A DNA stretch of 64,000 nt. Source: a phage. The stretch lies in NCBI GenBank assembly GCA_017686895.1, contig GCA_017686895.1_4521.1. One strand, given 5' to 3'. The stretch's first letter is position 1. The number at the start of each line of letters is the position of its first letter. The notes below the pieces were generated by a model. The model had not been told where the DNA came from and made no database searches. It saw nothing but the letters and a program-made list of their open reading frames with translations. Both the position numbers and the translations under genes were made by a program. This document shows positions 1 through 64,000 of this stretch, one piece after another.

Positions 1-432
1 GAAATCTGTAAGAACGAAAATATCGAAATCGCTGATATGAAAGTTGTTGCAGCTCTGGTTAAAAAGAACTTCCCGGACTTTCGTCGCACAATCGGCCAAT
101 TAGACCAGTACTCGTCTAAAGGTGTTCTTGATGCAGGTATTCTGTCTATCGTAACTAATGATCGTGGCACAGTCTCTGATGTTATTGAAGCAATGAAGAA
201 CAAAGATATCAAACAACTTCGTGCATTAGCTCCAAAATATGCTGCAGATTATTCATGGTTCATCGATAAATTAGTTTCAGAATGTTACGACCAAGTTGCA
301 CCTGGTAAAAGTATTATTTCGCTTTACGAAATTGCAGGCGAAAATAATAAGTTTCATGGACTAGCAAGTAATATTGAATTACATGTTATGTATATGCTTC
401 TTCAACTGACCTGTGAACTGACTTGGAAATAA
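1..432 (+). CDS. 44: Clamp loader large subunit gp44, C-terminal part (5' end upstream of window)
   Basis: Open in frame from position 1; C-terminal sequence ([11 protein letters not shown]...[11 protein letters not shown]...) matches recalled T4 gp44; followed by 62/regA/43 as in T4. Confidence 0.85.
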
Positions 433-433
433 T

Positions 434-997
434 ATGAACTTATTCGATGATGACGTCCAGCTTAACGAGCACCAAATTGCATGGAAGTCTAATGACGCTG
501 ATGCGATTCAAAAATGTGCTGATATGTTTAAAGAAAAACCTGAGAATGAATTCTTTAAAATCATTAATGCTATTAATGAAAAGAAATCTATGTCAATTGC
601 TCAGGTCGACTACTCAAAATTTATGGTTGAGAACTCATTATCCCAGTTTCCAGAATGTATGCCAGCTGTTTACATGATGAACTTAGTCGGTTCTGAATTA
701 AGCGATGAAGCGCACTTCAACTATATGATGGCGGCAATTCCGCGTGGTCGTCGATTCTCTAAATGGGCTAAACTAGTCGAAGACACTTCAGAGTTACTAG
801 TTATCAAACTGTTGATGAAACATTACACAATCAACATGAATGACGCCACTGAGTATAAGCGGCTCCTTGAAAAAAATAACAAGTTGCCAATAGTCCTTAA
901 AGAACTGAAGGCCATGGTCACTGATGAATTTCTCAAAGAAGTTACCAAAAACGTGAAAGAACAAAAACAATTTAAAAAATTAGCATTGGAATGGTAA
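434..997 (+). CDS. 62: Clamp loader small subunit gp62
   Basis: 187 aa, same length as T4 gp62; near-identical recalled motifs (DDx[32 protein letters not shown]). Confidence 0.9.
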
Positions 998-999
998 AA

Positions 1000-1368
1000 A
1001 TGATTGAAATTAAATTGAAGAACCCCGAAGATTTTCTGAAAGTCAAAGAGACTTTGACCCGTATGGGCATCGCTAATAACAAGGATAAAGTCCTTTACCA
1101 GTCTTGTCATATCCTCCAAAAGCAAGGTAAATATTACATCGTCCACTTTAAAGAAATGCTGCGTATGGACGGACGTCAGGTTGATATTGATGGTGAAGAC
1201 TATCAGCGACGTGATTCGATTGCTCAGTTGCTTGAAGACTGGGGCTTGATTGTTATTGAAGACTCTGCTCGTGAAGATCTATTTAGCCTGACTAATAACT
1301 TCCGAGTTATCTCTTTTAAACAGAAAGATGACTGGACTTTGAAAGCAAAATATACAATTGGTAATTAA
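1000..1368 (+). CDS. regA: Translational repressor RegA
   Basis: Starts MIEIKLK like T4 RegA (MIEITLK); strong identity through YQSCHILQK...FKEMLRMDGRQV; ATG at 1000 preferred over the track start at 991. Confidence 0.85.
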   Translation: MIEIKLKNPEDFLKVKETLTRMGIANNKDKVLYQSCHILQKQGKYYIVHFKEMLRMDGRQVDIDGEDYQRRDSIAQLLEDWGLIVIEDSAREDLFSLTNNFRVISFKQKDDWTLKAKYTIGN

Positions 1369-1373
1369 AGCAA

Positions 1374-1389
1374 TGGGACTTCGGTCCCA
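1374..1389 (+). other. UUCG-tetraloop hairpin (TGGGAC-TTCG-GTCCCA) after regA
   Basis: Perfect 6-bp stem with TTCG loop directly after regA stop; weak U-tract (ATTTGG). Confidence 0.5.
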
Positions 1390-1421
1390 TTTGGAGTATA
1401 ATGAGTTCATCAACAAACAAA

Positions 1422-1449
1422 AGACAATAACTCGTCTAAAGGAAATTAA
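1422..1449 (+). promoter_or_regulatory. Putative gp43 autogenous translational operator (hairpin plus Shine-Dalgarno)
   Basis: Short stem AGAC/GTCT enclosing 8-nt loop AATAACTC, then SD AAGGAA and ATG 1450; the loop matches what I recall of the T4 gene 43 operator. Confidence 0.45.
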
Positions 1450-4161
1450 ATGAAAGAATTTTACTTAACGGTTGAACAGATTGGTGATTCAATTTTTGAA
1501 CGTTACATCGATTCTAATGGCCGTGAACGTACTCGTGAAGTAGAATATAAACCATCACTGTTTGCTCATTGTCCAGAAAGTCAGGCTACGAAATATTTCG
1601 ATATCTACGGTAAGCCGTGTACTCGTAAGTTGTTCGCTAATATGCGTGATGCCTCCCAATGGATTAAACGCATGGAAGATATCGGACTTGAAGCACTTGG
1701 CATGGACGATTTCAAATTGGCGTATTTGTCTGACACTTATAACTATGAAATCAAATACGACCATACAAAAATTCGTGTGGCTAACTTCGACATCGAAGTA
1801 ACATCTCCGGATGGGTTCCCTGAGCCGTCACAAGCAAAACATCCAATTGATGCTATCACCCATTATGACTCAATTGATGACAGGTTCTACGTATTTGATC
1901 TATTGAATTCTCCATATGGTAATGTAGAAGAATGGTCTATTGAAATCGCTGCTAAGCTTCAAGAACAAGGTGGTGATGAAGTTCCATCTGAAATTATCGA
2001 TAAAATCATTTATATGCCATTCGATAATGAAAAAGAATTGTTGATGGAATATCTCAACTTCTGGCAACAGAAAACTCCTGTCATTTTGACTGGATGGAAC
2101 GTTGAGTCATTTGATATTCCATATGTGTATAACCGAATCAAGAATATTTTTGGCGAATCTACTGCGAAACGTTTATCACCACATCGTAAAACTCGTGTTA
2201 AAGTTATCGAAAACATGTATGGTTCTCGTGAAATCATTACATTGTTCGGTATCTCTGTTCTTGATTATATCGACCTTTACAAAAAATTCTCTTTCACAAA
2301 CCAACCGTCGTATTCTCTGGATTACATTTCAGAATTTGAATTGAATGTCGGTAAACTGAAATATGACGGTCCTATTTCTAAACTTCGTGAAAGTAATCAC
2401 CAACGATATATTTCTTATAACATTATCGACGTGTATCGTGTATTGCAAATTGATGCTAAACGCCAGTTCATCAACTTGAGTTTGGACATGGGTTATTATG
2501 CTAAGATACAGATTCAATCTGTGTTTAGCCCAATTAAAACATGGGATGCTATTATTTTTAATAGCCTTAAAGAGCAGAACAAGGTGATTCCACAAGGTCG
2601 TTCTCACCCGGTTCAACCTTATCCTGGCGCTTTTGTTAAGGAACCTATTCCAAATCGATACAAATATGTAATGAGTTTCGACCTTACATCTCTGTATCCA
2701 AGTATTATTCGCCAAGTGAATATTAGCCCAGAAACAATAGCAGGAACGTTTAAAGTAGCTCCATTGCATGATTATATTAACGCAATCGCTGAACGTCCTT
2801 CAGATGTGTACAGTTGCTCTCCTAACGGCATGATGTATTATAAAGACCGTGACGGTGTAGTTCCAACCGAAATCACCAAGGTCTTTAATCAACGTAAAGA
2901 ACATAAAGGTTATATGCTTGCTGCTCAACGTAACGGTGAAATAATTAAAGAGGCATTGCATAATCCTAATCTTTCTGTTGATGAACCATTAGATGTTGAT
3001 TATCGTTTCGACTTCACTGACGAGATTAAAGAAAAGATTAAAAAGTTGTCTGCTAAATCTCTTAATGAAATGTTGTTTAGAGCTCAACGTACTGAAGTTG
3101 CAGGTATGACTGCCCAAATTAACCGTAAATTGCTCATCAACTCGCTTTATGGTGCACTTGGCAACGTTTGGTTCCGTTATTACGATTTGCGTAATGCTAC
3201 TGCAATCACAACATTTGGTCAAATGGCTTTACAATGGATTGAACGTAAAGTTAATGAATATCTGAATGAAGTTTGTGGTACAGAAGGTGAAGCTTTCGTT
3301 CTTTATGGTGATACAGACTCTATTTACGTATCTGCTGATAAAATTATCGATAAGGTTGGTGAATCTAAATTCCGTGATACCAACCATTGGGTAGACTTCT
3401 TAGATAAGTTCGCACGTGAACGTATGGAACCAGCTATTGATAAAGGTTTCCGTGAAATGTGTGAATACATGAACAATAAACAACACTTAATGTTCATGGA
3501 CCGAGAAGCTATCGCTGGTCCTCCGCTTGGTTCTAAAGGTATTGGTGGATTCTGGACTGGTAAGAAACGTTATGCATTAAACGTGTGGGATATGGAAGGA
3601 ACTAGATACGCTGAGCCTAAACTCAAAATCATGGGTCTAGAGACTCAGAAATCTTCGACCCCTAAAGCAGTACAGAAAGCTCTTAAAGAATGTATTCGTC
3701 GTATGCTTCAAGAAGGTGAAGAATCATTACAAGAATATTTTAAAGAGTTTGAAAAAGAATTCCGTCAATTGAATTATATTAGCATCGCGTCGGTATCTTC
3801 TGCGAATAACATTGCTAAATATGATGTAGGTGGATTCCCTGGTCCTAAATGTCCGTTCCATATTCGTGGAATTCTGACATATAACCGAGCTATCAAAGGT
3901 AATATTGATGCTCCACAAGTTGTAGAAGGTGAAAAAGTATATGTTCTGCCTTTACGTGAAGGAAACCCATTCGGTGATAAATGTATCGCATGGCCTTCTG
4001 GTACTGAAATCACAGATTTAATTAAAGACGACGTACTTCATTGGATGGACTACACTGTTCTCCTTGAGAAGACATTTATTAAACCACTTGAAGGATTCAC
4101 ATCAGCAGCGAAACTCGATTACGAGAAGAAAGCATCTCTGTTCGATATGTTCGATTTTTGA
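1450..4161 (+). CDS. 43: DNA polymerase gp43 (family B)
   Basis: 903 aa; sequence matches recalled RB69 gp43 (MKEFYLTVEQIGDSIFERYIDSNGRERTREVEYKPSLFAHCPES..., exo motifs FDIEV and YNIIDV, YGDTDS, KKRY). Confidence 0.97.
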   Translation: MKEFYLTVEQIGDSIFERYIDSNGRERTREVEYKPSLFAHCPESQATKYFDIYGKPCTRKLFANMRDASQWIKRMEDIGLEALGMDDFKLAYLSDTYNYEIKYDHTKIRVANFDIEVTSPDGFPEPSQAKHPIDAITHYDSIDDRFYVFDLLNSPYGNVEEWSIEIAAKLQEQGGDEVPSEIIDKIIYMPFDNEKELLMEYLNFWQQKTPVILTGWNVESFDIPYVYNRIKNIFGESTAKRLSPHRKTRVKVIENMYGSREIITLFGISVLDYIDLYKKFSFTNQPSYSLDYISEFELNVGKLKYDGPISKLRESNHQRYISYNIIDVYRVLQIDAKRQFINLSLDMGYYAKIQIQSVFSPIKTWDAIIFNSLKEQNKVIPQGRSHPVQPYPGAFVKEPIPNRYKYVMSFDLTSLYPSIIRQVNISPETIAGTFKVAPLHDYINAIAERPSDVYSCSPNGMMYYKDRDGVVPTEITKVFNQRKEHKGYMLAAQRNGEIIKEALHNPNLSVDEPLDVDYRFDFTDEIKEKIKKLSAKSLNEMLFRAQRTEVAGMTAQINRKLLINSLYGALGNVWFRYYDLRNATAITTFGQMALQWIERKVNEYLNEVCGTEGEAFVLYGDTDSIYVSADKIIDKVGESKFRDTNHWVDFLDKFARERMEPAIDKGFREMCEYMNNKQHLMFMDREAIAGPPLGSKGIGGFWTGKKRYALNVWDMEGTRYAEPKLKIMGLETQKSSTPKAVQKALKECIRRMLQEGEESLQEYFKEFEKEFRQLNYISIASVSSANNIAKYDVGGFPGPKCPFHIRGILTYNRAIKGNIDAPQVVEGEKVYVLPLREGNPFGDKCIAWPSGTEITDLIKDDVLHWMDYTVLLEKTFIKPLEGFTSAAKLDYEKKASLFDMFDF

Positions 4162-4167
4162 TATAAT
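4159..4167 (+). promoter_or_regulatory. Candidate extended -10 promoter (TGaTATAAT) for the sugar cassette
   Basis: TGATATAAT overlaps the gene 43 TGA stop, 35 nt before ATG 4202; no good -35 or MotA box seen. Confidence 0.35.
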
Positions 4168-4201
4168 ACCATGGACGGTAAACTAATTAAATGAGAGAAA
4201 T

Positions 4202-4837
4202 ATGAAAACTACACCAATCACTATCGCTATTGACGCAATCGTAAAACAAGCTTCTTCTTTGGCTACTATGGCCAAAGTAATTAGTCAAAACCCTGCTCGT
4301 TATAATGCTATTCTAGAAACTCTTCGACGCCCTGGACTGAGTAATTATGAAAGCCGAGTAATTATTACAGGTGTTGGTAAGAACGCTAATATCGCAACTA
4401 AAGCTTCCGAGACTTTTGCTTCACTAGGTATTCCTAGCATGTATTTGAACACCGGGCATTATTCTCATGGCGACGCAGGGTTTATTGCACCTAATGATGT
4501 ATTAGTTCACATCAGTCGTTCTGGTAAGACTGAAGAAATGATAGGTGTTGCTAAACATCTTCGTATGATTCGTCCTCAGGTTAAACAGATTCTGTTACAT
4601 TGTAACCCTGACATTCCGCAAGAATACGAAGCTCTTTTTGATTATACGTTCTGTACAGGCATCGCGGTAGAGGTTGATGAGAATTCTCTGGCTCCGACCA
4701 TGTCCACTACATTGTTGTTAGCGCTTATCGATACGTTTGCTATCAACCTTTCGTCTGAACGTGGATTTACCTCTAATGACTTCCTTAAGTTCCACCCTGG
4801 TGGTGCACTAGGTGCCATGTTACGAGGCGAACAATGA
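4202..4837 (+). CDS. SIS-domain sugar-phosphate isomerase, arabinose-5-phosphate isomerase (KdsD/GutQ)-like
   Basis: SIS motifs VGKNANIATKASETF, HGDAGF, VLVHISRSGKTEE resemble KdsD-type API rather than GmhA. Confidence 0.7.
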   Translation: MKTTPITIAIDAIVKQASSLATMAKVISQNPARYNAILETLRRPGLSNYESRVIITGVGKNANIATKASETFASLGIPSMYLNTGHYSHGDAGFIAPNDVLVHISRSGKTEEMIGVAKHLRMIRPQVKQILLHCNPDIPQEYEALFDYTFCTGIAVEVDENSLAPTMSTTLLLALIDTFAINLSSERGFTSNDFLKFHPGGALGAMLRGEQ

Positions 4838-4977
4838 AAGCAATAACAATAGGACTTTTACTATTGATGCTTGTCATGACTATCTACTGGAGCTTAACGG
4901 CTCCAGTAATGATTCCGACTCTTATAATCGGATGGATTATGATTGGACTACAAACAAAGTATGAATGCTTTAACTAG
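4834..4977 (+). CDS. Small hydrophobic protein (47 aa), not in ORF track
   Basis: ATG overlaps the upstream TGA (ATGA coupling); translation MKAITIGLLLLMLVMTIYWSLTAPVMIPTLIIGWIMIGLQTKYECFN is almost entirely membrane-like. Confidence 0.35.
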   Translation: MKAITIGLLLLMLVMTIYWSLTAPVMIPTLIIGWIMIGLQTKYECFN

Positions 4978-5018
4978 AATAGTGTACAATACACCTACTT
5001 ACCAATGAGGACCACAAC

Positions 5019-6704
5019 ATGAAAAAAGCTGTTATTCTTGGTGCTGGACTGGCAACTCGTTTGTATCCAATAACGCACCATATTCCTAAGGTGCTTGTTA
5101 ACTATAAACAAGACACTATTCTGAGCAATTTGTATACAATTTATTCTGACCTTGGTGCAGATGAAATTATTGTAGTAGTTCATTCAAAATTTGTTGAAAC
5201 TGTTCGAGCTTATTGTGAGCAAGAAGGGTTCAATGTGACTATTCGTACAGTTGATGAAGCGTATGGTTCTGCTTATGCTCTTGCTAAATTATACAAAGAT
5301 TTAGATGGCCATAACGTAATTGTTAACTGGTGTGATATTATTCCTGATTTTGGTTCATGGTCTTGGAATGTTAACGCAATCTATGTTAAGGGTGATGAAT
5401 GTCGATATAATTTCGATGGTGAAAATATCACTAACGTAGGTTCAACAGGCGGTAATGTTGTAGGAATTTATCAGTTCAAAGACTGGGAATTCTATATGGG
5501 TTCTACTGATGAGGAAATTCATGAATACTGCAAAGGGCGTGATTTCGTAGAATTCCTTTACGGCAGTGCATTCAATAAATCAGAGCTTATGAATCTAATT
5601 GATTTAGGTGATATGCCTAAACTTGAAAAAGCTCATGAAGTTCGTGAACTTAATCGTAGTTTTAATGCAGTTGAAATTGGTGAAGAAACTGTAACTAAAT
5701 TCGCATTAACCGAACAGGGACGAGCTCTTCAGAAAGATGAGATTTCGTGGTATCTTAAAGTGAAATCAGATTCAGTTCCTCAGTTAGTTTCTGTTAATGA
5801 AAATAACTTTGAAATGGAACGCATTAAAGGTAAGCCAGCATTTGAATATATTAAATCCAAATCAAGTCTTGCTCGTCCACAAATTGTTGATGCAATTTTA
5901 GATGCACTGAAATTCAGCACAGACACTTATTTTGTAAGTCCTGAAACTGTTCGTCGTGATTTCACTAAAGAATTCTATACGAAAGTTATTGATCGTTGTG
6001 AAAGCATTCAACCATTGATTGATTCATTTGGTAAAATCACACATGTGAACTACACTAAGATTGGACGTCTGAAGCCAATGCTGAAACAAGCTTTAGAACA
6101 CCTTATTCGTTATCATAACCGTTCTCAGGGACAGTACTCTGTTATTCATGGTGACCCGAACTTCAGTAATACTATGATTACTGATAACGGCGAAGTCAAG
6201 TTTATCGACCCTCGTGGATATTTTGGCGAAACCAAGATTTACGGGCCAAAATTGTACGATGAAGCTAAAGTGCTTTATGCTGTTTCAGGTTATGATGAAT
6301 TCAATGCTAATCCGACCTGGGGACAGTTTACTATTGATGAAACAACTTGTAATGTGACTATTAACATCAATCCATTAATTTACAAATATGGAAAGATGAG
6401 TTCGTTTAACGAGTATCATCATTTGGCGGTGGCAATTATCTGGATTGCATTAGGTGGTTATTTCAAGAATAATCCACTTAAAGCGGTAGCCGCATATTAT
6501 AAAGGTATGGAACTTCTGACTAAGCAATTACGCAACATGGGCCGTGTACTTCAAGACGGCTCTATTAGTTATGACGTAGCAGAACCTGTAACGGCTACTC
6601 TGATTACAAAAAATCCTGGTAAATGGGTACTAACTGATAAAGAAACTGGTGTTTCCTATCGTCCAATCGGTGGCGATATCACTCATCAATGGGAACGAAT
6701 CTAA
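5019..6704 (+). CDS. Bifunctional sugar-1-phosphate nucleotidyltransferase / APH-like sugar kinase
   Basis: N-terminal ILGAGLATRL nucleotidyltransferase motif; C-terminal HGDPNFSN...IDPRG kinase motifs (aminoglycoside/choline kinase fold). Confidence 0.7.
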   Translation: MKKAVILGAGLATRLYPITHHIPKVLVNYKQDTILSNLYTIYSDLGADEIIVVVHSKFVETVRAYCEQEGFNVTIRTVDEAYGSAYALAKLYKDLDGHNVIVNWCDIIPDFGSWSWNVNAIYVKGDECRYNFDGENITNVGSTGGNVVGIYQFKDWEFYMGSTDEEIHEYCKGRDFVEFLYGSAFNKSELMNLIDLGDMPKLEKAHEVRELNRSFNAVEIGEETVTKFALTEQGRALQKDEISWYLKVKSDSVPQLVSVNENNFEMERIKGKPAFEYIKSKSSLARPQIVDAILDALKFSTDTYFVSPETVRRDFTKEFYTKVIDRCESIQPLIDSFGKITHVNYTKIGRLKPMLKQALEHLIRYHNRSQGQYSVIHGDPNFSNTMITDNGEVKFIDPRGYFGETKIYGPKLYDEAKVLYAVSGYDEFNANPTWGQFTIDETTCNVTININPLIYKYGKMSSFNEYHHLAVAIIWIALGGYFKNNPLKAVAAYYKGMELLTKQLRNMGRVLQDGSISYDVAEPVTATLITKNPGKWVLTDKETGVSYRPIGGDITHQWERI

Positions 6705-7090
6705 TGCACCGTGTAGAAAACATGCTTAATCTTTGTTTTGATGTCGATGATTGTATAACAGAGTGGAATAACAATCGTGATTACGTGAACTTCAAACCAG
6801 ACGTCGAAATGGTGTCTGCCATTAATGCCCTGTATGATGCAGGGCATACCATAACGCTTTACACTGCTCGTGGTATGAAGTCAGTAGGTCCTGGTCGTAT
6901 AGCAATTGACATTCTCCCAAGTCTGATTCAGAACTTGGCAAACATTGGCTTGAAGTACCATAATTTGCTAACACATAAACCAGTATATGATTGGATTATC
7001 GACGACAAAGCTATGCGTCCTGACGAATTCAAAGCTCTTATGAATAAAGGCGAATTCGAAACATTTAAATCATATAAACCGAATCTATAA
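6704..7090 (+). CDS. HAD-superfamily phosphatase-like protein
   Basis: FDVDDCIT (DxD motif I), LYTAR, K...DWIIDDK; TAATG overlap with upstream gene; track start 6689 is an alternative. Confidence 0.5.
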   Translation: MHRVENMLNLCFDVDDCITEWNNNRDYVNFKPDVEMVSAINALYDAGHTITLYTARGMKSVGPGRIAIDILPSLIQNLANIGLKYHNLLTHKPVYDWIIDDKAMRPDEFKALMNKGEFETFKSYKPNL

Positions 7091-7136
7091 TAATTTAAGT
7101 AAGACCTGCAAAAACCATCGCATCAATTAACGCGAG

Positions 7137-8306
7137 ATGCAAAAAATGAATACTTTTAAAATCGGAACGAATTTTGATTTAGCTCTTCTTGATAAAATCG
7201 TAGAGCTCAATAAAACCTATCCTAATAGCTTGATAAACGAAGTATATGGCTCTACAAGAGAAATGGCTTTTGTAGCAGCCAGACCTGATTTTAGGCTTCC
7301 TGACGTTGACAAAAAGATGTTAGAAGATTACGTTAAACGTTGTAACGAATTAGGTATTTGCTTTAACTATACACTCAACACGATAAATCCTGGTTCAAAA
7401 AGAGAACTAGTTGAGTGGAAGAAGAAAGCTATTCAGGATTATGTTCAGTATCTTTGGTCAATAGGCGTATGGCGTATTACTATCGCTAACCCTGTTGTTA
7501 TGGAAATTGTTCGTGAAGTCAATAAAGATATTGAGATTGAAGTTTCAACAATTCTACATGTCGATGCGGTAACTCAAATCAAATACTTACATGACCAATA
7601 TAACATCAAAAAGGTCTGTTGCGGAATTCATAAGAACCGTTCAGTTTCTTTCCTGAAGCGTGCAGCAGAGTTTTGCAATAAGAACAATATAATATTTGAA
7701 GTTCTTGTAAATGAGTTCTGTTCTAATGCTGGTAAAGGGTATACAACACATTGTAGTTATCGTGACTCTTGCTATATTTTCCATAGTACTGATGTTACAG
7801 CTGATGATGCTAAATCCTTAAATGGATATCCAATGCAACACTGCATTAAAGCTCGTGATACAGACCCATTTAACTGGTTGAGAACTCGTTTTGTTCGTCC
7901 TCAAGATTTGAAACTTTATAATGATATTGGTATCACTCAATTCAAAGTTTCAGGACGTACAGGTAGCACAGACTACATTTTGAAAGTTCTTGAAGCATAC
8001 GCTTCTGAAAAGTTTGAAGGTAATTTGTTAGAACTGTGGAAGCCTTTAGAGACTATTTTCACTCTTGAAAATGAGACTGAGTTTTCACATACAGTAAATA
8101 TTGAAACCTCTTTGTTAGATGGCTTTTTAGAAAAAAGGTGGTTCAGACATCCAGATTTTGATTGTGCTAATGAAATCTGTGGGTCAACGTGTACATATTG
8201 TGAAAGGTATTATAAACGTCAATTATCTAAAAACGGGTTAGCAGAAAACTCCATATCTATTATTGATATAACTAACTCTGATGACGCTTTGAGGTACCCG
8301 GAATGA
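7137..8306 (+). CDS. Cys-rich protein of unknown function; weak resemblance to peptidase U32-family TIM-barrel proteins
   Basis: 389-aa ORF in the cassette; motifs NEVYGS, FKVSGRTGSTDY and clustered Cys (CxxxxGxGxxxxC, CANEICGSTCTYC); family assignment from memory only. Confidence 0.5.
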   Translation: MQKMNTFKIGTNFDLALLDKIVELNKTYPNSLINEVYGSTREMAFVAARPDFRLPDVDKKMLEDYVKRCNELGICFNYTLNTINPGSKRELVEWKKKAIQDYVQYLWSIGVWRITIANPVVMEIVREVNKDIEIEVSTILHVDAVTQIKYLHDQYNIKKVCCGIHKNRSVSFLKRAAEFCNKNNIIFEVLVNEFCSNAGKGYTTHCSYRDSCYIFHSTDVTADDAKSLNGYPMQHCIKARDTDPFNWLRTRFVRPQDLKLYNDIGITQFKVSGRTGSTDYILKVLEAYASEKFEGNLLELWKPLETIFTLENETEFSHTVNIETSLLDGFLEKRWFRHPDFDCANEICGSTCTYCERYYKRQLSKNGLAENSISIIDITNSDDALRYPE

Positions 8307-8542
8307 TTTCTAGAAAAAGTTTTAATTATAAACTTAACGAAGAGATTTTGACTATGAAACTGAACACTAACGAACAAATTCTTAAAAAGGCCCTTATGGG
8401 CCTGTTTGAAACCAAAGCGGCTAAAGTGATTAAAGAACCTGTTCAATTGGAATACTACACTGATGCATTCCTTCATAGTGTTCTTGGAAGTATAGATTCT
8501 GAAGCTTTACGTTATATCAACATTGTCAAGAAATTCAAATAA
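8303..8542 (+). CDS. Hypothetical protein
   Basis: 79-aa ORF, ATGA overlap with upstream gene. Confidence 0.45.
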   Translation: MISRKSFNYKLNEEILTMKLNTNEQILKKALMGLFETKAAKVIKEPVQLEYYTDAFLHSVLGSIDSEALRYINIVKKFK

Positions 8543-8565
8543 GCTTTATGAATTGAGTATATAAT
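8541..8565 (+). promoter_or_regulatory. Candidate middle promoter (MotA-box-like AAGCTTTAT plus TATAAT)
   Basis: MotA-like box about 12 bp upstream of TATAAT (8560-8565), 20 nt before ATG 8585. Confidence 0.3.
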
Positions 8566-8584
8566 AAATTGTATTGAGGTAAAT

Positions 8585-9301
8585 ATGGGAAAACATAACA
8601 CAATGAAATATATCAAAGCCGCAGATTTTCAAACCGCATTTAAAGCAGTCAATCGTGAAATTTTAGAAAACCCCGAATTCGTAACTGATTCTCGTATTGG
8701 ACGTTGTAATGAAATTGGGTCTATGACAGTAGTTGTTGACACTCCATCATCATTCAAAATGACCGACCCACGTATTAACCGCATCTCTTATGAATATGCC
8801 GAAGACTTCTGGAAGTTTATGATTTCTGGTGGTACCAACGCAGAAGAAGCGTTTAAGGCATATCCTAATGTCGCTAAATTTATTTCTAAACCAAAATCAG
8901 ATGTTTTGCCGGCGAACTTCAACACTTTCTATGGTCCTCGCATTGCGGCCCAATTACCAACTCTTCTAAAAGAACTTAAAGAAAAACCTAACTCTCGAAG
9001 AGTTGTGTTCCAAATTCTAGAAAGTTCTGATCAGGCTTTGCTTGATTCGGACGAAACACTTGAATATCCATGTACTGACTCAGTAACTTATTATATTCGT
9101 GATGGTAAGCTTTATACCCACTGTCATATGCGTTCTCAGAACTGTGCTGTTGTTATGCAGTTGGATTTTTATCTCCAAGGAAAATTACTTCATTATATCG
9201 CTAACGAATGCGGTGTAGAAGTTGGTGATTATACTCATACCATGGTAAGTGCCCATGTGTTTGAACGTGATTTTGATTATGTTAAAGGATTCCTTGACTA
9301 A
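8585..9301 (+). CDS. 42: Thymidylate-synthase-fold deoxycytidylate hydroxymethylase-like enzyme (gene 42 position)
   Basis: TS-fold motifs NSRRVVFQI, YPCTDSVTYYIRDG (catalytic Cys), Asp at the pyrimidine-specificity position (QLDFY) as in dCMP hydroxymethylase; more divergent from recalled T4 gp42 than neighbouring core genes. Confidence 0.6.
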   Translation: MGKHNTMKYIKAADFQTAFKAVNREILENPEFVTDSRIGRCNEIGSMTVVVDTPSSFKMTDPRINRISYEYAEDFWKFMISGGTNAEEAFKAYPNVAKFISKPKSDVLPANFNTFYGPRIAAQLPTLLKELKEKPNSRRVVFQILESSDQALLDSDETLEYPCTDSVTYYIRDGKLYTHCHMRSQNCAVVMQLDFYLQGKLLHYIANECGVEVGDYTHTMVSAHVFERDFDYVKGFLD

Positions 9302-10200
9302 TGGCTATTTTCCGCGTACCAATCTTGAGTATGCGGTCTTATGAAACTGGACAGTATGCTATCCTTAAGGATGGCAACTTCCAACTTCATTTGCACCGTG
9401 CTAATCCAGGTGATGTGATTACATATCCACGTAATGCATCTGATATTAAAGAATGCGAACGTCTTTTCCCAGAATTTAAGTTTGTTCCATTATGGTATAA
9501 AGATAACGCGTATAACACTCGTAAATATTTCTGGTCTGAAAATGAATTTGTGGTTGATTCATTAATTGCTTATTATGATTGTGATTTTCTAATCACAGAT
9601 ATCACCGGATATGACGGCGCTTTTGATGTGGAATTCAATTTCAATATCACTGCAGACCCTAATAAACCACGTTTTTATATTGACGAATTCTTAAAAACTG
9701 ATATGTTGTCGGTTAATCGTTCACTTCAAACTACTGTGTTGAATGAACGTCAAAAAGAAGTGCTGGTTAACGCAGGTGCAGATGGTAATAAGATTATCGT
9801 AACGCAGAAAGTTATACGTCCTTCCATCATGCAGCGTCTTGTAGGTGATTTGGCTCCTATTCATCTAGATGGTATTTTTCATCCATTTCGAATTAGTGAC
9901 CCGTGCTATCGTTTTGAACAAGTGGTTGAATGTGCAATTCAATTAGGCCAACCGCTTTATATAACCGATCCAAATAATAGCTTCGACAGAAATAAGTATC
10001 CTGAAGAAGCATTGATTCGAATTTTTAAACCAACTAAAACTGAGTACTATCAAATTCTTAAAGGACGTCCGAAGATTCAATATTTCGAAAATCCTGAAGA
10101 AGTATTCCATCCAGGTCTTGGTGAGTTCATCTACTTTAATGCTTTAATTTCTTCGCCGTATAATATACCTAAATATGAAGATGTCGTAATCGAGGAATAA
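9301..10200 (+). CDS. Hypothetical protein (occupies the T4 beta-glucosyltransferase position)
   Basis: 299-aa ORF, TAATG coupled to the hydroxymethylase gene; no recognisable motif. Confidence 0.55.
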   Translation: MAIFRVPILSMRSYETGQYAILKDGNFQLHLHRANPGDVITYPRNASDIKECERLFPEFKFVPLWYKDNAYNTRKYFWSENEFVVDSLIAYYDCDFLITDITGYDGAFDVEFNFNITADPNKPRFYIDEFLKTDMLSVNRSLQTTVLNERQKEVLVNAGADGNKIIVTQKVIRPSIMQRLVGDLAPIHLDGIFHPFRISDPCYRFEQVVECAIQLGQPLYITDPNNSFDRNKYPEEALIRIFKPTKTEYYQILKGRPKIQYFENPEEVFHPGLGEFIYFNALISSPYNIPKYEDVVIEE

Positions 10201-10201
10201 A

Positions 10202-10750
10202 ATGGCTAAAATTATTTTAGTAGATGGCCCGGATAATGCTGGTAAAACAACTTTCATTAATGACATAATGGAAATTAGTGAAAGATATGTAAAGATTGAT
10301 TTCCCTAAACGAACAGTTGATGGACGTTTCGATGTTAAGTCTCGAAATGAAGTTGGCTGTTTCGAAACTATGTTGAATTATTTAGACCCTACTAAGATTT
10401 ATCTATTAGACCGTGGATATATTAGTAACTGGGTTTATGGACGTATTCGACAAGATGCGGACTCGGTTCTTGACGTTTATGAACAGGATTATGTTCGTCT
10501 TTGCCAAAACCATGATGTGTTCACAATTATTTTAACACGTAACGAAATGACTGAAAGTTTTGAAGACGACCTTATTACTTTGTCTTCATTCGGTTTTAAT
10601 ACAGTAATTTCACATTTTGAAGAGTTTGCAATTCATAACGAAATCCAAACGTATCAATTACTTAATCATGATGGTGCTAACAAAGTTATAGGATTTAATG
10701 CAAGCGAACGTAATAATTTGATTACAGAAATCATCAAATGGGCTCGTTAA
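10202..10750 (+). CDS. P-loop NTPase, nucleotide/nucleoside kinase-like
   Basis: Walker A GPDNAGKTT near N-terminus; 182 aa. Confidence 0.55.
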   Translation: MAKIILVDGPDNAGKTTFINDIMEISERYVKIDFPKRTVDGRFDVKSRNEVGCFETMLNYLDPTKIYLLDRGYISNWVYGRIRQDADSVLDVYEQDYVRLCQNHDVFTIILTRNEMTESFEDDLITLSSFGFNTVISHFEEFAIHNEIQTYQLLNHDGANKVIGFNASERNNLITEIIKWAR

Positions 10751-10767
10751 GAGCCATTTAAAGTTTT

Positions 10768-10795
10768 AAATGCTGTATAACCCTTAGTATATAAT
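10768..10795 (+). promoter_or_regulatory. Candidate middle promoter for uvsX (MotA-box-like AAATGCTGTA plus TATAAT)
   Basis: Box 12 bp upstream of TATAAT 10790-10795. Confidence 0.4.
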
Positions 10796-10848
10796 CATCT
10801 TATCTTTTAAACATGAGTAAAATATAATGATGCCTATGGAAAAATACA

Positions 10849-12021
10849 ATGTCTGATTTAAAATCTCGTCTGATTAAAGCTTCTACTTCTAAAATGACTG
10901 CAGACTTGACTAAGTCTAAGCTGTTTAATAATCGTGATGAAGTCCCTACTCGTATTCCAATGTTGAATATTGCACTAGGTGGTGCACTGAATGCAGGGTT
11001 GCAATCAGGCTTAACTATTTTTGCTGCTCCTTCTAAACATTTTAAAACGTTGTTTGGGCTGACCATGGTTGCAGCATATATGAAGAAATATAAAGATGCA
11101 ATCTGTTTGTTTTATGACTCAGAATTCGGTGCTTCAGAATCTTACTTCCGTTCGATGGGTGTTGATTTAGACCGTGTAGTTCATACTCCGATTCAATCCG
11201 TCGAACAACTTAAAGTTGATATGACTAATCAGCTTGACGCGATTGAACGCGGCGATAAAGTTATTATCTTTATCGATTCAATCGGTAATACTGCATCTAA
11301 GAAAGAAACCGAAGATGCGTTGAACGAGAAAGTTGTAGGTGATATGTCTCGTGCTAAGGCACTTAAATCTCTTTTCCGTATTGTGACTCCTTATCTGACT
11401 ATTAAAGATATTCCGTGTGTTGCAATTAACCATACTGCAATGGAAATTGGCGGATTGTATCCTAAAGAGATTATGGGCGGTGGTACAGGTATTCTTTATT
11501 CCGCCAACACGGTATTTTTTATCTCTAAACGTCAGGTTAAAGAAGGTACAGAATTGACCGGTTATGACTTCACGTTGAAAGCAGAAAAATCTCGTACAGT
11601 TAAAGAGAAATCTACTTTCCCGATCACGGTTAATTTCGACGGTGGTATCGACCCATTCAGTGGCTTGTTAGAAATGGCAACTGAAATCGGTTTTGTGGTT
11701 AAGCCTAAAGCTGGTTGGTATGCTCGCGAATTCCTTGACGAAGAAACAGGTGAAATGATTCGTGAAGAAAAATCATGGCGTGCTAAAGCTACTGATTGTG
11801 TAGAATTCTGGGGACCTTTGTTTAAACATAAGCCTTTCCGTGACGCAATTGAAACTAAATATAAACTAGGTGCTATCTCTTCTATTAAAGAAGTTGATGA
11901 CGCTGTTAACGACCTTATTAATTGCAAAGCAACAACTAAAGTTCCGGTTAAAACTTCTAATGCTCCGTCTGCAGCAGATATAGAAAACGACCTTGACGAA
12001 ATGGAAGATTTCGATGAATAA
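10849..12021 (+). CDS. uvsX: Recombinase UvsX (RecA-like)
   Basis: 390 aa; syntenic with T4 uvsX; RecA-type Walker motifs. Confidence 0.92.
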   Translation: MSDLKSRLIKASTSKMTADLTKSKLFNNRDEVPTRIPMLNIALGGALNAGLQSGLTIFAAPSKHFKTLFGLTMVAAYMKKYKDAICLFYDSEFGASESYFRSMGVDLDRVVHTPIQSVEQLKVDMTNQLDAIERGDKVIIFIDSIGNTASKKETEDALNEKVVGDMSRAKALKSLFRIVTPYLTIKDIPCVAINHTAMEIGGLYPKEIMGGGTGILYSANTVFFISKRQVKEGTELTGYDFTLKAEKSRTVKEKSTFPITVNFDGGIDPFSGLLEMATEIGFVVKPKAGWYAREFLDEETGEMIREEKSWRAKATDCVEFWGPLFKHKPFRDAIETKYKLGAISSIKEVDDAVNDLINCKATTKVPVKTSNAPSAADIENDLDEMEDFDE

Positions 12022-12355
12022 TCTCGATGATTTAAATCTAGAAATCGTTGATGAATCCCCTTCTTCGGAAGGGGAGGACATTCGCAAAGAACGAGTGTTT
12101 AATGAATCTCTTAAAATTATCCGTTCAGCAATGGAAAATGTCATTCAAGAGATTCTGATTACACTTGAAGACGGTTCCCATCATATAGTCTATATTACAA
12201 AACTAGACTGGGTTGATGGTAAAATCGTAATGGACTTTGCAGTTCTTGACCAGGACAGAAAAGCAGAACTTGCACCACACGTTGAAAAATGTGTTACAAT
12301 GCAAGTACAACAAGCTTTTAATGAACGAACCAAGAAAAAATTTAAATTCTTTTAA
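11993..12355 (+). CDS. 40: gp40-like protein
   Basis: 120-aa ORF between uvsX and 41 as in T4. Confidence 0.5.
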   Translation: MTKWKISMNNLDDLNLEIVDESPSSEGEDIRKERVFNESLKIIRSAMENVIQEILITLEDGSHHIVYITKLDWVDGKIVMDFAVLDQDRKAELAPHVEKCVTMQVQQAFNERTKKKFKFF

Positions 12356-12364
12356 GGAGTTATC

Positions 12365-13807
12365 GTGGTAGAAATTATTTTGTCTCATCTAGTATACGAC
12401 CAGGCTTATTTTTCTAAGGTCTGGCCTTATATGGATTCTGACTATTTTGAGCGTGGACCGGCAAAAAATGTCTTTAAAATTATAAAGAGCCACGTTAACG
12501 AATATAATGCAATGCCATCTATCAATGCGTTAAAGGTGGCTTTAGATAACAGTTCTTTAACTGAAGCCGAATATAAAGGAACTTCAGACCTAATTGAAAA
12601 ATTGGCTGATACTCCTGAAGACCATGAATGGTTGGTTAAAGAAACTGAGAAATATATCCAGCAAAAAGCGATGTATAATGCTACATCCAAAATCATTGAG
12701 ATTCAGTCTAATGCTGAACTACCTCCGGAACAACGTAACAAGAAAATGCCTGACGTAGGAGCTATTCCTGATATTATGCGTCAAGCACTTTCAATTTCGT
12801 TCGATAGTTATGTTGGGCATGACTGGATGGAAGACTATGAAGCACGTTGGCTTTCTTATCTAAATAAAGCACGTAAGGTCCCGTTCAAATTAAACATTTT
12901 GAATAAAATCACCAAAGGCGGCGCAGAAACAGGTACACTAAACGTTTTAATGGCTGGTGTTAACGTCGGTAAATCTTTAGGCCTTTGTTCACTTGCTGCA
13001 GATTATCTTCAAACAGGTCATAATGTTCTTTATATTTCCATGGAAATGGCTGAAGAAGTTTGTGCTAAGCGTATAGATGCAAACATGCTTGACGTATCAC
13101 TCGATGATATCGATGATGGTAACATATCTTATGCTGAATATAAAGCCAAGATGGAAAAATGGCGTTCAAAAACAACATTAGGACGTTTAGTAGTTAAACA
13201 GTATCCTACTGGCGGAGCTAATGCTAATACATTCCGTGCATTGCTTAATGAGTTAAAACTTAAGAAGAACTTTGTGCCATCTGTAATCATGGTTGATTAC
13301 TTAGGTATTTGTGGGTCTTGTCGTATCAGAGTTTACACTGAAAATAGCTACACATTAGTTAAAGCTATCGCAGAAGAACTTCGTGCATTAGCAGTAGAAT
13401 CTGAAACAGTTCTATGGACTGCAGCTCAAGTAGGACGTGCAGCATGGGATGCTTCAGACATGAACATGAGTGATATCGCAGAATCAGCAGGTTTACCAGC
13501 AACGGCAGATTTCATGTTGGCTGTAATTGAAACCGAAGAACTTGCACAAGCTGAACAACAACTTATCAAACAAATCAAATCACGATACGGCGATAAGAAT
13601 AAGTGGAATAAATTCCTGATGGGTGTACGTAAAGGCAATCAGAAATGGGTTGAGATTGAGCAAGAAGGCATGAACACACCTAACACAGTAAATGAAAACG
13701 CAGGTGCTCAGATGCGTCAGGCAGAGGTGAATCGTACGGAACGCGTAGGTAAAGCCAAAGCAACACGTGCTGACCTAGATAGCTTAGCCAATGAGTTAAA
13801 ATTTTAA
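12365..13807 (+). CDS. 41: Replicative DNA helicase gp41 (DnaB-like)
   Basis: 480 aa; starts MVEIILSHL like T4 gp41; GTG start codon 7 nt after AAGGAG. Confidence 0.93.
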   Translation: MVEIILSHLVYDQAYFSKVWPYMDSDYFERGPAKNVFKIIKSHVNEYNAMPSINALKVALDNSSLTEAEYKGTSDLIEKLADTPEDHEWLVKETEKYIQQKAMYNATSKIIEIQSNAELPPEQRNKKMPDVGAIPDIMRQALSISFDSYVGHDWMEDYEARWLSYLNKARKVPFKLNILNKITKGGAETGTLNVLMAGVNVGKSLGLCSLAADYLQTGHNVLYISMEMAEEVCAKRIDANMLDVSLDDIDDGNISYAEYKAKMEKWRSKTTLGRLVVKQYPTGGANANTFRALLNELKLKKNFVPSVIMVDYLGICGSCRIRVYTENSYTLVKAIAEELRALAVESETVLWTAAQVGRAAWDASDMNMSDIAESAGLPATADFMLAVIETEELAQAEQQLIKQIKSRYGDKNKWNKFLMGVRKGNQKWVEIEQEGMNTPNTVNENAGAQMRQAEVNRTERVGKAKATRADLDSLANELKF

Positions 13808-13813
13808 TAAAAA

Positions 13814-13829
13814 GGAGACTTCGGTCTCC
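13814..13829 (+). terminator. UUCG-tetraloop hairpin (GGAGAC-TTCG-GTCTCC) after gene 41
   Basis: Perfect 6-bp stem, TTCG loop, followed by TTT. Confidence 0.5.
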
Positions 13830-13836
13830 TTTCGGG

Positions 13837-13866
13837 GTTTACATCTTCCTCTAGGCATGATATGAT
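13837..13866 (+). promoter_or_regulatory. Early-type promoter GTTTAC-N18-TATGAT
   Basis: Spacer contains TTCCTCT, complementary to the downstream SD AGAGGAA (13883-13889). Confidence 0.5.
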
Positions 13867-13895
13867 GTACTTACACAAACCAAGAGGAAAACATT

Positions 13896-14270
13896 ATGAA
13901 TATGTCTCAAGCAATTTTTACTGCAATCACCGAAAACACAACTGTTGAAGTAGTTTCTCCGCTGGCAACCTACGTTATTCTTGCTCCTAAAACTATTGTA
14001 TCTCGTATGGAAAACACAGGCAAACGTATCGTACAAATAGTTGGAGCTGGAAATCAAAAACTTGATTATCTACGAACCATCAAAGCTTACGAACATTTCC
14101 AACTCGAAAAAGGTTCTCCTATCCAGGTAGAACTCGTAAATGGTGATATCGTTCGAGCAATGTTCCATCATTTCTATGCATTGAATGACCCATCTAAAGC
14201 GGTTCGTTTAATTGCATATGACGCAAACCAAAACGAAATCAACGCAGATATATCTAAATTACATTTTTAA
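13896..14270 (+). CDS. Hypothetical protein
   Basis: 124-aa ORF with SD AGAGGAA. Confidence 0.5.
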   Translation: MNMSQAIFTAITENTTVEVVSPLATYVILAPKTIVSRMENTGKRIVQIVGAGNQKLDYLRTIKAYEHFQLEKGSPIQVELVNGDIVRAMFHHFYALNDPSKAVRLIAYDANQNEINADISKLHF

Positions 14271-14299
14271 GTTTACTTCTCCAGTAGTTGTGTTATTAT
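14271..14299 (+). promoter_or_regulatory. Early-type promoter GTTTAC-N17-TATTAT embedded in a 12-bp inverted repeat
   Basis: Arms CTCCAGTAGTTG (14279-14290) and CAACTACTGGAG (14308-14319) flank the -10; the downstream arm contains the SD. Confidence 0.55.
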
Positions 14300-14325
14300 A
14301 GACCTATCAACTACTGGAGAACAAA

Positions 14326-14643
14326 ATGAAAACCATCGATTGTAAAGCAGAATTTAAGATTTTTTATCACGGTTCAAGTAGTTCAGCTAACATCGAAAAC
14401 ATGCTTTGTCCTCCTGAAGAAACAGGAGTTCTGTCTGAAACTGGACGTAAGAAAAACTTGGATCGTGTATTCTTTACTGAAGATATCGGTTTAGCAAAGA
14501 TTTATGCAGGACGAGCAGCACGCTCTTATGGAGGTGAACCACGTCTCTATCGAGTAATTTCTCCGGTAGATGTAGTTCAAATGAATGATACTAAAGGCGC
14601 TACAGTTTATCACGCTGAATGGGCATTTTGCGAGGAAATATGA
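14326..14643 (+). CDS. Hypothetical protein
   Basis: 105-aa ORF. Confidence 0.5.
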   Translation: MKTIDCKAEFKIFYHGSSSSANIENMLCPPEETGVLSETGRKKNLDRVFFTEDIGLAKIYAGRAARSYGGEPRLYRVISPVDVVQMNDTKGATVYHAEWAFCEEI

Positions 14644-14831
14644 GCAAATTAACTAAAGTTACTTTTATCGGTTGGTTTAAAAGCGGTGAGATGTTCACTA
14701 AAGATATCATGTTATCAGGTGATCGCGAAGAAATCGAGTGGGTTACGGTACAACTTGCTGAAGTGAACAATGCATTAGTTAAAGCATTTATTAATGACGA
14801 GAAAGTTTTTGAAGCTGATTTCAGAGGATAA
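14640..14831 (+). CDS. Small protein, possibly Dmd (61.5)-like antitoxin
   Basis: 63 aa from ATG 14640 (SD GAGGAAA, ATGA overlap); position next to gene 41 and motifs KVTFIGWF, NALVKAFI resemble my uncertain recollection of T4 Dmd. Confidence 0.35.
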   Translation: MSKLTKVTFIGWFKSGEMFTKDIMLSGDREEIEWVTVQLAEVNNALVKAFINDEKVFEADFRG

Positions 14832-14832
14832 T

Positions 14833-15045
14833 ATGTATTCAACTGTGTTTAAACCATCAACATACGAATTTGCATCAACTACACAATGGAAAGCTCTTAT
14901 TCTGGAAGGATGGGAACTAATGATGGACTGCGAAGCATCTGAAAAGTTTCCACACGGCAAAGTGGACTTCGTTAAATTTGCTGTACGTCCGACTAAACGA
15001 CAGATTCGTCAAGAAAAACGCAAATTTCGAAAAAGTTTAAAATAG
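14833..15045 (+). CDS. Hypothetical protein
   Basis: 70 aa from ATG 14833 (SD GAGGA); basic C-terminus. Confidence 0.4.
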   Translation: MYSTVFKPSTYEFASTTQWKALILEGWELMMDCEASEKFPHGKVDFVKFAVRPTKRQIRQEKRKFRKSLK

Positions 15046-15047
15046 CT

Positions 15048-15077
15048 GTTTACAAGCACCACATACTGTGTTACTAT
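15048..15077 (+). promoter_or_regulatory. Early-type promoter GTTTAC-N18-TACTAT
   Basis: Followed by the CTATCAACTAC element shared with the 14300 promoter. Confidence 0.4.
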
Positions 15078-15105
15078 CTTTCTATCAACTACAGAGGAAA
15101 TTGAA

Positions 15106-15474
15106 ATGAAAAAATTAATCGCTTTAGCAATGGTATTTGGATTAACCGGATGTGGTGCCCATGGCTTTATCCCTAATAACGTCGGCCAATTGATTTACAA
15201 TCCGAATGTTAAACAGTACGACCAACCTAAAGTTGAAGTGGAAGACCCGGTTACTGTAGGTAATCGAATGATTCAAGCTGATGCCCATGCTCAACGTTAT
15301 CGTGACTCTGATACCGTAGCATTGTCAAAAGAACAACGCGTTAAAGAACATTGTCTACAGGCTACTGAAATCGCATTCATTCGCTATGTTGAAACAACTG
15401 GTAAAGAGCCTACCCAGAAACAAATCGCGAATAACTACGTCCAGTGTATTGAACGTTTAAACAAATTTAATTAA
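15106..15474 (+). CDS. Putative lipoprotein
   Basis: Signal peptide with lipobox LTGC (MKKLIALAMVFGLTGCG). Confidence 0.6.
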   Translation: MKKLIALAMVFGLTGCGAHGFIPNNVGQLIYNPNVKQYDQPKVEVEDPVTVGNRMIQADAHAQRYRDSDTVALSKEQRVKEHCLQATEIAFIRYVETTGKEPTQKQIANNYVQCIERLNKFN

Positions 15475-15535
15475 TTGGTTTACACCAAAGTTAAAATAAG
15501 ATACTATAAACATAACAAATCAAGAGGAAATTAAC

Positions 15536-15784
15536 ATGGAATTATTCGTAGCTAGTTCAGTAGCAGTTTTAATCGCAGGTATTGGTTCAATCATCATTTA
15601 CATGTTGCCTTGGGTAATCGCACTTATTCGTGGCACAAAAAGCACAACAGCAATCTTCTTTGTATCTTTACTCTTTAACTGGACGATGGTTGGTTGGATT
15701 GGAACTTTAATTTGGTCTATCGTTGCCGAAAAGAAATCTGCTCAGCAGCCTCAACAAGTAATTATTATTCGCGAAAAAGAATAA
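15536..15784 (+). CDS. Superinfection-immunity (Imm)-family small membrane protein
   Basis: YMLPWVIALIRG...NWTMVGWIGTLIWSI matches the Imm-family signature as I recall it. Confidence 0.55.
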   Translation: MELFVASSVAVLIAGIGSIIIYMLPWVIALIRGTKSTTAIFFVSLLFNWTMVGWIGTLIWSIVAEKKSAQQPQQVIIIREKE

Positions 15785-15788
15785 ACTT

Positions 15789-15818
15789 GTTTACATTATA
15801 GATGGACTATAGTATAGT
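15789..15818 (+). promoter_or_regulatory. Early-type promoter GTTTAC-N18-TATAGT
   Basis: Followed by AGTCCTATCAA box; imperfect inverted repeat GGACTA/TAGTCC around the -10. Confidence 0.45.
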
Positions 15819-15847
15819 AGTCCTATCAAATTAACTAAGGAGTTAAA

Positions 15848-16141
15848 ATGAAAAAGTTATCATTGGCAGCAATCTTACTTGCAGTATCATGTGCACCGGC
15901 TCCAGTTACGGCAGGTTATGATAAAGACCTCTGTGAGTGGTCAATGACTGCAAATCAAGAAGATGTTGAACAACAAATCTTCTCTGATATCATGAACATC
16001 ACTAAACGAGACCGTCCTAATATGGTTAATAAAGTTGTTGAACAACTTAAGTCTGGCGGTATCATGCAGTACAATTATGTTTTGTATTGTGACCCTAATT
16101 TCGATAACAAAGATATCGTAACCGAAATCACAGGTGAATAA
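15848..16141 (+). CDS. Secreted small protein, Spackle (sp/61.3)-like by size and position
   Basis: 97 aa with N-terminal signal peptide (MKKLSLAAILLAVSCAPA); T4 sp is about this size in this interval. Confidence 0.4.
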   Translation: MKKLSLAAILLAVSCAPAPVTAGYDKDLCEWSMTANQEDVEQQIFSDIMNITKRDRPNMVNKVVEQLKSGGIMQYNYVLYCDPNFDNKDIVTEITGE

Positions 16142-16793
16142 TATGATTTATTACATGCACAAAAACGCACCATTTAAATATGGTAAATTTCCTAATGCAC
16201 AATGTTATAATATAACGCCGAACGAAAATAATAACGGATATCATATTGGTGTAATTTTTGTAATTGTTAAAGATAACGAAATCGTTGCCTGGGCCGATTT
16301 TAAAGGTACAACATATGATGTTAATCCTGTGCCTTTCACATATTACAATATAATGGATTTGGCATATGATTATAATTGGTTTAATCATGACGCGTTGGCT
16401 CATATTGAAGGTGTAGGATTTGACATCTCTTATTCTAGCTATTCATTATGTCCTATGAGCAGGGCTCATGGTAAAGATGCATCATATCTTTCATTTCGGA
16501 AACGTGTAAACTTCAAACGTAGTACAGAGTATGTTGGCGGACTCTTTGTTAAAGATAATAAAATAACCCGTATTAGTTATCCTTTAAGTGTAGGTCAAAA
16601 AGATGTTGATGTTGATTTAGACTTAACTGAAAATAACATTAATCGTATTGCTTCTGTATATTTTGATATCGATGAAAAAATTGTAGTGTGTGGATACGAA
16701 TTACCACCTGAAGAAAAGGCTGAAGCAGTTGAAGTCGAATTAGAAATTTCTGTTGATGACCAAATATTTAATGCATTTATGAATCGAGGTTAA
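16134..16793 (+). CDS. Hypothetical protein (61.2 position)
   Basis: 219-aa ORF. Confidence 0.5.
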   Translation: MNNMIYYMHKNAPFKYGKFPNAQCYNITPNENNNGYHIGVIFVIVKDNEIVAWADFKGTTYDVNPVPFTYYNIMDLAYDYNWFNHDALAHIEGVGFDISYSSYSLCPMSRAHGKDASYLSFRKRVNFKRSTEYVGGLFVKDNKITRISYPLSVGQKDVDVDLDLTENNINRIASVYFDIDEKIVVCGYELPPEEKAEAVEVELEISVDDQIFNAFMNRG

Positions 16794-16794
16794 A

Positions 16795-16992
16795 ATGACT
16801 ACTGCAATTTGCACTGGTTCTAAAATTAGTGTTTTTACAAGTTTTGAAGATTATGAAGTTGTTTCAAAACACCAACGCCATATTAGCGTAAAAGCTAATG
16901 ACGGTGTAATTTGGAATATTCCACAGTATGAAGGCACTACATATGAAGTCACAGATATAAATGGTGACAAAGCAATCTTTGTAATTGATTAA
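16795..16992 (+). CDS. Hypothetical protein
   Basis: 65-aa ORF. Confidence 0.4.
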   Translation: MTTAICTGSKISVFTSFEDYEVVSKHQRHISVKANDGVIWNIPQYEGTTYEVTDINGDKAIFVID

Positions 16993-17011
16993 ATATACTC
17001 AGGAGGTACCT

Positions 17012-17479
17012 ATGGGTATTATTAACACTGCAATAGATTCTGTTTACGCATATAAGTTTATTCGACTAATGCAAAAACCTTTTACTGAATGGAAAGCGTA
17101 TGAAGCCAAAATCATCGATGAACGTGGGAGTGTTCTTAAACGCCCTTCCACTCCTGAAGAGAAAGCGGCTTATACACCTTTTCATGCTTCAGTTCGTTCA
17201 ATGAAGCGAATGATGAGCACTGTTCCAGGTCTTAATGGAATGGCCTCAATGATGTCTGCCTGGAGTGCTGTAGCTTCACGCTATAACATTACGGAAGAAC
17301 AACAGAAAGAAATATTTAAAGAACTCCCTTTATTTGAGGATATGGTTGCTGGTGATTCAGGTGGCAGCCCTCAAGCTATTGCATCAGGAACAACTACAGG
17401 TGCAGTAGTAAATAAAGGTCCAGAACAAATTCCTTCCAAGAAAAGAAAGCGAATTAAAGTAAATATTAATAAGTTGTGA
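17012..17479 (+). CDS. Hypothetical protein
   Basis: 155 aa from ATG 17012 (SD AGGAGG). Confidence 0.5.
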   Translation: MGIINTAIDSVYAYKFIRLMQKPFTEWKAYEAKIIDERGSVLKRPSTPEEKAAYTPFHASVRSMKRMMSTVPGLNGMASMMSAWSAVASRYNITEEQQKEIFKELPLFEDMVAGDSGGSPQAIASGTTTGAVVNKGPEQIPSKKRKRIKVNINKL

Positions 17480-17518
17480 TATGATGGCCTTATTAATTTA
17501 AGGCCTCTGGAGAATACT

Positions 17519-18541
17519 ATGGCTGAATGGATAGATAATGAATTTGCTTATCGTGCGTTTTCTCACCTACCTCGTTTTAGACAAATCAATAATTCAAGCA
17601 CATTTAAATTAACATTTCGATGTCCAGTTTGTGGCGACTCCCAGACAGATGCAATGAAAGCTCGCGGATGGTATTATGGTGGAACTCCAGGTAATGTGCA
17701 TTGCTATAACTGTCAATATCATAATACAATTTCCGGATACTTAAAAGAGTATGATGAAGAGCTTTATCGCGAATATCTAATGGAAGTTCGTAAAGAAAAA
17801 GCTAGAATGGAACCAAAGATTGAAAAGGTTCCTGAAGCTAAGCCGGAACCAGAGAAAAAGACTATAAATTCTTTGCCGTCTTGTTCTCGTCTGGACAAGC
17901 TGCCCGAAGAGCATCCTATTGTGAAATATGTTAAGTCTCGGTGTATTCCTAAAGAATCATGGAACAGATTATGGTTCACATTAGAATGGCCTAAATTGGT
18001 CAACAAGATTCAACCTGGTACGTATAAGAAAGAGATTCCCGAACCACGTTTAGTGATTCCTATTTTTAATAAAGATGGGAAGGCCGAGTCATTCCAAGGA
18101 CGTGCACTTCGTAAAGATGCTCCTCAGAAATATATCACTATTAAAGCGTTTGAGTCTGCAACAAAAATTTATGGTGTTGAACGTGTTAAGGAAGGGGACG
18201 TCTGGGTAATGGAAGGCCCTATTGATAGTTTATTCATACCCAATGCAATCGCTATTACAGGCGGCTCGATAGATTTAGATGTGGTACCATTTAAAGAACG
18301 TCGGGTATGGGTAATGGATAATGAACCTAGGCATCCGGATACTATAGCTCGTATGAAGCGATTAGTTGATGCAGGCGAACGTGTCATGTTCTGGGACCGA
18401 GCTCCATGGAGATCAAAGGATGTGAATGATATGGTAATGAAAGAAAATGCAACACCACAAGAAATTTTAGAATATATGAAACAGAATATTTCAAGTGGGT
18501 TGCATGCTAAAATGAGATTATCTCGTTATTCGAAGATTTAA
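17519..18541 (+). CDS. 61: DNA primase gp61
   Basis: 340 aa; zinc-ribbon CPVCGDSQTD...CYNCQYHN; syntenic with T4 61. Confidence 0.9.
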   Translation: MAEWIDNEFAYRAFSHLPRFRQINNSSTFKLTFRCPVCGDSQTDAMKARGWYYGGTPGNVHCYNCQYHNTISGYLKEYDEELYREYLMEVRKEKARMEPKIEKVPEAKPEPEKKTINSLPSCSRLDKLPEEHPIVKYVKSRCIPKESWNRLWFTLEWPKLVNKIQPGTYKKEIPEPRLVIPIFNKDGKAESFQGRALRKDAPQKYITIKAFESATKIYGVERVKEGDVWVMEGPIDSLFIPNAIAITGGSIDLDVVPFKERRVWVMDNEPRHPDTIARMKRLVDAGERVMFWDRAPWRSKDVNDMVMKENATPQEILEYMKQNISSGLHAKMRLSRYSKI

Positions 18542-18735
18542 ACAAGCCCTATAATAGCAAAGGCCAAATCAACTACAGTATCCAATGGAACAGAAGGAAC
18601 TATAATACCATGGGCAACTAACAATGGTGCAATCCCGAAGTTCCATGAAATAATGCCACCTACAACTATTGCAGCGATGGCAGTTTTCTTTTTATTGCCT
18701 TTAATAGCGTTGATTAACGACGGAAGTTTAAACAT
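18538..18735 (-). CDS. Small hydrophobic protein on the minus strand
   Basis: 65-aa ORF with strong SD (AAGGAG 7 nt upstream), two predicted membrane segments; convergent with gene 61. Confidence 0.4.
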   Translation of the reverse strand: MFKLPSLINAIKGNKKKTAIAAIVVGGIISWNFGIAPLLVAHGIIVPSVPLDTVVDLAFAIIGLV

Positions 18736-18823
18736 AATATCTCCTTAGTTACCTATTATTTATTACGCTTTATAAAATTAATGTTAGAATTAACTCTCTT
18801 ATACTGAATTGAAAGGAAAAATA

Positions 18824-19345
18824 ATGGCGCACTTTAATGAATGTTCACAACTTATTTCTGGTGTTGATAAAGCAGAAGAAGTTTATTTTAATGCTCTGAT
18901 TCACGAAGATAAAGACCCACTTCAGGTAATGCTTGATATGCAGAAATCTTTACAGGTTCGTCTGGCAAATGACAAGCCTGAACATAACAAACATCCTGAT
19001 GAATTGGCTACTGCTGGTGATGTTGTTGATTGGCTGCGTAATCAGAAAGATTATATTGATGATGAATTCCGTGAACTGTTGACTTCACTTGGTGGTATGA
19101 GCAATGGTGAAAAAGCCGCCAGCAGTGTATGGAAGCCTTGGAAAGCACAACATGCTGAATATCGAAATCGTCGTATCGATGAACTGTCTCCTGAAGACCA
19201 GCTTGAAATTAAATTTGAGATGATTGATATTCTTCATTTCGTTCTGAATATGTTCCAAGGTCTGGGTCTTTCTGCTGAAGAAATCTTTAAACTTTACTAC
19301 TTGAAAAACCAACACAACTTTGAACGTCAGGATAATGGTTACTAA
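18824..19345 (+). CDS. 56: dCTPase/dUTPase gp56 (MazG-like)
   Basis: Starts MAHFNEC like T4 gp56; DKDPLQVMLDMQ, FRELLTSLG, EEIFKLYYLKN conserved. Confidence 0.85.
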   Translation: MAHFNECSQLISGVDKAEEVYFNALIHEDKDPLQVMLDMQKSLQVRLANDKPEHNKHPDELATAGDVVDWLRNQKDYIDDEFRELLTSLGGMSNGEKAASSVWKPWKAQHAEYRNRRIDELSPEDQLEIKFEMIDILHFVLNMFQGLGLSAEEIFKLYYLKNQHNFERQDNGY

Positions 19346-19351
19346 TTAAGT

Positions 19352-19359
19352 TATAAATA
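19352..19359 (+). promoter_or_regulatory. Late promoter TATAAATA upstream of soc
   Basis: Exact T4 late consensus about 30 nt before soc ATG. Confidence 0.55.
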
Positions 19360-19390
19360 CACCTGTAATTAAACAACAAAGGAGTTAATT

Positions 19391-19627
19391 ATGGGTGGTT
19401 ATGTAAACATCAAAACCTTTACGCATCCTGCTGGTGAAGGCAAAGAAGTTAAAGGTATGGAAGTTTCTGTTCCGTTTGAGATTTATTCAAACGAACATCG
19501 GATTGCAGATTCTCATTACCAAATCTTTCCATCAGAAAAGGCAGCTTATTCTACTGTAGTTTCTAATGCAGCTGACTGGAAAACTAAGAACGCTGAAATG
19601 TTTACCCCTACACCAGTAAGTGGTTAA
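19391..19627 (+). CDS. soc: Small outer capsid protein Soc
   Basis: 78 aa; GYVNIKTF, HYQ.FPSEKAAYSTV match recalled T4 Soc. Confidence 0.8.
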   Translation: MGGYVNIKTFTHPAGEGKEVKGMEVSVPFEIYSNEHRIADSHYQIFPSEKAAYSTVVSNAADWKTKNAEMFTPTPVSG

Positions 19628-19635
19628 ATAATTTA

Positions 19636-19660
19636 AGGAATCCTTCGGGATTCCTTTTTT
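19636..19660 (+). terminator. Rho-independent terminator (AGGAATCC-TTCG-GGATTCCT plus T-run) after soc
   Basis: 8-bp stem, UUCG loop, TTTTT tail. Confidence 0.7.
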
Positions 19661-19728
19661 CGTTTCTAGAGTTTACATCCACTAAAAACTATGTTAAGAT
19701 ATTCTTACTTACTCAAGAGGAGAACATT

Positions 19729-19956
19729 ATGTTAAATCGTTGGATTAAACCTAATAACACATTAGGTGCTTTGATTGCTCAAGAAGTTTCGTTGAAATAC
19801 GGCCTTGGATATTATGATGACGTAGTCGTACACTCATTCATGATGGATGGTGAAGACGTCAAATTTAATGCCGAAATCCGTTGGGATGATGGTGGTGTTC
19901 GTTTTGTTCGAGGAACAATTAATGCTTACGATGCTGAAGAAGTTATTTGTTGTTAA
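19729..19956 (+). CDS. Hypothetical protein
   Basis: 75-aa ORF with SD GAGGAGAA. Confidence 0.45.
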   Translation: MLNRWIKPNNTLGALIAQEVSLKYGLGYYDDVVVHSFMMDGEDVKFNAEIRWDDGGVRFVRGTINAYDAEEVICC

Positions 19957-19969
19957 ACCAGGCGAAGGT

Positions 19970-20158
19970 ATGATGCCTATTCCTGATACACATGAAAAAA
20001 GTTGGGAATATATTGGTGACGGCATGATGGAAGAAGTTATTCGTCCTAAGTCTGCTTCAAGCTCTTCAAGTTATAATCATTCTTACGTATCATCCTGGTC
20101 TGGAGATTCTGGTTCAAGTTATTCTGATTGTAGTTCGGACTCAGGGAGCTGCGAATGA
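19970..20158 (+). CDS. Hypothetical protein with Ser-rich C-terminal tail
   Basis: 62 aa from ATG 19970 (SD GAAGG). Confidence 0.35.
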   Translation: MMPIPDTHEKSWEYIGDGMMEEVIRPKSASSSSSYNHSYVSSWSGDSGSSYSDCSSDSGSCE

Positions 20159-20333
20159 ACAGAATAGTAAAATGGTTTAAAAGCTGGAATGATGGAGTCG
20201 GACCAGAAGATTGGTTAGATGCTCTTGAAGAGAATATGGCTAAAGAATTCCAGAAACATGAAGAAAAACTCGTCGAAGATGAAGGCGAACGTATTGTAAA
20301 ACTTTATATGGGTGAACCATCGAGGAAATTATA

Positions 20334-20798
20334 ATGGATGCTATGTTATTTAAAATGTATTTGCTTGAAGCCAAGTCATTTAAACATATACCAGTAGAAG
20401 ATAAGACTCCACTAGAAATAGCTATTCTCATTAACAAAAGTCTAAATAATCCGCAATATATCGTAGAAGAATTCTGCAAATTGCAGATTCCTAAAGGTTA
20501 CAAAATTCGTGTAGAGCGAGTTGGAGCTATTACTCATTCTAAAAATTCTCCGTTTAGTCTTGAAGAAGGCATAAAGGACTTAGGGTATGAATCTACAGAA
20601 AATGCTGTTTATGTGAATCCTGAAAAGCGTTTAGACCTGTTTGAAAAGCGAGACCATACGTATTTTGCCAAAAAATACTTTATTACATCATTAGCAGATT
20701 TAATCCATTTGCAACGAGCTATTTGGAAATTTTTTAAGACAAAAGGTGTAGCACTAGAAACATTCTCTGAACCTGCTAGTTTTTATTTAGGTGAATAA
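20334..20798 (+). CDS. Hypothetical protein
   Basis: 154-aa ORF. Confidence 0.5.
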   Translation: MDAMLFKMYLLEAKSFKHIPVEDKTPLEIAILINKSLNNPQYIVEEFCKLQIPKGYKIRVERVGAITHSKNSPFSLEEGIKDLGYESTENAVYVNPEKRLDLFEKRDHTYFAKKYFITSLADLIHLQRAIWKFFKTKGVALETFSEPASFYLGE

Positions 20799-20979
20799 TA
20801 TGGACCTTATGAGTATGTTTGACGAGCCTGAAGTTGAGGCTCCTAAAGTGCATCGTAGTGAACTTGTTGATGAACTAGATAGTATTATACAACGACACGG
20901 CTTTAGTTTACCATTAGATGTCCTGAAAGACCTCGCCTCTTATTATGATGACCCTCCACCATGGAGTCCTTGGAAATGA
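20791..20979 (+). CDS. Hypothetical protein
   Basis: 62-aa ORF, acidic. Confidence 0.4.
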   Translation: MNNMDLMSMFDEPEVEAPKVHRSELVDELDSIIQRHGFSLPLDVLKDLASYYDDPPPWSPWK

Positions 20980-21139
20980 AAGAGAAATTGAAAGAGAAAT
21001 TCTTACTAGAAATCAAGGAAAAAGACTTTGAGACATGGTATCGAATGGTGAAAGGGTTGACATTGCTTTTTAAAGCATCGTTATTCGTGTTAGAACAACC
21101 TGGCCCTGATGGACCTTTAGTAGGAAAGCTTAAAAAGTA

Positions 21140-21168
21140 GTTTACATTCCCTCCTCTCGTGTTATGAT
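21140..21168 (+). promoter_or_regulatory. Early-type promoter GTTTAC-N17-TATGAT
   Basis: The G of GTTTAC is the last base of the upstream TAG stop; spacer CCTCC is complementary to downstream SD GGAGG. Confidence 0.5.
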
Positions 21169-21195
21169 AGGCTTATCTTTAAATGGAGGTCTATC

Positions 21196-21777
21196 ATGAC
21201 ATGTCAATCTGAACTTCAAGAACGCGAATATCTCGCAGCACTAATTGATGATAAATTCACTAAACAAGAACAAAACATTCTCTGGGCTTGCACTGATTAT
21301 AAGGAAGACCCGGATTTCCACTATGAATTAGACCATCTTGTTCGTAAGCATATGACTTCTACAGTACCAGTAGAACTCTACCGTGGTGTAACTCCAGAAG
21401 AAGTAGAACGTCTTTCCCTTCTTTCTGTTGGATGTCATTGGTCTCCCGGACGAGTAACATCGTTTACAACAGACTTTGGTACGGCCAGACAGTTCTCTGG
21501 GAGTTGGGAATATCAAACGTACACTATTCTTAGTCTCAGGAATGCTCCGTTCATTTTCGATTACTACCAAAACATGGTTAACATTGTACTCGCCGGAAAG
21601 AACCCTAAGCATGTTATGGAAGAAAAACGTGTTGACGTCCTAGATATGATTGAATCTGAACAAGAATACATGGTCTCAGGTATCTCTAGATTTGAGATTG
21701 TAGAAATTGAAGACTTAGAATATGACCCTTTATCTCGGTTATACAAAATCATTCATTTGAAAATGTTGAATTTTTAG
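21196..21777 (+). CDS. modB: ADP-ribosyltransferase, ModB-like
   Basis: R-S-E ART motifs: LYRG, SFTTDF, ESEQEYMV; T4 order modB-modA in this direction. Confidence 0.6.
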   Translation: MTCQSELQEREYLAALIDDKFTKQEQNILWACTDYKEDPDFHYELDHLVRKHMTSTVPVELYRGVTPEEVERLSLLSVGCHWSPGRVTSFTTDFGTARQFSGSWEYQTYTILSLRNAPFIFDYYQNMVNIVLAGKNPKHVMEEKRVDVLDMIESEQEYMVSGISRFEIVEIEDLEYDPLSRLYKIIHLKMLNF

Positions 21778-21834
21778 TGTACAAACTCTTCCGATGATGA
21801 TACTATACCTTTATCAACCACAGGAGAAACCTAA

Positions 21835-22443
21835 ATGTTTATGCCGTATAACGAGTGTGAAATTGAAGAAATGGTTCGTCGTGCTCAAAACCCCGAATAT
21901 CAAGATGTATTGCAGTACGAAATTGATAGTCAATTCAGCGACATTGAACAAAGTGTACTGTGGCAGTGTATGGAAAACAAGCCAGTCTGTATTCAACAGG
22001 AGTTAAGTTCAATCGTTCGTAGAAATTGGACGTCTTCTGTTCCTGAGACAATGTATCGTGGAATCTCTAAGAAAACTATGGCCGCACTCGATGATAAAGG
22101 CATTGGTAGTATTATTAAATTTGACAGAGTAATGAGCTTCAGCCCAGTGTTCGGTGTAGCACGTAACTTTGCTTCGTATAATTTTTACGGAACATTTAAT
22201 ATGTTCTGCATCAAAGATGCACCGTTTGCTTTCAACTTCCGTGAACATATGCTTAACATGATTCTGGCTGCGCCATCTTGTGAGTTCAATGGAGCTTTCC
22301 CTGAAGCGACAAGACGGTCTAATGCTAGACTTATATCTGACGAATGTGAATTTATGCTCCCTATAGGGACTACACTGCGTGTAGATTCTATTATTCAAGA
22401 TGGACGTTATACAATCTGGAATCTGTCTATTGTCAGTTACTGA
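21835..22443 (+). CDS. modA: ADP-ribosyltransferase, ModA-like
   Basis: MYRG, MSFSPVFG, SDECEFML; paralog of the preceding gene. Confidence 0.6.
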   Translation: MFMPYNECEIEEMVRRAQNPEYQDVLQYEIDSQFSDIEQSVLWQCMENKPVCIQQELSSIVRRNWTSSVPETMYRGISKKTMAALDDKGIGSIIKFDRVMSFSPVFGVARNFASYNFYGTFNMFCIKDAPFAFNFREHMLNMILAAPSCEFNGAFPEATRRSNARLISDECEFMLPIGTTLRVDSIIQDGRYTIWNLSIVSY

Positions 22444-22595
22444 CTGAATTGGAATAACCGGATGGAACTCAGAACCATTATAACACATAAAAAATTAAAG
22501 CATTTTATGAAAAAAGAGTGTACACTACCTGAGGGCATGATATTATAAGCTTATCAGCTAAATGACCTAACGTCCGTAAGACAGAGGAAAATATT

Positions 22596-23342
22596 ATGTT
22601 ATCAAATAATAAAATTAACAAAATCAATCGTCGTCTTGACCACACCAGAGCTTCTGCGAAGAGACACTCTAAGGATTTTAACTTGGACTTTAATTACCTT
22701 AAAAACATTCTTGATCAAAAGGTCTGCGCTTACTCAGGTGAATCTTTTAATAACTCTGTTGAAGGTGAGAAATTATCCTTAGAACGTTTTAATAATGATA
22801 TAGGCTACATTAAAGGTAATGTTATCCCGGTTAAGAAAAAATATAACACGGCTCGTTCTGATTTAACATTAGAAGAACTTATTGAGAAACGTGATGCCAT
22901 TGCAAGACGTATCGCTAATCCTTCTGCCCGTAAAGTAGAGAAACTTAATCTCGACGAGAAGAAATGGGCCCAAATTAAAAAGGTTTATGGTGCTATTTTA
23001 AAAATCCGAGCAAAACGTGAAAATCGTGTTAAGCATATGGCGAACATGATGAAAAATCAACCTTTATCTAACGAATCTAAACTTAGAATTGTTGCTTTAA
23101 AAGCACGCATTAATGGCTCACATCAAGCAGAAGGCCATGAACTTACTAAACTCAACGTTCTTCTTAAAGGCTCTGACTGGAAAACTAAAACTAAATTAAC
23201 TGACGCTGAATCGCTTTTCGATACATATGATAAAGTTATCCAAGGTCTGCAACGTTTTGAAAAGATTGGTTTCATTGGTAAATTAAAATTGAAACGTGGC
23301 TTACCACTTAACGCATCATTATTCCAACTGATTAAAGGTTAA
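22596..23342 (+). CDS. Hypothetical basic protein (srd position)
   Basis: 248-aa ORF; N-terminal region resembles a degenerate HNH motif. Confidence 0.5.
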   Translation: MLSNNKINKINRRLDHTRASAKRHSKDFNLDFNYLKNILDQKVCAYSGESFNNSVEGEKLSLERFNNDIGYIKGNVIPVKKKYNTARSDLTLEELIEKRDAIARRIANPSARKVEKLNLDEKKWAQIKKVYGAILKIRAKRENRVKHMANMMKNQPLSNESKLRIVALKARINGSHQAEGHELTKLNVLLKGSDWKTKTKLTDAESLFDTYDKVIQGLQRFEKIGFIGKLKLKRGLPLNASLFQLIKG

Positions 23343-23344
23343 TT

Positions 23345-23656
23345 ATGGTTTATGTATATGCAATAGTTTATCGAGATATGGAAGGATTTACTGTCCCGGT
23401 CCCACTTGATGAGCATCGTCCTGCAGTATTTTTTAGAAAGGATATTGCAGATAAAGTTTTCGATACTTTGAAAACACAGTATAAAACAGATTTAAAAACG
23501 GGAGTTCTAAGAATGGTCGAAACTCCGCGTAAGTTCTGGTTTAATAAGCTTGAAATGAAACACGTTAAACTAGATGCGGAGACGCAAAGATTGTATCAAC
23601 GAATCCTGGACACAGGCCGTATTGTTAGTATTCCAATTGCAGGGACTTTACGATGA
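23345..23656 (+). CDS. Hypothetical protein (dda.1 position)
   Basis: 103-aa ORF, ATGA overlap with dda. Confidence 0.5.
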   Translation: MVYVYAIVYRDMEGFTVPVPLDEHRPAVFFRKDIADKVFDTLKTQYKTDLKTGVLRMVETPRKFWFNKLEMKHVKLDAETQRLYQRILDTGRIVSIPIAGTLR

Positions 23657-24966
23657 CATTTGATGATTTGACTGAAGGCCAGAAAAACGCCTTCAACGTT
23701 GTTATGAAAGCTATTAAAGAAAAGAAACATCACGTAACTATTAATGGGCCTGCCGGTACAGGTAAAACAACCCTTACTAGATTCATCGTTGAAGCCCTTA
23801 TTTCTTCTGGAGAATCAGGTATTATTTTAGCAGCCCCTACACACGCTGCTAAAAAGGTTCTAAGCAAACTTGCAGGTCAAGAAGCATCGACTATTCATAG
23901 CATTCTTAAAATCAACCCAACTACATACGAAGAAAACGTATTGTTTGAGCAGAAAAAGGTTCCCGACTTAGCCTTGTGTCGTGTACTGTTATTTGATGAA
24001 GCGTCAATGTGCGACCGTCCTCTGTTTAAAATAATGTTAGCTAGTATCCCTAAATGGTGTACAGTAATTGGAATTGGTGACAGATGCCAGATTCGACCGG
24101 TAGACCCAGGCGAATCCACTGCGTATCTAAGTCCTTTCTTCACTCACAAAGACTTCGTGCAATGCAACCTTACAGAAGTTAAACGTAGCAATGCGCCAAT
24201 TATTGATGTTGCGACTGATATTCGTAATGGCAAATGGATTTACGATAAAGTAGTTGATGGGCATGGTGTTCATGGATATACAGACCTTAAATCGTATATG
24301 ATGAACTATTTTAACGTCGTTAAAACTCCTGAAGACCTTTTCGAAAATCGAATGATGGCATTCACAAATAAGTCGGTGGACAAGTTAAATTCAATTATTC
24401 GCCGAAAACTTCTTGAAACAGAAAAACCATTTATTAAAGACGAAGTCATTGTTCTACAAGAGCCATTTACTAAGACATATAAGCTAGACGGTAAAAATAT
24501 GACCGAAATGCTTTTCAATAATGGGCAATTCGTTCGTATTCGAGATGCTGTAGAAACGTCTACATTCGTTAAAGCACGTGGTGTTTCAGGCGAATATATG
24601 ATACGATACTGGAATCTTACAGTAGAAACATATGGTGATGATGAAGAATACATCCGCGAAGATATAAAGGTTATTTCTTCTGAAGAAGAGCTTTATAAAT
24701 TCAATTTGTTTTTGGCTAAGACCGCAGAAACATACAAATTTTGGAATAAAGGTGGTAAAGCTCCATGGAGCGAATTCTGGGATGCTAAACGTATGTTCAC
24801 TAAGGTGAAGGCGCTACCAGTATCAACCTTCCATAAGGCCCAGGGTATGTCTGTTGACACAGCCTTTGTTTATACACCGTGTATCCATTATGCTGATTCA
24901 GAATTAGCTAAACAGTTGTTGTATGTCGGCACAACTCGTGGTCGTTTTGACGTCCATTTTATTTGA
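23653..24966 (+). CDS. dda: DNA helicase Dda (SF1B)
   Basis: 437 aa; Walker A GPAGTGKTT, DEASM; syntenic. Confidence 0.9.
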   Translation: MTFDDLTEGQKNAFNVVMKAIKEKKHHVTINGPAGTGKTTLTRFIVEALISSGESGIILAAPTHAAKKVLSKLAGQEASTIHSILKINPTTYEENVLFEQKKVPDLALCRVLLFDEASMCDRPLFKIMLASIPKWCTVIGIGDRCQIRPVDPGESTAYLSPFFTHKDFVQCNLTEVKRSNAPIIDVATDIRNGKWIYDKVVDGHGVHGYTDLKSYMMNYFNVVKTPEDLFENRMMAFTNKSVDKLNSIIRRKLLETEKPFIKDEVIVLQEPFTKTYKLDGKNMTEMLFNNGQFVRIRDAVETSTFVKARGVSGEYMIRYWNLTVETYGDDEEYIREDIKVISSEEELYKFNLFLAKTAETYKFWNKGGKAPWSEFWDAKRMFTKVKALPVSTFHKAQGMSVDTAFVYTPCIHYADSELAKQLLYVGTTRGRFDVHFI

Positions 24967-24975
24967 GAGAAAATT

Positions 24976-25653
24976 ATGAGCACTGATGTTATTATAGATT
25001 TTGAAACATTCGGCAATACATCAAAAGCGGCTGTTATTGACCTTGCGGTTATTGCATATAATTCAGACCCTGAAGTTGTTGAATCATTTGAAGAACTTGT
25101 TCAACGAGGTAAGCGAATTAAATTTAATTTAGCTTCTCAAAAAGGGAAGCGAGTTTTCGCTAAATCCACTATGAAATGGTGGAAAGAACAATCAGCAGAA
25201 GCACGTAAAAACCTGGCCCCATCTGAAGACGATGTCACTACGCTTGAAGGCATTAAAATCTTTTTAGATTATTGTCGAGCTAATAAAGTTGACCAATGGA
25301 AATCACAGATGTGGTGCCGTGGTATGAGCTTTGACTTCCCGATATTGGTCGATTTGATTCGTGACCTCTATCGTGATGAAGGTGTTCTTGAACCAGATAT
25401 TGATACCGATAAATTAGAACCTGTTAAATTCTGGGCTCAACGCGATATTCGTACGGCAATCGAAGCTTACTCGTTGACACGAGGATTAAGTATGTGTCCA
25501 TTACCGATGGGTACTCTAAAAGGATTCGTTGCCCATGATAGTATTCATGATTGTGCTAAAGATATTTTGATGTTAAAATATGCTCAGCGTTATGCGCTTG
25601 GTCTTGAAGATGTACCTGAGAATCCTGACCCGTTAAGTGTAAAACAGCGATAA
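24976..25653 (+). CDS. dexA: Exonuclease A DexA
   Basis: 225 aa; IIDFE, RGMSFDFPILVDLIRD, AHDSIHDCAKDI match recalled T4 DexA. Confidence 0.9.
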   Translation: MSTDVIIDFETFGNTSKAAVIDLAVIAYNSDPEVVESFEELVQRGKRIKFNLASQKGKRVFAKSTMKWWKEQSAEARKNLAPSEDDVTTLEGIKIFLDYCRANKVDQWKSQMWCRGMSFDFPILVDLIRDLYRDEGVLEPDIDTDKLEPVKFWAQRDIRTAIEAYSLTRGLSMCPLPMGTLKGFVAHDSIHDCAKDILMLKYAQRYALGLEDVPENPDPLSVKQR

Positions 25654-25658
25654 AACCA

Positions 25659-25688
25659 GTTTACAACCAAGGATGGTTGGAGTATAAT
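25659..25688 (+). promoter_or_regulatory. Early-type promoter GTTTAC-N18-TATAAT
   Basis: Spacer ...CAAGGATGGTTGGAGTATAAT is near-duplicated at 26215-26245. Confidence 0.5.
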
Positions 25689-25718
25689 CTTTCTATCTTA
25701 ACCAAACAGGAAAACATT

Positions 25719-26213
25719 ATGAATATCAATACTACGGCTACTTACATCCTGAAAGATGAAAAACAAATCAACTGGTACGGTGCTTCAGTGCGAGCTTATG
25801 AAAAGTTTTGTGAAATTTTAGGTGCCACTCAAGGTAATAGTTTCACTATTGTTAACTTCATCAAACAAGTTGAAGGCCCTTGGTTATTCTTAGAAATTAA
25901 AAATTCATATGGTACAATTTCTACCACCGCCCTTCCAAGCACCGACTTTGAACTGTTGATTGAAGAAGTAGAACCCGTTAAAGATATCTGTATTGATATG
26001 GATATCGCTTGTATGTACGGTACTCTGATTAAGCCTATTGAGCCTACTGATTTGTTGTGTAAATATGTTTCAATTCGACGCCCATTCGCTGGTCCAGTAA
26101 ATGGATGGGTGACTGATCAGTGGATTGAAGACGGTGTTGAACTTCTGAACGTTGTTCATGCAGGTGATTTTAGTGTAGTTCCACGTAGTGCTGTGGTTAA
26201 TATCCTTAATTAA
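25719..26213 (+). CDS. Hypothetical protein, paralog family member 1
   Basis: Shares C-terminal motif W(I/V)EDG..L.N(I/V)V..GDF.VV with the next two genes. Confidence 0.5.
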   Translation: MNINTTATYILKDEKQINWYGASVRAYEKFCEILGATQGNSFTIVNFIKQVEGPWLFLEIKNSYGTISTTALPSTDFELLIEEVEPVKDICIDMDIACMYGTLIKPIEPTDLLCKYVSIRRPFAGPVNGWVTDQWIEDGVELLNVVHAGDFSVVPRSAVVNILN

Positions 26214-26214
26214 T

Positions 26215-26245
26215 GTTGTACATCCAAGGACGGGTGGAGTATAAT
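26215..26245 (+). promoter_or_regulatory. Promoter-like element GTTGTA...TATAAT (duplicate of the 25659 element)
   Basis: CAAGGACGGGTGGAGTATAAT nearly identical to the upstream copy. Confidence 0.4.
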
Positions 26246-26274
26246 GAATTCAACTTAAACAAAGAGAGAAAATT

Positions 26275-26760
26275 ATGAATCTTGGTATTATTGGTGAAAT
26301 CGTTCGCGTATCTAACAAATCTCGTTCTAAAGCAGCAGGAAAATTGGTCGAAGTTGTAAGTATTCAACTTAAAGAAGGCGTTAAAGATGAAGATTCTGAG
26401 GTAAAAGTTCGTATTATTCCTAGTCTTGGGTCGAGGGAAACTCAGTTCGCTTATGTTCGTGCAAAGTTCTTGGAAACTCCTGCGAGTAGTGCTTTTGCTT
26501 CAAGAGAAAAAGTTGAATCCACAGAGCCTAATGTACAGTTCAAATGGGCCTTGTGTAAAGGTGTTGAATTCCAGACTGATAAAGAATTTGACTTCATCGA
26601 TGAATATGGTTATCCAAGCACAACTGATACCATGTGTGGCTTCATTAGTGACCAATGGGTAGAAGATGGTGAAAAGTTATACAATATCGTATTCTTAGGT
26701 GACTTCCGAGTTGTTAAAGAATCCGAAATCACTCGCTATGTGTCTCCTCGTAAAGCTTAA
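26275..26760 (+). CDS. Hypothetical protein, paralog family member 2
   Basis: N-terminal SRSKAAGKLVEV and C-terminal ISDQWVEDGEKLYNIVFLGDFRVV shared with 26770-27189. Confidence 0.55.
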   Translation: MNLGIIGEIVRVSNKSRSKAAGKLVEVVSIQLKEGVKDEDSEVKVRIIPSLGSRETQFAYVRAKFLETPASSAFASREKVESTEPNVQFKWALCKGVEFQTDKEFDFIDEYGYPSTTDTMCGFISDQWVEDGEKLYNIVFLGDFRVVKESEITRYVSPRKA

Positions 26761-26769
26761 GGAATTATT

Positions 26770-27189
26770 ATGAATATTGTAAATCTCTCTACAGGTGATT
26801 ACGTATATGTATCTGTTGCTTCTCGCTCTAAAGTTGCCGGGAAGTTGGTTGAAGTTCTTTCTGTGAGTGATCCGGTTTTTGGTCGTAACCAAGTTAAAGT
26901 TCGTGATGCTAATGGTAATATTGGCTACGTCTCAAGCCAGTTCATTGAGCCAGAAGAAAAAGCGTTCAAATGGGGACTATGCAGATCAGTTTCTGTTGAA
27001 AAAGACCATGAATTCACTATTGCTGCGGCAACTGATGGAACGCCATGGAAAACTAAGCAAATCGCCGGATTTATTAGCGACCGTTGGGTAGAAGATGGTG
27101 TTAAGCTTTATAACATCGTTTTCGCTGGTCAGTTCATGGTAGTTCCTGAATTCCAAATTAAAAAATATAGCCCAGCTGCTTTCGCATAA
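26770..27189 (+). CDS. Hypothetical protein, paralog family member 3
   Basis: SRSKVAGKLVEV...ISDRWVEDGVKLYNIVFAGQFMVV. Confidence 0.55.
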   Translation: MNIVNLSTGDYVYVSVASRSKVAGKLVEVLSVSDPVFGRNQVKVRDANGNIGYVSSQFIEPEEKAFKWGLCRSVSVEKDHEFTIAAATDGTPWKTKQIAGFISDRWVEDGVKLYNIVFAGQFMVVPEFQIKKYSPAAFA

Positions 27190-27193
27190 AGTT

Positions 27194-27222
27194 GTTTACT
27201 TCTCCTCTGGTTTTGATATTAT
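27194..27222 (+). promoter_or_regulatory. Early-type promoter GTTTAC-N17-TATTAT embedded in an 11-bp inverted repeat
   Basis: Arms CTCCTCTGGTT (27202-27212) and AACCAGAGGAG (27232-27242); downstream arm is the SD of the 27249 gene. Confidence 0.55.
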
Positions 27223-27248
27223 AACCATATCAACCAGAGGAGAATAAT

Positions 27249-27773
27249 ATGTTAGTTTACCGCGTAGAACGTAGTTTTTGCACTCAACGTGAATCATTAC
27301 CAGGAATTGCTATCGAAGACGGTAAAGCCGTCAGAATTTGGGAAACCTCTTGGAATAAAGAACCTCGTTCGCCATACGGTTGGTCGGGCACCGACAACTC
27401 TGAAGAAACATGGGAGTTCCTTGATAAGCATGGAATACTCTCAGGTAACTTCTACCATCACGGCGACAACTATAATGTCCCTAATCGTCCTACAGTAAAT
27501 GAAGACAAACTTCTTGAACAAAATATCTTAAGATACCATAGAATTGAGTACACATTTGAATTGAGTGAAGATTGGGCTCAAGGGTTCTATTTTGGATTTG
27601 AAAGCGTTGACGCGGTTTATGCATGGTTTGATGACCAGGTGGATGTTGAACTCTTGAAAGCTAAAGGATACTACATCGCGGTCTATGAAGCACCTGATTT
27701 CATCCTCGGAAGTTGTCAATTAATGTTTAGACGTTCATTGGCAGAACAAGTTGATTTTATTTTGCTAAAATGA
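27249..27773 (+). CDS. Hypothetical protein
   Basis: 174-aa ORF. Confidence 0.5.
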   Translation: MLVYRVERSFCTQRESLPGIAIEDGKAVRIWETSWNKEPRSPYGWSGTDNSEETWEFLDKHGILSGNFYHHGDNYNVPNRPTVNEDKLLEQNILRYHRIEYTFELSEDWAQGFYFGFESVDAVYAWFDDQVDVELLKAKGYYIAVYEAPDFILGSCQLMFRRSLAEQVDFILLK

Positions 27774-27830
27774 TGTACAACAACTATGGTCTATGATACT
27801 ATAGACCTATCAAAACAAGAGGAGAATATT

Positions 27831-28058
27831 ATGAAACGTCAAATCATTAAAAACGTAACTACTGATTCAAACATCGATGAGTTTGAAGATGTTCTGTTTA
27901 ATCCTGATTTAGTTGTTGTACAGAAAAACTGGACCAGATTTTTATGCTACACCGAAGTGGTTTACGTTTACGAAAAACTCGGCGATGAAATGCCTATCTA
28001 CGGTATCTTCCGTGAAATCACTGAAAACGGTACAACTTATTGGAAGGAAACTTACTAA
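27831..28058 (+). CDS. Hypothetical protein
   Basis: 75 aa from ATG 27831 (SD GAGGAGA). Confidence 0.45.
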
Positions 28059-28468
28059 TGGCTAATAAATTCCGCGTTAACTCGTGGTACCAATTTAAAG
28101 ATAAACGTGCCCAAGAAGAGTTTATTAAAAACCACACTGATAATGGGATTTATGCACGACGTCTTGGCATGGAACCATTTAAAGTATTAGATGTTGACCA
28201 TCTTGGTCGTCCTACTAAAATTGTGACATCTACTGGCACGGTTGGATACGCAACAGGCGGTGATATCCTTGATGAAAACTTTATCTGGCTCTCCACGAAT
28301 GAAGCAGAATTCTTTGACGAAGTTGGAAATCCGTATCAAGCGTCCGAAGAGCAAGATTCTGGTGAACTTGACGAATTGTCTGAATTTCCGGTGATGACAA
28401 TTACTATCGAAAATAACGACCAGGCATGGTCTTTGTATCAAATGTTGAAAGCACATTTTAAGGAATAA
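28058..28468 (+). CDS. Hypothetical protein
   Basis: 136 aa from ATG 28058 (TAATG coupling). Confidence 0.5.
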
Positions 28469-28470
28469 TA

Positions 28471-28650
28471 ATGCCGTTATACGACTATAAATGCCAATCT
28501 GAAGATTGCGGACATGAATATGAAAAAATTAAAAGGATTTCTGAACGAGAAAACGATGTTTGCCCTGAATGTCATCGTCTGTCTACTCGTCGGGTTTCTG
28601 CTCCTAAACATGTGAACGGTGGTTTTTACGACTTACTTAAGAAGGGTTAA
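28471..28650 (+). CDS. FmdB-type zinc-ribbon small protein (59 aa), not in ORF track
   Basis: MPLYDYKCQSEDCGHEYE...CPECH: CxxC...CxxC with the FmdB-like N-terminus; SD AAGGAA. Confidence 0.5.
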   Translation: MPLYDYKCQSEDCGHEYEKIKRISERENDVCPECHRLSTRRVSAPKHVNGGFYDLLKKG

Positions 28651-28652
28651 TT

Positions 28653-29078
28653 ATGGCTTTTAAAGGTTTTGAAGTTGGTAAGAAATATCGTATTATCAAA
28701 GGTCAAGAAGATAATTTCTTGAGAATTCTTAATACGACCGGTAAACGTCTTAATACTAATCTGCATACTACTTTATTGTCCAAAGATTTTATTGTGGAAG
28801 AGATGATTGGTTACGGTGTTTCGGTTATTGCTGTAGAAGCCGTAGGCGATTATGGTCGAACTATTCATAGTATGCAAGGTGATATTCTGCTTTATGGTGC
28901 AGAATTTAAATTCTTTGAAGAAGTTCCGGAACCAGATACATCTGTCGATTTCAAAAAAGGCTCTATAGAATTTGTTGATGGATCGGTGATCGTATCAGGC
29001 GATGTGGTCATTACAGTTAAAAGTGAACAAGGGCGTTTGGCTGTAATTGATGCACTTCAGAAAATTAAATTTAAATAA
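28653..29078 (+). CDS. Hypothetical protein
   Basis: 141-aa ORF. Confidence 0.5.
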   Translation: MAFKGFEVGKKYRIIKGQEDNFLRILNTTGKRLNTNLHTTLLSKDFIVEEMIGYGVSVIAVEAVGDYGRTIHSMQGDILLYGAEFKFFEEVPEPDTSVDFKKGSIEFVDGSVIVSGDVVITVKSEQGRLAVIDALQKIKFK

Positions 29079-29095
29079 GGGCTTCGGCCCTTTTT
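29078..29095 (+). terminator. Rho-independent terminator (AGGGC-TTCG-GCCCT plus TTTTT)
   Basis: Overlaps the stop codon of the upstream gene. Confidence 0.6.
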
Positions 29096-29119
29096 GCTTT
29101 AGATTTCGGATGATAGAAT
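29093..29119 (+). promoter_or_regulatory. Candidate middle promoter for gene 39 (MotA box TTTGCTTTA plus TAGAAT)
   Basis: Box matches the MotA consensus; 12 bp to the -10. Confidence 0.45.
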
Positions 29120-29141
29120 ACCTTCATAACGAGGAGACAAC

Positions 29142-30959
29142 ATGATTAAAAACGAAATTAAGGTATTGTCAGATGTAGAACATATTAAGAAACGTAGTGG
29201 TATGTATATTGGTTCTTCGGCTAAAGAAGCACATGAGCGTTTTTTGTTTGGTAAATATCAACAAGTTGAATATGTTCCTGGTCTGGTTAAATTAATCGAT
29301 GAGATTATTGACAACTCGGTTGATGAAGCTATTCGTACATCATTTAAGTTTGCAAATAAAATTGATGTGCAAATTAAAAATAATCAAGTTTCGGTGGAAG
29401 ATAACGGACGTGGTATTCCTCAAGGTTTAGTTACTGACCAAACAGGTGAACAAATTCCTGGGCCTGTAGCAGCCTGGACTATTCCAAAGGCCGGTGGTAA
29501 CTTTGGTGATGATTCTGAACGCAAGACTGGTGGTATGAACGGCGTCGGGAGTAGTTTAACTAATATCTTCTCTACGTTGTTTACAGGCATCACGTCAGAT
29601 GGCGAAAATGAAATCACTGTTAACTGTTCAAACGGAATGGAAAACAAATCATGGTCTTCTAAGAAATCTAAAGGTAAAGGCACTAAAGTAATCTTCACTC
29701 CTGATTTCACTTCATTTGAAGAGAATAATTTATCTCAAATTTATTTAGATATTACTTTAGACCGACTTCAAACATTGGCAGTTGTTTATCCTGATATCAA
29801 GTTCACATTTAATGGTAAAAAGGTTGATGGTAATTTTAAACGATTTGCTAAACAATTTGGTGAAGATAACATCATTCAAGAAAATGATAAAGTCTCTATA
29901 GCATTCACAACATCACCAGATGGCTTCCGTCATTTAACTTATGTGAATAACATCCATACTAAAAATGGTGGTCATCATGTTGAATGTGTAATGGATGATA
30001 TTTGCGAACATCTTTTACCGGGTATTAAAAAGAAATATAAGGGTATTGAAGTCACTAAAGCTCGTGTTAAAGAATGCCTCACAATGTTGATGTTTATTAG
30101 AGACATGAGCAATATGCGTTTTGATTCTCAGACTAAAGAACGTTTAACGTCAACGTATGGTGATATTCGTAATCATATCCAATTAGATGCTAAGAAAATT
30201 GCTCAGGCACTTCTTAAAAACGAAGCCTTGATTATGCCTATTGTTGAAGCAGCATTAGCTCGTAAATTGGCAGCAGAAAAGGCTGCAGAAACTAAAGCAG
30301 CTAAAAAGGCAACTAAAGCTAAGGTTCATAAGCATATTAAAGCTAACCGATGTGGTAAAGATGCAGATACGACATTGTTTTTAACAGAAGGTGATTCGGC
30401 AATTGGTTATCTCATTGATGTTCGTGACCGTGAACTACACGGTGGATTCCCATTACGTGGTAAGGTGATGAATAGCTGGGGTATGTCATATGCTGATATG
30501 ATGAAGAACAAAGAGCTCTTTGATATCTGTGCTATCACAGGTCTTATTCTTGGTGAAAAGGCAGAGAATACGAACTATCGTAATATTGCAATTATGACTG
30601 ATGCAGATCACGACGGTCTTGGAAGTATCTATCCGGCTTTGCTTGCTTTCTTTAGTAATTGGCCTGAATTGTTTGAACAAGGACGTATTCGCTTTGTTAA
30701 AACGCCTGTAATTATTGCACAAATTGGCAAAACTCAAAAATGGTTTTATACTGTAGCTGAGTATGAAGAAGTTAAAGATACACTGCCTAAGCATAGTATT
30801 CGATACATCAAGGGATTAGGCTCCCTTGAAAAGTCAGAATATCGTGAAATGATTCAGAACCCTGTGTACGACGTAGTTAAACTTCCTGAAAATTGGAAAG
30901 AACTCTTTGAAATGTTGATGGGTGATGATTCAGAACTTCGTAAAGAATGGATGTCCTAA
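29142..30959 (+). CDS. 39: DNA topoisomerase II large subunit gp39 (GyrB-like, single unsplit ORF)
   Basis: 605 aa with GHKL ATPase (VEDNGRGIP) and Toprim (LTEGDSA, DADHDG) in one frame; T4 splits this into 39 and 60. Confidence 0.92.
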   Translation: MIKNEIKVLSDVEHIKKRSGMYIGSSAKEAHERFLFGKYQQVEYVPGLVKLIDEIIDNSVDEAIRTSFKFANKIDVQIKNNQVSVEDNGRGIPQGLVTDQTGEQIPGPVAAWTIPKAGGNFGDDSERKTGGMNGVGSSLTNIFSTLFTGITSDGENEITVNCSNGMENKSWSSKKSKGKGTKVIFTPDFTSFEENNLSQIYLDITLDRLQTLAVVYPDIKFTFNGKKVDGNFKRFAKQFGEDNIIQENDKVSIAFTTSPDGFRHLTYVNNIHTKNGGHHVECVMDDICEHLLPGIKKKYKGIEVTKARVKECLTMLMFIRDMSNMRFDSQTKERLTSTYGDIRNHIQLDAKKIAQALLKNEALIMPIVEAALARKLAAEKAAETKAAKKATKAKVHKHIKANRCGKDADTTLFLTEGDSAIGYLIDVRDRELHGGFPLRGKVMNSWGMSYADMMKNKELFDICAITGLILGEKAENTNYRNIAIMTDADHDGLGSIYPALLAFFSNWPELFEQGRIRFVKTPVIIAQIGKTQKWFYTVAEYEEVKDTLPKHSIRYIKGLGSLEKSEYREMIQNPVYDVVKLPENWKELFEMLMGDDSELRKEWMS

Positions 30960-30975
30960 GCTCCTTCGGGAGCTT
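30958..30975 (+). other. UUCG-tetraloop hairpin (AAGCTCC-TTCG-GGAGCTT) overlapping the gene 39 stop
   Basis: 7-bp perfect stem; weak U-tract. Confidence 0.5.
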
Positions 30976-31001
30976 CATTTTAATTTTAATAAGGCTTAAT
31001 T

Positions 31002-32102
31002 ATGAAAGTTATGTTTATCCCATCTCGTGCAGTCCCATTTAATCCTGACCGTGTACAAGGTGGTCTTGAAGCAGTACATTTAAATGTGTTGAAATATCTT
31101 GTGTCCATCGGTGCTGATATTGATTATATCGGCTTTGATAATGACGTGTTTGGTGATTGGAAAGTTACACACCATCCTGTCGGCCATCTGACTAAATTCA
31201 GTCTAGGTATGAGTTATACTATGGCTCGTAAGATTGTTGAACTAGCCGGCATCCATGAATACGATTTTGTTGTTACTATGGAACCGACTAAACTAACCGT
31301 TCAGGCAATTAAAGACGCAGGTCTCTCTAAAGTTCATAAGAATTTTATGGCAACACCATTTGAACCGGTATCTCGTGGCATTGTTCAAATTTGGGACCAG
31401 ACTATTCAAATTCATAAGAATGGTGGTAAGAGTTATGCTCCTACTAAAGCCTTCCGTGAATTTGAACGCAAATATTGTTATATGACTTCAGGTCTGACTG
31501 ACAAAATTGATTATGATTATTGGCGAGCAAATCCGTTGTTTGAAGCCGAAGATTATCCGGTTATTTGTTTGAATGAGAAACCTGAAGTTCTTCCGGCGAC
31601 TGATCTGATTATTAGTGCACAACGTTATGACACTAAAATGCGTCGTACTGATGTTGCTCTTGAAGCGATTAAAGCACTAGGCGAAAATGGTGTAGGATAC
31701 TGTCCTAGTAAATGGGCGCCACCGGCTAAGTATCCTGTTATTATTGATGCTCCACATAGTGAAATCATGGAACGTCTTAAAACAGCTAAAGCACTTATCA
31801 ATACGTGTCCTGACACAGGTACGGTAGAGAATAGTTCTATTGAAGCCATCTCTAAAGGTGTCCCTGTAATCCAGTTAGTTTTTAAGGATTATCCTCATGC
31901 GACATTTGAATACGACCCAGATACTGTGCGTGTAGAAATTGATTCCTCTACTCCTAAGAAAGAAGTAGTTGCGCTTTACACAAAAGCTGTATTAGAATTC
32001 ACTGACACATACGAAGCTCGAGTTAAACGTGCTGAAGCCGTATGGAAGAAGTATAACCGAGATGCAGTTGTTGCGATGTGGGATAAAATCTTCACAGCGT
32101 AA
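31002..32102 (+). CDS. GT-B-type glycosyltransferase, candidate hmC-DNA arabinosyltransferase
   Basis: 366 aa; N-terminal DRVQGGLEAVHL and C-terminal TGTVENSSIEAISKGVPVI (E-x7-E-like); lies between 39 and rIIA. Confidence 0.7.
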   Translation: MKVMFIPSRAVPFNPDRVQGGLEAVHLNVLKYLVSIGADIDYIGFDNDVFGDWKVTHHPVGHLTKFSLGMSYTMARKIVELAGIHEYDFVVTMEPTKLTVQAIKDAGLSKVHKNFMATPFEPVSRGIVQIWDQTIQIHKNGGKSYAPTKAFREFERKYCYMTSGLTDKIDYDYWRANPLFEAEDYPVICLNEKPEVLPATDLIISAQRYDTKMRRTDVALEAIKALGENGVGYCPSKWAPPAKYPVIIDAPHSEIMERLKTAKALINTCPDTGTVENSSIEAISKGVPVIQLVFKDYPHATFEYDPDTVRVEIDSSTPKKEVVALYTKAVLEFTDTYEARVKRAEAVWKKYNRDAVVAMWDKIFTA

Positions 32103-32194
32103 ATCCTGAATAGCCTGAGGCACTATTACACATAAGATGATAGATTATATGGTCTTTAGTAATAGTGCCCTAGGAATCTACTGAAGAGAATATT

Positions 32195-32395
32195 ATGAGA
32201 ACATATAACGTGGACTTGGAACTTTTTGATAAAGCAGTGCTCCGGGAATTCCGGCTTATCCAAAGATTTTTTGATATTGAGTCAGCAGAGTCCTTTAAAG
32301 AACGCTTTAAAGAAATTCGATATAAAATACAAACCGATACAGCTACTAAAGAAGAACTTCTTGAAGTAGCAGAAATTTTTAAACGTAACTTGTGA
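32195..32395 (+). CDS. Hypothetical protein (rIIA.1 position)
   Basis: 66-aa ORF. Confidence 0.45.
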   Translation: MRTYNVDLELFDKAVLREFRLIQRFFDIESAESFKERFKEIRYKIQTDTATKEELLEVAEIFKRNL

Positions 32396-32407
32396 TGAGA
32401 GAAAAAT

Positions 32408-34621
32408 ATGATTATTGAAACGGCTAAAGAAACGATTATTGGTTCAGGCGGTAAGAGCACAGCATTTACTATTCAAGGCAATAGCAAAGTTTATAAGATT
32501 TTGTCTAATGACCTTTATACAAACAAAGAATTGGCTTGTGTACGTGAATTAATTACAAACTGTATCGATGGACAAATTCTTAACGGTTGCACTGATAAGT
32601 TTATTATTCAGGCTCCAGGTCGGTTAGACCCGCGCTTTGTAGTTCGAGACTTTGGTCCTGGTATGAGCGATTTCACCATTAGAGGTAATGACGAAGAGCC
32701 AGGAATTTATAACTCATATTTTGCTTCAACTAAAACATCGAGTAACGATTTCATCGGTGGATTCGGACTCGGCTCTAAAGCTCCGCTAGCATATACCGAT
32801 ACGTTTAACCTTACGTCTTATCACAACGGCGAAGTTCGTGGTTACGTAATCTACCAAGATGACACGGGTCCACAAATTAAGCCGACCTTTGTAGATAAGA
32901 TGGGTCCTGATGACCGTACTGGTGTAGAAGTAGTTGTACCGGTTAACCCGGAAGATTTTGAAAAGTTCGCATCCGAAATTGCATATGTTATGCGTCCTCT
33001 AGGTGATATTGCAGAAGTTCGTGGTGTTAAAGATATTAAATACTTCCCTGAATTTGACGATGTATATTTGGCCAAGGAAGCTCCATGGGGTGAACGCGGT
33101 AATATCATGGCTGTTTATGGCGGTATTGTATATCCAATCGGAAGTGTTATTAAAGAACAAACATGGATGATGACTCGATGCACTACAGCTTATATTAAAT
33201 TCCCTATGGGTGAACTAGACGTAGCTCCGTCTCGTGAAGCATTGTCATTTGATAAACGTACAGTAGCAAATATCCATAAACGCGTTGCAGAAATCGATGC
33301 TAAATTGTTCGCTGAAGATTCTAAGAAATGGATTGATTGTAAATACCCGCGTCATGTGTTCCGTGAAATTGATTCTCTTGGCTATACCGCTCGTAAATAC
33401 ATGGAAAAGGCCGGGTCTAATATTGAATCGCTGAAATACTCCAAAGAACAACTAACTTATTCTGAGTTGTACAAACGTTTTAAAATGGGGCCTGAGTGGT
33501 GTAATCTTGGCGTAGTATACGATATCGTTGAATCCCCTCGTCTTCGTCGTATTCGTGAAAGTGGTAGCTCAACGGCAACCATTTCAATTAACAGTCTGAT
33601 TGGCATTAACATTAAAAATGTTGAAATTGTTATTGACGACGTTAAGGGACGCGTTCCATTAATGCGAGCTCTTAATTCAATTGAAATGTCTAAAGACGAG
33701 GTTAAATTAACTGGTAAAGTTCCACGCGGTTTTGGTAAAAGTGTACTATTCGTTGACCCTACAGACGAAGATGCAATGAAACTTCTGGAACGCCTTAAAG
33801 TTATCTTTGATGGCGACAATATTAACATGTACAAGACTTCAGAGCTTTTACAAATCGTTAAGCCATGGATTGAAGTCAGGAAACGGACTAATGAGCCTCG
33901 TCCTAAATCGCCAAGTGCTCATCGATTCTTTAAGAATGAAAATGATGTTTGGGTATCAGAAGACCTCTTTATTCCGGCAAGTGAAGCAGATGAAATCCAA
34001 GGTTATGCTATAGTTCGTAATCGTTCTAATGCTGAATGTCTTGACGCAGATAAAGGTTGGTTGAACTATGACTCCAATTTCTTGACCCGTATTGCTGATT
34101 TGTCAGGTATTAAAGAGTTCACTGTAGTTCGTCCGCAGATTGCTAAGAAAGTTCGTAAACTTGGTGAAGTAGAATGCTTGTTCGAAAAATCAATTAATGA
34201 CTATATTACGCTAATCGATAAAGTGGATTATGATGAGTATGTATCACCAAGTCGTAGAGCACAGCCTTATTTGAATCATATTACTCGTAATGAAGAGCTT
34301 AACTTCCTTAGTAAGTATTTTAGCTCTAAGAACAAAGAAATCAGTAAAGACTTTGCAAAACTCTCAACAGTAAATAATCGTTGGGGATGGAATCGATTCG
34401 CAGGTGCTACTAATACAGACCTGAATAAGAAGTTAGAATTGTGTGCTAAAATTTTCGATAAGCTTAAAGATAATGCTTACGATAATGATGATAAAATGGT
34501 TATTGAATTCGAAACCAATTATCATATTGTGTCAGACTACATGGGACGACGTGGTACTCTTTCTAAAGAACAAGTCGCTCAAATCGTTAAATTCATGAAG
34601 GCTGTGGAAGCAGCCAAATAA
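32408..34621 (+). CDS. rIIA: rIIA protein
   Basis: 737 aa; extensive identity to recalled T4 rIIA (ELITN.ID, GRLDPRFV.RDFGPGMSDF, NDFIGGFGLGSK). Confidence 0.95.
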   Translation: MIIETAKETIIGSGGKSTAFTIQGNSKVYKILSNDLYTNKELACVRELITNCIDGQILNGCTDKFIIQAPGRLDPRFVVRDFGPGMSDFTIRGNDEEPGIYNSYFASTKTSSNDFIGGFGLGSKAPLAYTDTFNLTSYHNGEVRGYVIYQDDTGPQIKPTFVDKMGPDDRTGVEVVVPVNPEDFEKFASEIAYVMRPLGDIAEVRGVKDIKYFPEFDDVYLAKEAPWGERGNIMAVYGGIVYPIGSVIKEQTWMMTRCTTAYIKFPMGELDVAPSREALSFDKRTVANIHKRVAEIDAKLFAEDSKKWIDCKYPRHVFREIDSLGYTARKYMEKAGSNIESLKYSKEQLTYSELYKRFKMGPEWCNLGVVYDIVESPRLRRIRESGSSTATISINSLIGINIKNVEIVIDDVKGRVPLMRALNSIEMSKDEVKLTGKVPRGFGKSVLFVDPTDEDAMKLLERLKVIFDGDNINMYKTSELLQIVKPWIEVRKRTNEPRPKSPSAHRFFKNENDVWVSEDLFIPASEADEIQGYAIVRNRSNAECLDADKGWLNYDSNFLTRIADLSGIKEFTVVRPQIAKKVRKLGEVECLFEKSINDYITLIDKVDYDEYVSPSRRAQPYLNHITRNEELNFLSKYFSSKNKEISKDFAKLSTVNNRWGWNRFAGATNTDLNKKLELCAKIFDKLKDNAYDNDDKMVIEFETNYHIVSDYMGRRGTLSKEQVAQIVKFMKAVEAAK

Positions 34622-34630
34622 GGAAACATT

Positions 34631-35578
34631 ATGTACAATATTAAATGCTTGTCTCAAGAAGAACAGTTAGAAGCTTACGGCCTGGTTGAATCAGGCAAAT
34701 GGACTCGTAAAGAAATTGCCGATTACTTCGACATTTCAACAGATACTCTTCGTAAGATTGTTAAGAATTTTAAAGCAGAAGGCGTTGTCCCTGAAGCAAA
34801 CGATGCCTCTTATGTAATCGAAGAAGTTCCAGAAAATGATGAACCTATTATCGGCGGACATCGTCCAGAAATCGTATGGAACGCATCATCTAAATTTATT
34901 TCAATCATTGAAGGACGCGTAGCATACAATGCGACCCCATCAAGTCATGCAAATTTTGAAGAAATTAAAGCTAATCTGGTCGCAGGAAACCTTAGTAAAG
35001 CTGTCGAACTTATTAACATCAAGAAAGCTATTACTAAGTTTGTTGATGGTAATGTTACTATTGAAGGTGGTAGTTTATTTTATCAAGGTATAGAGATTCG
35101 TTCAGGGCTGGTTAACCGTATTATTGATTCCATGGAAAAAGGTGAAGACTTTAAATTCTATCTGCCATTCCTTGAAAACCTGTTAGAAAACCCAAGCGAA
35201 AAAGCTGTACAACGTTTATTCGACTTCTTGGTTGCAAATGATATTGAAATCACTGAAGATGGGTATTTCTATGCGTGGAAAGTAGTTCGTAAAGACTATT
35301 TAGATTGTTATAGCGGTACATTTGATAACTCACCAGGTAAAGTTGTTTCAATGCCTCGTACTCGTGTTAACGATGATGATACACAAACCTGCTCCCGCGG
35401 TCTACATGTTTGCGCTAAATCATATATTCGTTACTTTGGTTCAAGCTCAGATAAAGTTGTTAAGGTTAAAGTTCATCCACGTGATGTTGTATCCATCCCA
35501 GTTGACTATGGTGATGCTAAGATGCGTACTTGTCGTTATGAAGTAATTTCAGACGTTACTGAATTATTTGCAGAATAA
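34631..35578 (+). CDS. rIIB: rIIB protein
   Basis: 315 aa; starts MYNIKCL; C-terminal half near-identical to recalled T4 rIIB. Confidence 0.95.
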   Translation: MYNIKCLSQEEQLEAYGLVESGKWTRKEIADYFDISTDTLRKIVKNFKAEGVVPEANDASYVIEEVPENDEPIIGGHRPEIVWNASSKFISIIEGRVAYNATPSSHANFEEIKANLVAGNLSKAVELINIKKAITKFVDGNVTIEGGSLFYQGIEIRSGLVNRIIDSMEKGEDFKFYLPFLENLLENPSEKAVQRLFDFLVANDIEITEDGYFYAWKVVRKDYLDCYSGTFDNSPGKVVSMPRTRVNDDDTQTCSRGLHVCAKSYIRYFGSSSDKVVKVKVHPRDVVSIPVDYGDAKMRTCRYEVISDVTELFAE

Positions 35579-35583
35579 TAATT

Positions 35584-35604
35584 GGGGACTTCGGTCCCCT
35601 TTTT
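35584..35604 (+). terminator. Rho-independent terminator (GGGGAC-TTCG-GTCCCC plus TTTTT) after rIIB
   Basis: Perfect 6-bp GC-rich stem, UUCG loop, T-run. Confidence 0.75.
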
Positions 35605-35618
35605 CTTTAGGGGTAATT

Positions 35619-35906
35619 ATGATTCATCCATTTGACGTATCAGAATCCAAAATTGCTAATCTTCGTGGTCATCATAAGTGTAAATCAGTTTATTGTGCTA
35701 AATTGGTAAAACATCCTGGTGATGCACACTACGGCTGGTTAGAATGCGACGAAGTTGTTATTGAAATCCCACCGGTAGATGCTAACTATCTTGAAGAAGG
35801 AGACCGCATTTATTTTGGCGAACTACACATCAGAGGTATCTATGGTAAAGACGAACTTGGGACTGTTGAGACTGAAGAATCTTCCGACATTTATCCTGTC
35901 GAATGA
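35619..35906 (+). CDS. Hypothetical protein
   Basis: 95 aa from the ATG after the terminator; track ORF 35568 begins inside the terminator. Confidence 0.4.
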   Translation: MIHPFDVSESKIANLRGHHKCKSVYCAKLVKHPGDAHYGWLECDEVVIEIPPVDANYLEEGDRIYFGELHIRGIYGKDELGTVETEESSDIYPVE

Positions 35907-35922
35907 GTTTTTGACTAGTGAA

Positions 35923-36399
35923 ATGAAAGTGAAGATTGCTGACACTGCTCGGTATTCACTAAGCCAAAATCCAGACCAAAACAAAGAAGATGTAGTTCGA
36001 CGTTGTAAGGTTGCAGTCTTTGCAGAGTATGTAGTAGCAAATTGGCTAGACGGATATGTTAATAAAGGTATTGAAGATGTAGAAGACCCGTACACGTATG
36101 CATGGGACGTGTTAGCCCATCCCAAATATTGTGGAATTCGTGTAGAAGTCAAGACACATCAGATGGATTCTAAATGGATTTCTGTTACCACAGGATACAG
36201 TGGTGATTATCCGGGTGGCAACGGAATCAACATAGGGCCCTTCCTTAATCATCGAGTCGCTGACTGTATTATTATATTGAATGTCAAAGAAACCTCACCT
36301 GACGTCTTCTCTTATTCTATAAAGTTCGTTGGAGACCATGAAGACCTAAAGAAAATCGTCCGCAAGAGCAACTACAACGGGTGGTATCTTCATCTTTAA
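35923..36399 (+). CDS. Hypothetical protein (denB position)
   Basis: 158 aa from ATG 35923; the upstream extension to 35779 would overlap the previous ORF by over 120 nt. Confidence 0.35.
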   Translation: MKVKIADTARYSLSQNPDQNKEDVVRRCKVAVFAEYVVANWLDGYVNKGIEDVEDPYTYAWDVLAHPKYCGIRVEVKTHQMDSKWISVTTGYSGDYPGGNGINIGPFLNHRVADCIIILNVKETSPDVFSYSIKFVGDHEDLKKIVRKSNYNGWYLHL

Positions 36400-36411
36400 T
36401 TTCATAAAAGT

Positions 36412-36441
36412 GTTTACAACTAAGTAGGACTATGATATAGT
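36412..36441 (+). promoter_or_regulatory. Early-type promoter GTTTAC-N18-TATAGT
   Basis: Followed by AGTCCTATC box. Confidence 0.45.
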
Positions 36442-36467
36442 AGTCCTATCTAAAAGAGGATAACATC

Positions 36468-36731
36468 ATGAAATTTAAATTTTTCTACGCAAAACATAAA
36501 GTGACTGGTGAGTTTGTTTCAATGTACAACACTGCAGATGACGAAGGGATGATTTATACTCATTTAGGTCTATCTCATTGGGACTCAGACGTGCCTTATA
36601 TGTCATCCGAAGCCGAAATAACTCGTTTAGTTAATGGACATATGAATGACCATTTTGGTGTTATTCTTTCTAAAGACCTTAAAGAGGTTATCAACAAAGG
36701 ATATATGGAACTCGCGGAAGTTGAGATATGA
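36468..36731 (+). CDS. Hypothetical protein
   Basis: 87-aa ORF. Confidence 0.5.
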   Translation: MKFKFFYAKHKVTGEFVSMYNTADDEGMIYTHLGLSHWDSDVPYMSSEAEITRLVNGHMNDHFGVILSKDLKEVINKGYMELAEVEI

Positions 36732-36923
36732 GCTCTAAAATGTGGATTGGAATATGGTTGCTTAGTATCCCAATGATTTGTATAATATTTTCAATTGTGT
36801 TGAGGTACTTATGAAAAATGCACTTCTTATTGTACTAAAAACAATTTGTGATACTGGTTTTTACATTGCATGTTCGTTCACTGGAACATGGCTGGCTTTA
36901 ACATATTTTAATGTAATTTAATT

Positions 36924-36953
36924 GTTTACATCATGGTAGGATTATGGTATAGT
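36924..36953 (+). promoter_or_regulatory. Early-type promoter GTTTAC-N18-TATAGT
   Basis: Followed by AGTCCTATCAA box. Confidence 0.45.
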
Positions 36954-36981
36954 AGTCCTATCAAAACACGAGGAATACAAA

Positions 36982-37182
36982 ATGGCTAAGCTTTTTAAAG
37001 ATGTTGAAATTGGTGAAAAATTTGTCCTGAATAATGGTCAGCAGCTTATTCGTGTAGCTTCTATAGCCGGACAAACTCATAACTGCATCGCCCCAACGTG
37101 TTGGACCCGATTCTTTATTGAGGATGACACCGAATGTTTAACCGTTGAAGAGCTTTTTGAACGTTCTGATATGACCGAATAA
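36982..37182 (+). CDS. Hypothetical protein
   Basis: 66-aa ORF. Confidence 0.45.
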   Translation: MAKLFKDVEIGEKFVLNNGQQLIRVASIAGQTHNCIAPTCWTRFFIEDDTECLTVEELFERSDMTE

Positions 37183-37184
37183 AA

Positions 37185-37221
37185 TTGTACAAACTCTTGA
37201 GAGCAGAGTATAATGCTCTCA
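37185..37221 (+). promoter_or_regulatory. Promoter-like element TTGTAC-N18-TATAAT with flanking inverted repeat
   Basis: TGAGAGC (37198-37204) and GCTCTCA (37215-37221) bracket the -10. Confidence 0.4.
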
Positions 37222-37258
37222 TGGATTACAAAAACATTAATCAATTGAGGAAATTAGC

Positions 37259-37705
37259 ATGTCCAAATATTTAACTCGTAAAGACCTTCTGGCCGTTGGC
37301 GGTGAAGTTGTTGCAGTAGTTCGTAATGGTGAATACGGTTCCGAAGTTTCTAAAGAGTTTCGTTCTCGTGAAGGTTTTTACTTCTTTGTTAAAGGTTCAT
37401 CTGACTGGCGACAAGTAGCAGCACGATTCTTTGTAGGACGTCAACGTTCTAAACAAGGGTTAGATGCAATTCTTTCTCACATTCGTCAAGGCCGTTCACA
37501 ACTAGCTCGTACCATGGGTACTAATAATATTGAATATGACGTAATTTTTGTTTCAGCCAAGAACATGAAACCTCTGACCACTGGTTATGGTAAAGGTCAA
37601 TTGGCTCTGGCATTCACTCGCAATCATTCATCAGAATATCAAACACTCACTGAAATGAACCGTCTCCTGGCTGATAATTTCAAATTCATTCTGCAGAGTT
37701 ACTAA
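37259..37705 (+). CDS. ndd: Nucleoid disruption protein Ndd
   Basis: 148 aa; FYVGNQRSKQG...LSHIRQ.RSQLART...[19 protein letters not shown] matches recalled T4 Ndd. Confidence 0.8.
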
Positions 37706-38048
37706 TTTATATAGGCCTATTAAGTTAGGCCTTTAATTTATTTTTGAGGTAATTAAAATGGTAGCATGGATTATTGCATTGCTGTGTTGGTCGTTTTTAT
37801 TCGTTAGCACTTTAGTTACAGGCGAAACAACAGTATTTCAACAGGCCGTATCACAAGGTACCTTAGCGGTCTTAGCTCTTATTAACGTGTTAAAAGGCGA
37901 GTAATGATTAAGAAAATCTTAGCAGGAGCCTTCGGGCTCTTGTTGTTGCTTACGGTTCTGTATTATGGTGTGATGTTTGGACTAATCCAAGTGGTGCTTT
38001 TCATTTCAGATGTTATAATGGTTATTCGTTCATTAATATGGTGAAAAT

Positions 38049-39374
38049 ATGCAATTGAATTCTCGTAATCTAAAAAGTATTATTGATAACGAAGCCTTAG
38101 CATATGCGATGTACACCGTTGAAAACCGTGCAATCCCAAACATGATTGATGGATTTAAGCCGGTTCAACGTTTTGTTGTTCATCGGGCATTAGATTTGGC
38201 TCGTGGTAATAAAGAAAAATTTCATAAACTTGCGTCAATTGCAGGAGGTGTTGCAGATTTAGGTTATCATCATGGCGAATCTTCTGCACAAGATGCAGGT
38301 GCATTGATGGCTAATACGTGGAATAACAACTATCCACTGTTAGACGGCCAGGGCAACTTTGGTTCTAGAACAGTCCAAAAAGCTGCAGCATCTCGTTATA
38401 TTTTTGCTCGTGTAAGTAAAAATTTCTATAATGTCTATAAAGATACTGAATATGCTCCAGCACATGAAGATAAAGAACACGTTCCACCAAAATTCTATCT
38501 TCCTATTATTCCGACAGTTCTTTTGAATGGCGTCTCTGGTATTGCAACCGGTTACGCAACAAATATTCTGCCTCATAGTTTTAAATCAGTTAAAAAGGCT
38601 GTATTACAAGCTCTTCAAGGTAAAAATGTCACTAAGCCAAAAGTTGAATTCCCAGAATTCCGTGGTGAAGTACATGAAGTTGATGGGCGTTATGAGATTC
38701 ACGGAACATATAAGTTCACATCTCGCACTCAAATGCAGATAACTGAAATCCCATATAAATTCGACCGTGAAACGTATGTGAGTAAGGTTCTTGACCCGTT
38801 GGAAGACAAAGGTCTAATCTCATGGGAAGATGATTGTGGTGAACACGGCTTTGGGTTTAAGGTGAAGTTCCGTAAAGAGTACTCGCTTCCAGATGACGAA
38901 GAGCTACGTCATGAAAAAATCATGAAAGATTTTAGTCTCATCGAACGTCGTTCACAAAACATCACAGTGATTAATGAAAAGGGTAAATTGGCGGTCTACG
39001 ATAACGTAGTGGACTTAATCAAAGATTTTGTTGAAGTCCGTAAGACTTACGTTCAGAAACGTATTGATAACAAAATCCTTGAATCTGAAAAAGCATTTAA
39101 ACTTGCTTTTGCTAAGGCACACTTCATCAAAAAAGTTATCAGTGGCGAAATTGTGATTCAGGGCAAGACTCGTAAAGCTTTGACTGAAGAGCTAGCACAA
39201 ATCGAAATGTATAAAGAACATGTCGATAAACTGGTAGGTCTTAACATCTTCCATATCACTTCCGACGAAGCACGGAAACTAGCAGAAGAAGCTAAAGCTA
39301 AGAAAGAAGAAAATGAGTATTGGAAGTCTACTGATGTTGTGACAGAGTACACTAAAGACTTGGAGGCACTTTGA
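38049..39374 (+). CDS. 52: DNA topoisomerase II medium subunit gp52 (GyrA-like)
   Basis: 441 aa; starts MQLN.R.LKSIIDNEALAYAMYTVENRAIPNMIDGFKPVQRF as in T4 gp52. Confidence 0.93.
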   Translation: MQLNSRNLKSIIDNEALAYAMYTVENRAIPNMIDGFKPVQRFVVHRALDLARGNKEKFHKLASIAGGVADLGYHHGESSAQDAGALMANTWNNNYPLLDGQGNFGSRTVQKAAASRYIFARVSKNFYNVYKDTEYAPAHEDKEHVPPKFYLPIIPTVLLNGVSGIATGYATNILPHSFKSVKKAVLQALQGKNVTKPKVEFPEFRGEVHEVDGRYEIHGTYKFTSRTQMQITEIPYKFDRETYVSKVLDPLEDKGLISWEDDCGEHGFGFKVKFRKEYSLPDDEELRHEKIMKDFSLIERRSQNITVINEKGKLAVYDNVVDLIKDFVEVRKTYVQKRIDNKILESEKAFKLAFAKAHFIKKVISGEIVIQGKTRKALTEELAQIEMYKEHVDKLVGLNIFHITSDEARKLAEEAKAKKEENEYWKSTDVVTEYTKDLEAL

Positions 39375-39450
39375 GTGCCCTAGCCTTAGGATTTCTCAGT
39401 GCAATAGCTGCACTAGTGATTTGGCTGTATTGGTTGGACAATCATGATTA

Positions 39451-39470
39451 GGGAGCTTCGGCTCCCTTTT
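39451..39470 (+). terminator. Rho-independent terminator (GGGAGC-TTCG-GCTCCC plus TTTT)
   Basis: Perfect stem, UUCG loop, T-run. Confidence 0.7.
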
Positions 39471-39492
39471 GTGCATTTTTTCTCACAAAACA

Positions 39493-39521
39493 GTTTACAT
39501 GTGCTTCAAACGTGATATTAT
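39493..39521 (+). promoter_or_regulatory. Early-type promoter GTTTAC-N17-TATTAT with TGCTTCA in the spacer
   Basis: Followed by AGACCTATCAAAAC; near-duplicate of the promoter at 39814. Confidence 0.55.
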
Positions 39522-39560
39522 AGACCTATCAAAACAAAACAACCAAATTGGAGAAATAAA

Positions 39561-39776
39561 ATGTCTAAAATGAAATTAACCCAAAACACAACTACTCGTT
39601 TCGGTAAAGTCAAACCCGGTATGAATGCTCTCCGTAAAGCACTTGTTGAAGAATTAAATTTCTTAGAAGTTGAAATCAATTCTTTAGTGGTTCGCGGTTC
39701 AAATGGACATCATTTAGAAAAGCTTCGTTCTAAAAAGGCAAAACTTATTAGCCTTATTAAAGAAATGAGTTTGTAA
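39561..39776 (+). CDS. Hypothetical protein
   Basis: 71-aa ORF; N-terminus similar to the motA N-terminus (MSK..., shared leader TTGGAGAAATAAAATGTCTAAA). Confidence 0.45.
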   Translation: MSKMKLTQNTTTRFGKVKPGMNALRKALVEELNFLEVEINSLVVRGSNGHHLEKLRSKKAKLISLIKEMSL

Positions 39777-39813
39777 ATTTTACCAGGGCTTTTGAAAAAG
39801 AGCCCAAAATAAA

Positions 39814-39842
39814 GTTTACTTTTGCTTCAAACATGATATTAT
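39814..39842 (+). promoter_or_regulatory. Early-type promoter GTTTAC-N17-TATTAT for motA
   Basis: Spacer contains TTTGCTTCA; followed by AGACCTATCAAAC. Confidence 0.55.
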
Positions 39843-39878
39843 AGACCTATCAAACAAATACTAATTTGGAGAAATAAA

Positions 39879-40511
39879 ATGTCTAAAGTTACTTACATCA
39901 TCAAAGCTTCTGAAAACGCTCTGAATGAAAAAACTGCTGCAATAATGGTTTATATCATTAAGAACAACTTCACCACTGCTGCCAATGTCCGTGAAGCTCT
40001 GAAAGCGGAATACAATGCATCGGTTGTTAACTCTAACATTGGTGTATTGATTAAAAAAGGTTTAGTCGAAAAATCCGGTGATGGACTTGTGGCAACCGGC
40101 GAAGCAATGGATATTATCCAAAAAGCTGCAGACCTATTTGCTCAAGAAAATGCTCCAGAACTTCTCCAGAAACGTAACACCAGAAAAGCACGTGGAGTTA
40201 CTCCTGAAATGCATGAACTAGCGAACTTTGTTTTTGAAAATATTAAAGATAAAGTTGAAGTTAAAGAAATTGGTGAAAACCGTAGTAACTTAGAAGTTCG
40301 ATTCGCTAAACGAGTTCTAGGCATTCGCCAAATTGAAATTCGACGAGATGGCGCTCTTAGAATCTTTGCATACAACATGTCAGAAACTGAATCAAAGCTG
40401 TTTACTTCTCTTGAAAATGATGTTAAGATTAAAATCGGTGGTAAATATACTTACATTGACTTCCCTAATGTGTCCAAAGAAATCATTACCCTTGTAACTA
40501 ACGTACTGTGA
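39879..40511 (+). CDS. motA: Middle-transcription activator MotA
   Basis: 210 aa; MSKVTYIIKAS...NSNIGVLIKKGLVEKSGDGL matches recalled T4 MotA. Confidence 0.85.
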   Translation: MSKVTYIIKASENALNEKTAAIMVYIIKNNFTTAANVREALKAEYNASVVNSNIGVLIKKGLVEKSGDGLVATGEAMDIIQKAADLFAQENAPELLQKRNTRKARGVTPEMHELANFVFENIKDKVEVKEIGENRSNLEVRFAKRVLGIRQIEIRRDGALRIFAYNMSETESKLFTSLENDVKIKIGGKYTYIDFPNVSKEIITLVTNVL

Positions 40512-40521
40512 GGAATACATA

Positions 40522-40851
40522 ATGAATAAGCTGAATATTATTAACGAACTTCGTAAATGTGCAGAACCTACTCAGGAAGGATGGGATATTTGGTACCACG
40601 GGGCTTATTTAGGGACAATTGTAAAGATTAAAGCAGGCCAATATACGGTTATTCGTGAAAATAATGACGCGCCATTTGGCCTTCGTAAAAACTACATGGC
40701 AGCGATCAGTTCATTTGTTGATGCAGCTTACGAAATCTATAAAGAAGATTATAAAGAATATCAGCAGTCACAACCGGTTATTCGTTCGATTGGTGTAAAT
40801 AAACAAGCACAAAAATCTATTTGGCAACGTATTAAGGAATGGTTTAAATGA
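40522..40851 (+). CDS. Hypothetical protein
   Basis: 109-aa ORF. Confidence 0.5.
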
Positions 40852-41309
40852 AATCATTTAAAGAACGTTTAGAGCTATTAGATTTAGCCTTGTCTCGTGA
40901 GACTCCTGAAAGTCTAGCAGAAAAATTCCAGTCCTACGGTTATAATTATTCTGCTGATGATATAATGAATGAAGTTCCTGAAATCTGTTGGCAAACGTGC
41001 TATTGGAATAATGACCAAAAAGTTCAACGTGTTATAGTATGTGCAGCTAATAGGTTTAAATTGAAGAGTGGTGGAACTCTGGTTATTCCTGGAGTTCGTC
41101 ATTACTCTAAAGATATGGCTGAAGTACTTGACATAGTTGGTCCTCAATTAGTCTCGCAACAAGTTTGTGGTGACGACCAAGGCTTTATTGACCAATACTC
41201 TAATTACTGGACACGTGAAGAAGCAATGATTATTGCAACGTATGCTGGACAGGTACGTATTGAACGTGGCGGAAGTGAGAAAGAACTTTATTCAGAGGAC
41301 CTTTATTAA
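40848..41309 (+). CDS. Hypothetical protein
   Basis: 153-aa ORF, ATGA overlap. Confidence 0.5.
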
Positions 41310-41590
41310 TGAATATTAAACAACTCCAGAAAGATGCTATTGAATCACGTATCCAAGATATCAAACGTCTTAATCATATGATGGAAGAAAACTATGGTAT
41401 GTATGCTAATCAGCCTGGTTGGGACGCTTTAGATCATCCTTATTTGGTTAATTTATGTAAAGGTGATACGTTAGCAATTATTCGTGATGGGTTAAAACCT
41501 TTCTTGCGTGACATGTATATTAAAATGAACGAAGAAATTATTAGCTCGTTGCAATATCAATTAAGGAAATTAGATGATGAGAATAATTGA
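41309..41590 (+). CDS. Hypothetical protein
   Basis: 93-aa ORF, TAATG overlap. Confidence 0.45.
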   Translation: MNIKQLQKDAIESRIQDIKRLNHMMEENYGMYANQPGWDALDHPYLVNLCKGDTLAIIRDGLKPFLRDMYIKMNEEIISSLQYQLRKLDDENN

Positions 41591-41792
41591 TTCTAAAGCA
41601 GATTATTTTAATTCTGTTAATGATAAGAATAAAGCTTTAATTCGCCACTTTATTACTGAGATGGGTTATACTGACTCTAAAGATTTGAAAGAGCACATTA
41701 TCGAATGTTCTGTGGCTAAAAAGTTTTCTTTCACAGACAAATGTTTAAACGAGGTTATAAATCATTATGAACAATCTTGTAGCAAAACATGA
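41574..41792 (+). CDS. Hypothetical protein
   Basis: 72-aa ORF. Confidence 0.4.
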   Translation: MMRIIDSKADYFNSVNDKNKALIRHFITEMGYTDSKDLKEHIIECSVAKKFSFTDKCLNEVINHYEQSCSKT

Positions 41793-41875
41793 TTTCAATA
41801 AGGCTTCTGTCCATAAGGACAAGAAGAAATCAGAACTTCAATCTAAGCGTAAACAAAAACATAAGGGTAAAGACT

Positions 41876-42163
41876 ATGTTTACTAAAATCAAAGAAAATC
41901 CTGCCACTGAACTTGTTATTCGTTGTGAAGAACTTGCAGAGCTTTATCAGGTTAACCGAGAAGTGTGTCGTAGTGTTATCGTAGATATGGCAGACGAAGT
42001 ATGTTCTCGTATTCCTTTTAGCGTTGATTTCAATCATATGAAGCCTGGTGAAATCACTATCGTCTTTGGTTCTGACTATACTGAAGAACGGGCTCTTAAT
42101 GTCCTAGAATATGAAATGTCGTTCTTTGACATACAGGACTACATTGATAGTTATAAGGAATGA
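41876..42163 (+). CDS. Hypothetical protein
   Basis: 95 aa from internal ATG 41876. Confidence 0.4.
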   Translation: MFTKIKENPATELVIRCEELAELYQVNREVCRSVIVDMADEVCSRIPFSVDFNHMKPGEITIVFGSDYTEERALNVLEYEMSFFDIQDYIDSYKE

Positions 42164-42372
42164 TATGAGCCATAATCTTCAGAACGTAGTAGAGGCAGAA
42201 CGTGAGCGTGAGGCTTTAGTCTATAATGAACTATTAGTCACGTTCTTGGCCTTACACTCGTACGAACAGGAAGACTACACTGATTACGTTAAAAGTGTAG
42301 AAAAAGCCGTTTACAATCAACACTGATAATGGTACTATACTCATATCAACCAAATGGAATGAATAAAACGTT

Positions 42373-42645
42373 ATGAATAAAGACATTGAAATCGTACGTG
42401 AAATTATTACTATTGCTTCTATTTTGATTAAATTCTCTAGGGAAGATATTGTTGAAGACCGAGCAAATTTCATCGGATTCTTGAATGAGATTGGAATTAA
42501 AAAAGATGGTCGGCAGCTAAATCAGAATTCGTTCAGAAAACTAATTACAAATTTAACTGCCGAAGAAAAGAAAACACTGATTAGTGAATTCAATGAAGGT
42601 TTTGAAAATATTTATCGCCATTTGACGATGTATTCTAACAACTAA
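42373..42645 (+). CDS. asiA: Anti-sigma-70 factor AsiA
   Basis: 90 aa; MNK.I..VREIIT.ASILIKFSREDIVE.RANFI.FLNEIG matches recalled T4 AsiA. Confidence 0.85.
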   Translation: MNKDIEIVREIITIASILIKFSREDIVEDRANFIGFLNEIGIKKDGRQLNQNSFRKLITNLTAEEKKTLISEFNEGFENIYRHLTMYSNN

Positions 42646-43305
42646 TTATTTAGCCCGCCCTAATATCCTTGCTGCTTGGTTGCATATTGCAGCCAAGCGT
42701 TCTTCATTTAGCACATCCGATCCCTTATACCAATACATAGAAACAGTTCCCGCATATATGTTATCCAAATTGAAGTAAGGACAACTATACATATACGCCA
42801 GTTCCGGAGTTTTTGATTTGGTAGGTAAGAAAGCAAAATCTGTTTTAGAAGTAAAGTGAAGTCCACTTAAATGGACCGAATATTCTGCTGTCGTTTTATC
42901 AACAGGAAATCCTCCCATAGATTTTTCAGTTACTGTGCTAGGTAACTTACCTTCATACGCAATAAGGTCGACGAAATAATTTAGATTTTTAGGTCTGAAA
43001 GAATACACCGAACTAAAATCCGCCCTTGATGTGACGTGGACTATTTGTAGTTGTTCTAAAGCCGCAGATTCAAATCGTGTATTTCTTTCTTTTTGAATTA
43101 CTTCTGTGTAAGTATCATATTTCGACCTCACGTAATAATCCATAAAAATATTCCCTTTGTACCATATTAGTGCCATTAGGAACAAAAGAACTACAACAGC
43201 AACTCTTGAAATAAGAATATTTCCAGAGGCGTTATCTTTGAAAATGCGGTCTAGCAACCCAAATAAAATATCACTAGGCGAAAATGATACTTTTGGTGCT
43301 GCCAT
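42646..43305 (-). CDS. t: Holin T
   Basis: Starts MAAPKVSFSPSDILFG (T4 T: MAAPRISFSPSDILFG); start placed at the second ATG after the GGAGG SD. Confidence 0.9.
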   Translation of the reverse strand: MAAPKVSFSPSDILFGLLDRIFKDNASGNILISRVAVVVLLFLMALIWYKGNIFMDYYVRSKYDTYTEVIQKERNTRFESAALEQLQIVHVTSRADFSSVYSFRPKNLNYFVDLIAYEGKLPSTVTEKSMGGFPVDKTTAEYSVHLSGLHFTSKTDFAFLPTKSKTPELAYMYSCPYFNLDNIYAGTVSMYWYKGSDVLNEERLAAICNQAARILGRAK

Positions 43306-43324
43306 ATTACCTCCCATTTATCAA

Positions 43325-43332
43325 TATTTATA
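43325..43332 (-). promoter_or_regulatory. Late promoter TATAAATA for t
   Basis: Exact consensus on the minus strand between gene 38 stop and t start. Confidence 0.55.
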
Positions 43333-43350
43333 ATTGAGAGGTATTATCGT

Positions 43351-44130
43351 TTAAATCCAGGAGCCGTAGATTGTGCCTGTAGCACCCCATGACGGTGAAC
43401 TTCCGAATACTGCTCTGCCAGGAGCACCACCGCCAGATCTAGATAAGTGATTACCCCATCCATCTCCGCCACGACCTCCAGCATCACCGCCATTGCCTCC
43501 GCCGAATTGGGAAGTGTAACCGGCCCCGCCCGGGGCGTCATAACTAGCATTACCACCCGGCCAATTAACGCCACCTCCGCCGATGCCAAATGGTCTACCA
43601 CCACCGCCACCTGCTGTAGCATTTGGCGCCCAGCTATTCTGTAATGACACTGCACCACCTCCGCCACCGCCTGATGCAATAACACCATAGTTCCAAATAC
43701 GAAGTCTTCCGCCGATATCATTTTGGATTACATCGCCACCATTAGTGCCTGGGTTTCCGTTTACAGTACCGTTACCACCTCGTCCCCACATATGAACTCC
43801 ACCATGAATATTCAAAGTAACATATTCATTTGGCGTATCGCCATACATAAAGAATAATGGAACATCTTTACTATATGATACTAAATTTCCAGTGATATTA
43901 AACACTATAGGTGCACTACCTGCCTCAAAACATCTATCTCGGAACCATTGACCATTGAAGTTATGGTCTGCTCCAAGTGTGTGAATAATCTCACGAGACC
44001 GACCAGCAAATTGCGACATTGATACCGGTAGTCCCAATCTTAACTGTCCAGCCGCTGCAGACATCAATCGCTGGCCTGTTTCAGCCACTGCTGATGTTCC
44101 AATCCAACCAGGAATTCCTACTACTGCCAT
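43351..44130 (-). CDS. 38: Tail fiber adhesin gp38 (T2-type, glycine-rich motifs)
   Basis: 259 aa with repeated poly-Gly blocks ([39 protein letters not shown]); immediately downstream of gene 37. Confidence 0.75.
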
Positions 44131-44140
44131 AAAAACCTCC

Positions 44141-44156
44141 AGGGCCCGAAGGCCCT
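44141..44156 (-). other. UUCG-tetraloop hairpin between genes 37 and 38
   Basis: On the minus strand AGGGCC-TTCG-GGCCCT, followed by SD GGAGG of gene 38; no U-tract. Confidence 0.5.
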
Positions 44157-44159
44157 TTA

Positions 44160-47100
44160 TTATAATAATGATTTAATTAATGCTTTCAATTCAGCAATTT
44201 CAGATTTCAATTCCTTGATTTCGTCAGTATGCTCGTTGATAGTAGCAGTATTTAAACCGATAATACCGTTATAGTTTAAACGAAGTAAGCCGGTCTCTTT
44301 ATCTTCAGAAACAAGTTCAGGTAATACTTCTTGAACTTCCTGAGCAATTAAACCTGCGGACGGTTTAACTTCGTCTGTAACAGAGTTTTTAAGCAGATAA
44401 GTATAACCGCCCAATAGTTTAGATTTCTCTTGGGCATTCTCTATAAGCTTAATTTCTGACTTACAACGAATATCAGAACGAATATAAACGTCGTTAACAT
44501 CGATGTTATCACGAACATACATACCTGCATTACAGTGGAAGTTAACATCACCGAATGTCTGAGCTAAACCAGGTCTAAAACTAAACACACCTTGGCCGTT
44601 TGCATATGCGTTGAAAATACCATCGTTTTCCCAAAGCAAACCGGTATCGTTATCTCCCAGTACAATACACGGCCCGGCCCATGCAGGGTCACCGCCGCCT
44701 GCTGATACTCTGCCGCTCTTAAGTAAGCTAGGGGCATAAAAAACACCATTATGATGGAATTCATAGATGGCTTGGGGGTCAGAACCGTTTTCCTGGTTAC
44801 CTACACGAATAATACCTTGTGCCCAGGTATTAGTAATGCGTTGCATACCAAAATCTACGCCGGATACGTATCCTTCGTTAGTAATACCGGATTTTCCTTT
44901 AATAATAGGATAATAACTATCATTACCGACATTACCAAAATCTACAAATATAGGAGCTTCTTGGCGCCATTGGTTAGCCCAGTCACCGCCCTGGTGTGCG
45001 GTCCATTGTGTACCGTTTATATGGAGGCGGTCTCTATTAAAATTAAATGTTCCTTGGCCTTGAGGAGAAAGCGATATTTCACCGTTAGTTGTTATGTATA
45101 CACCGCCTTGTGTAATGTAACTGTAAAAACCTAGACCATTGTCGGCACCGCCTTTACCAATATACCAATTATTGGCCCCGGCCGTATCAGAACGAATAAA
45201 TGATGAATCACTGGCCAAAGGAGGATTAAGAACTATTCCAGCAGCATCTTTATTAATCCAAAGAGTGCCGGTCATCGTATCACCTTCTTTGGCAACACGA
45301 GTAGCTATTGCGTCGCGAATATTAGTTACGTCGCCTGCAGAAGTAAACGTTTTCCAAATATCCGAGAAAATATTACCATTACGAGCAATAGCAGCTTCAC
45401 CACCACCGACCAGAACGTTATCTGGGAAGTTAACAGTACCGTCTTGATTAAAACGAGATGTATGTCCTTGAGTTCCGTCTTCTTTTAAATGATGAATAAC
45501 AAATGTGCCTGAATTAATTTCAGTGCCTAAAGACCAAACGGCTTTACCATTTAAAAACTTCTGTTTAACAATAGGATAATATTTGCTTACAGCATCGTCA
45601 TCGATTTCCTGGAAAATAGGAGCCGCTTGAGCATATTGAATATCATAACCGCCGGCACCCGCTCCATGGCCAACAAATTTAATATAGCCGTTCGCAGTGA
45701 TCGTATTGTATTTTGATTGTAAATCTGGAATAGTAACTTTACCAGTATCTAAAGCCATACTAAACGGGCGAAGTGGACCGATATCGCCGTGTTTACCTTC
45801 ACCGTAAGCAGTTGGAATAATATGAAGACTATCTTCTGAACGTCTAAAAATAGCTCCATAATCTGCGTTCCAAATACGAAGAGCATTCACTTCTCCAGAT
45901 GAAATTTCACCTGTTGTGTGAACTCCTCTATCTCCAGCAGTAACACCAGATGATTCAAATGAGCCATTAACGTTCATTTCTACTTCGCCAGTAGTAAGTC
46001 TTTGAATATAGCTCATCCAGCTAGTTGCATCAGAAATTTCCATAATGTTTTTACGGATACCTCCGCTTGGATCAACAAACGTATTACCCCAAACTTTAAT
46101 ATCCATATTATCAACCGAGCTGTATCCTGTTGTGTTGCCTCTAAACATTAGTGTAGAAGAATTATTTCTACCATCTATATTAACAGAACCGCCAATAACA
46201 TCAATATTACCAGGAGTAACCAACAAACCGCCATGAGTATTAATGTTTGTGGTACCCTTACCACGGAAATAGTGATGATAGTTACCGCCTTGATAATATC
46301 CCAAAAGAGTCTGACCATCTCCAAACGCGTTATTATCGTGATATGTCACAACAGTAGCAAGAGCATAGTTTTCAGTTGGAGGAGTAGTTAAATCGGCTCC
46401 ATTAGTAGAATATCCAGCTACAAATTTTCTTAGGCTAGTTGTTTCGCTAGGATTAAATAAAAACGTTTTTGTTCCATTATTAACGCTGAAATAATATCCG
46501 TCTTGATGCCATTTAAATCCAGTATCATTATCCCCAAGAACAATAGAACCTTTACCTAAGGTTGAATATGTCATAGGCCCTGATTCCATACCTACTGCAA
46601 TCGAATGGCCTGCTTGAAAACCGCCGGAATAAGCAAAAGATAACATATAATCAGTAGGGGTTGAACCAGAATACCAACTGATGCCGTTGTTTTCACAAAT
46701 TTCATGGAGCATTGCGGCCGCTGGGTCGGTACGTACAACACGTAAATTATTTTTATCTGTATTAGAATTATTATTTGCTAATGAATAGATGTCATAATCA
46801 CCTGCCTTCTTCCCGTCTGTAATGACTTTGTCAGTCAAAATCTGAGGAGTTGACATAGATTTCCATGCCGATACTTCAGGTGAAATAAATTGTCCACTGC
46901 CTGAAAATGCATAGGTGCTTTCGCTACCAGCTGCGTAGTCTTGAACTCTAATATTAATTACTTGTGTAGTTAATCCATCATTAGCAGGAGAAAAAATGAT
47001 TCCACGTTCACGGTCAGCTGAATCATGAAAACGAACATGTGATGTACCTGAACTTTTTGTAATAAGTTCTCCGCCTTCAGTCATAATCTGCCCAGCGGCA

Positions 47101-47396
47101 ATAATATCGCGAGTTACTCGAGCAATACCAGTTAAATTAAAATTACCAGTCTGAGTGAAGACGCCATTTAAAGTATAATCACCAGTTTGATTATAGTTTC
47201 CTATATGAATAACATTCCCGTCAATACTACCACCCTTAGCAAAACCAAGATCAATGATATTTCCTTGGTCGTCTTTAGTAAAAAGTACGCGGTCTTTTAA
47301 GTTTATAGCCAATTCACCTTCGGCTAATACTGAAGCGGCAGGACGTGCTCCTGCAGTTTTGCTTCTTTTAAATTGTATTTGTTTTAAAGTAGCCAT
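44160..47396 (-). CDS. 37: Long tail fiber distal subunit gp37
   Basis: 1078 aa; conserved N-terminus and C-terminal intramolecular-chaperone region; position between 36 and 38. Confidence 0.9.
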
Positions 47397-47404
47397 AAGT
47401 CCTC

Positions 47405-48061
47405 TTAATAATAGCCGAAATCTTGAACAGAATCCTTAATAACAATTTGATCAAATCGTGGAACATGTGAGGGTTGAGATGCAGGATTCTGTGAGAAAAA
47501 GTTTGGGGCGGTTAGCGCGCCGGTCATCGTATCTCCTGAACGGAGTACACGACTGTTTGCATTAGCATTAACTGTATTTATTTGACTATCAACATAATCT
47601 TTGCGAGTAAGGTCGTAATTATTTAAAGGTGCTAACGTTGTGGCTCTGAATTGAGATGCTTCAATAACGCCTTTAGAACTTATATTACCGGTGCGAGTAT
47701 CAATTACAGCAGTTCTTTCACCTGTACCTTGAGATGATTTAAACCCAATACCATACCACGAAACAATATCCATGTTTGTTTGGTCGAATGTCGCAGCGTC
47801 ACCACCACCAGAAAAAATACCATTCGTTTGGTCATCTGCTGTTTTGACTGCAATACCTTCGTTAAAGATTACCTTTTTGAGATATGTCCCACCATTTGCT
47901 TTAGATACGAAATCGTTATCAGCCGCTTTTGGCTTGTTATATTCGGTGTATAATTTAAATGTTTTATATAGGATGTCATCGCCAGCTGGCATTAAAGGAA
48001 AATTGCCTTGATGCCATATGACGGAACCACCAACTGTACTTCCGGCTTTTAAATCGGCCAT
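47405..48061 (-). CDS. 36: Long tail fiber distal connector gp36
   Basis: 218 aa (T4 gp36 about 221); position. Confidence 0.85.
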   Translation of the reverse strand: MADLKAGSTVGGSVIWHQGNFPLMPAGDDILYKTFKLYTEYNKPKAADNDFVSKANGGTYLKKVIFNEGIAVKTADDQTNGIFSGGGDAATFDQTNMDIVSWYGIGFKSSQGTGERTAVIDTRTGNISSKGVIEASQFRATTLAPLNNYDLTRKDYVDSQINTVNANANSRVLRSGDTMTGALTAPNFFSQNPASQPSHVPRFDQIVIKDSVQDFGYY

Positions 48062-48087
48062 TTCGTGTCTCCTTATTAATATTAAAG

Positions 48088-48095
48088 TATTTATA
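48088..48095 (-). promoter_or_regulatory. Late promoter TATAAATA for gene 36
   Basis: Exact consensus on the minus strand about 27 nt upstream of gene 36 ATG. Confidence 0.55.
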
Positions 48096-48099
48096 CGCG

Positions 48100-48119
48100 A
48101 AAAGGAGACCGAAGTCTCC
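48100..48119 (-). terminator. Rho-independent terminator after gene 35 (GGAGAC-TTCG-GTCTCC plus TTTT)
   Basis: Perfect hairpin on the minus strand directly after the gene 35 stop. Confidence 0.6.
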
Positions 48120-48120
48120 T

Positions 48121-49245
48121 TTATTCTGTGTACTCTTTAAATTCCTGCCCAAATACCTTACCTGTGTCGTTAGATAACTGAGTAGGCAAGTCCATTATAT
48201 CATTACCGGTTAATGATTCATCGATGTAATTAGCACGAATACCATTTAGGCCAAACTCGGCAGGTTTTGCTATACTTCCGTTACATGATACTTCAGTGAA
48301 AATAACATTTCTTAGTCCACCTTGACCGACTGGGACCGTACGGTAACAATATACTGTAAAGCCATCGGCTTCAGCTGGTATTTCAACGTATTCTTCATAT
48401 AGCTTCCACACTCCAGCAGTTCCGTCAAAGTTTATATCTTTAGATGATATAGGAGAGCTAGATGGAGACTTAAAGAAACGAATTGAAAGTCTTGTGGTTC
48501 CTTCCTCTAATAATTCTTCATCAGCCATTAATTGAAATTTCAAATAAAGAAAATCTGTAGGCTTTAATCCATAGTTTGCGATAGGAGTAACAAGGGATGA
48601 TGTAGGCATCCTTTTTATTTCATTGTTAGTTCCTCCAACAGGAGATAAAAACGTTTCTAGAGCTTCATATGTACGTCTAGGATAGCCGGTAGCACCTATA
48701 TCAGCAATAGAGTCATATACAATATCTAATGGAGTTGAGTAATCAGAAATTGTTTTCTTATTACTGTATTTTATGTGTTCTAATGCAATAGTATTTTTAC
48801 CTGAAACATAAAACGCCGAATATGAAATATCAACAAGACTAGCAACTTCAATTGACGGTATAACTGAACTCCCAGCAGCTTTAAACCATTCAATTATTTC
48901 TGGCGGCAAATTAAATTTGTTATTAGAAATAAATGCGAAAATGAAATTATCTGCGTATGTATTAACAAACGAAATAAATGCAGCTGAAGTTGCATTATTT
49001 GTAGGCGCAAAATTGTATAATTTACTATCAACTATAGTTCCATTTTCCGGATTTATTACCCTAACATTTAGTCCAATACCAAAAGACTGCAACCCTAAAG
49101 GCTCATTTTGGAACAAAATATACGGATTAGTTGTTGAAAGCGGGCATGAACCCGCTATACTTAGTTTAAATCTAACTGAATTGCTTTCCGATAAAAACGG
49201 CGTTTGGACGTATCCCTGTCCAAACCTTGCCATAAATTTTTCCAT
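48121..49245 (-). CDS. 35: Long tail fiber proximal connector (hinge) gp35
   Basis: 374 aa (T4 gp35 about 372); position between 34 and 36. Confidence 0.85.
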   Translation of the reverse strand: MEKFMARFGQGYVQTPFLSESNSVRFKLSIAGSCPLSTTNPYILFQNEPLGLQSFGIGLNVRVINPENGTIVDSKLYNFAPTNNATSAAFISFVNTYADNFIFAFISNNKFNLPPEIIEWFKAAGSSVIPSIEVASLVDISYSAFYVSGKNTIALEHIKYSNKKTISDYSTPLDIVYDSIADIGATGYPRRTYEALETFLSPVGGTNNEIKRMPTSSLVTPIANYGLKPTDFLYLKFQLMADEELLEEGTTRLSIRFFKSPSSSPISSKDINFDGTAGVWKLYEEYVEIPAEADGFTVYCYRTVPVGQGGLRNVIFTEVSCNGSIAKPAEFGLNGIRANYIDESLTGNDIMDLPTQLSNDTGKVFGQEFKEYTE

Positions 49246-49253
49246 ATAACCTC

Positions 49254-52200
49254 TTATTCAACCCATATAAATTTAACTGTTTTGTTAACCGGGTCTGGAA
49301 CAATTCTCACATTTCCTAATTGTAAGAAGTCTCGAACAGTAAGGTTTCCAATAACAGCATTATCAGATGGGATAGCACCGACATCGCTAGGTGAAGGTGG
49401 GTTGCCACTATCAAATACCATTGCAAATGAAGTCCAAGCATCTTTATTTTTCTGCCAGGTACGAGTATATCGAATACTACCACCATTTGCACCTGTAGGA
49501 TAACAAATCCAATCCTGATAAAGCGAATCTAAGCTATTGCCGAATTGAGTCAAAGTACCAGGATATTTAATTTCTTGGTCACGGTTACCTTTGTTATCAC
49601 GCGTCCAGTATCCAGGGAATTGGCTATATACGGCAGAATCGTTAATGTCAATAGACCAAAAACCTACAGTAGAAGCTGTTGGTTTATCGGTATAAACCGT
49701 GGCAGTTTTAACGCCGTTAGAAATAATCCTGTTATTTACAGTTAACCCACCGGTAGTTATTGTTGCACCACTTGTGATTTGAACACCGTTGTCAAGACGA
49801 ACTAGGCCTGTGGCATTGTTAATCGTGATCGGGCGTAAGTTATTAAACGTCCCGGTCTGGTCACCTGAGTTAGTTAATGCAATATAAGAACTGTCACCAG
49901 CATTATAAAGCATAACACCATAGTTACCGTTAATAGCTCTGAATGCAATAGGAGAACTAGAAACAATTTCGCCTGTAGCACTAATAGGCCCGGTAAATGT
50001 AGAAACACCTGTAACATTTAATCCATTTGTAGAAACAATACCTGTTGAATAAAGTGTTCCATTAATATTAAATGATACTTTATTATCAGAAGCGCGCTGA
50101 GAATAGAAATGGTATCCGGTTTCGTCACCCGCTTCAAATACTGTATCACGGGCACCATCTGTAGCGCTATTACCCCATGCTCTAACAACGAAATTCTCTT
50201 TATTACTAAGAGATTGGGTTCCTTTAGTGAAAACTATTTCGGAACCGCTAGAGTCATTAAGAGTTAATCTACGAGTAACAGATGCTTCGGAACCAAAAGA
50301 AGCAGTGCTTGTAGATACTAAAGGAGCACTCAGGTTGGTCTGTTTAGTAAGACTTAAAGAACCATTAACCGTCTGGTCGATGTCTCTACGGATGAACTGA
50401 AGAGAATCTAGACCATCTAACAGATTACTATCTACGGCTTTAGCTTTCAATGGTAAGTAGTTAGCAAGTACACGGTTTAATTCATATGGAGAAATAGCAT
50501 AACTATTTTTCTCATAAAGATTCAGGTCCTGGGTACTACCTTGAGTATCGTCACCAACGAATGTAATAGAACCGGATGAAGTTTTAACGAATCCGCGAAT
50601 TGCTGTAGTAGCAGCCCATGTTGGTTCATCCTGGACAATCCATTTTAAATTCTTAGGCGATACAGCAGTATTAGCAGAAGTTCCTGTTACAGTTTCAGCC
50701 TGAGTAGCAACCTTAATTACACCTTCAGATGTTTCAGTGGACTTAGTCCCTAAAAGCTTTTTAGGAGTAATAAGAACATCATCTAAAGTTCCTGCATTAG
50801 ATTCTGCCTGGGTCGCTACACGAAGTGTACCACGTTGTGTTTCATTTGCTTTAGAAATATCAAGAGTATAATGGTTCCACAAGGTTCCTTCTTCAATAAG
50901 TCCGGAATCAGAATTAACACTGGTACGGTCAGAAGAATCAAAATGAGTTTTAATTTTCAGTGGAGACGAGATACGAGTATCGTCAGTTCCAGTATCAAAT
51001 TCAACTTGCGTAGCAATTTCGGCTATGCCGGATAATCCTTCCGTAGCTTTCCTATCATTTAACGTCTTAGGCGTTACTGCTCTAGTATAATCAGTTCCAG
51101 TGTTAGTTTCTGCTTGCGTAGCAATTTCAATTAAACCAATACGTCCATCAGTAGAAGTTTTCTTATGCAGAGTTTCAGGAGTCACTACAGCATTAGCCCA
51201 ACCGGTTTGTGATTCACCAGCGATAACTTCACTTTCAATAGCAAGAATTACTGCGCCCTGTTGAGTAGGGGTAGCTTTATACTGGTCAAGAGCCTTTGGA
51301 GAAATAGTTAAATTATCTACGGCTTTGTTATAAACGTTAGTCCCAGCATTACCACGAACAGTAGCCGCTGTAGTACCAGTCGTAGATGTGTATTTTACAA
51401 TACCAGATAAAACTTCAGAACCTTGACGGGCATCCAATTTCTTAGGAGTAATAATAGTGGTATCATCTATGCCAGCATTAGTTTCATCCTGAGTTGCAAC
51501 TTCAGCAACACCTCTACGGGTTTCAGTTGCTGTACGTTCGTTCAATTTCTTAGGAGAAATAATCAAGTCGTCTTGGAATGCAAAATCGGTATTCTGGTTA
51601 ACTTGTGCAGTTGTTGCAATTCGAGCAATACCACGACGAGTTTCAGTTGCTGTACGATTTGCTAATGTTTCCGGAGTAATAGCCAGTTCTTTACCAGGAG
51701 CATTTTCTAAATCAACATTTGCTTGCGCTTGAGAAGCAAGAGCAATAACACCTAAACGAGCTCGAGTGGTATTGCTCGATGCATCGACTCGTTCGACGGT
51801 TACGGTGTTTTGTTGAACTACCCAATATTTTGTTTCAGATGAATAATCTTCTATATAAGCTAACTCAAGTACAGGTACATACGAAGTATCACCATTAAAT
51901 TCCAGCTCACTAACAGAAACCCATTGTGCATCAGGTGGATACTCTGAACGTTTTGGGAACTGTAATAAAGAAATACTGCTAGCAATTGTATCGCCTTCAG
52001 CAGCTTTAATTTTTACAGTTTGCCCTTTACGCATATAATTCAACGATATTTTAACAGTATCACCAGACAAAATATCTGTAGGCAAAGTAAGATTTACCGT
52101 CGAGATTGTATCATTATTAGTTCCAAAAACAAGAACTTCTTCATTAGGGCGTAAATCAGTATCATTACGAACTATACGTAAACGAGATTTCTGGTCACCT

Positions 52201-53087
52201 TCCCAAACACGCCATAAGCTATTAGCAGAATCATAAACAAAGAATGCTTCTGCAGTATTACGTCCTTCTGCTACATGAACACCGGCTTCTCGTATAGAAG
52301 TTGTATCATCGTAAGTTTTGACAATTGTGTGATATAACGGGTTTAATTTGTCTAAATCAACTAAATTAATAATATCGCCATTATTAGCATTGCGAGGCAA
52401 TGTAATATTAATAGGAGCGGCTGATGTAAAACGTCGAATGATAAAATCGTTAGGTTGCGCCTGATATGGCTTAGCAGGAGTTACTGTGACTGCATTACGT
52501 TCGTAATCAGAAACATACATTTGCCATAGGCGGTTGCTAAAAATGAAGACCATTTTAGATTTTGGGTGCGTCATTAAAACTGAACGAACCTGTTGTCCTC
52601 TAAAGTTTACAATACTTTGAGCCTCTGCAGTAATTTGAACTTTTACATAGCCTACTCTACCGCCAATATCAGACAAAATAACTGTATCGCCATTTAAAGG
52701 ATTTTTAGGCAAAGTGAAATTAATATCAGTGCCAGCTGAAGTATCAACCGCAATAGAGTTACCTACTGATAATTGGAAATCTCCGCCTTGAACTGTAATC
52801 CATTCTGCATCTGTACGAGTTGCCTTCCATTTAGCCAAAGAGAAAGGGCCCGCCGGAGCTGGAATATCACTTAAAGCTTGATAAAAACGATTATCATAAA
52901 GAACAATAAAATCTTTTGTATACGCGCGCGTATCGTCATAATTCTGTACGGTGTTTTCTTGCACCAAAAAGTCAACGTTCACGCCATCGGTGCCAACTGT
53001 GCGGTCAGCAAGCGCAACGTTAACTATCTTATCACCGCCTGCGTCAAGACCATCTTCGGCCCTGAACTTACGTTTGATGTCAACCAT
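49254..53087 (-). CDS. 34: Long tail fiber proximal subunit gp34
   Basis: 1277 aa (T4 gp34 about 1289); repetitive beta-rich sequence; position next to rnh. Confidence 0.9.
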   Translation of the reverse strand: MVDIKRKFRAEDGLDAGGDKIVNVALADRTVGTDGVNVDFLVQENTVQNYDDTRAYTKDFIVLYDNRFYQALSDIPAPAGPFSLAKWKATRTDAEWITVQGGDFQLSVGNSIAVDTSAGTDINFTLPKNPLNGDTVILSDIGGRVGYVKVQITAEAQSIVNFRGQQVRSVLMTHPKSKMVFIFSNRLWQMYVSDYERNAVTVTPAKPYQAQPNDFIIRRFTSAAPINITLPRNANNGDIINLVDLDKLNPLYHTIVKTYDDTTSIREAGVHVAEGRNTAEAFFVYDSANSLWRVWEGDQKSRLRIVRNDTDLRPNEEVLVFGTNNDTISTVNLTLPTDILSGDTVKISLNYMRKGQTVKIKAAEGDTIASSISLLQFPKRSEYPPDAQWVSVSELEFNGDTSYVPVLELAYIEDYSSETKYWVVQQNTVTVERVDASSNTTRARLGVIALASQAQANVDLENAPGKELAITPETLANRTATETRRGIARIATTAQVNQNTDFAFQDDLIISPKKLNERTATETRRGVAEVATQDETNAGIDDTTIITPKKLDARQGSEVLSGIVKYTSTTGTTAATVRGNAGTNVYNKAVDNLTISPKALDQYKATPTQQGAVILAIESEVIAGESQTGWANAVVTPETLHKKTSTDGRIGLIEIATQAETNTGTDYTRAVTPKTLNDRKATEGLSGIAEIATQVEFDTGTDDTRISSPLKIKTHFDSSDRTSVNSDSGLIEEGTLWNHYTLDISKANETQRGTLRVATQAESNAGTLDDVLITPKKLLGTKSTETSEGVIKVATQAETVTGTSANTAVSPKNLKWIVQDEPTWAATTAIRGFVKTSSGSITFVGDDTQGSTQDLNLYEKNSYAISPYELNRVLANYLPLKAKAVDSNLLDGLDSLQFIRRDIDQTVNGSLSLTKQTNLSAPLVSTSTASFGSEASVTRRLTLNDSSGSEIVFTKGTQSLSNKENFVVRAWGNSATDGARDTVFEAGDETGYHFYSQRASDNKVSFNINGTLYSTGIVSTNGLNVTGVSTFTGPISATGEIVSSSPIAFRAINGNYGVMLYNAGDSSYIALTNSGDQTGTFNNLRPITINNATGLVRLDNGVQITSGATITTGGLTVNNRIISNGVKTATVYTDKPTASTVGFWSIDINDSAVYSQFPGYWTRDNKGNRDQEIKYPGTLTQFGNSLDSLYQDWICYPTGANGGSIRYTRTWQKNKDAWTSFAMVFDSGNPPSPSDVGAIPSDNAVIGNLTVRDFLQLGNVRIVPDPVNKTVKFIWVE

Positions 53088-53121
53088 GGTAGTCCTCTTA
53101 TCATTATGTGTTCTATTTTAC

Positions 53122-53129
53122 TATTTATA
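53122..53129 (-). promoter_or_regulatory. Late promoter TATAAATA for gene 34
   Basis: Exact consensus on the minus strand about 35 nt upstream of gene 34 ATG. Confidence 0.55.
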
Positions 53130-53207
53130 AATGAGTAAAAGACTATTTACGCTTTCGAACTAGTATGTTACTATAGTCCAAGTTGACTAACTGAACAAGA
53201 GGTTCAT

Positions 53208-54125
53208 ATGGATTTAGAAATGATGTTGAATGAAGATTACAAAGAAGGTATTGCACTTGCCGACTTTAGTAACATTGCATTGGCAGCTGCATTAAACAAC
53301 TTTGAAGACGGTGATAAAATTACTGTTCCGATGGTTCGCCATGTAGTCTTGAATTCAATTCGTAAAAACGTAGTGATGTTCCGTAAGCAAGGTTATACAA
53401 AATTTGTATTGTGCATGGATAACGCTACTTCTGGATATTGGCGTCGTGACTTTGCTTACTATTATAAGAAAAATCGTAAAACCGATCGTGAAGCTTCAAA
53501 GTGGGATTGGGAAGGATATTTTACTGCACTTCATCAAGTTGTTGATGAGATTAAGAAATATATGCCATACGTTGTAATGGATATTGACAAATACGAAGCG
53601 GATGACCATATCGGTGTATTAACTAAATATTTGTCATTAGCTGGTCATAAGGTGTGTATTGTTGCATCAGATGGTGACTTTACACAATTACACAAGTACC
53701 CTAACGTTAAACAGTGGTCGCCACCGCAGAAAAAATGGGTTAAAATTAAGAATGGTTCTGCTGAAATTGATTGCATGACTAAAATTCTTAAAGGCGACCG
53801 TAAAGATGGTGTTGCGTCTGTTCGAGTTCGTGGTGACTTCTGGTTTACTCGAGTTGAAGGCGAACGAACTCCAAGCATGAAAACAACGATTATTGAAGCA
53901 ATTGCCAATGACCGTTCTCAAGCTGAAGTATTATTAAGTGCAGAAGAATATAAACGGTACCAAGAAAATTTGGTTCTCATTGATTTTGATTATATCCCTG
54001 ATAATATTGCTTCAACCATTATAGAGTATTATAACTCGTATAAACAACAACCTAAAGGCAAGATTTATTCATACTTTGTAAAATCTGGTCTTTCTAAATT
54101 AACAAGTGTAATTAATGAATTCTGA
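53208..54125 (+). CDS. rnh: RNase H (5'-3' exonuclease)
   Basis: 305 aa, same length as T4 RNase H; starts MDLEMML.EDYKEGI; SGYWRRDFAYYYKKNR and DKYEADDHI conserved. Confidence 0.92.
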   Translation: MDLEMMLNEDYKEGIALADFSNIALAAALNNFEDGDKITVPMVRHVVLNSIRKNVVMFRKQGYTKFVLCMDNATSGYWRRDFAYYYKKNRKTDREASKWDWEGYFTALHQVVDEIKKYMPYVVMDIDKYEADDHIGVLTKYLSLAGHKVCIVASDGDFTQLHKYPNVKQWSPPQKKWVKIKNGSAEIDCMTKILKGDRKDGVASVRVRGDFWFTRVEGERTPSMKTTIIEAIANDRSQAEVLLSAEEYKRYQENLVLIDFDYIPDNIASTIIEYYNSYKQQPKGKIYSYFVKSGLSKLTSVINEF

Positions 54126-54132
54126 GGTAAAC

Positions 54133-54402
54133 ATGGCTAAGAAAGAAGCAGTTGAATTTAATCAAGATGTGCATGGTGAAGAACTGGCTAAACTAGTCAA
54201 GGAAGCTTCCGATAACAAACTTAAAATTTCTGGTTATAATGAACTGATTAAAGACATTCGTACTCGTGCTAAAGAAGAGCTTGGCGTCGATGGAAAAATG
54301 TTTAATCGTTTGTTAGCTCTTTATCATAAAGACGCTCGTGACCAATTTGAAGCTGAAAATGAAGAGGTAGTCGAGCTTTATGACACAGTTTTCACTAAGT
54401 GA
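54133..54402 (+). CDS. dsbA: dsDNA-binding protein DsbA
   Basis: Starts MAKKEAVEF (T4: MAKKEMVEF); KISGYNELIKDIR, GKMFNRLLALYHKD. Confidence 0.8.
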   Translation: MAKKEAVEFNQDVHGEELAKLVKEASDNKLKISGYNELIKDIRTRAKEELGVDGKMFNRLLALYHKDARDQFEAENEEVVELYDTVFTK

Positions 54403-54718
54403 TATTAAACCGGTTGATGAGGCCGGTTTATCTGAACAAGAATTAGCAGTAAAACACGATAAAGATGATATCGCTAAATTGCTTGACCGACAAGAAAACG
54501 GATTCATTATCGAATCCATGGTTGAACAATTTGGTATGTCTTATTTAGAAGCAACAACTGCTTTCTTGGAAGAAAATTCTATTCCAGAAACACAATTTGC
54601 TAAATTTATTCCTACAGGAATTGTTGAAAAAATTACAAGCGAAGCAATTGACGAAAACATGCTTCGCCCATCAGTTGCTCGTGGTGAAAAAACTAATACG
54701 TTAGATTTCTTATTATGA
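54380..54718 (+). CDS. 33: Late transcription accessory factor gp33
   Basis: 112 aa, same length as T4 gp33; starts MTQFSL.DI.PVDE.GLSE. Confidence 0.85.
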   Translation: MTQFSLSDIKPVDEAGLSEQELAVKHDKDDIAKLLDRQENGFIIESMVEQFGMSYLEATTAFLEENSIPETQFAKFIPTGIVEKITSEAIDENMLRPSVARGEKTNTLDFLL

Positions 54719-55368
54719 TTAAAATACGCATGCCTCCTGATGGAGAACGTTATATTAACGGTAAATCAGTATATAAACTATACTTGATGTGCAAACAACA
54801 TTTTGGTGGTCGGTATGACGTAATCAAATATAACTGGTGCATGCGTGTTTCGGATAATGCATATCAAAAACGCCGAGATAAATATTTCTTTGAGAAACTA
54901 GCAGAGAAATATAAGTTAAAGGAACTCACTTTGATATTCATCAGTAACTTAGTTGCTAACCAAGATGCATGGATTGGTGAGATATCAGACGCTGATGCAT
55001 TAGTTTTCTATAGGGAATATATTGGACGTCTCAAACAAGCCAAGGAGACGTTTGCTGAAGATGTACGTAACATCTACTATTTCAGTAAGAAAGTGGAAGT
55101 TAGTGCGCTTCAAGAGATATTTGATTATAATAATAAAGTTCAGTCGAGCTACATATTTAAATTGCTACAAAGCAATATAATTTCGTTTGAAACCTTCTTG
55201 TTGTTGGATTCATTCTTGAATATTATAGATAAGCATGATGAACTTACTGACAATTTAGTCTGGCAAAATTATTCTACCAAATTAAAGGCATATCGAAAAA
55301 TACTCCAAATCGATGGAAATGCTGCCAAGAAATTGTTCATAGAAACAATAAAATCATGCAAGTATTAA
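54715..55368 (+). CDS. 59: Helicase loader gp59
   Basis: 217 aa; starts MIKIRMP; KYNWCMRVSD.AYQKRRDKYFF conserved. Confidence 0.92.
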   Translation: MIKIRMPPDGERYINGKSVYKLYLMCKQHFGGRYDVIKYNWCMRVSDNAYQKRRDKYFFEKLAEKYKLKELTLIFISNLVANQDAWIGEISDADALVFYREYIGRLKQAKETFAEDVRNIYYFSKKVEVSALQEIFDYNNKVQSSYIFKLLQSNIISFETFLLLDSFLNIIDKHDELTDNLVWQNYSTKLKAYRKILQIDGNAAKKLFIETIKSCKY

Positions 55369-55397
55369 GCTTTATTTCTTGTGTGTTAAAATTACTT

Positions 55398-55405
55398 TAT
55401 AAATA
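55398..55405 (+). promoter_or_regulatory. Late-type promoter TATAAATA upstream of gene 32
   Basis: Exact consensus about 80 nt before the gene 32 ATG. Confidence 0.4.
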
Positions 55406-55415
55406 AATCATACCA

Positions 55416-55484
55416 GCTACGAGGTATAAGTGTCGTAGCAACCAACTGTAAATAAATTAAATAATCTAAATAAAGGTAAATATA
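55416..55484 (+). promoter_or_regulatory. Gene 32 5' leader: hairpin (GCTACGA...TCGTAGC) plus AU-rich repeats, candidate autoregulatory operator
   Basis: 7-bp inverted repeat 55416-55439 followed by TAAATAAATTAAATAATCTAAATAAA; resembles the T4 gene 32 operator layout. Confidence 0.45.
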
Positions 55485-56384
55485 ATGTTTAAACGTAAAT
55501 CTACTGCTGACCTCGCTGCTCAAATGGCTAAACTGAACGGTAACAAAGGTTTCTCTTCAGAAGATAAAGGCGAATGGAAGCTGAAGCTAGATGCATCAGG
55601 TAATGGTCAAGCGGTAATTCGTTTCCTGCCAGCAAAAACTGATGATGCACTACCATTTGCAATTCTTGTTAACCACGGTTTCAAGAAAAATGGTAAATGG
55701 TATATTGAAAATTGCTCTTCTACACATGGTGATTACGACTCTTGTCCTGTATGTCAGTACATTAGTAAAAATGACCTGTACAATACCAACAAAACTGAAT
55801 ATTCTCAACTGAAACGTAAAACTTCTTATTGGGCTAATATTCTGGTTGTTAAAGACCCTCAAGCCCCAGATAACGAAGGTAAAGTATTTAAATATCGTTT
55901 CGGTAAAAAGATTTGGGACAAAATCAATGCAATGATTGCAGTTGATACCGAAATGGGTGAAACTCCAGTTGATGTTACTTGTCCGTTTGAAGGTGCTAAC
56001 TTCGTTCTGAAAGCTAAGCAGGTTTCTGGTTTTAGCAACTATGACGAATCTAAATTCTTAGGTCAATCTGAAATTCCTCGTATTAATGACGAAGCATTCC
56101 AGAAAGAACTATATGACCAGATGGTAGACCTTACTACTTTGACGGCTAAAGACCAGTTCAAATCCTTTGAAAAATTAAATGAATCTTTCGCTAAGGTTCT
56201 TGGTACTGCCGCTCTTGGTGGTGCAGCAGCCGCAGCAGCTTCTGTTGCAGATAAAGTTGCTTCTGACCTTGACGATTTTGATAAAGACATGGAAGCCTTT
56301 AGTTCTGCAAAAACTGAAGATGACTTCATGAGTTCCTCGTCTTCTGATGATGGCGACCTTGATGACCTGTTAGCTGGTCTATAA
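55485..56384 (+). CDS. 32: ssDNA-binding protein gp32
   Basis: 299 aa; starts [36 protein letters not shown]; acidic C-terminal tail. Confidence 0.95.
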
Positions 56385-56390
56385 TAAATT

Positions 56391-56412
56391 GGGAGACTTC
56401 GGTCTCCCTTTT
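56391..56412 (+). terminator. Rho-independent terminator after gene 32 (GGGAGAC-TTCG-GTCTCCC plus TTTT)
   Basis: 7-bp perfect stem, UUCG loop, T-run. Confidence 0.75.
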
Positions 56413-56439
56413 GAGTATCTGTAAATTGCCGAAAAAGTT

Positions 56440-56468
56440 GTTTACTTCTTCCCTGGATGTGTTAGTAT
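56440..56468 (+). promoter_or_regulatory. Early-type promoter GTTTAC-N17-TAGTAT
   Basis: Followed by AGACTTATCAACAAC. Confidence 0.45.
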
Positions 56469-56497
56469 AGACTTATCAACAACATGAGGAAATCAAA

Positions 56498-56890
56498 ATG
56501 GAAATCGGAAAATCTTATATCATTAACCCTTTATTTAAAGACGACTTTGTTCAAGAAGCACCACACAATAACGCTAAGATGTTAAAATTAATTGAACTCC
56601 ACGGGCCTAGTTTTGTTGTAAACGGAATGGAACCTGATTATGATAGCGATACGTCAAACGTAGTAAGTGTAACTATGGAAGATGGTACTGTATGTTCTGC
56701 CGGTGGTGAAATTGAAACTTATTTTGAGATTTATCCTGACGAGTTCAAATACTTTATTGAGGTAGATTTAGTAAAGCCTCAACCTACTAACGAAGGTATA
56801 ACTTTAGGTGTAACAAAAATCCATTGTATCGTAGATGAAACCAACGTCGACGAAATCATCAAACTTTTGCAAAAAACTTTTAAAAAGTAG
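56498..56890 (+). CDS. Hypothetical protein (frd.3 position)
   Basis: 130-aa ORF. Confidence 0.5.
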   Translation: MEIGKSYIINPLFKDDFVQEAPHNNAKMLKLIELHGPSFVVNGMEPDYDSDTSNVVSVTMEDGTVCSAGGEIETYFEIYPDEFKYFIEVDLVKPQPTNEGITLGVTKIHCIVDETNVDEIIKLLQKTFKK

Positions 56891-56927
56891 TTTATAACAA
56901 GATAGGGTTATGTTATAGTAGCCCTAT
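56890..56927 (+). promoter_or_regulatory. Early-type promoter GTTTAT-N18-TATAGT with flanking inverted repeat
   Basis: G of the -35 is the last base of the TAG stop; ATAGGGTTA / TAGCCCTAT arms bracket the -10. Confidence 0.45.
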
Positions 56928-56953
56928 CAAATAAAAGTGAAGAGGAGAATAAA

Positions 56954-57196
56954 ATGAGATTGCAACGCCAGAGCATCAAAGATTCTGAAGTTAGAGGTAA
57001 ATGGTACTTCAACATCGTCGGTAAAGACGCTGAACTTGTTGAAAAAGCTGAACATCTTTTACGCGATATGGGTTGGGAAGATGAATGCGATGGATGTCCA
57101 CTCTATGAAGATGGTGAAAGTGCAGGATTCTGGATTTACCACTCTGATGTTGAATCGTTTAAAGCTGATTGGAAAATTGTGAAAAAGTCTGTTTGA
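56954..57196 (+). CDS. Hypothetical protein
   Basis: 80-aa ORF. Confidence 0.45.
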   Translation: MRLQRQSIKDSEVRGKWYFNIVGKDAELVEKAEHLLRDMGWEDECDGCPLYEDGESAGFWIYHSDVESFKADWKIVKKSV

Positions 57197-57207
57197 GGAA
57201 AAATAAT

Positions 57208-57450
57208 ATGATTTTTGTATTTGAATTTATGAATGACGAATTCGATTATGCAATTTTTAACGCATTGCATAATCCCGATTTAAGTGAATTTAATGAAATG
57301 TTTTCTGACGCTTTGAGTATGTCAGAAGAATACTGTGGAGAATGTCAACGTGTTTGTGTGACAGTTTTTGAAAACAAAGAAAAGACATATGAAGAGTTAT
57401 TCTTTGACGCTAATAAAGCCACTGAATGGTTTATTGAAAAGGGGTTTTGA
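57208..57450 (+). CDS. Hypothetical protein
   Basis: 80 aa from ATG 57208 (SD GAGGAA). Confidence 0.4.
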   Translation: MIFVFEFMNDEFDYAIFNALHNPDLSEFNEMFSDALSMSEEYCGECQRVCVTVFENKEKTYEELFFDANKATEWFIEKGF

Positions 57451-58408
<958 letters not shown>

Positions 58409-58421
58409 TTATAGGTGCTAA

Positions 58422-59282
58422 ATGAAACAATACCAAGATTTAATTAAAAATATCCTTGAAAACGGTTACGAAACAGACGACCGTACAGGCACAGGAACAA
58501 TTGCTCTGTTCGGAACTAAATTACGTTGGGACCTGACTAAAGGATTCCCTGCAGTAACAACTAAGAAATTAGCATGGAAAGCTTGTATTGCCGAGTTATT
58601 GTGGTTCATGTCCGGTTCTACTAATGTTAATGAATTACGTCTTCGTACTCATGGTAGTCTAATTGAAGGTAAAACTATTTGGGACGACAACTATGAAAAT
58701 CAGGCAAAAGACCTTGGATATCATAGCGGCGAACTTGGTCCTATTTATGGTAAGCAATGGCGTGATTTTGGCGGTGTAGACCAATTGGTCAAAACTATCG
58801 ACCGCATTAAAGCTCTTCCTAATGATCGTCGTCAAATAGTTTCTGCATGGAATCCGGCCGAAATAAATCAAATGGCTCTTCCTCCTTGCCATATGTTCTA
58901 TCAGTTCAATGTGCGTAATGGTCATCTTGATTTACAATGGTACCAGAGAAGTGTTGATGTTTTCTTGGGTTTGCCATTCAACATTGCCTCGTACGCTGCC
59001 TTGACTCATATTGTAGCTAAGATGTGTAATCTTATCCCGGGTGATTTAGTGTTCTCAGGCGGCAACACGCATATCTACATCAATCATGTAGAACAATGCA
59101 AAGAAGTTCTTCGTCGTGAGCCTAAAGAACTGTGTGAACTTAAAATTGATTGGCCTGAAGGATTCTCTGATTGGAGCACGACATTACAGCTTCATTGGGT
59201 AACAGAGCATATGAATCCGAGTGATTTCATTCTTAAAAATTACGAATCACATCCAGCTATCAAAGCTAAAATGGCGGTATAA
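58422..59282 (+). CDS. td: Thymidylate synthase (uninterrupted)
   Basis: 286 aa; PPCH catalytic Cys, DRRQIVSAWNP, classic TS motifs; single continuous ORF. Confidence 0.93.
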   Translation: MKQYQDLIKNILENGYETDDRTGTGTIALFGTKLRWDLTKGFPAVTTKKLAWKACIAELLWFMSGSTNVNELRLRTHGSLIEGKTIWDDNYENQAKDLGYHSGELGPIYGKQWRDFGGVDQLVKTIDRIKALPNDRRQIVSAWNPAEINQMALPPCHMFYQFNVRNGHLDLQWYQRSVDVFLGLPFNIASYAALTHIVAKMCNLIPGDLVFSGGNTHIYINHVEQCKEVLRREPKELCELKIDWPEGFSDWSTTLQLHWVTEHMNPSDFILKNYESHPAIKAKMAV

Positions 59283-59283
59283 A

Positions 59284-59532
59284 ATGATTTTACGTTTTAT
59301 TAATTCATATGGCACCACAATTTTTGAAATGAAAAATCCAAGTGAACTGGATATCCCTTCACCAAATAGTGAAATCACAGTTAAAGGTGAACGATTCATT
59401 TGCCATTCACACGAACGAATTTATGAATATCGTGAATTTTGTGGTGGTTACGGTATGGAAAAAGAACCATTGGTTTATTTCGATATCACGGTCTTGACAC
59501 CTAAAGAATATGAAGAATTGGAACGTAACTAA
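59284..59532 (+). CDS. Hypothetical protein
   Basis: 82 aa from ATG 59284, directly after the td stop. Confidence 0.4.
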   Translation: MILRFINSYGTTIFEMKNPSELDIPSPNSEITVKGERFICHSHERIYEYREFCGGYGMEKEPLVYFDITVLTPKEYEELERN

Positions 59533-59750
59533 TGGGTATCAATATTCGTATTGTTCGTAAAGGACATGGTAGTAAAAAGGTGTTAGCTGAACTTTATAAT
59601 GCTAATCCTCTTGAGCTCCCTATTAAAACTGAGACAATTAATGTTGACGGCTTTGAAGAGAGAGAGTTCTCTCTGTTACAAAGGTGTATGAATATAATAA
59701 GCATAATCTTTTGGATAATGTTTATGACTGTTGGTTTGAGGTTGACGTAA
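59532..59750 (+). CDS. Hypothetical protein
   Basis: 72-aa ORF, TAATG coupling. Confidence 0.4.
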   Translation: MGINIRIVRKGHGSKKVLAELYNANPLELPIKTETINVDGFEEREFSLLQRCMNIISIIFWIMFMTVGLRLT

Positions 59751-59751
59751 C

Positions 59752-60057
59752 ATGAAAATATGCCGCGTAGTGAATAAATACAAATCAGATTTTGATGTTA
59801 ATATTCACCGTGGCACATTCTGGGGAAATTATGTAGGCAAGGATGCCTCTTCTCGAGAAGAAGCTATTGAGCTTTTCAAAAAGGATTTTATTAAAAGAAT
59901 TAGAAGTGGAGAAATCACAAAAGCTCATCTTGAACCTTTACGTGGGATGCGATTAGGATGCACATGTAAACCAAAAGCCTGTCATGGTGATATAATAGCT
60001 CTAGTGGTTAATAAACTTTTTAAAGATGAATTTAATATAGAGGACATATGCAAGTAA
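59752..60057 (+). CDS. Hypothetical protein with CxC...CHGD motif
   Basis: 101-aa ORF; LGCTCKPKACHGD. Confidence 0.45.
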   Translation: MKICRVVNKYKSDFDVNIHRGTFWGNYVGKDASSREEAIELFKKDFIKRIRSGEITKAHLEPLRGMRLGCTCKPKACHGDIIALVVNKLFKDEFNIEDICK

Positions 60058-62303
60058 CTAAGAGCAGTGGTGTATCCCAAAATTTTGATGCACAGAAAAT
60101 TATTCAAGTCTTAACTTGGCAGTGTGAAGGAACACAAATCGACCCATACGAATTGTATGAAGAAATTAAGACTCATCTGGTTGATGGGATGAGCACCAAA
60201 GATATCCAGAAGATTTGTATTAAAGTTGCAGCTAACTTGATTTCTGTCGAAGAACCTGACTATCAATATGTTGCCGCTAAAGGATTAATGTTTGCACTTC
60301 GTAAAGATGTGTATGGGCAGTTTGAACCGCCTGCTTTTATCGACCATATTTCTTACTGTGTTAATGAAGGCAAATATGACCCTGAGCTGTTGTCTCAGTA
60401 TTCAGCAGAAGAAATCATTTATCTCGATTCACAGATTAAACATGAACGAGACTTTGACTTGACTTATGCTGGTGCTATGCAGCTTAAAGAAAAATACCTG
60501 GTTAAAGATAAAACAACCGGTAAGATTTATGAAACTCCGCAGTTTGCTATCATGGCTATTGGCATGGCCTTACACCAAGACGAAACTCATGACCGTTTGA
60601 AACATATTATTCGTTTTTATGATGCTGTTTCTACTCATCAAGTTTCATTGCCTACTCCAATTATGGCAGGTGCTCGTACTCCAACTCGCCAGTTCTCTAG
60701 TTGTGTAGTTATTGAAGCCGGTGATTCGTTAAAATCTATTAACAAAACTTCAGCATCAATTATTGAATATATTTCTAAACGAGCTGGTATTGGTATCAAC
60801 GTTGGTATGCTTCGTGCAGAAGGTTCTAAGATTGGTATGGGTGAAGTTCGACATACAGGTGTTATTCCATTCTGGAAACATTTCCAAACTGCAGTAAAAT
60901 CTTGTTCTCAAGGTGGTATTCGTGGTGGTGCTGCTACAGCGTATTATCCGATGTGGCACTTAGAAGTAGAGAACCTATTAGTTCTGAAAAATAACAAAGG
61001 TGTGGATGAAAACCGTATTCGACATATGGACTATGGAATTCAGATTAATGACCTCATGATGGAACGCCTTGGCAAAAATGATTATATTACTTTATTTAGC
61101 CCTCACGAAATGTCAGGCGAACTATATTACTCGTTCTTTGAAGATCAAGATAAATTCCGTGAGCTTTATGAGAAAGCTGAAAAAGACCCAACAATCAGAA
61201 AGAAAAGAATCAAAGCACTAGAACTCTTTGAATTGTTCATGACTGAACGTTCTGGTACTGCTCGAATTTATCCACAGTTTGTTGATAACACGAATAACTA
61301 CACTCCATTTATTCGTGAAAAAGCTCCAATTCGTCAGAGTAACTTATGTTGTGAAATCGCTATTCCAACTAATGATGTGAATGGCCCTGATGCTGAAATT
61401 GGTTTATGCACGTTATCTGCTTTTGTATTAGATAAATTTGATTGGCAAGACCAAGATAAAATTAATGAACTTGCTGAAGTACAAGTACGTGCACTTGATA
61501 ACCTGTTAGACTATCAAGACTATCCGGTTCCAGAAGCTTTAAAAGCCAAAAAGCGTCGAAATCTCGGTGTTGGTGTGACGAACTATGCTGCATGGTTAGC
61601 TTCTAACTTTGCTTCATACGAAGATGCTAACGATTTGACTCATGAATTGTTTGAGAGATTACAATATGGCCTTATCAAAGCGTCAATCAAACTTGCCAAA
61701 GAAAAAGGACGTTGCGAGTATTATTCAGACACTAAATGGTCTCGAGGCGAATTACCTATCGACTGGTACAATAAAAAGATTGACCAAATCGCAGCCCCAA
61801 ACTATGTATGTGATTGGGAAGAACTACGAGCCGAACTTAAAGAACACGGGATTCGTAACAGTACACTCAGTGCTCTCATGCCATGCGAATCAAGCAGCCA
61901 GGTCTCAAATAGCACAAATGGTATTGAACCACCTCGTGGCCCAGTAAGTATTAAAGAATCTAAAGAAGGTAATTTCCGTCAAGTAGTTCCTAATATTGAA
62001 CACAACATGGGTCTTTATGACTATGCGTGGAAACTCGCTAAGAAAGGTAATAAGCCTTATCTGACACAAGTTGTTATCATGTTAAAATGGGTGTGCCAAT
62101 CTGCTTCTGCTAATACATACTACGACCCTTCAGTCTTTGAGAAAGGCAAAGTGCCAATGTCTGTAATGCTTGATGACTTGCTTTACTTCTGGTACTTTGG
62201 TGGTAAGAACCTTTACTATCATAACACTCGAGATGGTTCTGGTACAGATGACTATGAGTTAGAAACGCCTAAAGCTGAAGATTGCTCCGCTTGTAAGCTT
62301 TAA
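60048..62303 (+). CDS. nrdA: Ribonucleotide reductase class Ia large subunit
   Basis: 751 aa; catalytic NLCCEI motif and C-terminal Cys pair (CSACKL). Confidence 0.95.
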   Translation: MQVTKSSGVSQNFDAQKIIQVLTWQCEGTQIDPYELYEEIKTHLVDGMSTKDIQKICIKVAANLISVEEPDYQYVAAKGLMFALRKDVYGQFEPPAFIDHISYCVNEGKYDPELLSQYSAEEIIYLDSQIKHERDFDLTYAGAMQLKEKYLVKDKTTGKIYETPQFAIMAIGMALHQDETHDRLKHIIRFYDAVSTHQVSLPTPIMAGARTPTRQFSSCVVIEAGDSLKSINKTSASIIEYISKRAGIGINVGMLRAEGSKIGMGEVRHTGVIPFWKHFQTAVKSCSQGGIRGGAATAYYPMWHLEVENLLVLKNNKGVDENRIRHMDYGIQINDLMMERLGKNDYITLFSPHEMSGELYYSFFEDQDKFRELYEKAEKDPTIRKKRIKALELFELFMTERSGTARIYPQFVDNTNNYTPFIREKAPIRQSNLCCEIAIPTNDVNGPDAEIGLCTLSAFVLDKFDWQDQDKINELAEVQVRALDNLLDYQDYPVPEALKAKKRRNLGVGVTNYAAWLASNFASYEDANDLTHELFERLQYGLIKASIKLAKEKGRCEYYSDTKWSRGELPIDWYNKKIDQIAAPNYVCDWEELRAELKEHGIRNSTLSALMPCESSSQVSNSTNGIEPPRGPVSIKESKEGNFRQVVPNIEHNMGLYDYAWKLAKKGNKPYLTQVVIMLKWVCQSASANTYYDPSVFEKGKVPMSVMLDDLLYFWYFGGKNLYYHNTRDGSGTDDYELETPKAEDCSACKL

Positions 62304-62353
62304 GAATTTTGTTTATAATTGACTCATGGATGAGTCACTATTGAGAGAATATA

Positions 62354-63532
62354 ATGAGTACAGTTTTTAATACCCAAAAAGTTGATGTTTTGAATGAACC
62401 AATGTTCTTTGGTTCTGGTCTTGGCCTTGCGCGTTACGATATTCAACGCCATAAAGTTTTTGAAGAGCTTATTGAAAAGCAATTGTCGTTTTTTTGGCGC
62501 CCTGAAGAGGTAAACTTGATGTTGGACTCTGCGCAGTTCAATAAGCTTCCACAGTTCCAACAGAACATCTTTACGAACAACCTTAAGTATCAATCATTAT
62601 TGGATTCTATCCAAGGCAGGGCACCATCTGCGGTACTTATGGCATTACTTTCCGACCCTTCATTAGATACATGGGTTGCTACATGGACATTCAGTGAAAC
62701 CATTCACTCTCGTTCATATACTCATATCATGCGAAATCTTTATACTGATCCATCGAAGGTATTTGATGAGATTGTATTAGATGAAGCAATTATGAAACGT
62801 GCGGAATCCATTGGACGTTATTATGATGACGTTCTGATTAAAACCCGTGAATGGGAAAATGCTAAAGAAATTTTTAAACGTTTTTCCGAAAATGAATATG
62901 ATTTAGATGCATATTCAAATAGTCTTATGCACATGGAAGAATGTAAACATGACCTAATGAAGTCTCTTTATCTCTGTTTGCATGTTATCAACGCCTTAGA
63001 AGCTATTCGTTTTTATGTATCATTTGCATGTACTTTCAACTTCCATAAAAATATGGAAATTATGGAAGGCAATGCAAAGATTATGAAGTTCATTGCTCGT
63101 GACGAACAACTCCATCTCAAGGGTACTCAGTACATTATCCGTCAACTTCAATCTGGTACTGACGGTGATGAGTGGGTTCAAATTGCTAAAGAATGTGAAC
63201 AAGAAGCAGTTGACATTTTTATGGAAGTAAATAGTCAAGAGAAGGAATGGGCTGCACACCTTTTTAAAGATGGTACATGTCCGGGTATCAATACTCAGAG
63301 TATGTGTGCTTTTGTTGATTACTTGACTGTGTCTCGTATGAAACAGTGCGGTTTGCCATGCCCAATCACTGACGCTCCGACCAAGCATCCGTATCCTTGG
63401 ATTCGTGAATATCTGAACTCTGATTTAGTTCAAGCAGCTCCTCAGGAAGTTGAAATCAGTTCTTATCTTGTTGCACAAATTGATAATGATGTAGACCAAA
63501 ATGTAATCAATTCATACAAAAAATATTTCTAA
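62354..63532 (+). CDS. nrdB: Ribonucleotide reductase class Ia small subunit (uninterrupted)
   Basis: 392 aa; di-iron/tyrosyl radical motifs; single continuous ORF. Confidence 0.95.
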   Translation: MSTVFNTQKVDVLNEPMFFGSGLGLARYDIQRHKVFEELIEKQLSFFWRPEEVNLMLDSAQFNKLPQFQQNIFTNNLKYQSLLDSIQGRAPSAVLMALLSDPSLDTWVATWTFSETIHSRSYTHIMRNLYTDPSKVFDEIVLDEAIMKRAESIGRYYDDVLIKTREWENAKEIFKRFSENEYDLDAYSNSLMHMEECKHDLMKSLYLCLHVINALEAIRFYVSFACTFNFHKNMEIMEGNAKIMKFIARDEQLHLKGTQYIIRQLQSGTDGDEWVQIAKECEQEAVDIFMEVNSQEKEWAAHLFKDGTCPGINTQSMCAFVDYLTVSRMKQCGLPCPITDAPTKHPYPWIREYLNSDLVQAAPQEVEISSYLVAQIDNDVDQNVINSYKKYF

Positions 63533-63535
63533 GGA

Positions 63536-63551
63536 CGGGACTTCGGTCCCA
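63536..63551 (+). other. UUCG-tetraloop hairpin after nrdB (CGGGAC-TTCG-GTCCCA)
   Basis: Perfect stem; weak U-tract. Confidence 0.5.
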
Positions 63552-63558
63552 CTTTATT

Positions 63559-63969
63559 ATGAAAGATATTGCCGCCGAATATTCCTTTATTAAATATACA
63601 GAATTGGAGCTATTAGAAGATGCAACAATTAAAACAGTCGACGTCCCTAATAAGAAAAATGTCATATACGCTATTGCTATAGATGACGAACTTTTGTATA
63701 TTGGTAAAACCAAGAATTTAAAGAAACGCATTAACTATTATCGAACAGCCATAAATCGAAAAGACCAGACTTCAGATTCAAGAAAATCACTTATGATTTT
63801 GGATGCCTTAATGCAAGGCAAAAAGGTTGAATTCTGGGCCCGCCAATGTTTTGACCTTTCAGTCACTAACGAACTTGGTTCAATGACCATTGCAACAATG
63901 GACCTTGAAGAACCACTTTTTATCAAAAAGTTCAACCCGCCTTGGAATATCCAACATAAGAAAAAGTAG
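63559..63969 (+). CDS. denA: Endonuclease II DenA (GIY-YIG nuclease)
   Basis: 136 aa, same length as T4 EndoII; VIYAIAID...LLYIGKTKNLKKRI GIY-YIG motif; position after nrdB. Confidence 0.75.
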   Translation: MKDIAAEYSFIKYTELELLEDATIKTVDVPNKKNVIYAIAIDDELLYIGKTKNLKKRINYYRTAINRKDQTSDSRKSLMILDALMQGKKVEFWARQCFDLSVTNELGSMTIATMDLEEPLFIKKFNPPWNIQHKKK

Positions 63970-64000
63970 TTTACATACCACAAGGATTGTGGTACAATTT

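What the first reader, a model, noticed from the sequence alone, without database searches (positions are those of the whole stretch)
25659..27189. Tandem array of three paralogous genes with a duplicated promoter
The genes at 25719, 26275 and 26770 share a C-terminal motif W(I/V)EDG.(K/E)L(Y/L)N(I/V)V..G(D/Q)F.VV, and the latter two share an N-terminal SRSK(A/V)AGKLVEV motif. The promoter-like sequence CAAGGATGGTTGGAGTATAAT at 25668 recurs as CAAGGACGGGTGGAGTATAAT at 26226. This points to a local gene amplification of an accessory function.
Basis: seen in the sequence. Interest (0 to 1): 0.5.

Follow-up and report, generated by a model that had tools for sequence, protein, structure and literature searches.

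The report
Known MotB-family gene trio, T4-like phage
Three neighbouring early genes of an RB69-like (T4-type) coliphage really are relatives that share a small C-terminal beta-barrel domain and two near-identical early promoters, but this motB.1 / motB / second-motB arrangement is old, conserved and already published, not a fresh gene amplification.

Summary
The genes at 25719, 26275 and 26770 all pass Pfam's cut-off for PF17613 (MotB). Genes 2 and 3 align end to end (41% identity, E 1e-28). Gene 1 shares only its C-terminal ~55 residues with them (E ~1e-10). The 21-nt promoter string occurs exactly twice in 64 kb (0 expected), inside a 53-nt repeat.

The window is a Mosigvirus, 99.4% identical to phage KMB38. 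RB69 has the same layout: dexA, motB.1, motB, a second motB, motB.2, cef, goF. Patterson-West et al. 2021 (PMC7827196) already reported that MotB and MotB.1 share a C-terminal domain with different N-terminal domains, proposed a duplication, and noted that RB69 has two motB plus one motB.1.

The duplication is ancient. Synonymous sites between paralogs are saturated, and gene 3 is under purifying selection (dN/dS 0.11 against RB69). Gene 1 carries a different N-terminal domain, so this is domain shuffling rather than simple amplification.

The likely role, taken from T4 MotB, is early host-takeover proteins acting on nucleoid or H-NS-bound DNA. That role is inferred, not shown.

Small additions:
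- This MotB is acidic, unlike T4's.
- The T4 reference motB.1 is frameshift-truncated.

Novelty: already known. Interest is low.

The parts
25660..25688 (+). Early promoter P1 (TTTACA, 17-nt spacer, TATAAT) driving gene 1. It is the first copy of the 53-nt repeat at 25662-25714.
   Evidence: The same sequence lies upstream of RB69 motB.1. No significant hairpin forms (z -0.2). Function as a promoter is inferred from the consensus match only.
25719..26213 (+). Gene 1: full-length MotB.1-type protein of 164 aa. It has an N-terminal beta-rich domain (residues 1-84), a disordered linker (85-109) and the shared C-terminal barrel (110-164, nt 26046-26210).
   Evidence: phrog_2333 E 1.7e-82. Pfam PF17613 matches residues 84-159 only. 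It is 43% identical to T4 MotB.1. The AF2 model has pLDDT 77.6.
25992..26039 (+). Short conserved peptide IDMDIACMYGTLIKPI inside the predicted disordered linker of gene 1.
   Evidence: pLDDT is below 50 for residues 85-109. In the alignment of relatives the motif is in the linker in some proteins and at the extreme N-terminus in others. It occurs once in the window.
26217..26245 (+). Early promoter P2 (TGTACA, 17-nt spacer, TATAAT) driving genes 2 and 3. It is the second copy of the 53-nt repeat at 26219-26271.
   Evidence: It is conserved upstream of RB69 motB. No significant hairpin forms (z -0.5).
26275..26760 (+). Gene 2: MotB ortholog of 161 aa. It has a KOW/SH3-like N-terminal domain carrying SRSKAAGK, a disordered linker (70-85) and a C-terminal barrel (residues 89-161, nt 26539-26757).
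   Evidence: PF17613 E 7.5e-54. phrog_1671 E 4.7e-69. It is 57% identical to T4 MotB. The AF2 model has pLDDT 78.9.
26770..27189 (+). Gene 3: second, shorter MotB paralog of 139 aa. The architecture is the same as gene 2, but the linker is nearly deleted. The C-terminal barrel is residues 66-139 (nt 26965-27186). There is no promoter of its own. The ribosome-binding site AAGGA overlaps the gene 2 stop codon, so it is probably co-transcribed and translationally coupled.
   Evidence: PF17613 E 5.3e-21. It is 41% identical to g2. Orthologs at 80% identity or more occur in 208 phage records. dN/dS is 0.11 against RB69. The sequence was read directly.
27195..27244 (+). Downstream boundary of the trio: an early promoter (TTTACT, 16-nt spacer, TATTAT) embedded in a 13-bp perfect stem-loop (27200-27212 and 27232-27244). 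This is a PeSL-type promoter/stem-loop cassette preceding the motB.2 homolog.
   Evidence: Inverted repeat I8. The RNA fold is -23.9 kcal/mol with z -6.45. It is 75% identical to the cassette at 14272. The PeSL concept comes from PMC4122927.
27249..27773 (+). Gene 4: homolog of T4 motB.2 (174 aa). It is not a member of the paralog family and is listed only as context.
   Evidence: phrog_1106 E 1.9e-45 and no Pfam hit. It aligns with T4 MotB.2 and lacks the shared motif.

Best explanation
This is the motB.1 / motB / second-motB early gene cluster of an RB69-like T4-type phage (genus Mosigvirus). It lies between dexA and motB.2-cef-goF in the dispensable early region.

All three proteins end in the same small five-stranded beta-barrel. 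Genes 2 and 3 join it to a KOW/SH3-like N-terminal barrel that carries the basic SRSKxAGK loop. Gene 1 joins it to a different, MotB.1-type N-terminal domain.

Two strong sigma-70 early promoters probably fire immediately after infection. P1 drives gene 1, and P2 drives genes 2 and 3 as a coupled pair.

By homology with T4 MotB, the KOW-type members most likely bind DNA with little sequence preference. They would remodel H-NS-coated nucleoid DNA during host takeover and give a modest fitness gain. The role of the MotB.1-type member is unknown.

The cluster arose by ancient tandem duplication of a promoter-plus-gene unit. Exchange of the N-terminal domain and loss of one promoter followed. It has since been kept by purifying selection.

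What is shown: paralogy, domain layout, conservation and promoter repeats. What is inferred: promoter activity, co-transcription, DNA and H-NS activity, and the order of the evolutionary events.
For: - Identity of the phage and locus: 99.4% DNA identity to Mosigvirus KMB38. RB69 annotates the same gene order.
- Family membership: Pfam PF17613 and PHROG 'MotB-like transcriptional regulator' hits. g2 is 57% identical to T4 MotB and g1 is 43% identical to T4 MotB.1.
- Paralogy.
- Age and selection: dS is saturated between paralogs, and g3 has dN/dS 0.11 against RB69. The trio is also present in RB3.
- Promoters.
- Function in T4:
  - It copurifies with DNA and with H-NS.
  - It doubles burst size (PMC6070864).
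  - It alters the H-NS footprint and up-regulates H-NS-repressed host genes.
  - MotB and MotB.1 share a C-terminal domain, and RB69 has 2 motB + 1 motB.1 (PMC7827196).
Against: - No function was tested here.
- T4 MotB is basic (pI 9.2), and its authors linked that to DNA binding. This MotB ortholog is acidic overall (pI 5.2; N-terminal domain +3, C-terminal domain -5) and gene 1 has pI 4.5.
- pI ranges from 4.7 to 9.5 across the family, so non-specific DNA binding may not carry over to all members.
- T4 MotB.1 showed no phenotype in burst, plating or reporter assays (PMC12152347).
- The nearest relative, KMB38, has a nonsense codon in gene 3, so that copy can be lost or broken.
Confidence: 0.85

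Rival explanations
1. Recent, lineage-specific tandem amplification of an accessory gene together with its promoter. This is the first reader's reading, and it resembles the copy-number gains seen under selection from host defence.
For: The three genes are adjacent and in the same orientation. The spacing of the two promoter-gene units is regular at 556-557 nt. Copy number differs between genera, at 1, 2 or 3.
Against: The paralogs are only 41% identical (g2/g3) or share only about 55 aa (g1). dS is saturated. Identical trios occur in RB69 and RB3. The g3 orthologs form their own conserved group in 208 records under purifying selection.
Confidence: 0.03
2. The shared C-terminal barrel is not the nucleic-acid-binding part. 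Instead it is a common anchoring or oligomerisation module, Tudor/SH3-like, that brings different N-terminal effector domains to one conserved partner such as H-NS, RNA polymerase or each other. On this reading the trio is a modular toolkit rather than redundant copies.
For: - The MotB.1-type C-terminal domain is nearly invariant across genera, while at least four different N-terminal architectures are fused to it (lengths 143-252 aa).
- The domain is acidic in g1 and g2, which fits poorly with DNA binding.
- Its best structural matches are protein- or peptide-binding Tudor, chromo and PWWP barrels.
- T4 MotB.1 runs partly as a dimer (PMC12152347).
Against: No partner is known. KOW, PWWP and Tudor barrels also bind nucleic acids. 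The T4 work could not assign DNA binding to either domain (PMC7827196). There is no multimer prediction or experiment here.
Confidence: 0.25
3. The two promoters look alike only because all T4-type early promoters share a long consensus, or because promoter cassettes are homogenised by recombination. On this reading they were not co-duplicated with the genes.
For: Early promoters in this window fall into sub-families. Two other pairs are as similar or more so: 39494/39815 at 75% and 14272/27195 at 75%. One of those pairs is 13 kb apart and flanks unrelated genes. PeSL cassettes are known recombination points (PMC4122927). In T4 and RB3 a different promoter sits upstream of motB.
Against: The similarity covers the non-consensus spacer (13 of 15) and continues through the 5' leader to the start codon, 53 nt at 75%. 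The unit spacing equals one gene length. Neither copy has the PeSL stem-loop.
Confidence: 0.2
4. The shared motifs are chance or low-complexity matches and the genes are unrelated.
For: None was found.
Against: E-values run from 1e-10 to 1e-28. All three pass the Pfam cut-off. A profile of the three C-terminal regions recovers only MotB and MotB.1 relatives from 1.84 billion proteins.
Confidence: 0.01

Closest known systems
RB69 locus RB69p013-RB69p010 (motB.1, 29-aa ORF, motB, second MotB-like gene), NC_004928
   Same: RB69 has the same genes in the same order between dexA and motB.2-cef-goF, with the same P1 and P2 promoter sequences. g3 is 94% identical at the DNA level. PMC7827196 explicitly lists RB69 as having two motB and one motB.1.
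   Different: In RB69 motB.1 is split into a 132-aa ORF plus a 29-aa ORF that carries the core motif. In the window it is one intact 164-aa ORF. The window's MotB is 161 aa against 151 aa and 80% identical.
Bacteriophage T4 MotB (PF17613; Patterson-West 2018 and 2021; Son et al. 2021, cited in PMC12152347 ref. 23)
   Same: g2 is 57% identical over its full length. It has the same two-domain layout, the same early-region position, and a conserved SRSKAAGKLVEVVSIQLK N-terminal segment and DQWVEDGxKLYN core.
   Different: T4 MotB has pI 9.2 and the window's MotB has pI 5.2. T4 has only one motB. The T4 motB promoter is a different cassette. The published prediction for the C-terminal domain was an OB-fold, whereas the models here look SH3/Tudor-like.
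Bacteriophage T4 MotB.1 (LSm-like fold family of Kim et al. 2025, PMC12152347)
   Same: g1 is 43% identical, with the same N-terminal domain type and the same start of the C-terminal domain. Foldseek finds the T4 protein P39415 at E 1e-9.
   Different: The T4 reference protein stops at residue 119 because of one extra G. The window protein, T4T (143 aa) and most relatives carry the complete C-terminal barrel. g1 also has a ~20-aa linker insertion containing the IDMDIACMYGTLIKPI motif.
PeSL promoter / stem-loop cassettes of T4-type phages (Arbiol 2010, PMC2839356; Comeau 2014, PMC4122927)
   Same: The element at 27195-27244 combines an early promoter with a strong stem-loop. It sits at a point where gene order differs between phages: motB.2 comes before the trio in T4 and RB3, and after it here and in RB69.
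Tandem SH3-like barrels (53BP1 tandem Tudor, Spt5 KOW pairs, KIN17 SH3-like tandem)
   Different: Sequence identity is only 9-20%. There is no evidence of common descent, of methyl-lysine binding or of ribosome or RNA polymerase binding. This is a resemblance of fold only.

Membership tests
MotB family (Pfam PF17613) | Whole-protein score above Pfam's gathering cut-off (25 bits) | tested here: met
   g1 scores 35.1 bits (C-terminal half only), g2 scores 182.4 and g3 scores 75.6.
MotB family (Pfam PF17613) | N-terminal KOW-like domain with the conserved SRSKxAGK segment (category 1 of PMC7827196) | tested here: met
   Met for g2 and g3. Not met for g1, whose N-terminal domain is of the MotB.1 type.
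MotB family (Pfam PF17613) | Conserved C-terminal core motif DQW(V/I)EDGxxLxN(V/I)V | tested here: met
   Present in all three proteins, with 16 invariant columns in the three-way alignment.
MotB family (Pfam PF17613) | Position in the early, dispensable dda-dexA...cef-goF-39 region of a Tevenvirinae genome | tested here: met
MotB family (Pfam PF17613) | Tight non-specific DNA binding, association with H-NS, toxicity in E. coli | not testable with these tools
   This is known only for T4 MotB (PMC6070864, PMC7827196). The basic charge that T4 authors linked to binding is absent from g2 (pI 5.2).
MotB C-terminal domain as a cold-shock-type OB-fold (prediction of PMC7827196) | Five-stranded OB barrel with a helix between strands 3 and 4, and best structural neighbours that are OB-folds | tested here: inconclusive
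MotB.1 / LSm-like fold family (PMC12152347) | Sequence homology to T4 MotB.1 across the N-terminal domain | tested here: met
   g1 only: 43% identity, phrog_2333 E 1.7e-82, Foldseek hit to P39415 at E 1e-9.
MotB.1 / LSm-like fold family (PMC12152347) | N-terminal bent five-stranded antiparallel sheet (LSm-like) | tested here: inconclusive
   The model has strands 8-11, 42-49, 55-61, 67-73 and 80-82 plus helix 26-37, at pLDDT about 80. This is compatible, but no domain-level comparison with Hfq or other LSm proteins was run.
T4-type early promoter | (G)TTTAC(A) -35 hexamer, 17 +/-1 spacer, TATAAT -10 hexamer, upstream of an early gene | tested here: met
   P1 matches 11 of 12 positions and P2 matches 10 of 12, both with a 17-nt spacer. 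Activity was not tested.
PeSL cassette | Early promoter combined with a stable stem-loop | tested here: not met
   P1 and P2 fold with z -0.2 and -0.5. The feature is met by the neighbouring element at 27195-27244 (z -6.45).

The most novel reading that the evidence does not exclude
The shared C-terminal barrel may be a Tudor/SH3-like anchoring or dimerisation module rather than the predicted DNA-binding OB-fold. T4-like phages would fuse it to interchangeable N-terminal effector domains: KOW-like, one or two LSm-like domains, or extra N-terminal modules. Together with a mobile short peptide (IDMDIACMYGTLIKPI), this would let a phage with three copies send three different activities to the same host target. 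It would also mean that the T4 MotB.1 studied so far, at 119 aa, lacks most of this module.
Probability: 0.2. Interest if true: 0.45.

Novelty: already known. Interest (0 to 1): 0.15.

Why it matters
It matters little as a discovery. The gene trio, the shared C-terminal domain and the duplication idea are in the RB69 annotation and in PMC7827196.

It has some practical value for people working on T4 early host-takeover proteins:
- The intact 164-aa MotB.1-type protein here shows what the full-length family member looks like. So do T4T and most relatives. The T4 reference ORF used experimentally is cut short by a 1-nt insertion.
- Structure prediction favours a tandem SH3/Tudor/KOW-like architecture over KOW + OB.
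- The strong charge differences between MotB orthologs warn against carrying 'basic non-specific DNA binder' over to the whole family.

Tried and rejected
- A search for further copies of the motif in the window found none. I used tblastn with the three cores and a regular expression on six frames.
- The fourth gene (27249-27773), which some records annotate as 'transcriptional regulator', is the motB.2 homolog and lacks the motif.
- P1 and P2 were tested as PeSL stem-loop cassettes and rejected.
- A sequence search of solved structures gave nothing usable. The best hit had E 0.35 and was unrelated.
- BLASTP between the g1 N-terminal domain, GoF and the 141-aa ORF at 28653 gave E 0.03-0.04, not significant. 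No claim of extra paralogs is made.
- Rfam and tRNA scans of the window found nothing.
- A profile search of 1.84 billion representatives for the C-terminal domain outside T4-like phages found 29 hits in all. Twenty-six were single-stretch matches of 43-251 aa. Nine of them are proteins already recovered in the two homolog searches. The other three were long multi-repeat proteins with weak E-values that look spurious. No wider family emerged.
- Son et al. 2021 (PMC8450097) is not held in the library. It is cited only through the reference list of PMC12152347.
Full report
**What is there**

The window is a T4-type phage genome of the genus Mosigvirus. The 2.1 kb around the finding is 99.4% identical to Escherichia phage vB-Eco-KMB38, and 629 phage records match it.

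The local gene order on the + strand is as follows:
- dda helicase, 23653-24966
- dexA exonuclease, 24976-25653
- gene 1, 25719-26213, 164 aa
- gene 2, 26275-26760, 161 aa
- gene 3, 26770-27189, 139 aa
- a motB.2 homolog, 27249-27773
- cef, then goF

RB69, the type Mosigvirus, is annotated with exactly this order: dexA, motB.1, motB, a second 'MotB-like' gene of 139 aa, motB.2, cef, goF.

**Checking the observation**

The only correction is that the second promoter string starts at 26225, not 26226.

The similarity is far beyond chance:
- g2 vs g3 gives 41% identity over 150 columns, E 1e-28.
- g1 vs g2 gives E 3e-10 and g1 vs g3 gives E 2e-10 over the last 29-36 residues.
- All three exceed Pfam's cut-off for PF17613 'MotB, modifier of transcription'.

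It covers the entire C-terminal domain, which is about 55 aa in g1. In g2 and g3 the domain is 73-74 aa because of a ~14-residue insertion. Only these three copies exist in the 64 kb window.

The 21-nt promoter string occurs twice with 2 or fewer mismatches, against 0.00 expected. It lies inside a 53-nt direct repeat at 75% identity that runs from the -35 hexamer through the leader to the ribosome-binding site. The start-to-start spacing is 557 nt, which is one gene length.

**What the genes are**

- Gene 2 is the MotB ortholog. It is 57% identical to T4 MotB over its full length, with PF17613 E 7.5e-54 and phrog_1671 E 4.7e-69.
- Gene 3 is a second, shorter MotB with the same two domains and an almost deleted linker.
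- Gene 1 is the MotB.1-type protein. It matches phrog_2333 at E 1.7e-82 and is 43% identical to T4 MotB.1. Its N-terminal domain is unrelated in sequence to that of MotB.

All of this is already in the literature. Patterson-West et al. 2021 (PMC7827196) made these points:
- MotB homologs fall into categories that share the C-terminal domain but differ in the N-terminal domain.
- T4 MotB.1 belongs to one of these categories.
[quoted passage not shown] '

Kim et al. 2025 (PMC12152347) describe the MotB.1 N-terminal domain as an LSm-like beta fold shared with GoF and Frd.2.

**Age and distribution**

The copies are old:
- DNA similarity between them survives only as 92 nt at 72% in the C-terminal core.
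- Synonymous divergence between cores is saturated. dS is 1.6 for g2/g3 and >2.5 or incalculable for comparisons with g1.
- Gene 3 is under purifying selection, with dN/dS 0.11 against RB69.

tblastn with the MotB.1-type C-terminal domain finds 781 phage records and 1685 places. Copy number varies by lineage:
- Mosigvirus records have three places.
- Most Tequatrovirus records have two.
- A Klebsiella Marfavirus has one.

Orthologs of gene 3 at 80% identity or more occur in 208 of 761 matching records. One of these is the Tequatrovirus RB3, whose order is dexA, motB.2, motB.1, motB, then the 139-aa copy. T4 lacks the third copy.

The trio is therefore a conserved, vertically and horizontally shared module. 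It is not a private amplification.

In the nearest relative, KMB38, a single G-to-A change at the position equivalent to 27047 turns W93 of gene 3 into a stop codon. That copy can therefore be lost or broken.

**Promoters**

P1 is at 25660-25688 (TTTACA, 17-nt spacer, TATAAT) and P2 is at 26217-26245 (TGTACA, 17-nt spacer, TATAAT). They are the two best sigma-70 matches in the 7 kb scanned. Both are conserved upstream of RB69 motB.1 and motB.

Among 14 clear early promoters in the window, the P1/P2 pair ranks 3rd of 91 pairs. It shows 70% identity over 60 nt against a mean of 47%, and 13 of 15 spacer positions match. The resemblance therefore exceeds the early-promoter consensus.

It is not unique, however. 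The pairs 39494/39815 and 14272/27195 are equally or more alike. This fits the known tendency of T4-type early promoter cassettes (PeSLs) to be exchanged by recombination (PMC4122927).

P1 and P2 themselves lack the PeSL stem-loop, with fold z-scores of -0.2 and -0.5. The element just after gene 3 (27195-27244) is a textbook PeSL at -23.9 kcal/mol and z -6.45. It precedes motB.2. That gene sits before the trio in T4 and RB3 and after it here and in RB69, consistent with cassette shuffling.

Gene 3 has no promoter. It starts 9 nt after the gene 2 stop codon, and its AAGGA ribosome-binding site overlaps that stop. From this I infer a P2-driven g2-g3 bicistron.

**Structure**

The AlphaFold2 models were built from alignments of 26 and 36 homologs. 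Mean pLDDT is 77.6 for g1 and 78.9 for g2. Each shows two beta domains joined by a disordered linker, at residues 85-109 in g1 and 70-85 in g2.

The C-terminal domains are predicted with confidence (pLDDT about 87-93). They have four strands, a 3-residue helix and a fifth strand.

**Mechanism**

For T4 MotB the published facts are as follows (PMC6070864; PMC7827196):
- early expression
- toxicity in E. coli
- tight non-specific DNA binding
- copurification with H-NS and StpA
- a two-fold burst-size benefit
- an altered H-NS footprint
- up-regulation of 75 host genes, a third of them from the H-NS regulon

A later paper reports DNA compaction and de-repression of H-NS silencing. I know it only from its title, as cited in PMC12152347 ref. 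23.

By homology I assign the same kind of role to genes 2 and 3. The function of gene 1 stays open, because T4 MotB.1 showed no phenotype.

There is a caveat. T4 MotB is basic (pI 9.2), but gene 2's product has pI 5.2 (N-terminal domain +3, C-terminal domain -5). Gene 3's product has pI 7.8 and gene 1's has pI 4.5. Across 120 homologs the pI ranges from 4.7 to 9.5.

The basic, invariant SRSKxAGK loop of the KOW-like domain is the more plausible nucleic-acid contact. The acidic, highly conserved C-terminal barrel is fused to at least four different N-terminal architectures. It could instead be a partner-binding or dimerisation module. This is a hypothesis, not a result.

**Breadth of the family**

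A profile of the three C-terminal regions was searched against 1.84 billion cluster representatives. It recovers only 29 proteins. Twenty-six are single-stretch matches of 43-251 aa, and nine of those are proteins already recovered in the two homolog searches. The other three are long multi-repeat proteins with weak E-values that look spurious. The domain is confined to a narrow group of phages.

**Verdict**

It is wrong in its emphasis, because this is an ancient, conserved, domain-shuffled cluster rather than a local amplification. The feature is already known, and interest is low.

Noticed in passing
L002 (T4 NC_000866) about 3310-3220, minus strand; compare window 26121-26210: The T4 reference motB.1 (119 aa) ends early because of one extra G ('tggattGgaagat' against 'tggattgaagac' in the window). 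The rest of the conserved barrel, EDGVELLNVVHAGEYSVVPRSAVVAILN*, follows in the next frame. T4T annotates an intact 143-aa gene, and a 143-aa form is seen on 256 contigs. RB69's separate 29-aa ORF is probably the same kind of split. Published MotB.1 experiments used the 13.8-kDa form.
   Followed up: partly
window 27195-27244 and 14272-14320: These are PeSL-type elements, each an early promoter inside a strong stem-loop whose 3' arm contains the Shine-Dalgarno sequence of the next gene. The one at 27200-27244 folds at -23.9 kcal/mol (z -6.45). The two elements are 75% identical although 13 kb apart.
   Followed up: partly
window 27249-27773 compared with L002, L003 and L005: The motB.2 gene with its PeSL promoter sits after the MotB trio here and in RB69. 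In T4 and RB3 it sits directly after dexA, before motB.1. This looks like a cassette transposition between otherwise collinear genomes.
   Followed up: partly
window 25992-26039 (gene 1 residues 92-107): The peptide IDMDIACMYGTLIKPI lies in a predicted disordered linker. In other MotB.1-type proteins the same motif is at the extreme N-terminus, and in still others it is absent. It behaves like a mobile short linear motif, and its partner is unknown.
   Followed up: partly
window 27047 compared with L001 (KMB38) 4647-4649: The closest relative (99.4% identical) has a single G-to-A change that makes gene 3 codon 93 a stop, so it is annotated as 92 aa. This is either recent inactivation or a sequencing error.
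   Followed up: yes
window 26275-26760 and homologs P0001-P0120: MotB orthologs differ greatly in charge. The T4 type has pI 9.2-9.4, this phage's has pI 5.2, and many 163-aa Dhakavirus/Gaprivervirus-like forms have pI 5.5-6.4. The 'highly basic' property stressed for T4 MotB is not a family trait.
   Followed up: partly
window 15790, 36413, 36925 and 56891: A sub-family of early promoters shares an inverted repeat that brackets the -10 hexamer (TAGGACTATGATATAGTAGTCCTATC). Another near-identical pair lies at 39494 and 39815. Early promoters in this genome come in recognisable sequence classes.
   Followed up: no
L002 3225-3137 and L005 1940-2023 compared with window 26207-26280: Upstream of motB in T4 and RB3 a different promoter (GTTTACAAACTCTTGGGACCAGAGTATAAT, like the window's promoter at 37186) has been placed in front of a remnant of the P2 -10 region (GTGGAGTATAAA). 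This gives two tandem -10 elements.
   Followed up: partly
alignment A2 (P0215, P0152, P0167, P0176): Some relatives of gene 1 are 241-252 aa long. They carry either two tandem LSm-like modules or an additional N-terminal domain in front of the same C-terminal barrel. This is more architectures than the four categories published in 2021.
   Followed up: no

Follow-up and report, generated by a model that had tools for sequence, protein, structure and literature searches.

Early genes of phage T4 lie in dense arrays that contain many promoters but few terminators, and it is only partly understood what confines individual early proteins to the first minutes. In the T4 genes e, soc, 49 and I-TevI, the Shine-Dalgarno sequence (SD) or AUG is buried on the long RNA initiated upstream, and it is the RNA of an internal promoter, lacking the 5′ arm, that is translated; the same promoter-in-hairpin group also includes I-TevII/III, segB and Aeh1 mobE (PMC3014915, PMC2988022). 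Hairpins that mask the ribosome binding site appear in reviews only for late genes, and a review of mobile elements states that the genes under such control 'are all late genes' (PMC2988022). PeSL cassettes, which combine an early promoter with a stem-loop, coincide with indel or replacement breakpoints and are abundant in plastic early-gene regions, and their stems have been read as terminators and recombination sites (PMC2839356, PMC4122927). The published stem positions are the upstream AT-rich region, over the −35, between the boxes, over the −10 and just before the start (PMC2839356). The T4-type early promoter itself has the consensus GTTTAC, a spacer of about 17 nt (16-18) and a TGn-extended TAnnnT as −10 (PMC1524935, PMC4122927).

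A window of 64,000 nucleotides of phage DNA was analysed here, and at 27194-27251 it contains what is, on the evidence of folding prediction and comparison, a real and conserved sense-RNA hairpin around a T4-type early promoter, predicted to mask the SD of motB.2 (Table 1). Judged by its sequence, the source genome is a Mosigvirus (RB69-like, T4-type coliphage); in a nucleotide comparison, 26700-27900 shares 99.6% identity with Escherichia phage vB-Eco-KMB38 and at least 95% with more than 120 further records, sampled Mosigvirus coliphages among them. Gene order in an annotated relative is dda, dexA, motB-type genes, motB.2, cef, goF and 39. For MotB.2, Pfam and PHROGs give only a family of unknown function (phrog_1106), and the upstream protein belongs to PF17613 (motB). 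The intergenic space between the two genes is 59 nt, the TAA of the MotB-like gene ending 4 nt ahead of the −35 with agtt between, and RNA running through the gene at 26770-27189 includes the 5′ arm of the element. The −35, spacer and TGn plus −10 agree with a T4-type sigma-70 early promoter, a sigma-70 scan calling TTTACT, 16 nt and TATTAT with the TG extension, and the late promoter TATAAATA is absent at 27194-27251. The promoter sits just 5′ of an ORF of the same orientation and is one among 20 similar sites on the + strand. In T4 too an early promoter lies directly upstream of motB.2, at a map position near 8.2 kb, which we take to be probably P8.1. The predicted start at 27229 was placed by the −10 spacing rule (PMC1524935) and falls between the arms, 3 nt before the 3′ arm, a key feature that is absent from the original prediction made for this DNA.

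Table 1. Features of the element upstream of motB.2, of its neighbours and related elements in the window, and arms of the orthologous sites (positions refer to the window)
Feature	Position	Strand	Remarks
MotB-like gene, PF17613	26770..27189	+	Co-oriented, upstream of motB.2; TAA stop 27187-27189
−35 GTTTAC	27194..27199	+	T4-type early promoter consensus (PMC1524935, PMC4122927)
5′ arm TTCTCCTCTGGTT (anti-SD)	27200..27212	+	In promoter spacer, upstream of predicted start
Extended −10, TGa + TATTAT	27214..27222	+	TGn 27214-27216, −10 27217-27222; hairpin loop and inner helix
aaccatatc	Between −10 and 3′ arm	+	Direct sequence reading
Predicted transcription start	27229	+	A of conserved tATCAAC motif, 7 nt past −10
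3′ arm AACCAGAGGAGAA	27232..27244	+	Contains SD GAGGAG 27237-27242
taat, then ATG of motB.2	ATG 27249-27251	+	Direct sequence reading
motB.2 homologue, 174 aa, phrog_1106	27249..27773	+	Putatively regulated gene; named from annotated relative
Sister element	14271..14328	+	GTTTAC; 14-nt perfect arms 14277-14290/14308-14321; SD GGAG in 3′ arm; −10 TATTAT; ATG 14326
Weaker element of same design	13837..13898	+	Spacer CTTCCTCT pairs with AGAGGAAA; duplex −13.0 kcal/mol; read-through SD P(unpaired) 0.25
Mosigvirus arms			TTCTCCTCTGGTT / AACCAGAGGAGAA
ESCO47 and ECCR664 arms			TTCTCCTCTAG / CTAGAGGAGAA; G27209:C27235 to A:T, compensatory
Dhakavirus arms			TTCTCCTCATG / CATGAGGAGAA; CATG/CATG
Tequatrovirus arms, T4 included			UCCUCGGU·AGUUGUGGU / ACCAUAGCU·ACUGAGGA; three G·U pairs
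Kanagawavirus and Pectobacterium phage PM2			5′ arm ATGATGACCTC, the −10 plus next few bases; pairs with GGAGGTCATCAT(G), AUG included

The original prediction had described a perfect 11-bp inverted repeat around TATTAT, which is correct but too short, the arms being perfectly complementary over 13 nt. The 64 kb contain four perfect inverted repeats with arms of 11 nt or more and a loop of 3-40 nt, where 0.86 would be expected; arms of at least 13 nt occur only twice (27200-27212/27232-27244 and 14277-14290/14308-14321), and 13-nt arms arise even once in only 6 of 100 dinucleotide shuffles of the window. The RNA fold of 27185-27265 has −24.9 kcal/mol (z = −5.6), and none of 200 shuffles was equally stable. 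Rfam 15 covariance models gave no match at E ≤1 over 26000-28500. A second helix of 5-6 bp, pairing 27214-27219 with 27227-27232, lengthens the main stem; it shares bases with the −10 and with the conserved tATC start motif and shows no covariation in the alignment described below, and we treated it as incidental. The repeat had also been said to sequester the SD of the gene at 27249, and the predicted RNA structure bears this out. On read-through RNA of 120-200 nt the mean probability of the SD (27237-27243) being unpaired, P(unpaired), is 0.003-0.008, and in a 138-nt context it is 0.0002. The RNA of the own promoter would lack the anti-SD arm because the predicted start lies between the arms, and its SD has P(unpaired) of 0.32-0.44 (5′ end at 27227-27231, 50 nt of coding sequence included) or 0.87 for the leader alone. 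It may be noted that the own transcript with 50 nt of coding sequence is incompletely open, which counts against a masking switch.

About 20 early-promoter cassettes lie on the + strand of the window, 20-50 nt ahead of the SD and ATG that follow them, and they are composed of GTTTAC or TGTACA, spacer, −10, a conserved (c)tATCAA start motif, SD and ATG. The repeats at 14271 and 27194 occupy the identical place within this cassette, as had been noticed from their layout. Each spacer was paired both with the transcribed leader of its own cassette and with those of the 19 remaining cassettes. The non-cognate spacer:leader null has a mean of −5.9, a first percentile of −14.7 and a minimum of −21.9 kcal/mol, and only two of the 20 cognate duplexes exceed every non-cognate pairing (14272, −22.9 kcal/mol; 27195, −22.5 kcal/mol), the cassette at 13838 reaching −13.0 kcal/mol and the rest lying inside the null. 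On read-through RNA the SD has P(unpaired) of about 0.000 in the 14272 and 27195 cassettes, 0.05 in 21141, 0.2-0.25 in 56441 and 13838, and mostly 0.3-0.9 in the remaining ones. Other cassettes have their hairpins elsewhere, flanking the −10 (15790, 27774, 36413, 36925 and 37186) or inside the spacer (25660 and 26217), and SD masking therefore appears as a specific subset of a general habit of combining early promoters with stem-loops. In a comparison of 50 loci that carry orthologues of the gene at 14326, downstream of the sister element, only Mosigvirus shows strong masking, and some other genera have no more than 5-7 bp pairings; since strong masking is not kept beyond Mosigvirus, the 14271 element gives weaker support than the motB.2 site.

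The cassette comparison also bears on a protective role, in which the hairpin would hide GGAG from RegB or AU-rich sites from RNase E on long RNAs, such that cef, goF and 39 stay on intact mRNA and the short early RNA is cleavable. RegB, a phage endoribonuclease, cleaves early mRNAs at GGAG/U in the SD regions between genes, and secondary structure blocks the cleavage (PMC3014915). The masked motif is GAGGAG here and GAGGAU in T4, and a cassette of the same design precedes an endoribonuclease-annotated gene in Salmonella phage STP4-a, both of which would suit such a shield. Yet the idea is purely inferential, and many other early cassettes of the window have exposed GGAG or GAGG; we regard it as quite improbable as the main function, and RegB shielding could possibly coexist with promoter-selective translation.

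Roughly 680 genomes were found to contain motB.2. For the orthologous site, 48 regions upstream of motB.2 were collected from GenBank phages, IMG/VR and metagenomes, giving 29 distinct sequences from Mosigvirus, Dhakavirus, Tequatrovirus (including T4), Kanagawavirus and Mosugukvirus. The SD-masking hairpin is kept in all five genera with arm sequences that differ between them, and the 5′ arm precedes the predicted start in every class of upstream region. The read-through SD has P(unpaired) of at most 0.024 in 26 of these 29 sequences, against 0.45-0.95 in the own predicted transcript. The real exceptions are L157 (0.50), a distant orthologue of 30% identity with a weakly masked SD, and L166 (0.19); the third, L169, is a registration artefact of the extraction. 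Within Mosigvirus records the 58-nt cassette is unchanged in 71 and has 1-2 base differences in 70. Six records of 88-98% identity were fetched for a check of variants, and in three of these the changes are limited to the loop or TGn. Phages mogra and PTE-Eco05 have T27208C, a mid-stem C·A mismatch costing 4.7 kcal/mol, and O157 typing phage 6 has T27211A at the loop end; in both variants the SD is still masked (P(unpaired) ≤0.0006). At the T4-like locus L166, a change of G to T leaves a U·U mismatch and the SD is partly freed. The original prediction had asked for compensatory changes in related phages and had regarded non-compensatory arm substitutions as refuting it. Compensatory changes are present, namely the A:T swap in ESCO47 and ECCR664 (the latter additionally having A27232G, which gives a G·U pair) and the arms of Dhakavirus and the wholly different ones of T4, Kanagawavirus and PM2; T27208C, T27211A and the G to T of L166 are uncompensated, although their effect is mild, both Mosigvirus variants remaining masked and L166 being freed in part.

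Covariation was scored on an alignment (A2) of 13 Mosigvirus-type and Dhakavirus-type cassettes, four of them paralogous (the 14271 sister, L049, the F2 chimera and L055), from which the poorly pairing L049 at 3543 and L114 and also L055 at 5799 were left out. In the outer helix 5 of the 13 pairs change on both sides, a count that leans towards structure because the cassettes were chosen knowing that most of them pair and poor pairers were omitted. In the same alignment 88.7% of the cells are paired as opposed to 38-50% in slid registers, and the score for covariation comes to 0.182, compared with 0.045 in shuffles (none of the 500 attained 0.182) and at most 0.048 in slid registers. An IMG/VR scan with the 14-mer GTTTACTTCTCCTC gave 129 matches on 120 DNA stretches, of which about 20 are real phage cassettes, picked by eye, and the remaining ones are chance matches on unrelated contigs. 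These data make it extremely improbable that a pyrimidine-rich spacer merely happens, through its composition, to complement a purine-rich SD. The 8 nt TTCTCCTC/GAGGAGAA would indeed pair with any strong SD, and the chimeric cassette of F2 still forms 9 bp through the 8-nt SD complement alone, but the parts of the arms outside the SD co-vary as well (TGGTT/AACCA, TAG/CTA, ATG/CAT, TAGTTG/CAACTA and TTTTCT/AGAAAA), and neither the shuffle nor the cross-pair null reproduces the observed pairing.

The cassettes also behave as recombination modules. Those at 14271 and 27194 share GTTTAC-TTCTCC...TATTAT..TATCAAC...GGAGAAC/T. RB68-type and T4-type phages match the window only up to 27194 and ESCO47 only from 27195 onward, and the Dhakaviruses match only 27186-27268, their cassette coming after dexA. 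In F2 and in the Mosigvirus phi25-307, motB.2 is missing and a chimeric cassette is in its place, with a 5′ half from the motB.2 cassette and a 3′ half from the cef cassette (27774-27836 in the window), the crossover lying between spacer and −10. Such PeSL-like recombining behaviour means that the 14271 and 27194 elements are paralogous and not independent inventions. Selection on structure, for which the original prediction argued, is supported by the compensatory changes, but that argument goes too far in setting duplication aside. Breakpoints at or in the cassette (RB68-type, ESCO47, F2 and phi25-307) could also point to an element acting on DNA, be it a protein operator, a cruciform or a patch of recombination homology, for which the RNA fold would be irrelevant, and a palindromic operator would likewise show paired changes in both halves. 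However, recombination requires shared sequence and not self-complementarity, and the arm positions move between genera with SD masking retained. The T4-type, PM2 and L142 stems moreover use G·U pairs, the antisense strand or DNA palindrome being worse by 5-12 kcal/mol. The sense versus antisense folds are −23.7 versus −14.0 kcal/mol in T4, −17.8 versus −8.0 in PM2, −21.1 versus −8.8 in L151 and −18.5 versus −13.6 in L142, the strands of perfect Watson-Crick versions differing by only about 1 kcal/mol. Natural variants that turn G·U into A-U (L155) or G-C into G·U (L151) fit RNA pairing too. As the stems with G·U fold far better on the sense strand, a sense-RNA structure is favoured over a DNA palindrome or operator, and we consider action at the DNA level very unlikely. 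A sequestering of the promoter, which had been proposed together with that of the SD, is likewise unsupported, given that the −10 lies in the loop of the RNA hairpin and the G·U pairs indicate sense RNA.

A further possibility is an attenuator of the PeSL type, or a 3′-end hairpin of the upstream unit, that stops, pauses or stabilises the MotB-like transcripts and overlaps the SD as a consequence of the 59-nt space. PeSL stem-loops have been interpreted as terminators or attenuators, with a reduction of a downstream lacZ reporter comparable to that by rrnB T1 (PMC2839356), a terminator-like effect that also counts against our main reading. One GenBank record labels the motB.2 hairpin a rho-independent terminator (TransTermHP, WebGeSTer), and many cassettes of the window bear hairpins that do not touch the SD. 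Against this, AAUAAUAUGUUAG comes after the stem and has just 3 U among its first 8 nt, the orthologues of all five genera are A-rich past the stem and have no U-tract, and the motB.2 hairpin is absent from the list of our terminator scan. Termination is thus unlikely in view of the tail AAUAAUAU, its A-rich character in all genera and the absence of the site from the terminator-like list. An attenuator would also give no reason why every genus has its SD, joined by the AUG in Kanagawavirus and PM2, within the 3′ arm when the position of the 5′ arm varies. On balance this explanation seems unlikely. Translational coupling to the upstream stop was rejected as the main mechanism; from footprint geometry, a ribosome terminating at 27187-27189 would extend no further than the first 1-3 bp of the stem.

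This analysis shows the sequence itself, its match to the promoter consensus, masking in thermodynamic terms, conservation accompanied by covariation, and strand specificity, and it infers the start site, the translational block and the biological purpose. The best reading in our opinion (with a probability of about 0.58) is promoter-selective translation that insulates motB.2 from upstream transcription. RNA from upstream early promoters (e.g. 25660 and 26217) would cross the MotB-like genes, carry both arms and fold into a stem of about 18 bp with the motB.2 SD buried. RNA of the embedded promoter would begin near 27229 between the arms, without the anti-SD arm, and have an open leader of about 20 nt. 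Synthesis of the motB.2 protein would then be confined to the firing of its own early promoter, as an immediate-early burst, and motB.2 would be insulated from delayed-early or middle read-through. With a strict pattern, no MotA-box middle or late promoter that could feed such read-through was found between 15 kb and 27.2 kb, the sole match to the MotA-box/late-promoter pattern being at 29093, downstream of motB.2. Rho polarity and nucleases have been discussed for T4 delayed-early RNA (PMC2988021), and the untranslated motB.2 stretch (525 nt) on read-through RNA may be exposed to Rho-dependent polarity or to nucleases, probably as a secondary effect; the hairpin may also delimit the upstream transcription unit with no classical terminator needed. 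In most early cassettes of the window the hairpins lie elsewhere and could serve some general purpose that has nothing to do with the SD, which speaks against the main reading.

More tentatively, and at somewhat less than even odds, the Tevenvirinae may possess promoter-embedded translational insulators as a conserved class. Certain immediate-early genes would carry an anti-SD in their own early promoter, by which protein synthesis is locked to the brief activity of that promoter and read-through RNA stays untranslated, the ends of units perhaps being set via polarity without terminators. Candidate members under this tentative proposal are motB.2 (in at least 5 genera including T4), the gene at 14326 and an endoribonuclease-annotated gene of a Gelderlandvirus. 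If true, there would be a simple cis rule that RNA is translated only when started at the embedded promoter, a rule that separates immediate-early from delayed-early expression and could explain the apparent 'terminator' effects of PeSL stem-loops. For annotation it would advise caution against labelling such hairpins rho-independent terminators, and for synthetic biology it would offer a compact 58-nt insulator design. The masking model is directly testable in T4, where a strong early promoter lies just upstream of motB.2.

On comparing the element with known systems, it resembles an intrinsic terminator in being a stable, G+C-containing intergenic stem-loop and differs from one in that no U-rich tract comes right after the stem, here or in any orthologue, and in having the −10 in its loop and the SD in its 3′ arm. 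Like the PeSLs (Arbiol et al. 2010, Comeau et al. 2014), 27194 is a short repeated intergenic unit of early promoter, stable stem-loop, SD and ATG that is associated with breakpoints (at 27194/27195 and within the cassette). Its stem, however, has the 5′ arm between the boxes and the 3′ arm at the SD past the start, a layout not in PMC2839356; neither arms that straddle the −10 and start and end in the SD nor a translational role are described in PMC2839356 and PMC4122927. With T4 e, soc, 49 and I-TevI it shares the logic of a predicted start inside an SD-masking structure: the SD is paired, by prediction, on upstream-initiated RNA, and the own transcript would start inside the structure without the 5′ arm, for the predicted start and likewise in the five genera. 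There the internal promoter is late (TATAAATA) in all described cases, whereas the promoter at 27194 is of the sigma-70 early type and holds the 5′ arm in its −35/−10 spacer. The timing would thereby be inverted, translation being proposed only in the immediate-early burst. One defining feature of the T4 late-gene family is thus missing because the embedded promoter is early, and the element, as modelled, works like this family without belonging to it as described. Literature searches of incomplete coverage returned no early-promoter version of such masking of the ribosome binding site. A mechanistic analogy is offered by IS10/Tn10, where fold-back inhibition, reportedly described by Davis, Simons and Kleckner in 1985, is said to shield transposase from external promoters. 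A segment of the outside read-through RNA, upstream of the own start, reportedly pairs with the ribosome binding site, and RNA of the own promoter is without that segment. IS10 is unrelated in element and sequence and its purpose is the silencing of a transposase, unlike motB.2, which is an early gene of a phage and lies in a dense, operon-like array, and the likeness is one of mechanism, drawn by analogy.

The masking of a Shine-Dalgarno (SD) sequence by an upstream promoter element is also predicted at the window 21140-21200 cassette, where the -10 region TATGATAGGC pairs with the SD plus ATG GGAGGTCTATCATG, and the predicted P(unpaired) of the SD in read-through RNA, which arrives from upstream promoters, is 0.05. 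The Kanagawavirus motB.2 cassettes have this same layout. The design of the motB.2 cassette, in which a spacer arm is complementary to a 3′ arm holding the SD, was also seen in Salmonella phage STP4-a (Gelderlandvirus; L231 61-121) with 10-bp arms TTTCTCCTCT/AGAGGAGAAA and a fold of -30 kcal/mol in context. It lies upstream of a gene annotated as an endoribonuclease and presumed to be regB; RegB cleaves GGAG within SD sequences (PMC3014915). In phage ERS-1 (L138, ~320-420; record flagged UNVERIFIED), a T4-type cassette with an altered 3′ arm retains pairing at -19.4 kcal/mol; the motB.2 reading frame downstream of it is truncated.

Hairpins with arms on either side of the -10 form a second class among early-promoter cassettes. 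These arms (for example GGACTAT/ATAGTCC around TATAGT) leave the SD untouched and are present in the window cassettes 15790, 27774, 36413, 36925 and 37186. In T4 (L129) and RB68 (L007), a hairpin ATCAGTAGTTGAT/ATCAACTACTGAT likewise lies on both sides of the -10, 5′ of a small ORF preceding cef. It has CAGTAGTTG and TATCAACTACTG in common with the sister element of the motB.2 cassette at window 14271-14328, but unlike that element it ends before reaching the SD; arm sequences are therefore common to unrelated loci and genera. The leader TATCAACTACAGAGGAAA of the window 15048-15110 cassette is similar to the 3′ arm of the same sister element, but its complement is absent from the spacer. Judged by sequence, the 15048-15110 cassette may have arisen from the SD-masking design by recombination or decay.

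Phages F2 and phi25-307 (L230) are missing motB.2, and both carry a chimeric cassette with its 5′ half from the motB.2 cassette and its 3′ half from the cef cassette. The absence of the gene looks like a deletion via recombination between both flanking promoter cassettes.

Locations of the chimeric and cef cassettes and of other perfect inverted repeats
Feature	Arms	Location
Chimeric cassette		L005 (phage F2) 1625-1684
cef cassette		window 27774-27836
Perfect 11-nt inverted repeat	GGCACTATTAC/GTAATAGTGCC	window 32119-32169
Perfect 11-nt inverted repeat	GATTATGCAAT/ATTGCATAATC	window 57244-57274

The GGGCTTCGGCCC hairpin at window 29077-29120 has T-runs on each of the two strands and by its sequence resembles a bidirectional terminator; directly after it, 5′ of the next gene, is a MotA-box-like middle promoter (TTTGCTTTA...TAGAAT). 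Elsewhere, a near-identical pair of early-promoter cassettes (window 39494-39565 and 39815-39883, 321 nt apart) encloses a 71-aa ORF. Such tandem arrangements have been tied to mini-circle excision in the papers on PeSL, the promoter-early stem-loop cassettes of T4-like phages (PMC2839356, PMC4122927).

Follow-up and report, generated by a model that had tools for sequence, protein, structure and literature searches.

The stretch of phage DNA analysed here (the window, 64,000 nucleotides) carries an unsplit topoisomerase gene, a group of nucleotide metabolism genes and several short spacers that in phage T4 house free-standing homing endonuclease genes. The features considered are the following:

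9301-10200, 13896-14270, 16985-17479, 28653-29078, 41789-42163 and 58061-58408: ORFs of unknown function, examples of candidates for a hidden endonuclease
10751-10848, + strand: 98-nt spacer upstream of uvsX, segA in T4; empty (ORF map, T4 annotation and comparison, gap list)
19346-19390, + strand: 45-nt spacer between gene 56 and soc, segF in T4; empty (ORF map, T4 annotation, T4 comparison)
29142-30959, + strand: gene 39, unsplit topoisomerase II large subunit of T2/T6 type, 605 aa (tblastn, DNA alignment, Pfam)
55369-55484, + strand: 116-nt spacer between gene 59 and gene 32, segG in T4; empty (ORF map, T4 annotation and comparison, gap list)
58422-59282, + strand: td, thymidylate synthase, 286 aa, uninterrupted (ORF map, T4 alignment, Pfam)
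60048-62303, + strand: nrdA, 751 aa, uninterrupted (T4 comparison, Pfam)
62304-62353, + strand: 50-nt spacer between nrdA and nrdB, mobE and nrdB.1 in T4; empty (ORF map, T4 annotation, gap list)
62354-63532, + strand: nrdB, class Ia ribonucleotide reductase (RNR) beta subunit, 392 aa, uninterrupted (T4 alignment, Pfam)
63559-63969, + strand: denA, endonuclease II (EndoII), 136 aa, the sole GIY-YIG-domain protein found in the window

The td and nrdB genes had been described from the sequence as uninterrupted, and alignment confirms this, each being a single ORF collinear with the spliced T4 product. T4 td is likewise 286 aa; residues 1-183 of the window protein correspond to T4 exon 1 and residues 184-286 to exon 2, with tblastn identities of 89% and 72%, respectively. 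The 1017-nt T4 td intron maps to a single point between 58970 and 58971, where the window reads straight through from TTCTTGGGT into TTGCCATTC. Pfam Thymidylat_synt (PF00303) covers td at 1-266/266 (E 3.5e-97), and this full-length profile match together with the match to the T4 spliced product assigns the gene as a thymidylate synthase. The 598-nt T4 nrdB intron similarly maps to a single point, between 63029 and 63030, and the flanking coding sequence is 84% and 87% identical to the T4 exons (tblastn). A match to Pfam Ribonuc_red_sm (PF00268, E 3.5e-37) and to the spliced T4 protein assigns nrdB as the class Ia RNR beta subunit. The adjacent nrdA gene is intact, whereas that of Tequatrovirus F2 is split by a mob-like HNH gene.

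Gene 39 was also correctly read as one 605-aa ORF that includes the Toprim domain. Residues 1-474 match T4 gp39 (79% identity) and residues 473-605 match gp60 (tblastn), so that the protein is collinear with the joined T4 gp39/gp60, and Pfam places HATPase_c, DNA_gyraseB, Toprim and TOPRIM_C in this single chain, the last two at residues 411-604. These domains identify it as a type IIA topoisomerase ATPase/Toprim subunit (GyrB/ParE-like; T-even gp39). The mobile bypass cassette was defined as a Topo2L ORF split at Toprim, with C- and N-terminal extensions encoded by the element, mobA as a gene or pseudogene, and, after a GGA take-off codon followed by a stop, a 50-nt coding gap. Alignment to the T4 39/60 region detected no such MobA/translational-bypass cassette at gene 39. 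Instead, a 1109-nt T4 block (T4 record 3911-2803), comprising the gp39 C-terminal tail, the mobA pseudogene, 60.1, the gp60 N-terminus and the bypass gap, stands in place of approximately 55 nt of the window (30562-30616). The 50-nt bypass gap would fall at about 30616-30618, and the empty cassette site as a whole spans approximately 30562-30618; here the DNA reads GAC GGT CTT GGA AGT, with neither stop nor gap, and the protein continues through EKAENTNYRNIAIMTDADHDGLGSIYP.

The T4 record bears out the initial annotation's account of these loci as carrying introns, homing endonucleases and a 39/60 split with translational bypass. The window and T4 share the same host genes at td, nrdB and 39, and the same insertion positions, with flanking exon DNA 76-81% identical, but the window lacks the 1017-nt intron, the 598-nt intron, the mobA/60.1 insert of about 1.1 kb and the 50-nt coding gap. 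With the four empty spacers, all seven of the selfish-element sites that T4 occupies in the homologous region (the td intron with I-TevI, the nrdB intron with its I-TevIII relic, the mobA/gene 60 bypass cassette, segA, segF, segG and mobE) are unoccupied.

Searches for such elements elsewhere in the window agree with the earlier reading that it contains no seg/mob-type endonuclease ORF. With the 15 T4 homing endonucleases and gp60.1 as queries (tblastn, phmmer), the best window match had E = 0.08, and profiles built in-house from the T4 seg and mob proteins (GIY-YIG and HNH) gave a best window match of E 0.4. Run on T4 as a positive control, the same profiles picked up each of the 9 + 5 T4 genes (E 1e-15 to 1e-56 overall; GIY-YIG, 1e-24 to 6e-44; HNH, mobB to mobE and the mobA pseudogene, 1e-15 to 1e-56). 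Pfam-A and PHROGs revealed no homing endonuclease among 30 ORFs that mostly lack a T4 counterpart, and Pfam revealed none when extended to the other 112 six-frame ORFs with a length of 40 aa or more; together these scans took in all ORFs of that length that have no T4 counterpart and, with Pfam, part of the clear T4 orthologues. A homing endonuclease gene would not fit into even the largest intergenic gap, 267 nt. Three marginal matches were taken as chance: segC to an antisense ORF at 22009-22488 (E 0.08-0.09), which lies opposite a modA/B-like gene and has no Pfam or PHROG family; I-TevI to the inside of gene 43 (E 0.095); and a Y_RNA match at 25868-25958 (E 0.59).

GIY-YIG homing endonucleases (the seg genes, I-TevI and I-TevII) combine an N-terminal GIY-YIG catalytic domain with a C-terminal DNA-binding region and are free-standing or intron-borne; none was found in the window, and the GIY-YIG/HNH profile search that had been proposed as the refuting test returned only denA. 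This gene lies just outside 29142-63532, matches Pfam GIY-YIG (PF01541, E 1.8e-6) and is 78% identical to T4 denA (EndoII) over its full length. It encodes the orthologous host-DNA-degrading nuclease and not a homing endonuclease. The 'GIY-YIG catalytic domain protein' annotated beside nrdB in phage moskry was rejected as a homing endonuclease candidate on the same grounds, since it is denA. HNH homing endonucleases (mobA to mobE and I-TevIII; motif HHIIPR...GG.D...N) likewise had no match in the window. For group I intron RNA, the Rfam Intron_gpI covariance model (RF00028) gave no window match at E <= 1, settings under which the T4 td and nrdB introns scored 40.3 and 35.7 bits. The window also had no match at the Rfam gathering threshold, however both T4 control introns were missed there too, making that negative uninformative, and the E-value threshold was therefore used instead.

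Assignment to Mosigvirus was based on high nucleotide identity with collinearity and on an arabinosyl-hmC-type modification gene set replacing the glucosyltransferases. More than 140 Mosigvirus-type records share 98% DNA identity with the window and are collinear in one piece, with identities of 97.8-98.3% over 5.5 and 13.5 kb in many records, some of which carry the taxonomy line Mosigvirus. A gene-by-gene T4 comparison found no a-gt, b-gt or dam homologues in the window, and Pfam and PHROGs identified an arabinose-5-P isomerase and related genes. Judged from these sequence features, the window is assigned as a segment of a Mosigvirus genome (RB69-like T-even, Tevenvirinae). Its genes are orthologous gene by gene with those of T4, and the T4 element sites hold no extra sequence.

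The intron-free, unsplit state is ordinary and already documented for most T4 relatives, such that T4, and not the window phage, is the outlier. RB69 has neither introns nor homing endonuclease genes (PMC2993671, Table 5; PMC1524935), being tabulated with zero of the latter against 15 in T4 (PMC2993671, Table 5), and gp39 is unsplit in T2 and T6 (PMC11461880). The mobA/bypass cassette is a mobile element of rare occurrence: only 28 genomic sequences, from 6 clades, were found to have it, and closely related genomes lack it (bioRxiv 10.1101/2022.08.31.505936). In our phage collection, chimeric intron or insert queries matched 296 to 695 records in all per query, of which 188 (td intron), 114 (nrdB intron) and 42 (mobA/bypass insert) covered at least 80% of the query; no Mosigvirus-type record carried the mobA cassette among the matches listed. 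The absence of introns is not a genus-wide trait, because close Mosigvirus relatives carry one or the other. AV110 and 348Ecol098PP have a td intron whose I-TevI is 89% identical to the T4 enzyme, WFK (vB_EcoM_WFK) has an nrdB intron with a 269-aa ORF, and WFL6982, grouped with the intron-containing Mosigviruses, has an nrdB intron too; the taxonomy line Mosigvirus was confirmed for AV110, 348Ecol098PP and WFK. The window thus represents the empty alleles of polymorphic sites.

The window is almost certainly a Mosigvirus segment with the unoccupied allele at all seven T4 element sites; the empty state of these sites and the identities of the genes around them were observed directly. Because none of the sites is filled, td, nrdB and gene 39 each give their product (thymidylate synthase, RNR beta subunit and topoisomerase II large subunit, respectively) by direct translation of one continuous ORF, and splicing, ribosome hopping and three-subunit assembly would be unnecessary in this phage. 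Homing elements spread when their endonuclease cuts empty alleles and the break is repaired by recombination during co-infection. In light of this known homing biology, the window genome may never have received the elements or may have regained empty alleles by recombination.

Prior occupation of the sites, followed by loss of the elements through recombination with an intron-less relative or through precise deletion, is possible but rather unlikely. The td-nrdA region is visibly mosaic: td of Shf125875 is 100% identical to the window over roughly the first 315 nt and 79-82% identical thereafter, while at its 3′ end the window td differs from that of every relative compared. The neighbouring accessory ORFs (115 aa, 72 aa and nrdA.1) are present in some relatives and missing from others, and intron-plus and intron-minus alleles coexist in Mosigvirus. 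However, homologue, profile and RNA searches found no intron or endonuclease relics in the window, and none of the Mosigvirus-type records among the matches listed has the mobA cassette. Empty alleles are the majority state and RB69 has no elements, so that earlier occupation need not be assumed.

A second possibility is that this td allele resists cleavage and was selected for it, with synonymous recoding that reduces I-TevI cutting and keeps the intron out. At the position of the I-TevI cleavage motif the window has CAGAG (58944-58948), whereas every other allele compared (T4, moskry, Shf125875, F2, AV110 and 348Ecol098PP, the last two over the exon 1 flank only, their intron 5′ end being unlike that of T4) has CAACG at -27 to -23. 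The codon changes are synonymous, TAT CAA CGC to TAC CAG AGA at the cleavage site and CTG CCG to TTG CCA at the insertion site. Exactly this allele, over the 75 nt of the junction, is found in 21 phage records, all with an uninterrupted td, and the td intron is present in close relatives of the window. ATK47 and O157 typing phage 3 are examples of phages whose td allele is identical. Such an I-TevI-refractory, 'immune' allele, recoded from CAACGC to CAGAGA at the motif and in the first codons past the insertion site, could be maintained in a Mosigvirus population with a circulating td intron, and would then be a natural case of escape at the target site, with the essential Gln-Arg codons setting its limit. 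This is nonetheless improbable. I-TevI tolerates many substitutions in its target site, and the differences are ordinary synonymous drift; moreover, the C and G of 5′-CNNNG-3′ that are needed for cleavage (written 5′-CXXXG-3′ in PMC2988022) are both kept, with their distance from the insertion site unchanged.

That any ORF of unknown function encodes a homing endonuclease from a family not yet recognised is highly improbable, since these candidates, while lacking Pfam families, having only 'unknown function' PHROGs and including ORFs of 115 aa (58061-58408) and 72 aa (59532-59750) that vary among relatives as mobile genes can, show no nuclease motif and no match to homing-endonuclease families, interrupt no gene, are mostly syntenic and about 98% conserved in well over 100 genomes, and in the variable cases (72-115 aa) fall below every intact T4 homing endonuclease (140-264 aa). 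The 115-aa ORF, which separates frd from td, and the 72-aa ORF, which sits between nrdA.2 and nrdA.1, were also rejected as mobile elements in their own right, being too short and without a nuclease signature.

The unoccupied-allele reading has little consequence beyond correct annotation: in this genome td, nrdB and gene 39 are simple continuous genes, and homing endonucleases are not to be expected within the 64-kb window. The 15 homing endonucleases, three introns and gene 60 hop are peculiar to T4 and its nearest kin, not to T-even phages generally. Outside the occupied sites the intron-containing Mosigviruses share about 98% identity with the window, whose own alleles are empty, and such phages could offer natural donor/recipient pairs for homing and marker-exclusion experiments.

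Among known systems, the window topoisomerase most resembles the two-subunit topoisomerase II of T2 and T6 (gp39 + gp52), in which gp39 is likewise a single protein of roughly 605 aa whose Toprim domain is continuous. Gene 39 matches the solved T6 gp39 chain 8ylu_C end to end (1-605 vs 1-604, 1163.6 bits), and the window gp52 is 88% identical to that of T4. The window enzyme is from a Mosigvirus and the T2/T6 type from Tequatrovirus; no other differences between them were found. RB69, the classical Mosigvirus reference, shares with the window the absence of introns and homing endonuclease genes. Kinship with RB69 is suggested by BLAST identity and by RB69-referenced annotation of close relatives, td, nrdA, nrdB and denA being annotated by reference to RB69 in phages 96-98% identical to the window. 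The td-nrdA interval of the window adds T4-like accessory ORFs, namely nrdA.1 (86% identical to T4) and the 115-aa RB32-like ORF, which are variable among Mosigviruses.

The initial annotation had described td, nrdB and gene 39 as uninterrupted ORFs of the expected length, and both tblastn and DNA alignment to the T4 td, nrdB and 39/60 regions bear this out: the two T4 introns and a 1109-nt block are each missing from the window, which is empty where the T4 record is occupied by I-TevI, the I-TevIII relic and the mobA pseudogene. The three genes are as follows:

29142-30959, gene 39, topoisomerase large subunit, 605 aa
58422-59282, td, thymidylate synthase, 286 aa, equal to T4 td
62354-63532, nrdB, ribonucleotide reductase (RNR) beta subunit, 392 aa

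Residues 1-183 of the td product share 89% identity with T4 exon 1, and residues 184-286 share 72% with exon 2 (tblastn); the gene covers the entire Pfam Thymidylat_synt profile. The 1017-nt T4 intron is missing as one block between 58970 and 58971 in the DNA alignment; the empty junction reads ...GATGTTTTCTTGGGT up to the insertion site and TTGCCATTCAAC... after it. At -27 to -23 of this site, the I-TevI cleavage motif is CAGAG in the window and CAACG in all other compared alleles, a synonymous difference (TAC CAG AGA versus TAT CAA CGC, within 58941-58982), and the codons following the insertion site are TTG CCA versus CTG CCG. The C and G of the CNNNG motif required for I-TevI cleavage (PMC2988022) are kept, as expected, since the Gln and Arg codons dictate both bases, and we take the change as probable drift rather than escape. 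In nrdB, DNA alignment places the missing 598-nt T4 intron between 63029 and 63030.

The gene 39 product aligns to T4 gp39 over residues 1-474 and to gp60 over residues 473-605 (tblastn). The missing T4 block (record 3911-2803) contains the terminal extensions of both proteins (C-terminal for gp39; N-terminal for gp60, the latter with its homologous replacement region), together with the mobA pseudogene, 60.1 and the 50-nt coding gap; in its place the window has ~55 nt of continuous coding sequence (30562-30616), and the protein across the insert and gap sites reads ...GEKAENTNYRNIAIMTDADHDGLGSIYPALL.... Residues 1-605 match the solved T6 gp39 chain 8ylu_C (1-604) end to end; for an artificial fusion of T4 gp39 and gp60, the match falls into two stretches. 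Since the three genes are continuous and match their family profiles at full length, none of their products requires splicing, ribosomal bypass or three-subunit assembly.

Of the 15 homing-endonuclease loci in T4, seven lie in the part of its genome that is homologous to the window, namely segA, segF, the mobA pseudogene, segG, mobE, I-TevI and the I-TevIII relic. No homologue was found when all fifteen T4 homing-endonuclease proteins and gp60.1 were searched against the window by tblastn and against six-frame ORFs of at least 40 aa by phmmer --max (best E 0.08). Home-built GIY-YIG and HNH N-terminal-domain profiles, which recovered 9/9 seg/I-Tev and 5/5 mob genes from six-frame T4 (E 1e-15 to 1e-56), returned nothing from the window (best E 0.4). 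Thirty ORFs, mostly without a T4 counterpart, gave no endonuclease family with Pfam and PHROGs, their families being sugar-nucleotide and nucleotide metabolism, DUFs and PHROGs of unknown function; for the remaining 112 ORFs (any frame, minimum 40 aa) Pfam gave seven chance-level matches and zero nuclease families. The nrdA of Tequatrovirus F2 is two ORFs split by a 236-aa mob-like HNH endonuclease (locus L006, 2727-5886), whereas nrdA in the window is intact; neither this endonuclease nor I-TevI of phage AV110 had a match in the window. The F2 enzyme is 46% identical to T4 MobE. With Rfam, gathering thresholds gave zero window matches but also missed the T4 introns; at an E-value threshold these controls scored 40.3 and 35.7 bits, while Intron_gpI matched nowhere in the window at E <= 1.

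Between the 95 placed genes, intergenic gaps reach at most 267 nt, leaving no room for a homing endonuclease gene. Spacers at the T4 element sites are:

upstream of uvsX, 98 nt
56-soc, 45 nt
59-32, 116 nt
nrdA-nrdB, 50 nt

The initial annotation, which had found no clear seg/mob-type endonuclease ORF, agrees with the homologue, profile, Pfam and PHROGs searches. The sole GIY-YIG-positive ORF is denA (63559-63969; PF01541, E 1.8e-6), labelled 'GIY-YIG catalytic domain protein' in some relatives. Over its full length the product shares 78% identity with T4 endonuclease II (tblastn); it is a host-DNA-degrading nuclease and no homing enzyme, and so leaves the initial annotation standing.

The ORF map and gene-by-gene tblastn against the T4 reference identify a T-even-type segment in early-gene sense, ordered as follows:

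first part: 44'-62-regA-43, non-T4 block, uvsX-40-41 ... 61-56-soc ... srd-dda-dexA-motB
next: ... 39-(366-aa ORF)-rIIA.1-rIIA-rIIB-denB-ndd-52-motA-asiA
late genes, minus strand: t, 38, 37, 36, 35, 34
last part: rnh-dsbA-33-59-32-frd-td-nrdA-nrdB-denA

In place of the T4 genes imm, 42, b-gt and segA, the non-T4 block (within 4202-10750) encodes:

4202-4837, SIS-domain arabinose-5-phosphate isomerase
5019-6704, 561-aa nucleotidyltransferase and kinase-like protein
6689-7090, phosphoheptose-isomerase-like ORF
7137-8306, Peptidase_U32-like ORF, 389 aa
8585-9301, dCMP-hydroxymethylase-like protein, just 25% identical to T4 gp42
also two ORFs of 299 aa (unknown) and 182 aa (thymidylate-kinase-like)

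Following gene 39, a 366-aa ORF (31002-32102) has a counterpart labelled 'putative hmC-arabinosyltransferase' in a relative, and a-gt and b-gt homologues were absent from the window. Together these features fit arabinosyl-hydroxymethylcytosine modification, as reported for Mosigvirus (PMC8594841). The imm and imm.1 homologues lie between 61.4 and sp (15106-15784), whereas in T4 they adjoin gene 43. The 61-56 spacing, where T4 has its dam methyltransferase gene, is just 267 nt (18542-18808), and no T4 dam homologue was found anywhere in the window. The T4 61.2 homologue (16134-16793) matches Pfam AdfA (anti-DarT factor A) at full length (E 1e-120). Tandem paralogues (21196-22443, 25677-27189) comprise two modA/modB-like ADP-ribosyltransferase ORFs and three consecutive motB/motB.1-like ORFs. 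On the minus strand (within 43351-47396), gp38 is an adhesin of the T2 type (Pfam GP38, E 4e-83) rather than an assembly chaperone of the T4 type, and similarity of gp37 to T4 gp37 is limited to the N-terminal ~676 residues (34% identity). The td 3' end is unusually divergent from every relative compared. Between frd and td, a 115-aa ORF (58061-58408; phrog_1928, RB32-like) is shared with F2 and Shf125875 and absent from moskry and AV110; within 59532-60057, nrdA.1 (DUF4326; 86% identity to T4) and a 72-aa ORF whose C-terminus is hydrophobic are both missing from Shf125875 and AV110.

Megablast against 50,697 phage records returned single collinear pieces at 97.8-98.3% identity with numerous phages of E. 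coli and Shigella, over both a 5.5 kb (39-rIIA) and a 13.5 kb span, and several of these records carry Mosigvirus in their taxonomy line. Given this ~98% collinear identity and the taxonomy lines, the source is an RB69-like phage, not a Tequatrovirus. Chimeric queries joining window exon flanks to each T4 element were covered (at least 80%) in 188 of 695 matching records for the td intron, 114 of 679 for the nrdB intron and 42 of 296 for the mobA/bypass cassette, the last all T4 or T4-type phages among the matches listed. A 75-nt query over the uninterrupted td junction was covered in 147 records (exact in 21), and together these counts indicate that empty alleles are the majority state. Nevertheless, the td intron occurs in Mosigviruses AV110 and 348Ecol098PP, together with an I-TevI that shares 89% identity with the T4 enzyme (L008 and L009, both 2300-4176), and an nrdB intron, along with a 269-aa ORF, occurs in Mosigvirus vB_EcoM_WFK (L010, 74-2343). 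These phages are ~98% identical to the window elsewhere; absence is not genus-wide, and the introns are presence/absence polymorphisms within Mosigvirus.

Introns and free-standing endonuclease genes cleave empty alleles in co-infection and are then copied in by recombinational repair (reviewed in PMC2988022, PMC2993671); by this established biology, the window alleles would be of the recipient type. They may never have been invaded, or recombination may have restored them; the td-nrdA interval is clearly mosaic, so replacement may have taken place.

The uninterrupted state of td, nrdB and gene 39 is an ordinary, documented condition of T4 relatives, and is therefore already known and of low interest. 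RB69 is listed with zero homing endonuclease genes versus fifteen in T4 (PMC2993671, Table 5), and a survey of RB69 and four other T4-like genomes found no group I introns (PMC1524935). The mobA/bypass cassette has been described as mobile, occurring in 28 genomic sequences from six clades, each with near-identical relatives without it (bioRxiv 10.1101/2022.08.31.505936). Reports of a patchy intron distribution among T-even phages go back to 1987-1989, as cited in PMC2988022 (its references B11 and B12). The topoisomerase II of T2 and T6 has two subunits with gp39 unsplit, T4 being the sole three-subunit case described (PMC11461880).

Follow-up and report, generated by a model that had tools for sequence, protein, structure and literature searches.

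An ORF003c-type GT-B glycosyltransferase gene between gene 39 and rIIA of a Mosigvirus genome encodes a probable second-step DNA arabinosyltransferase

The 366-aa protein encoded between gene 39 and rIIA of a Mosigvirus genome is probably a UDP-arabinofuranose:alpha-Araf-5hoC-DNA beta-1,3-arabinofuranosyltransferase, which would act at the second step of DNA arabinosylation, after a smaller GT-B enzyme encoded in the arabinose-donor cassette. The acceptor, the 1->3 linkage and inactivity on the bare base are predicted features of this assignment, and membership of the gene in the DNA-arabinosylation system of the phage is supported. Genes of this type have been described before, with both fold and probable role: a transferase function was proposed in 2018, a structure followed in 2025, and reassignment of the role came in 2025-2026. 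The window, by which we mean the whole stretch of 64,000 nucleotides that was analysed, is a Mosigvirus (RB69-like) genome with DNA 98-99% identical to many isolates.

Gene location and flanking elements

The features of the 366-aa ORF and its borders are as follows.

30958..30975, plus strand: 7-bp hairpin with a UUCG loop, just 3' of the gene 39 stop and followed by a T-rich run (terminator-like scan and fold)
30991..30994, plus strand: Shine-Dalgarno sequence AAGG, 7 nt 5' of the ORF ATG (sequence read directly)
31002..32102, plus strand: 366-aa GT-B glycosyltransferase, orthologue of RB69 ORF003c/gp3, proposed second (beta-1,3) DNA arabinofuranosyltransferase
31815..31871, plus strand: motif TGTVENSSIEAISKGVPVI, aa 272-290, in the part of the GT-B C-terminal domain that binds the nucleotide sugar
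32114..32174, plus strand: long imperfect hairpin with the 11-bp core GGCACTATTAC/GTAATAGTGCC, between the 366-aa ORF stop and rIIA.1

A first-pass annotation of this DNA had placed the 366-aa ORF at 31002..32102, which is exact, and had quoted TGTVENSSIEAISKGVPVI as a C-terminal signature; the motif is present, at aa 272-290. The ORF is complete on the plus strand, with an ATG start, 366 codons and a TAA stop, and its base composition is ordinary. Its 5' neighbour is a fused gene 39/60 topoisomerase subunit of 605 aa (29142..30959), and on the 3' side it is followed by rIIA.1 (32195..32395), rIIA (32408..34621) and then rIIB. In T4 the interval between gene 39 and rIIA contains genes 60, 60.1 and mobA, in agreement with the annotation, which had located the ORF where T4 has gene 60/mobA. 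The arabinose-donor cassette, which it put at a distance of about 23 kb, spans 4202..10750 and lies 20-27 kb upstream.

A separate promoter was not evident in the 42-nt spacer between gene 39 and the 366-aa ORF, and the ORF is therefore probably co-transcribed with gene 39. The hairpin at 30958..30975 may be either terminator-like or mRNA-stabilising. The longer hairpin at 32114..32174 folds with an energy of -28.6 kcal/mol (z -4.4; none of 200 shuffles was equally stable) and is kept in RB69 and JK45, with no T-run behind it. An Rfam scan of the 366-aa ORF region, including this hairpin, gave no matches.

Family identity and structure

The 366-aa protein is identical at 362 of 366 positions to RB69 ORF003c (gp3, NP_861693.1), which is of equal length and occupies the same genome site, between gene 39 and rIIA.1. 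It is also approximately 99% identical to the protein in PDB entries 9IQZ ('phage HY126 glycosyltransferase') and 9IR0 (with UDP), both released on 2025-07-16, and the HY126 genome in the phage collection carries an ORF003c-type gene 98.4% identical to the 366-aa ORF. Only 4-5 substitutions separate the protein from RB69 ORF003c and from the HY126 enzyme (V49T, T56N, V230A and T327I are among those relative to RB69), and the invariant motif is untouched by them. The title of 9IR0 shows that the HY126 orthologue binds UDP; a literature search by the codes 9IQZ and 9IR0 returned unrelated chemistry only and no paper on the HY126 glycosyltransferase. The profile phrog_8302 matches residues 1-366 of 366 (E 5.9e-222), and two proteins of phage DLP3, gp77 and gp76, are 43% and 40% identical over the full length.

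Structural comparison with GT-B folds, which the first-pass annotation had suggested, bore out the proposed class. Using Foldseek, more than 200 GT-B chains match at E<=1e-3, and the nearest folds after the HY126 orthologue are bacterial GT4-type enzymes such as PimA, WaaG, BshA and MshA (E 1e-9 to 1e-7, 12-14% identity). An AF2 model of the 366-aa protein, built from a 6-sequence alignment, was only moderate (pLDDT 65, residues 111-188 unreliable), so that the GT-B fold, which is confirmed, rests on the solved orthologue rather than on this model.

The same relationship is statistically undetectable in the sequence. A Pfam scan of the protein gave no match at E<=10, NCBIfam and PADLOC scans gave none, and an ORF003c family profile run against PDB sequences recovered only the orthologue, with no GT4 sequence at E<=10. 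The family does not match the CAZy GT4 or Pfam Glycos_transf_1 sequence models. Of the GT-B (GT4-like) signature claimed in the first-pass annotation, the fold thus stands and the sequence signature does not. The ORF003c family is also tiny, comprising 5 clusters among 5.8 billion proteins, and only 11 relatives emerged when a profile was run against 1.84 billion representatives.

Within TGTVENSSIEAISKGVPVI, the family alignment has T272, G273, T274, V275, E276, N277, S279 and E281 as invariant residues. Compared to the EX7E spacing of GT4 enzymes, E281 is invariant, Gly273 stands in the place of the first Glu, and an invariant E276 is found at -5; in the alignment of Thomas et al. 2018 (PMC6024577), E281 lies opposite E311 of T4 a-gt. 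The other invariants in the family alignment are a G20-G21 loop and R208/R214. By analogy with GT4 enzymes, the G20-G21 loop, R208/R214 and E276/E281 are likely donor-binding residues, and the protein would share with these enzymes a GG loop towards the N-terminus, an arginine pair (R208-x5-R214) and a helix with Glu towards the C-terminus. The GT4 enzymes are retaining, whereas the 366-aa protein has an assigned beta-linkage, Gly273 in place of the first Glu, and a predicted sugar-on-DNA acceptor.

The donor cassette and the acceptor base

The following cassette genes bear on the assignment.

4202..4837, plus strand: arabinose-5-phosphate isomerase, RB69 gp55 (Pfam SIS; NCBIfam KpsF/GutQ, KdsD)
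5019..6704, plus strand: bifunctional sugar kinase/NDP-sugar pyrophosphorylase, RB69 gp52:53, HY126 AfhE-like (Pfam NTP_transferase and kinase-like; NCBIfam uridylyltransferase-type)
6689..7090, plus strand: HAD-type sugar phosphatase, RB69 gp51, AfhF-like (NCBIfam capsule biosynthesis phosphatase, E 4e-13)
8585..9301, plus strand: ThyA (thymidylate-synthase) homologue, 5-hydroxy-dCMP synthase (Pfam Thymidylat_synt)
9301..10200, plus strand: compact GT-B glycosyltransferase of 299 aa, orthologous to RB69 gp46:47, DLP3 gp79 and Thanatos TH1_063
10202..10750, plus strand: nucleotide (thymidylate-like) kinase, RB69 gp45 (RB69 annotation; Lee 2026, Table 1, PMC13326640)

Passages of Lee 2026 (PMC13326640) that cite He 2026 assign the kinase/pyrophosphorylase to UDP-arabinofuranose synthesis, and give the HAD-type phosphatase its role in the cassette. 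The ThyA homologue of the window is identical to RB69 gp48 at 235 of 238 positions and only 25% identical to T4 gp42. RB69 gp48 was shown experimentally to make 5hodCMP, and the arabinose in RB69 and DLP3 DNA was found on 5-hydroxycytosine, not hmC (Lee et al. 2026, PMC13326640). The RB69 nucleoside was identified there as beta-D-Araf-(1->3)-alpha-D-Araf-5hodC, to which DLP3 adds a third, beta-Araf. Because the ThyA homologue is so close to the tested RB69 protein, the acceptor base for arabinosylation in the window is 5-hydroxycytosine (5hoC) and not hmC.

The ThyA homologue and the 299-aa GT-B gene share a TAATG in which stop and start codons overlap, and the two are translationally coupled. 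The first-pass annotation had reported that the T4-type alpha- and beta-glucosyltransferases are absent from their usual positions. Their absence was confirmed, since a tblastn search of the whole window at E<=10 gave noise only; the statement about positions was not, as the window does not extend to the T4 a-gt slot (genes 47-55) and the 299-aa GT-B fills that of b-gt (gene 42-uvsX). A model of the 299-aa protein (pLDDT 94.6) has a confident GT-B fold, which is not that of a nucleotidyltransferase. We consider it a better candidate than the 366-aa ORF for the first, base-proximal arabinosyl transfer. Two results on its orthologues have been published: DLP3 gp79 did not act in vitro on DNA with 5hoC (Lee et al. 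2026, PMC13326640), and Thanatos TH1_063 behaved as a UDP-xylose pyrophosphorylase (Brandt et al.).

The cassette also contains a Peptidase_U32-like gene (7137..8306), whose product Lee 2026 (PMC13326640) labels only as a 'sugar or heterocycle reductase'. The family includes UbiU/V, TrhP and RlhA, which are O2-independent, prephenate-dependent hydroxylases. The protein is 80-89% conserved across distant phages, with 13 cysteines common to the window and Thanatos proteins, and the gene is missing from all Acinetobacter-type phages. In Erwinia phage Virsaitis27 the gene that comes after it encodes a genuine chorismate mutase, the prephenate-making enzyme. These observations suggest that C5 of the pyrimidine may be hydroxylated by a route independent of oxygen. 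This lead seems more novel than the finding on the 366-aa ORF.

Distribution and copy number

Using tblastn, both transferases were searched against 50,697 phage records. The 299-aa cassette GT-B was found in 349 records, in every arabinosylating lineage found, including phages of Escherichia, Shigella, Acinetobacter, Klebsiella, Serratia, Yersinia, Proteus, Edwardsiella, Shewanella and others. The ORF003c family was found in 212 records with 268 copies, made up of 156 Mosigvirus records with one copy each and 56 Acinetobacter-type records with two. Across the phage collection it is confined to Mosigvirus and the Acinetobacter T4-like phages, both of which are cassette-positive, and the window itself has the cassette complete. 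The remaining 137 cassette-bearing records have no ORF003c homologue; the 299-aa GT-B is present and the homologue absent in Klebsiella, Dhakavirus, Serratia, Yersinia, Proteus, Edwardsiella and Shewanella phages. IMG/VR yielded 7 ORF003c-type loci, which are essentially known isolates, and contigs with divergent homologues were too short for gene context.

Three apparent irregularities were followed up and set aside. 'Tegunavirus sp. BRC001' is not an exception to the distribution, as it is an Acinetobacter-type genome with two copies, 85% identical to DLP3 gp76. JK45 does not carry a disrupted copy; its gene is intact, with a partial tandem duplicate behind it. Thanatos TH1_065, which occupies the slot of DLP3 gp77, is not a hidden ORF003c-type transferase, as it has no similarity to the 366-aa ORF and is Peptidase_U32-like.

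The number of ORF003c copies was compared with the published sugar chains. Thanatos has the cassette and no ORF003c copy, and its DNA carries one pentose on cytosine (Brandt et al.). The DNA of RB69, NP, Bas46 and Bas47 is mono- and di-arabinosylated, and a single ORF003c copy was confirmed in RB69 and in Bas47 (= AlbertHofmann). DLP3 DNA is tri-arabinosylated (Lee et al. 2026, PMC13326640), and DLP3 has two ORF003c paralogues, located inside the cassette directly 3' of the kinase. Copy numbers of 0, 1 and 2 in Thanatos, Mosigvirus and Acinetobacter phages therefore track 1, 2 and 3 sugars.

Assignment of the two transfer steps

The first-pass annotation had mentioned a proposal of a transferase gene near rIIA in RB69, and this was traced to ORF003c, the 99% identical orthologue, which Thomas et al. 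2018 (PMC6024577) proposed as an hmC arabinosyltransferase by HHpred and Phyre2. Lee 2026 (PMC13326640) proposed that RB69 gp46:47 is arabinosyltransferase 1 and that gp3 (ORF003c) is beta-arabinosyltransferase 2. In that study RB69 DNA gained a third arabinose in vitro when purified DLP3 gp76 and gp77 were supplied together with UDP-Araf, and none of the GTs was active by itself on 5hoC DNA; among the transferases, the activity of DLP3 gp76/77 is the only one confirmed experimentally (PMC13326640). The Durham-collection paper also describes two sequential transferases; the gene of one lies within the sugar cluster and that of the other in the interval from the topoisomerase gene to rIIA, exactly the positions of the 299-aa and 366-aa genes here. 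Bas46 lacking the arabinosyltransferase 'Aat' is viable and defence-sensitive, which would agree with a second step that the phage can do without, provided that Aat is the ORF003c-type gene.

These observations can be assembled into the following pathway. In the cassette, the ThyA homologue would convert dCMP to 5-hydroxy-dCMP, and the isomerase, kinase/pyrophosphorylase and phosphatase would provide UDP-D-arabinofuranose. The 299-aa GT-B would attach an initial alpha-Araf to 5-hydroxycytosine through the oxygen at C5. The 366-aa GT-B would bind UDP-Araf in its C-terminal Rossmann domain, with the E276/E281 motif, and would add the second Araf in a beta-1,3 linkage to the first sugar on the DNA. 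The product would be beta-D-Araf-(1->3)-alpha-D-Araf-5-hydroxy-dC, as in RB69-type virions. A sugar-on-sugar rather than a base-directed role for the 366-aa protein is supported because the copy number of the family tracks chain length and because DLP3 gp76 and gp77 extend the chain.

The principal alternative is that the 366-aa enzyme links the first arabinose directly to the modified cytosine, as Thomas 2018 had proposed and as the first-pass annotation held in calling it the best candidate for transfer of the pentose onto hmC. This is the original published candidate (PMC6024577), the GenBank record of Bas47 annotates its ORF003c-type gene as a 'putative hmC-arabinosyltransferase', the protein is GT-B like T4 a-gt and b-gt, and the alternative first transferase, represented by DLP3 gp79, was inactive on 5hoC DNA (PMC13326640). 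Against it, the base is 5hoC rather than hmC, the 137 cassette-bearing records without a homologue include Thanatos with its pentosylated cytosine, ORF003c copy number follows the extra sugars, and DLP3 gp76 and gp77 act on DNA that is already arabinosylated, lengthening an existing chain (PMC13326640). The annotation had left the 299-aa GT-B unmentioned, and its claim was not supported; we judge a first-sugar role of the 366-aa protein to be improbable.

Slightly less probable again is a promiscuous or processive 366-aa enzyme that performs both transfers in Mosigvirus, with the 299-aa protein mainly engaged in donor synthesis. The UDP-xylose pyrophosphorylase activity measured for Thanatos TH1_063 (Brandt et al.) and the lack of transferase activity of DLP3 gp79 in vitro (PMC13326640) are in its favour, but the 299-aa protein has the GT-B fold described above, the cassette already has a dedicated NTP-transferase, an alpha and then a beta linkage would be hard for one active site, and pentosylation persists in phages that lack the 366-aa ORF. 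A function unrelated to DNA modification, with for example a glycan of the host envelope or a protein of the phage as acceptor, is very unlikely: the nearest folds do include the lipid/LPS glycosyltransferases PimA and WaaG, and the Mosigvirus gene is far from the cassette, but homologues occur only in cassette-carrying phages, lie inside the cassette in Acinetobacter phages, and as DLP3 paralogues act on DNA (PMC13326640).

For the preferred assignment to the second transfer, the stereochemistry carries a further consequence. Since the RB69 disaccharide has both an alpha and a beta linkage and a single donor, UDP-Araf, would serve both steps, one of the two GT-B enzymes of the window must invert and the other must retain, yet both are GT4-like. 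If the donor is the alpha-anomer, the 366-aa protein would form the beta linkage with inversion, as an arabinofuranosyltransferase built on a scaffold whose closest relatives all retain, and would found a new family of sugar-on-DNA glycosyltransferases. We hold this last reading tentatively and think it somewhat unlikely; the orphan status of the sequence (11 relatives in 1.84 billion), the altered EX7E and the lack of any Pfam match fit it.

Relationship to other DNA glycosylation systems

Beyond the orthologues in RB69 and HY126, a close known system is that of DLP3 (Lazarusvirus), whose gp76 and gp77 belong to the same family over their full length and extend an arabinose chain from UDP-Araf. 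DLP3 has two tandem paralogues in the cassette, both of which together are required for the third sugar, and makes a tri-arabinoside. In Mosigvirus the single copy is displaced to the junction of 39 and rIIA, and the chain ends at two sugars.

T4 a-gt (GT72, PDB 1XV5/1Y6F) and b-gt (GT63) share with the 366-aa protein a GT-B fold and, by its assignment, a UDP-sugar donor and a DNA acceptor. They differ in transferring glucose directly onto hmC and in their genome positions, and BLASTP of the 366-aa protein against T4 a-gt and b-gt detected no similarity (E>=8.8). A functional analogue is the beta-1,6-glucosyl-alpha-glucose transferase of T2 and T6, which likewise places a second sugar on phage DNA that is already glycosylated. 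This enzyme adds the second glucose to give gentiobiosyl-hmC. The comparison draws on what is established for T-even phages, and on Thomas 2018 (PMC6024577) and the Durham-collection paper. The T2/T6 transferase thus handles a hexose on an hmC-linked chain, whereas the system of the 366-aa ORF would handle a pentose on a 5hoC-linked one.

Significance

Arabinosylated 5-hydroxycytosine shields Mosigvirus DNA from restriction enzymes, the glycosylase Brig1 and some CRISPR-Cas systems, and which defences the phage escapes or sets off appears to depend on how many sugars are attached. Assigning each gene to its sugar is useful for phage engineering and sequencing, for the choice of therapeutic phages, and for DNA-glycosylation tools.

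Sequences flanking the ORF003c orthologue

The ORF003c orthologue (the GT-B glycosyltransferase gene between gene 39 and rIIA.1) is bordered in the window by a predicted RNA structure on each side:

30958..30975 (+): 7-bp hairpin with a UUCG tetraloop, directly 3' of the gene 39 stop codon
32114..32174 (+): strong hairpin between the ORF003c orthologue stop codon and rIIA.1 (-28.6 kcal/mol, z -4.4)

The upstream hairpin is followed by a T-rich tail and is of a type common in the intercistronic regions of T4. The downstream hairpin has no T-run after it and matched no Rfam family; it is kept in both RB69 and Shigella phage JK45 (MK962757.1). In JK45, a tandem duplication of approximately 500 bp (L016:2594-3203, in the JK45 locus) runs from the 3' portion of the ORF003c orthologue through this hairpin into the beginning of rIIA.1, producing an extra 411-nt ORF and leaving the full-length orthologue intact. 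This duplication may be real or may be an artefact of assembly. Record OZ038340.1, labelled 'Tegunavirus sp. BRC001', looks like a mislabelled Acinetobacter T4-like phage, since its two ORF003c-family genes share 85% identity with the pair in Acinetobacter phage DLP3.

A second GT-B gene in the cassette

Within the 5-hydroxycytosine and UDP-arabinofuranose cassette, the slot of T4 beta-gt is filled by a further glycosyltransferase gene, which was left out of the first-pass annotation:

9301..10200 (+): second GT-B glycosyltransferase gene, confident GT-B fold

The gene begins within the stop codon of the 5hodCMP synthase gene (TAATG), and in the RB69 reference its orthologue is broken into two ORFs, 046c/047c, by a sequencing error. 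UDP-xylose pyrophosphorylase activity has been reported for the orthologue from Thanatos, which is at odds with the confident GT-B fold of the window protein.

A U32-like protein and a possible second route to 5-hydroxycytosine

The cassette also encodes a protein of the Peptidase_U32 family, with counterparts in two of the compared loci:

7137..8306 (+): Peptidase_U32-family protein gene (Pfam E 7e-11; weak UbiU match)
L003:7462-8598 and L017:4992-6161 (the latter in Erwinia phage Virsaitis27): counterparts
L017:6158-6502: chorismate mutase type II of Virsaitis27 (Pfam CM_2, 44.6 bits vs a cutoff of 27)
8303..8542 (+): 79-aa ORF (RB69 ORF049c), syntenic with the Virsaitis27 chorismate mutase

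The only label given to the U32-like protein by Lee 2026 (PMC13326640) is 'sugar or heterocycle reductase'. It is 80-89% identical among Mosigvirus, Klebsiella, Proteus, Yersinia, Erwinia and Shewanella phages, and the window and Thanatos proteins have 13 conserved Cys in common, some of them in a C-terminal CX4CX3CX2C. The small chorismate mutase gene of Virsaitis27 has the U32-like gene on one side and the ThyA homologue on the other, and Klebsiella phage PWKp16 likewise carries a chorismate mutase annotation. Prephenate, the product of chorismate mutase, is the oxygen donor for U32 hydroxylases. The 79-aa ORF of the window had no Pfam matches and no BLASTP similarity to the Virsaitis27 enzyme.

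The U32-like gene is missing from all cassette-bearing phages of Acinetobacter, a strict aerobe, and also from approximately 40 Dhakavirus-like Escherichia records. Members of the Peptidase_U32 family include the O2-independent, prephenate-dependent hydroxylases UbiU/V, TrhP (ho5U) and RlhA (ho5C), and the U32-like protein could provide an O2-independent route to 5-hydroxycytosine, as a backup for the O2/flavin-dependent ThyA homologue.
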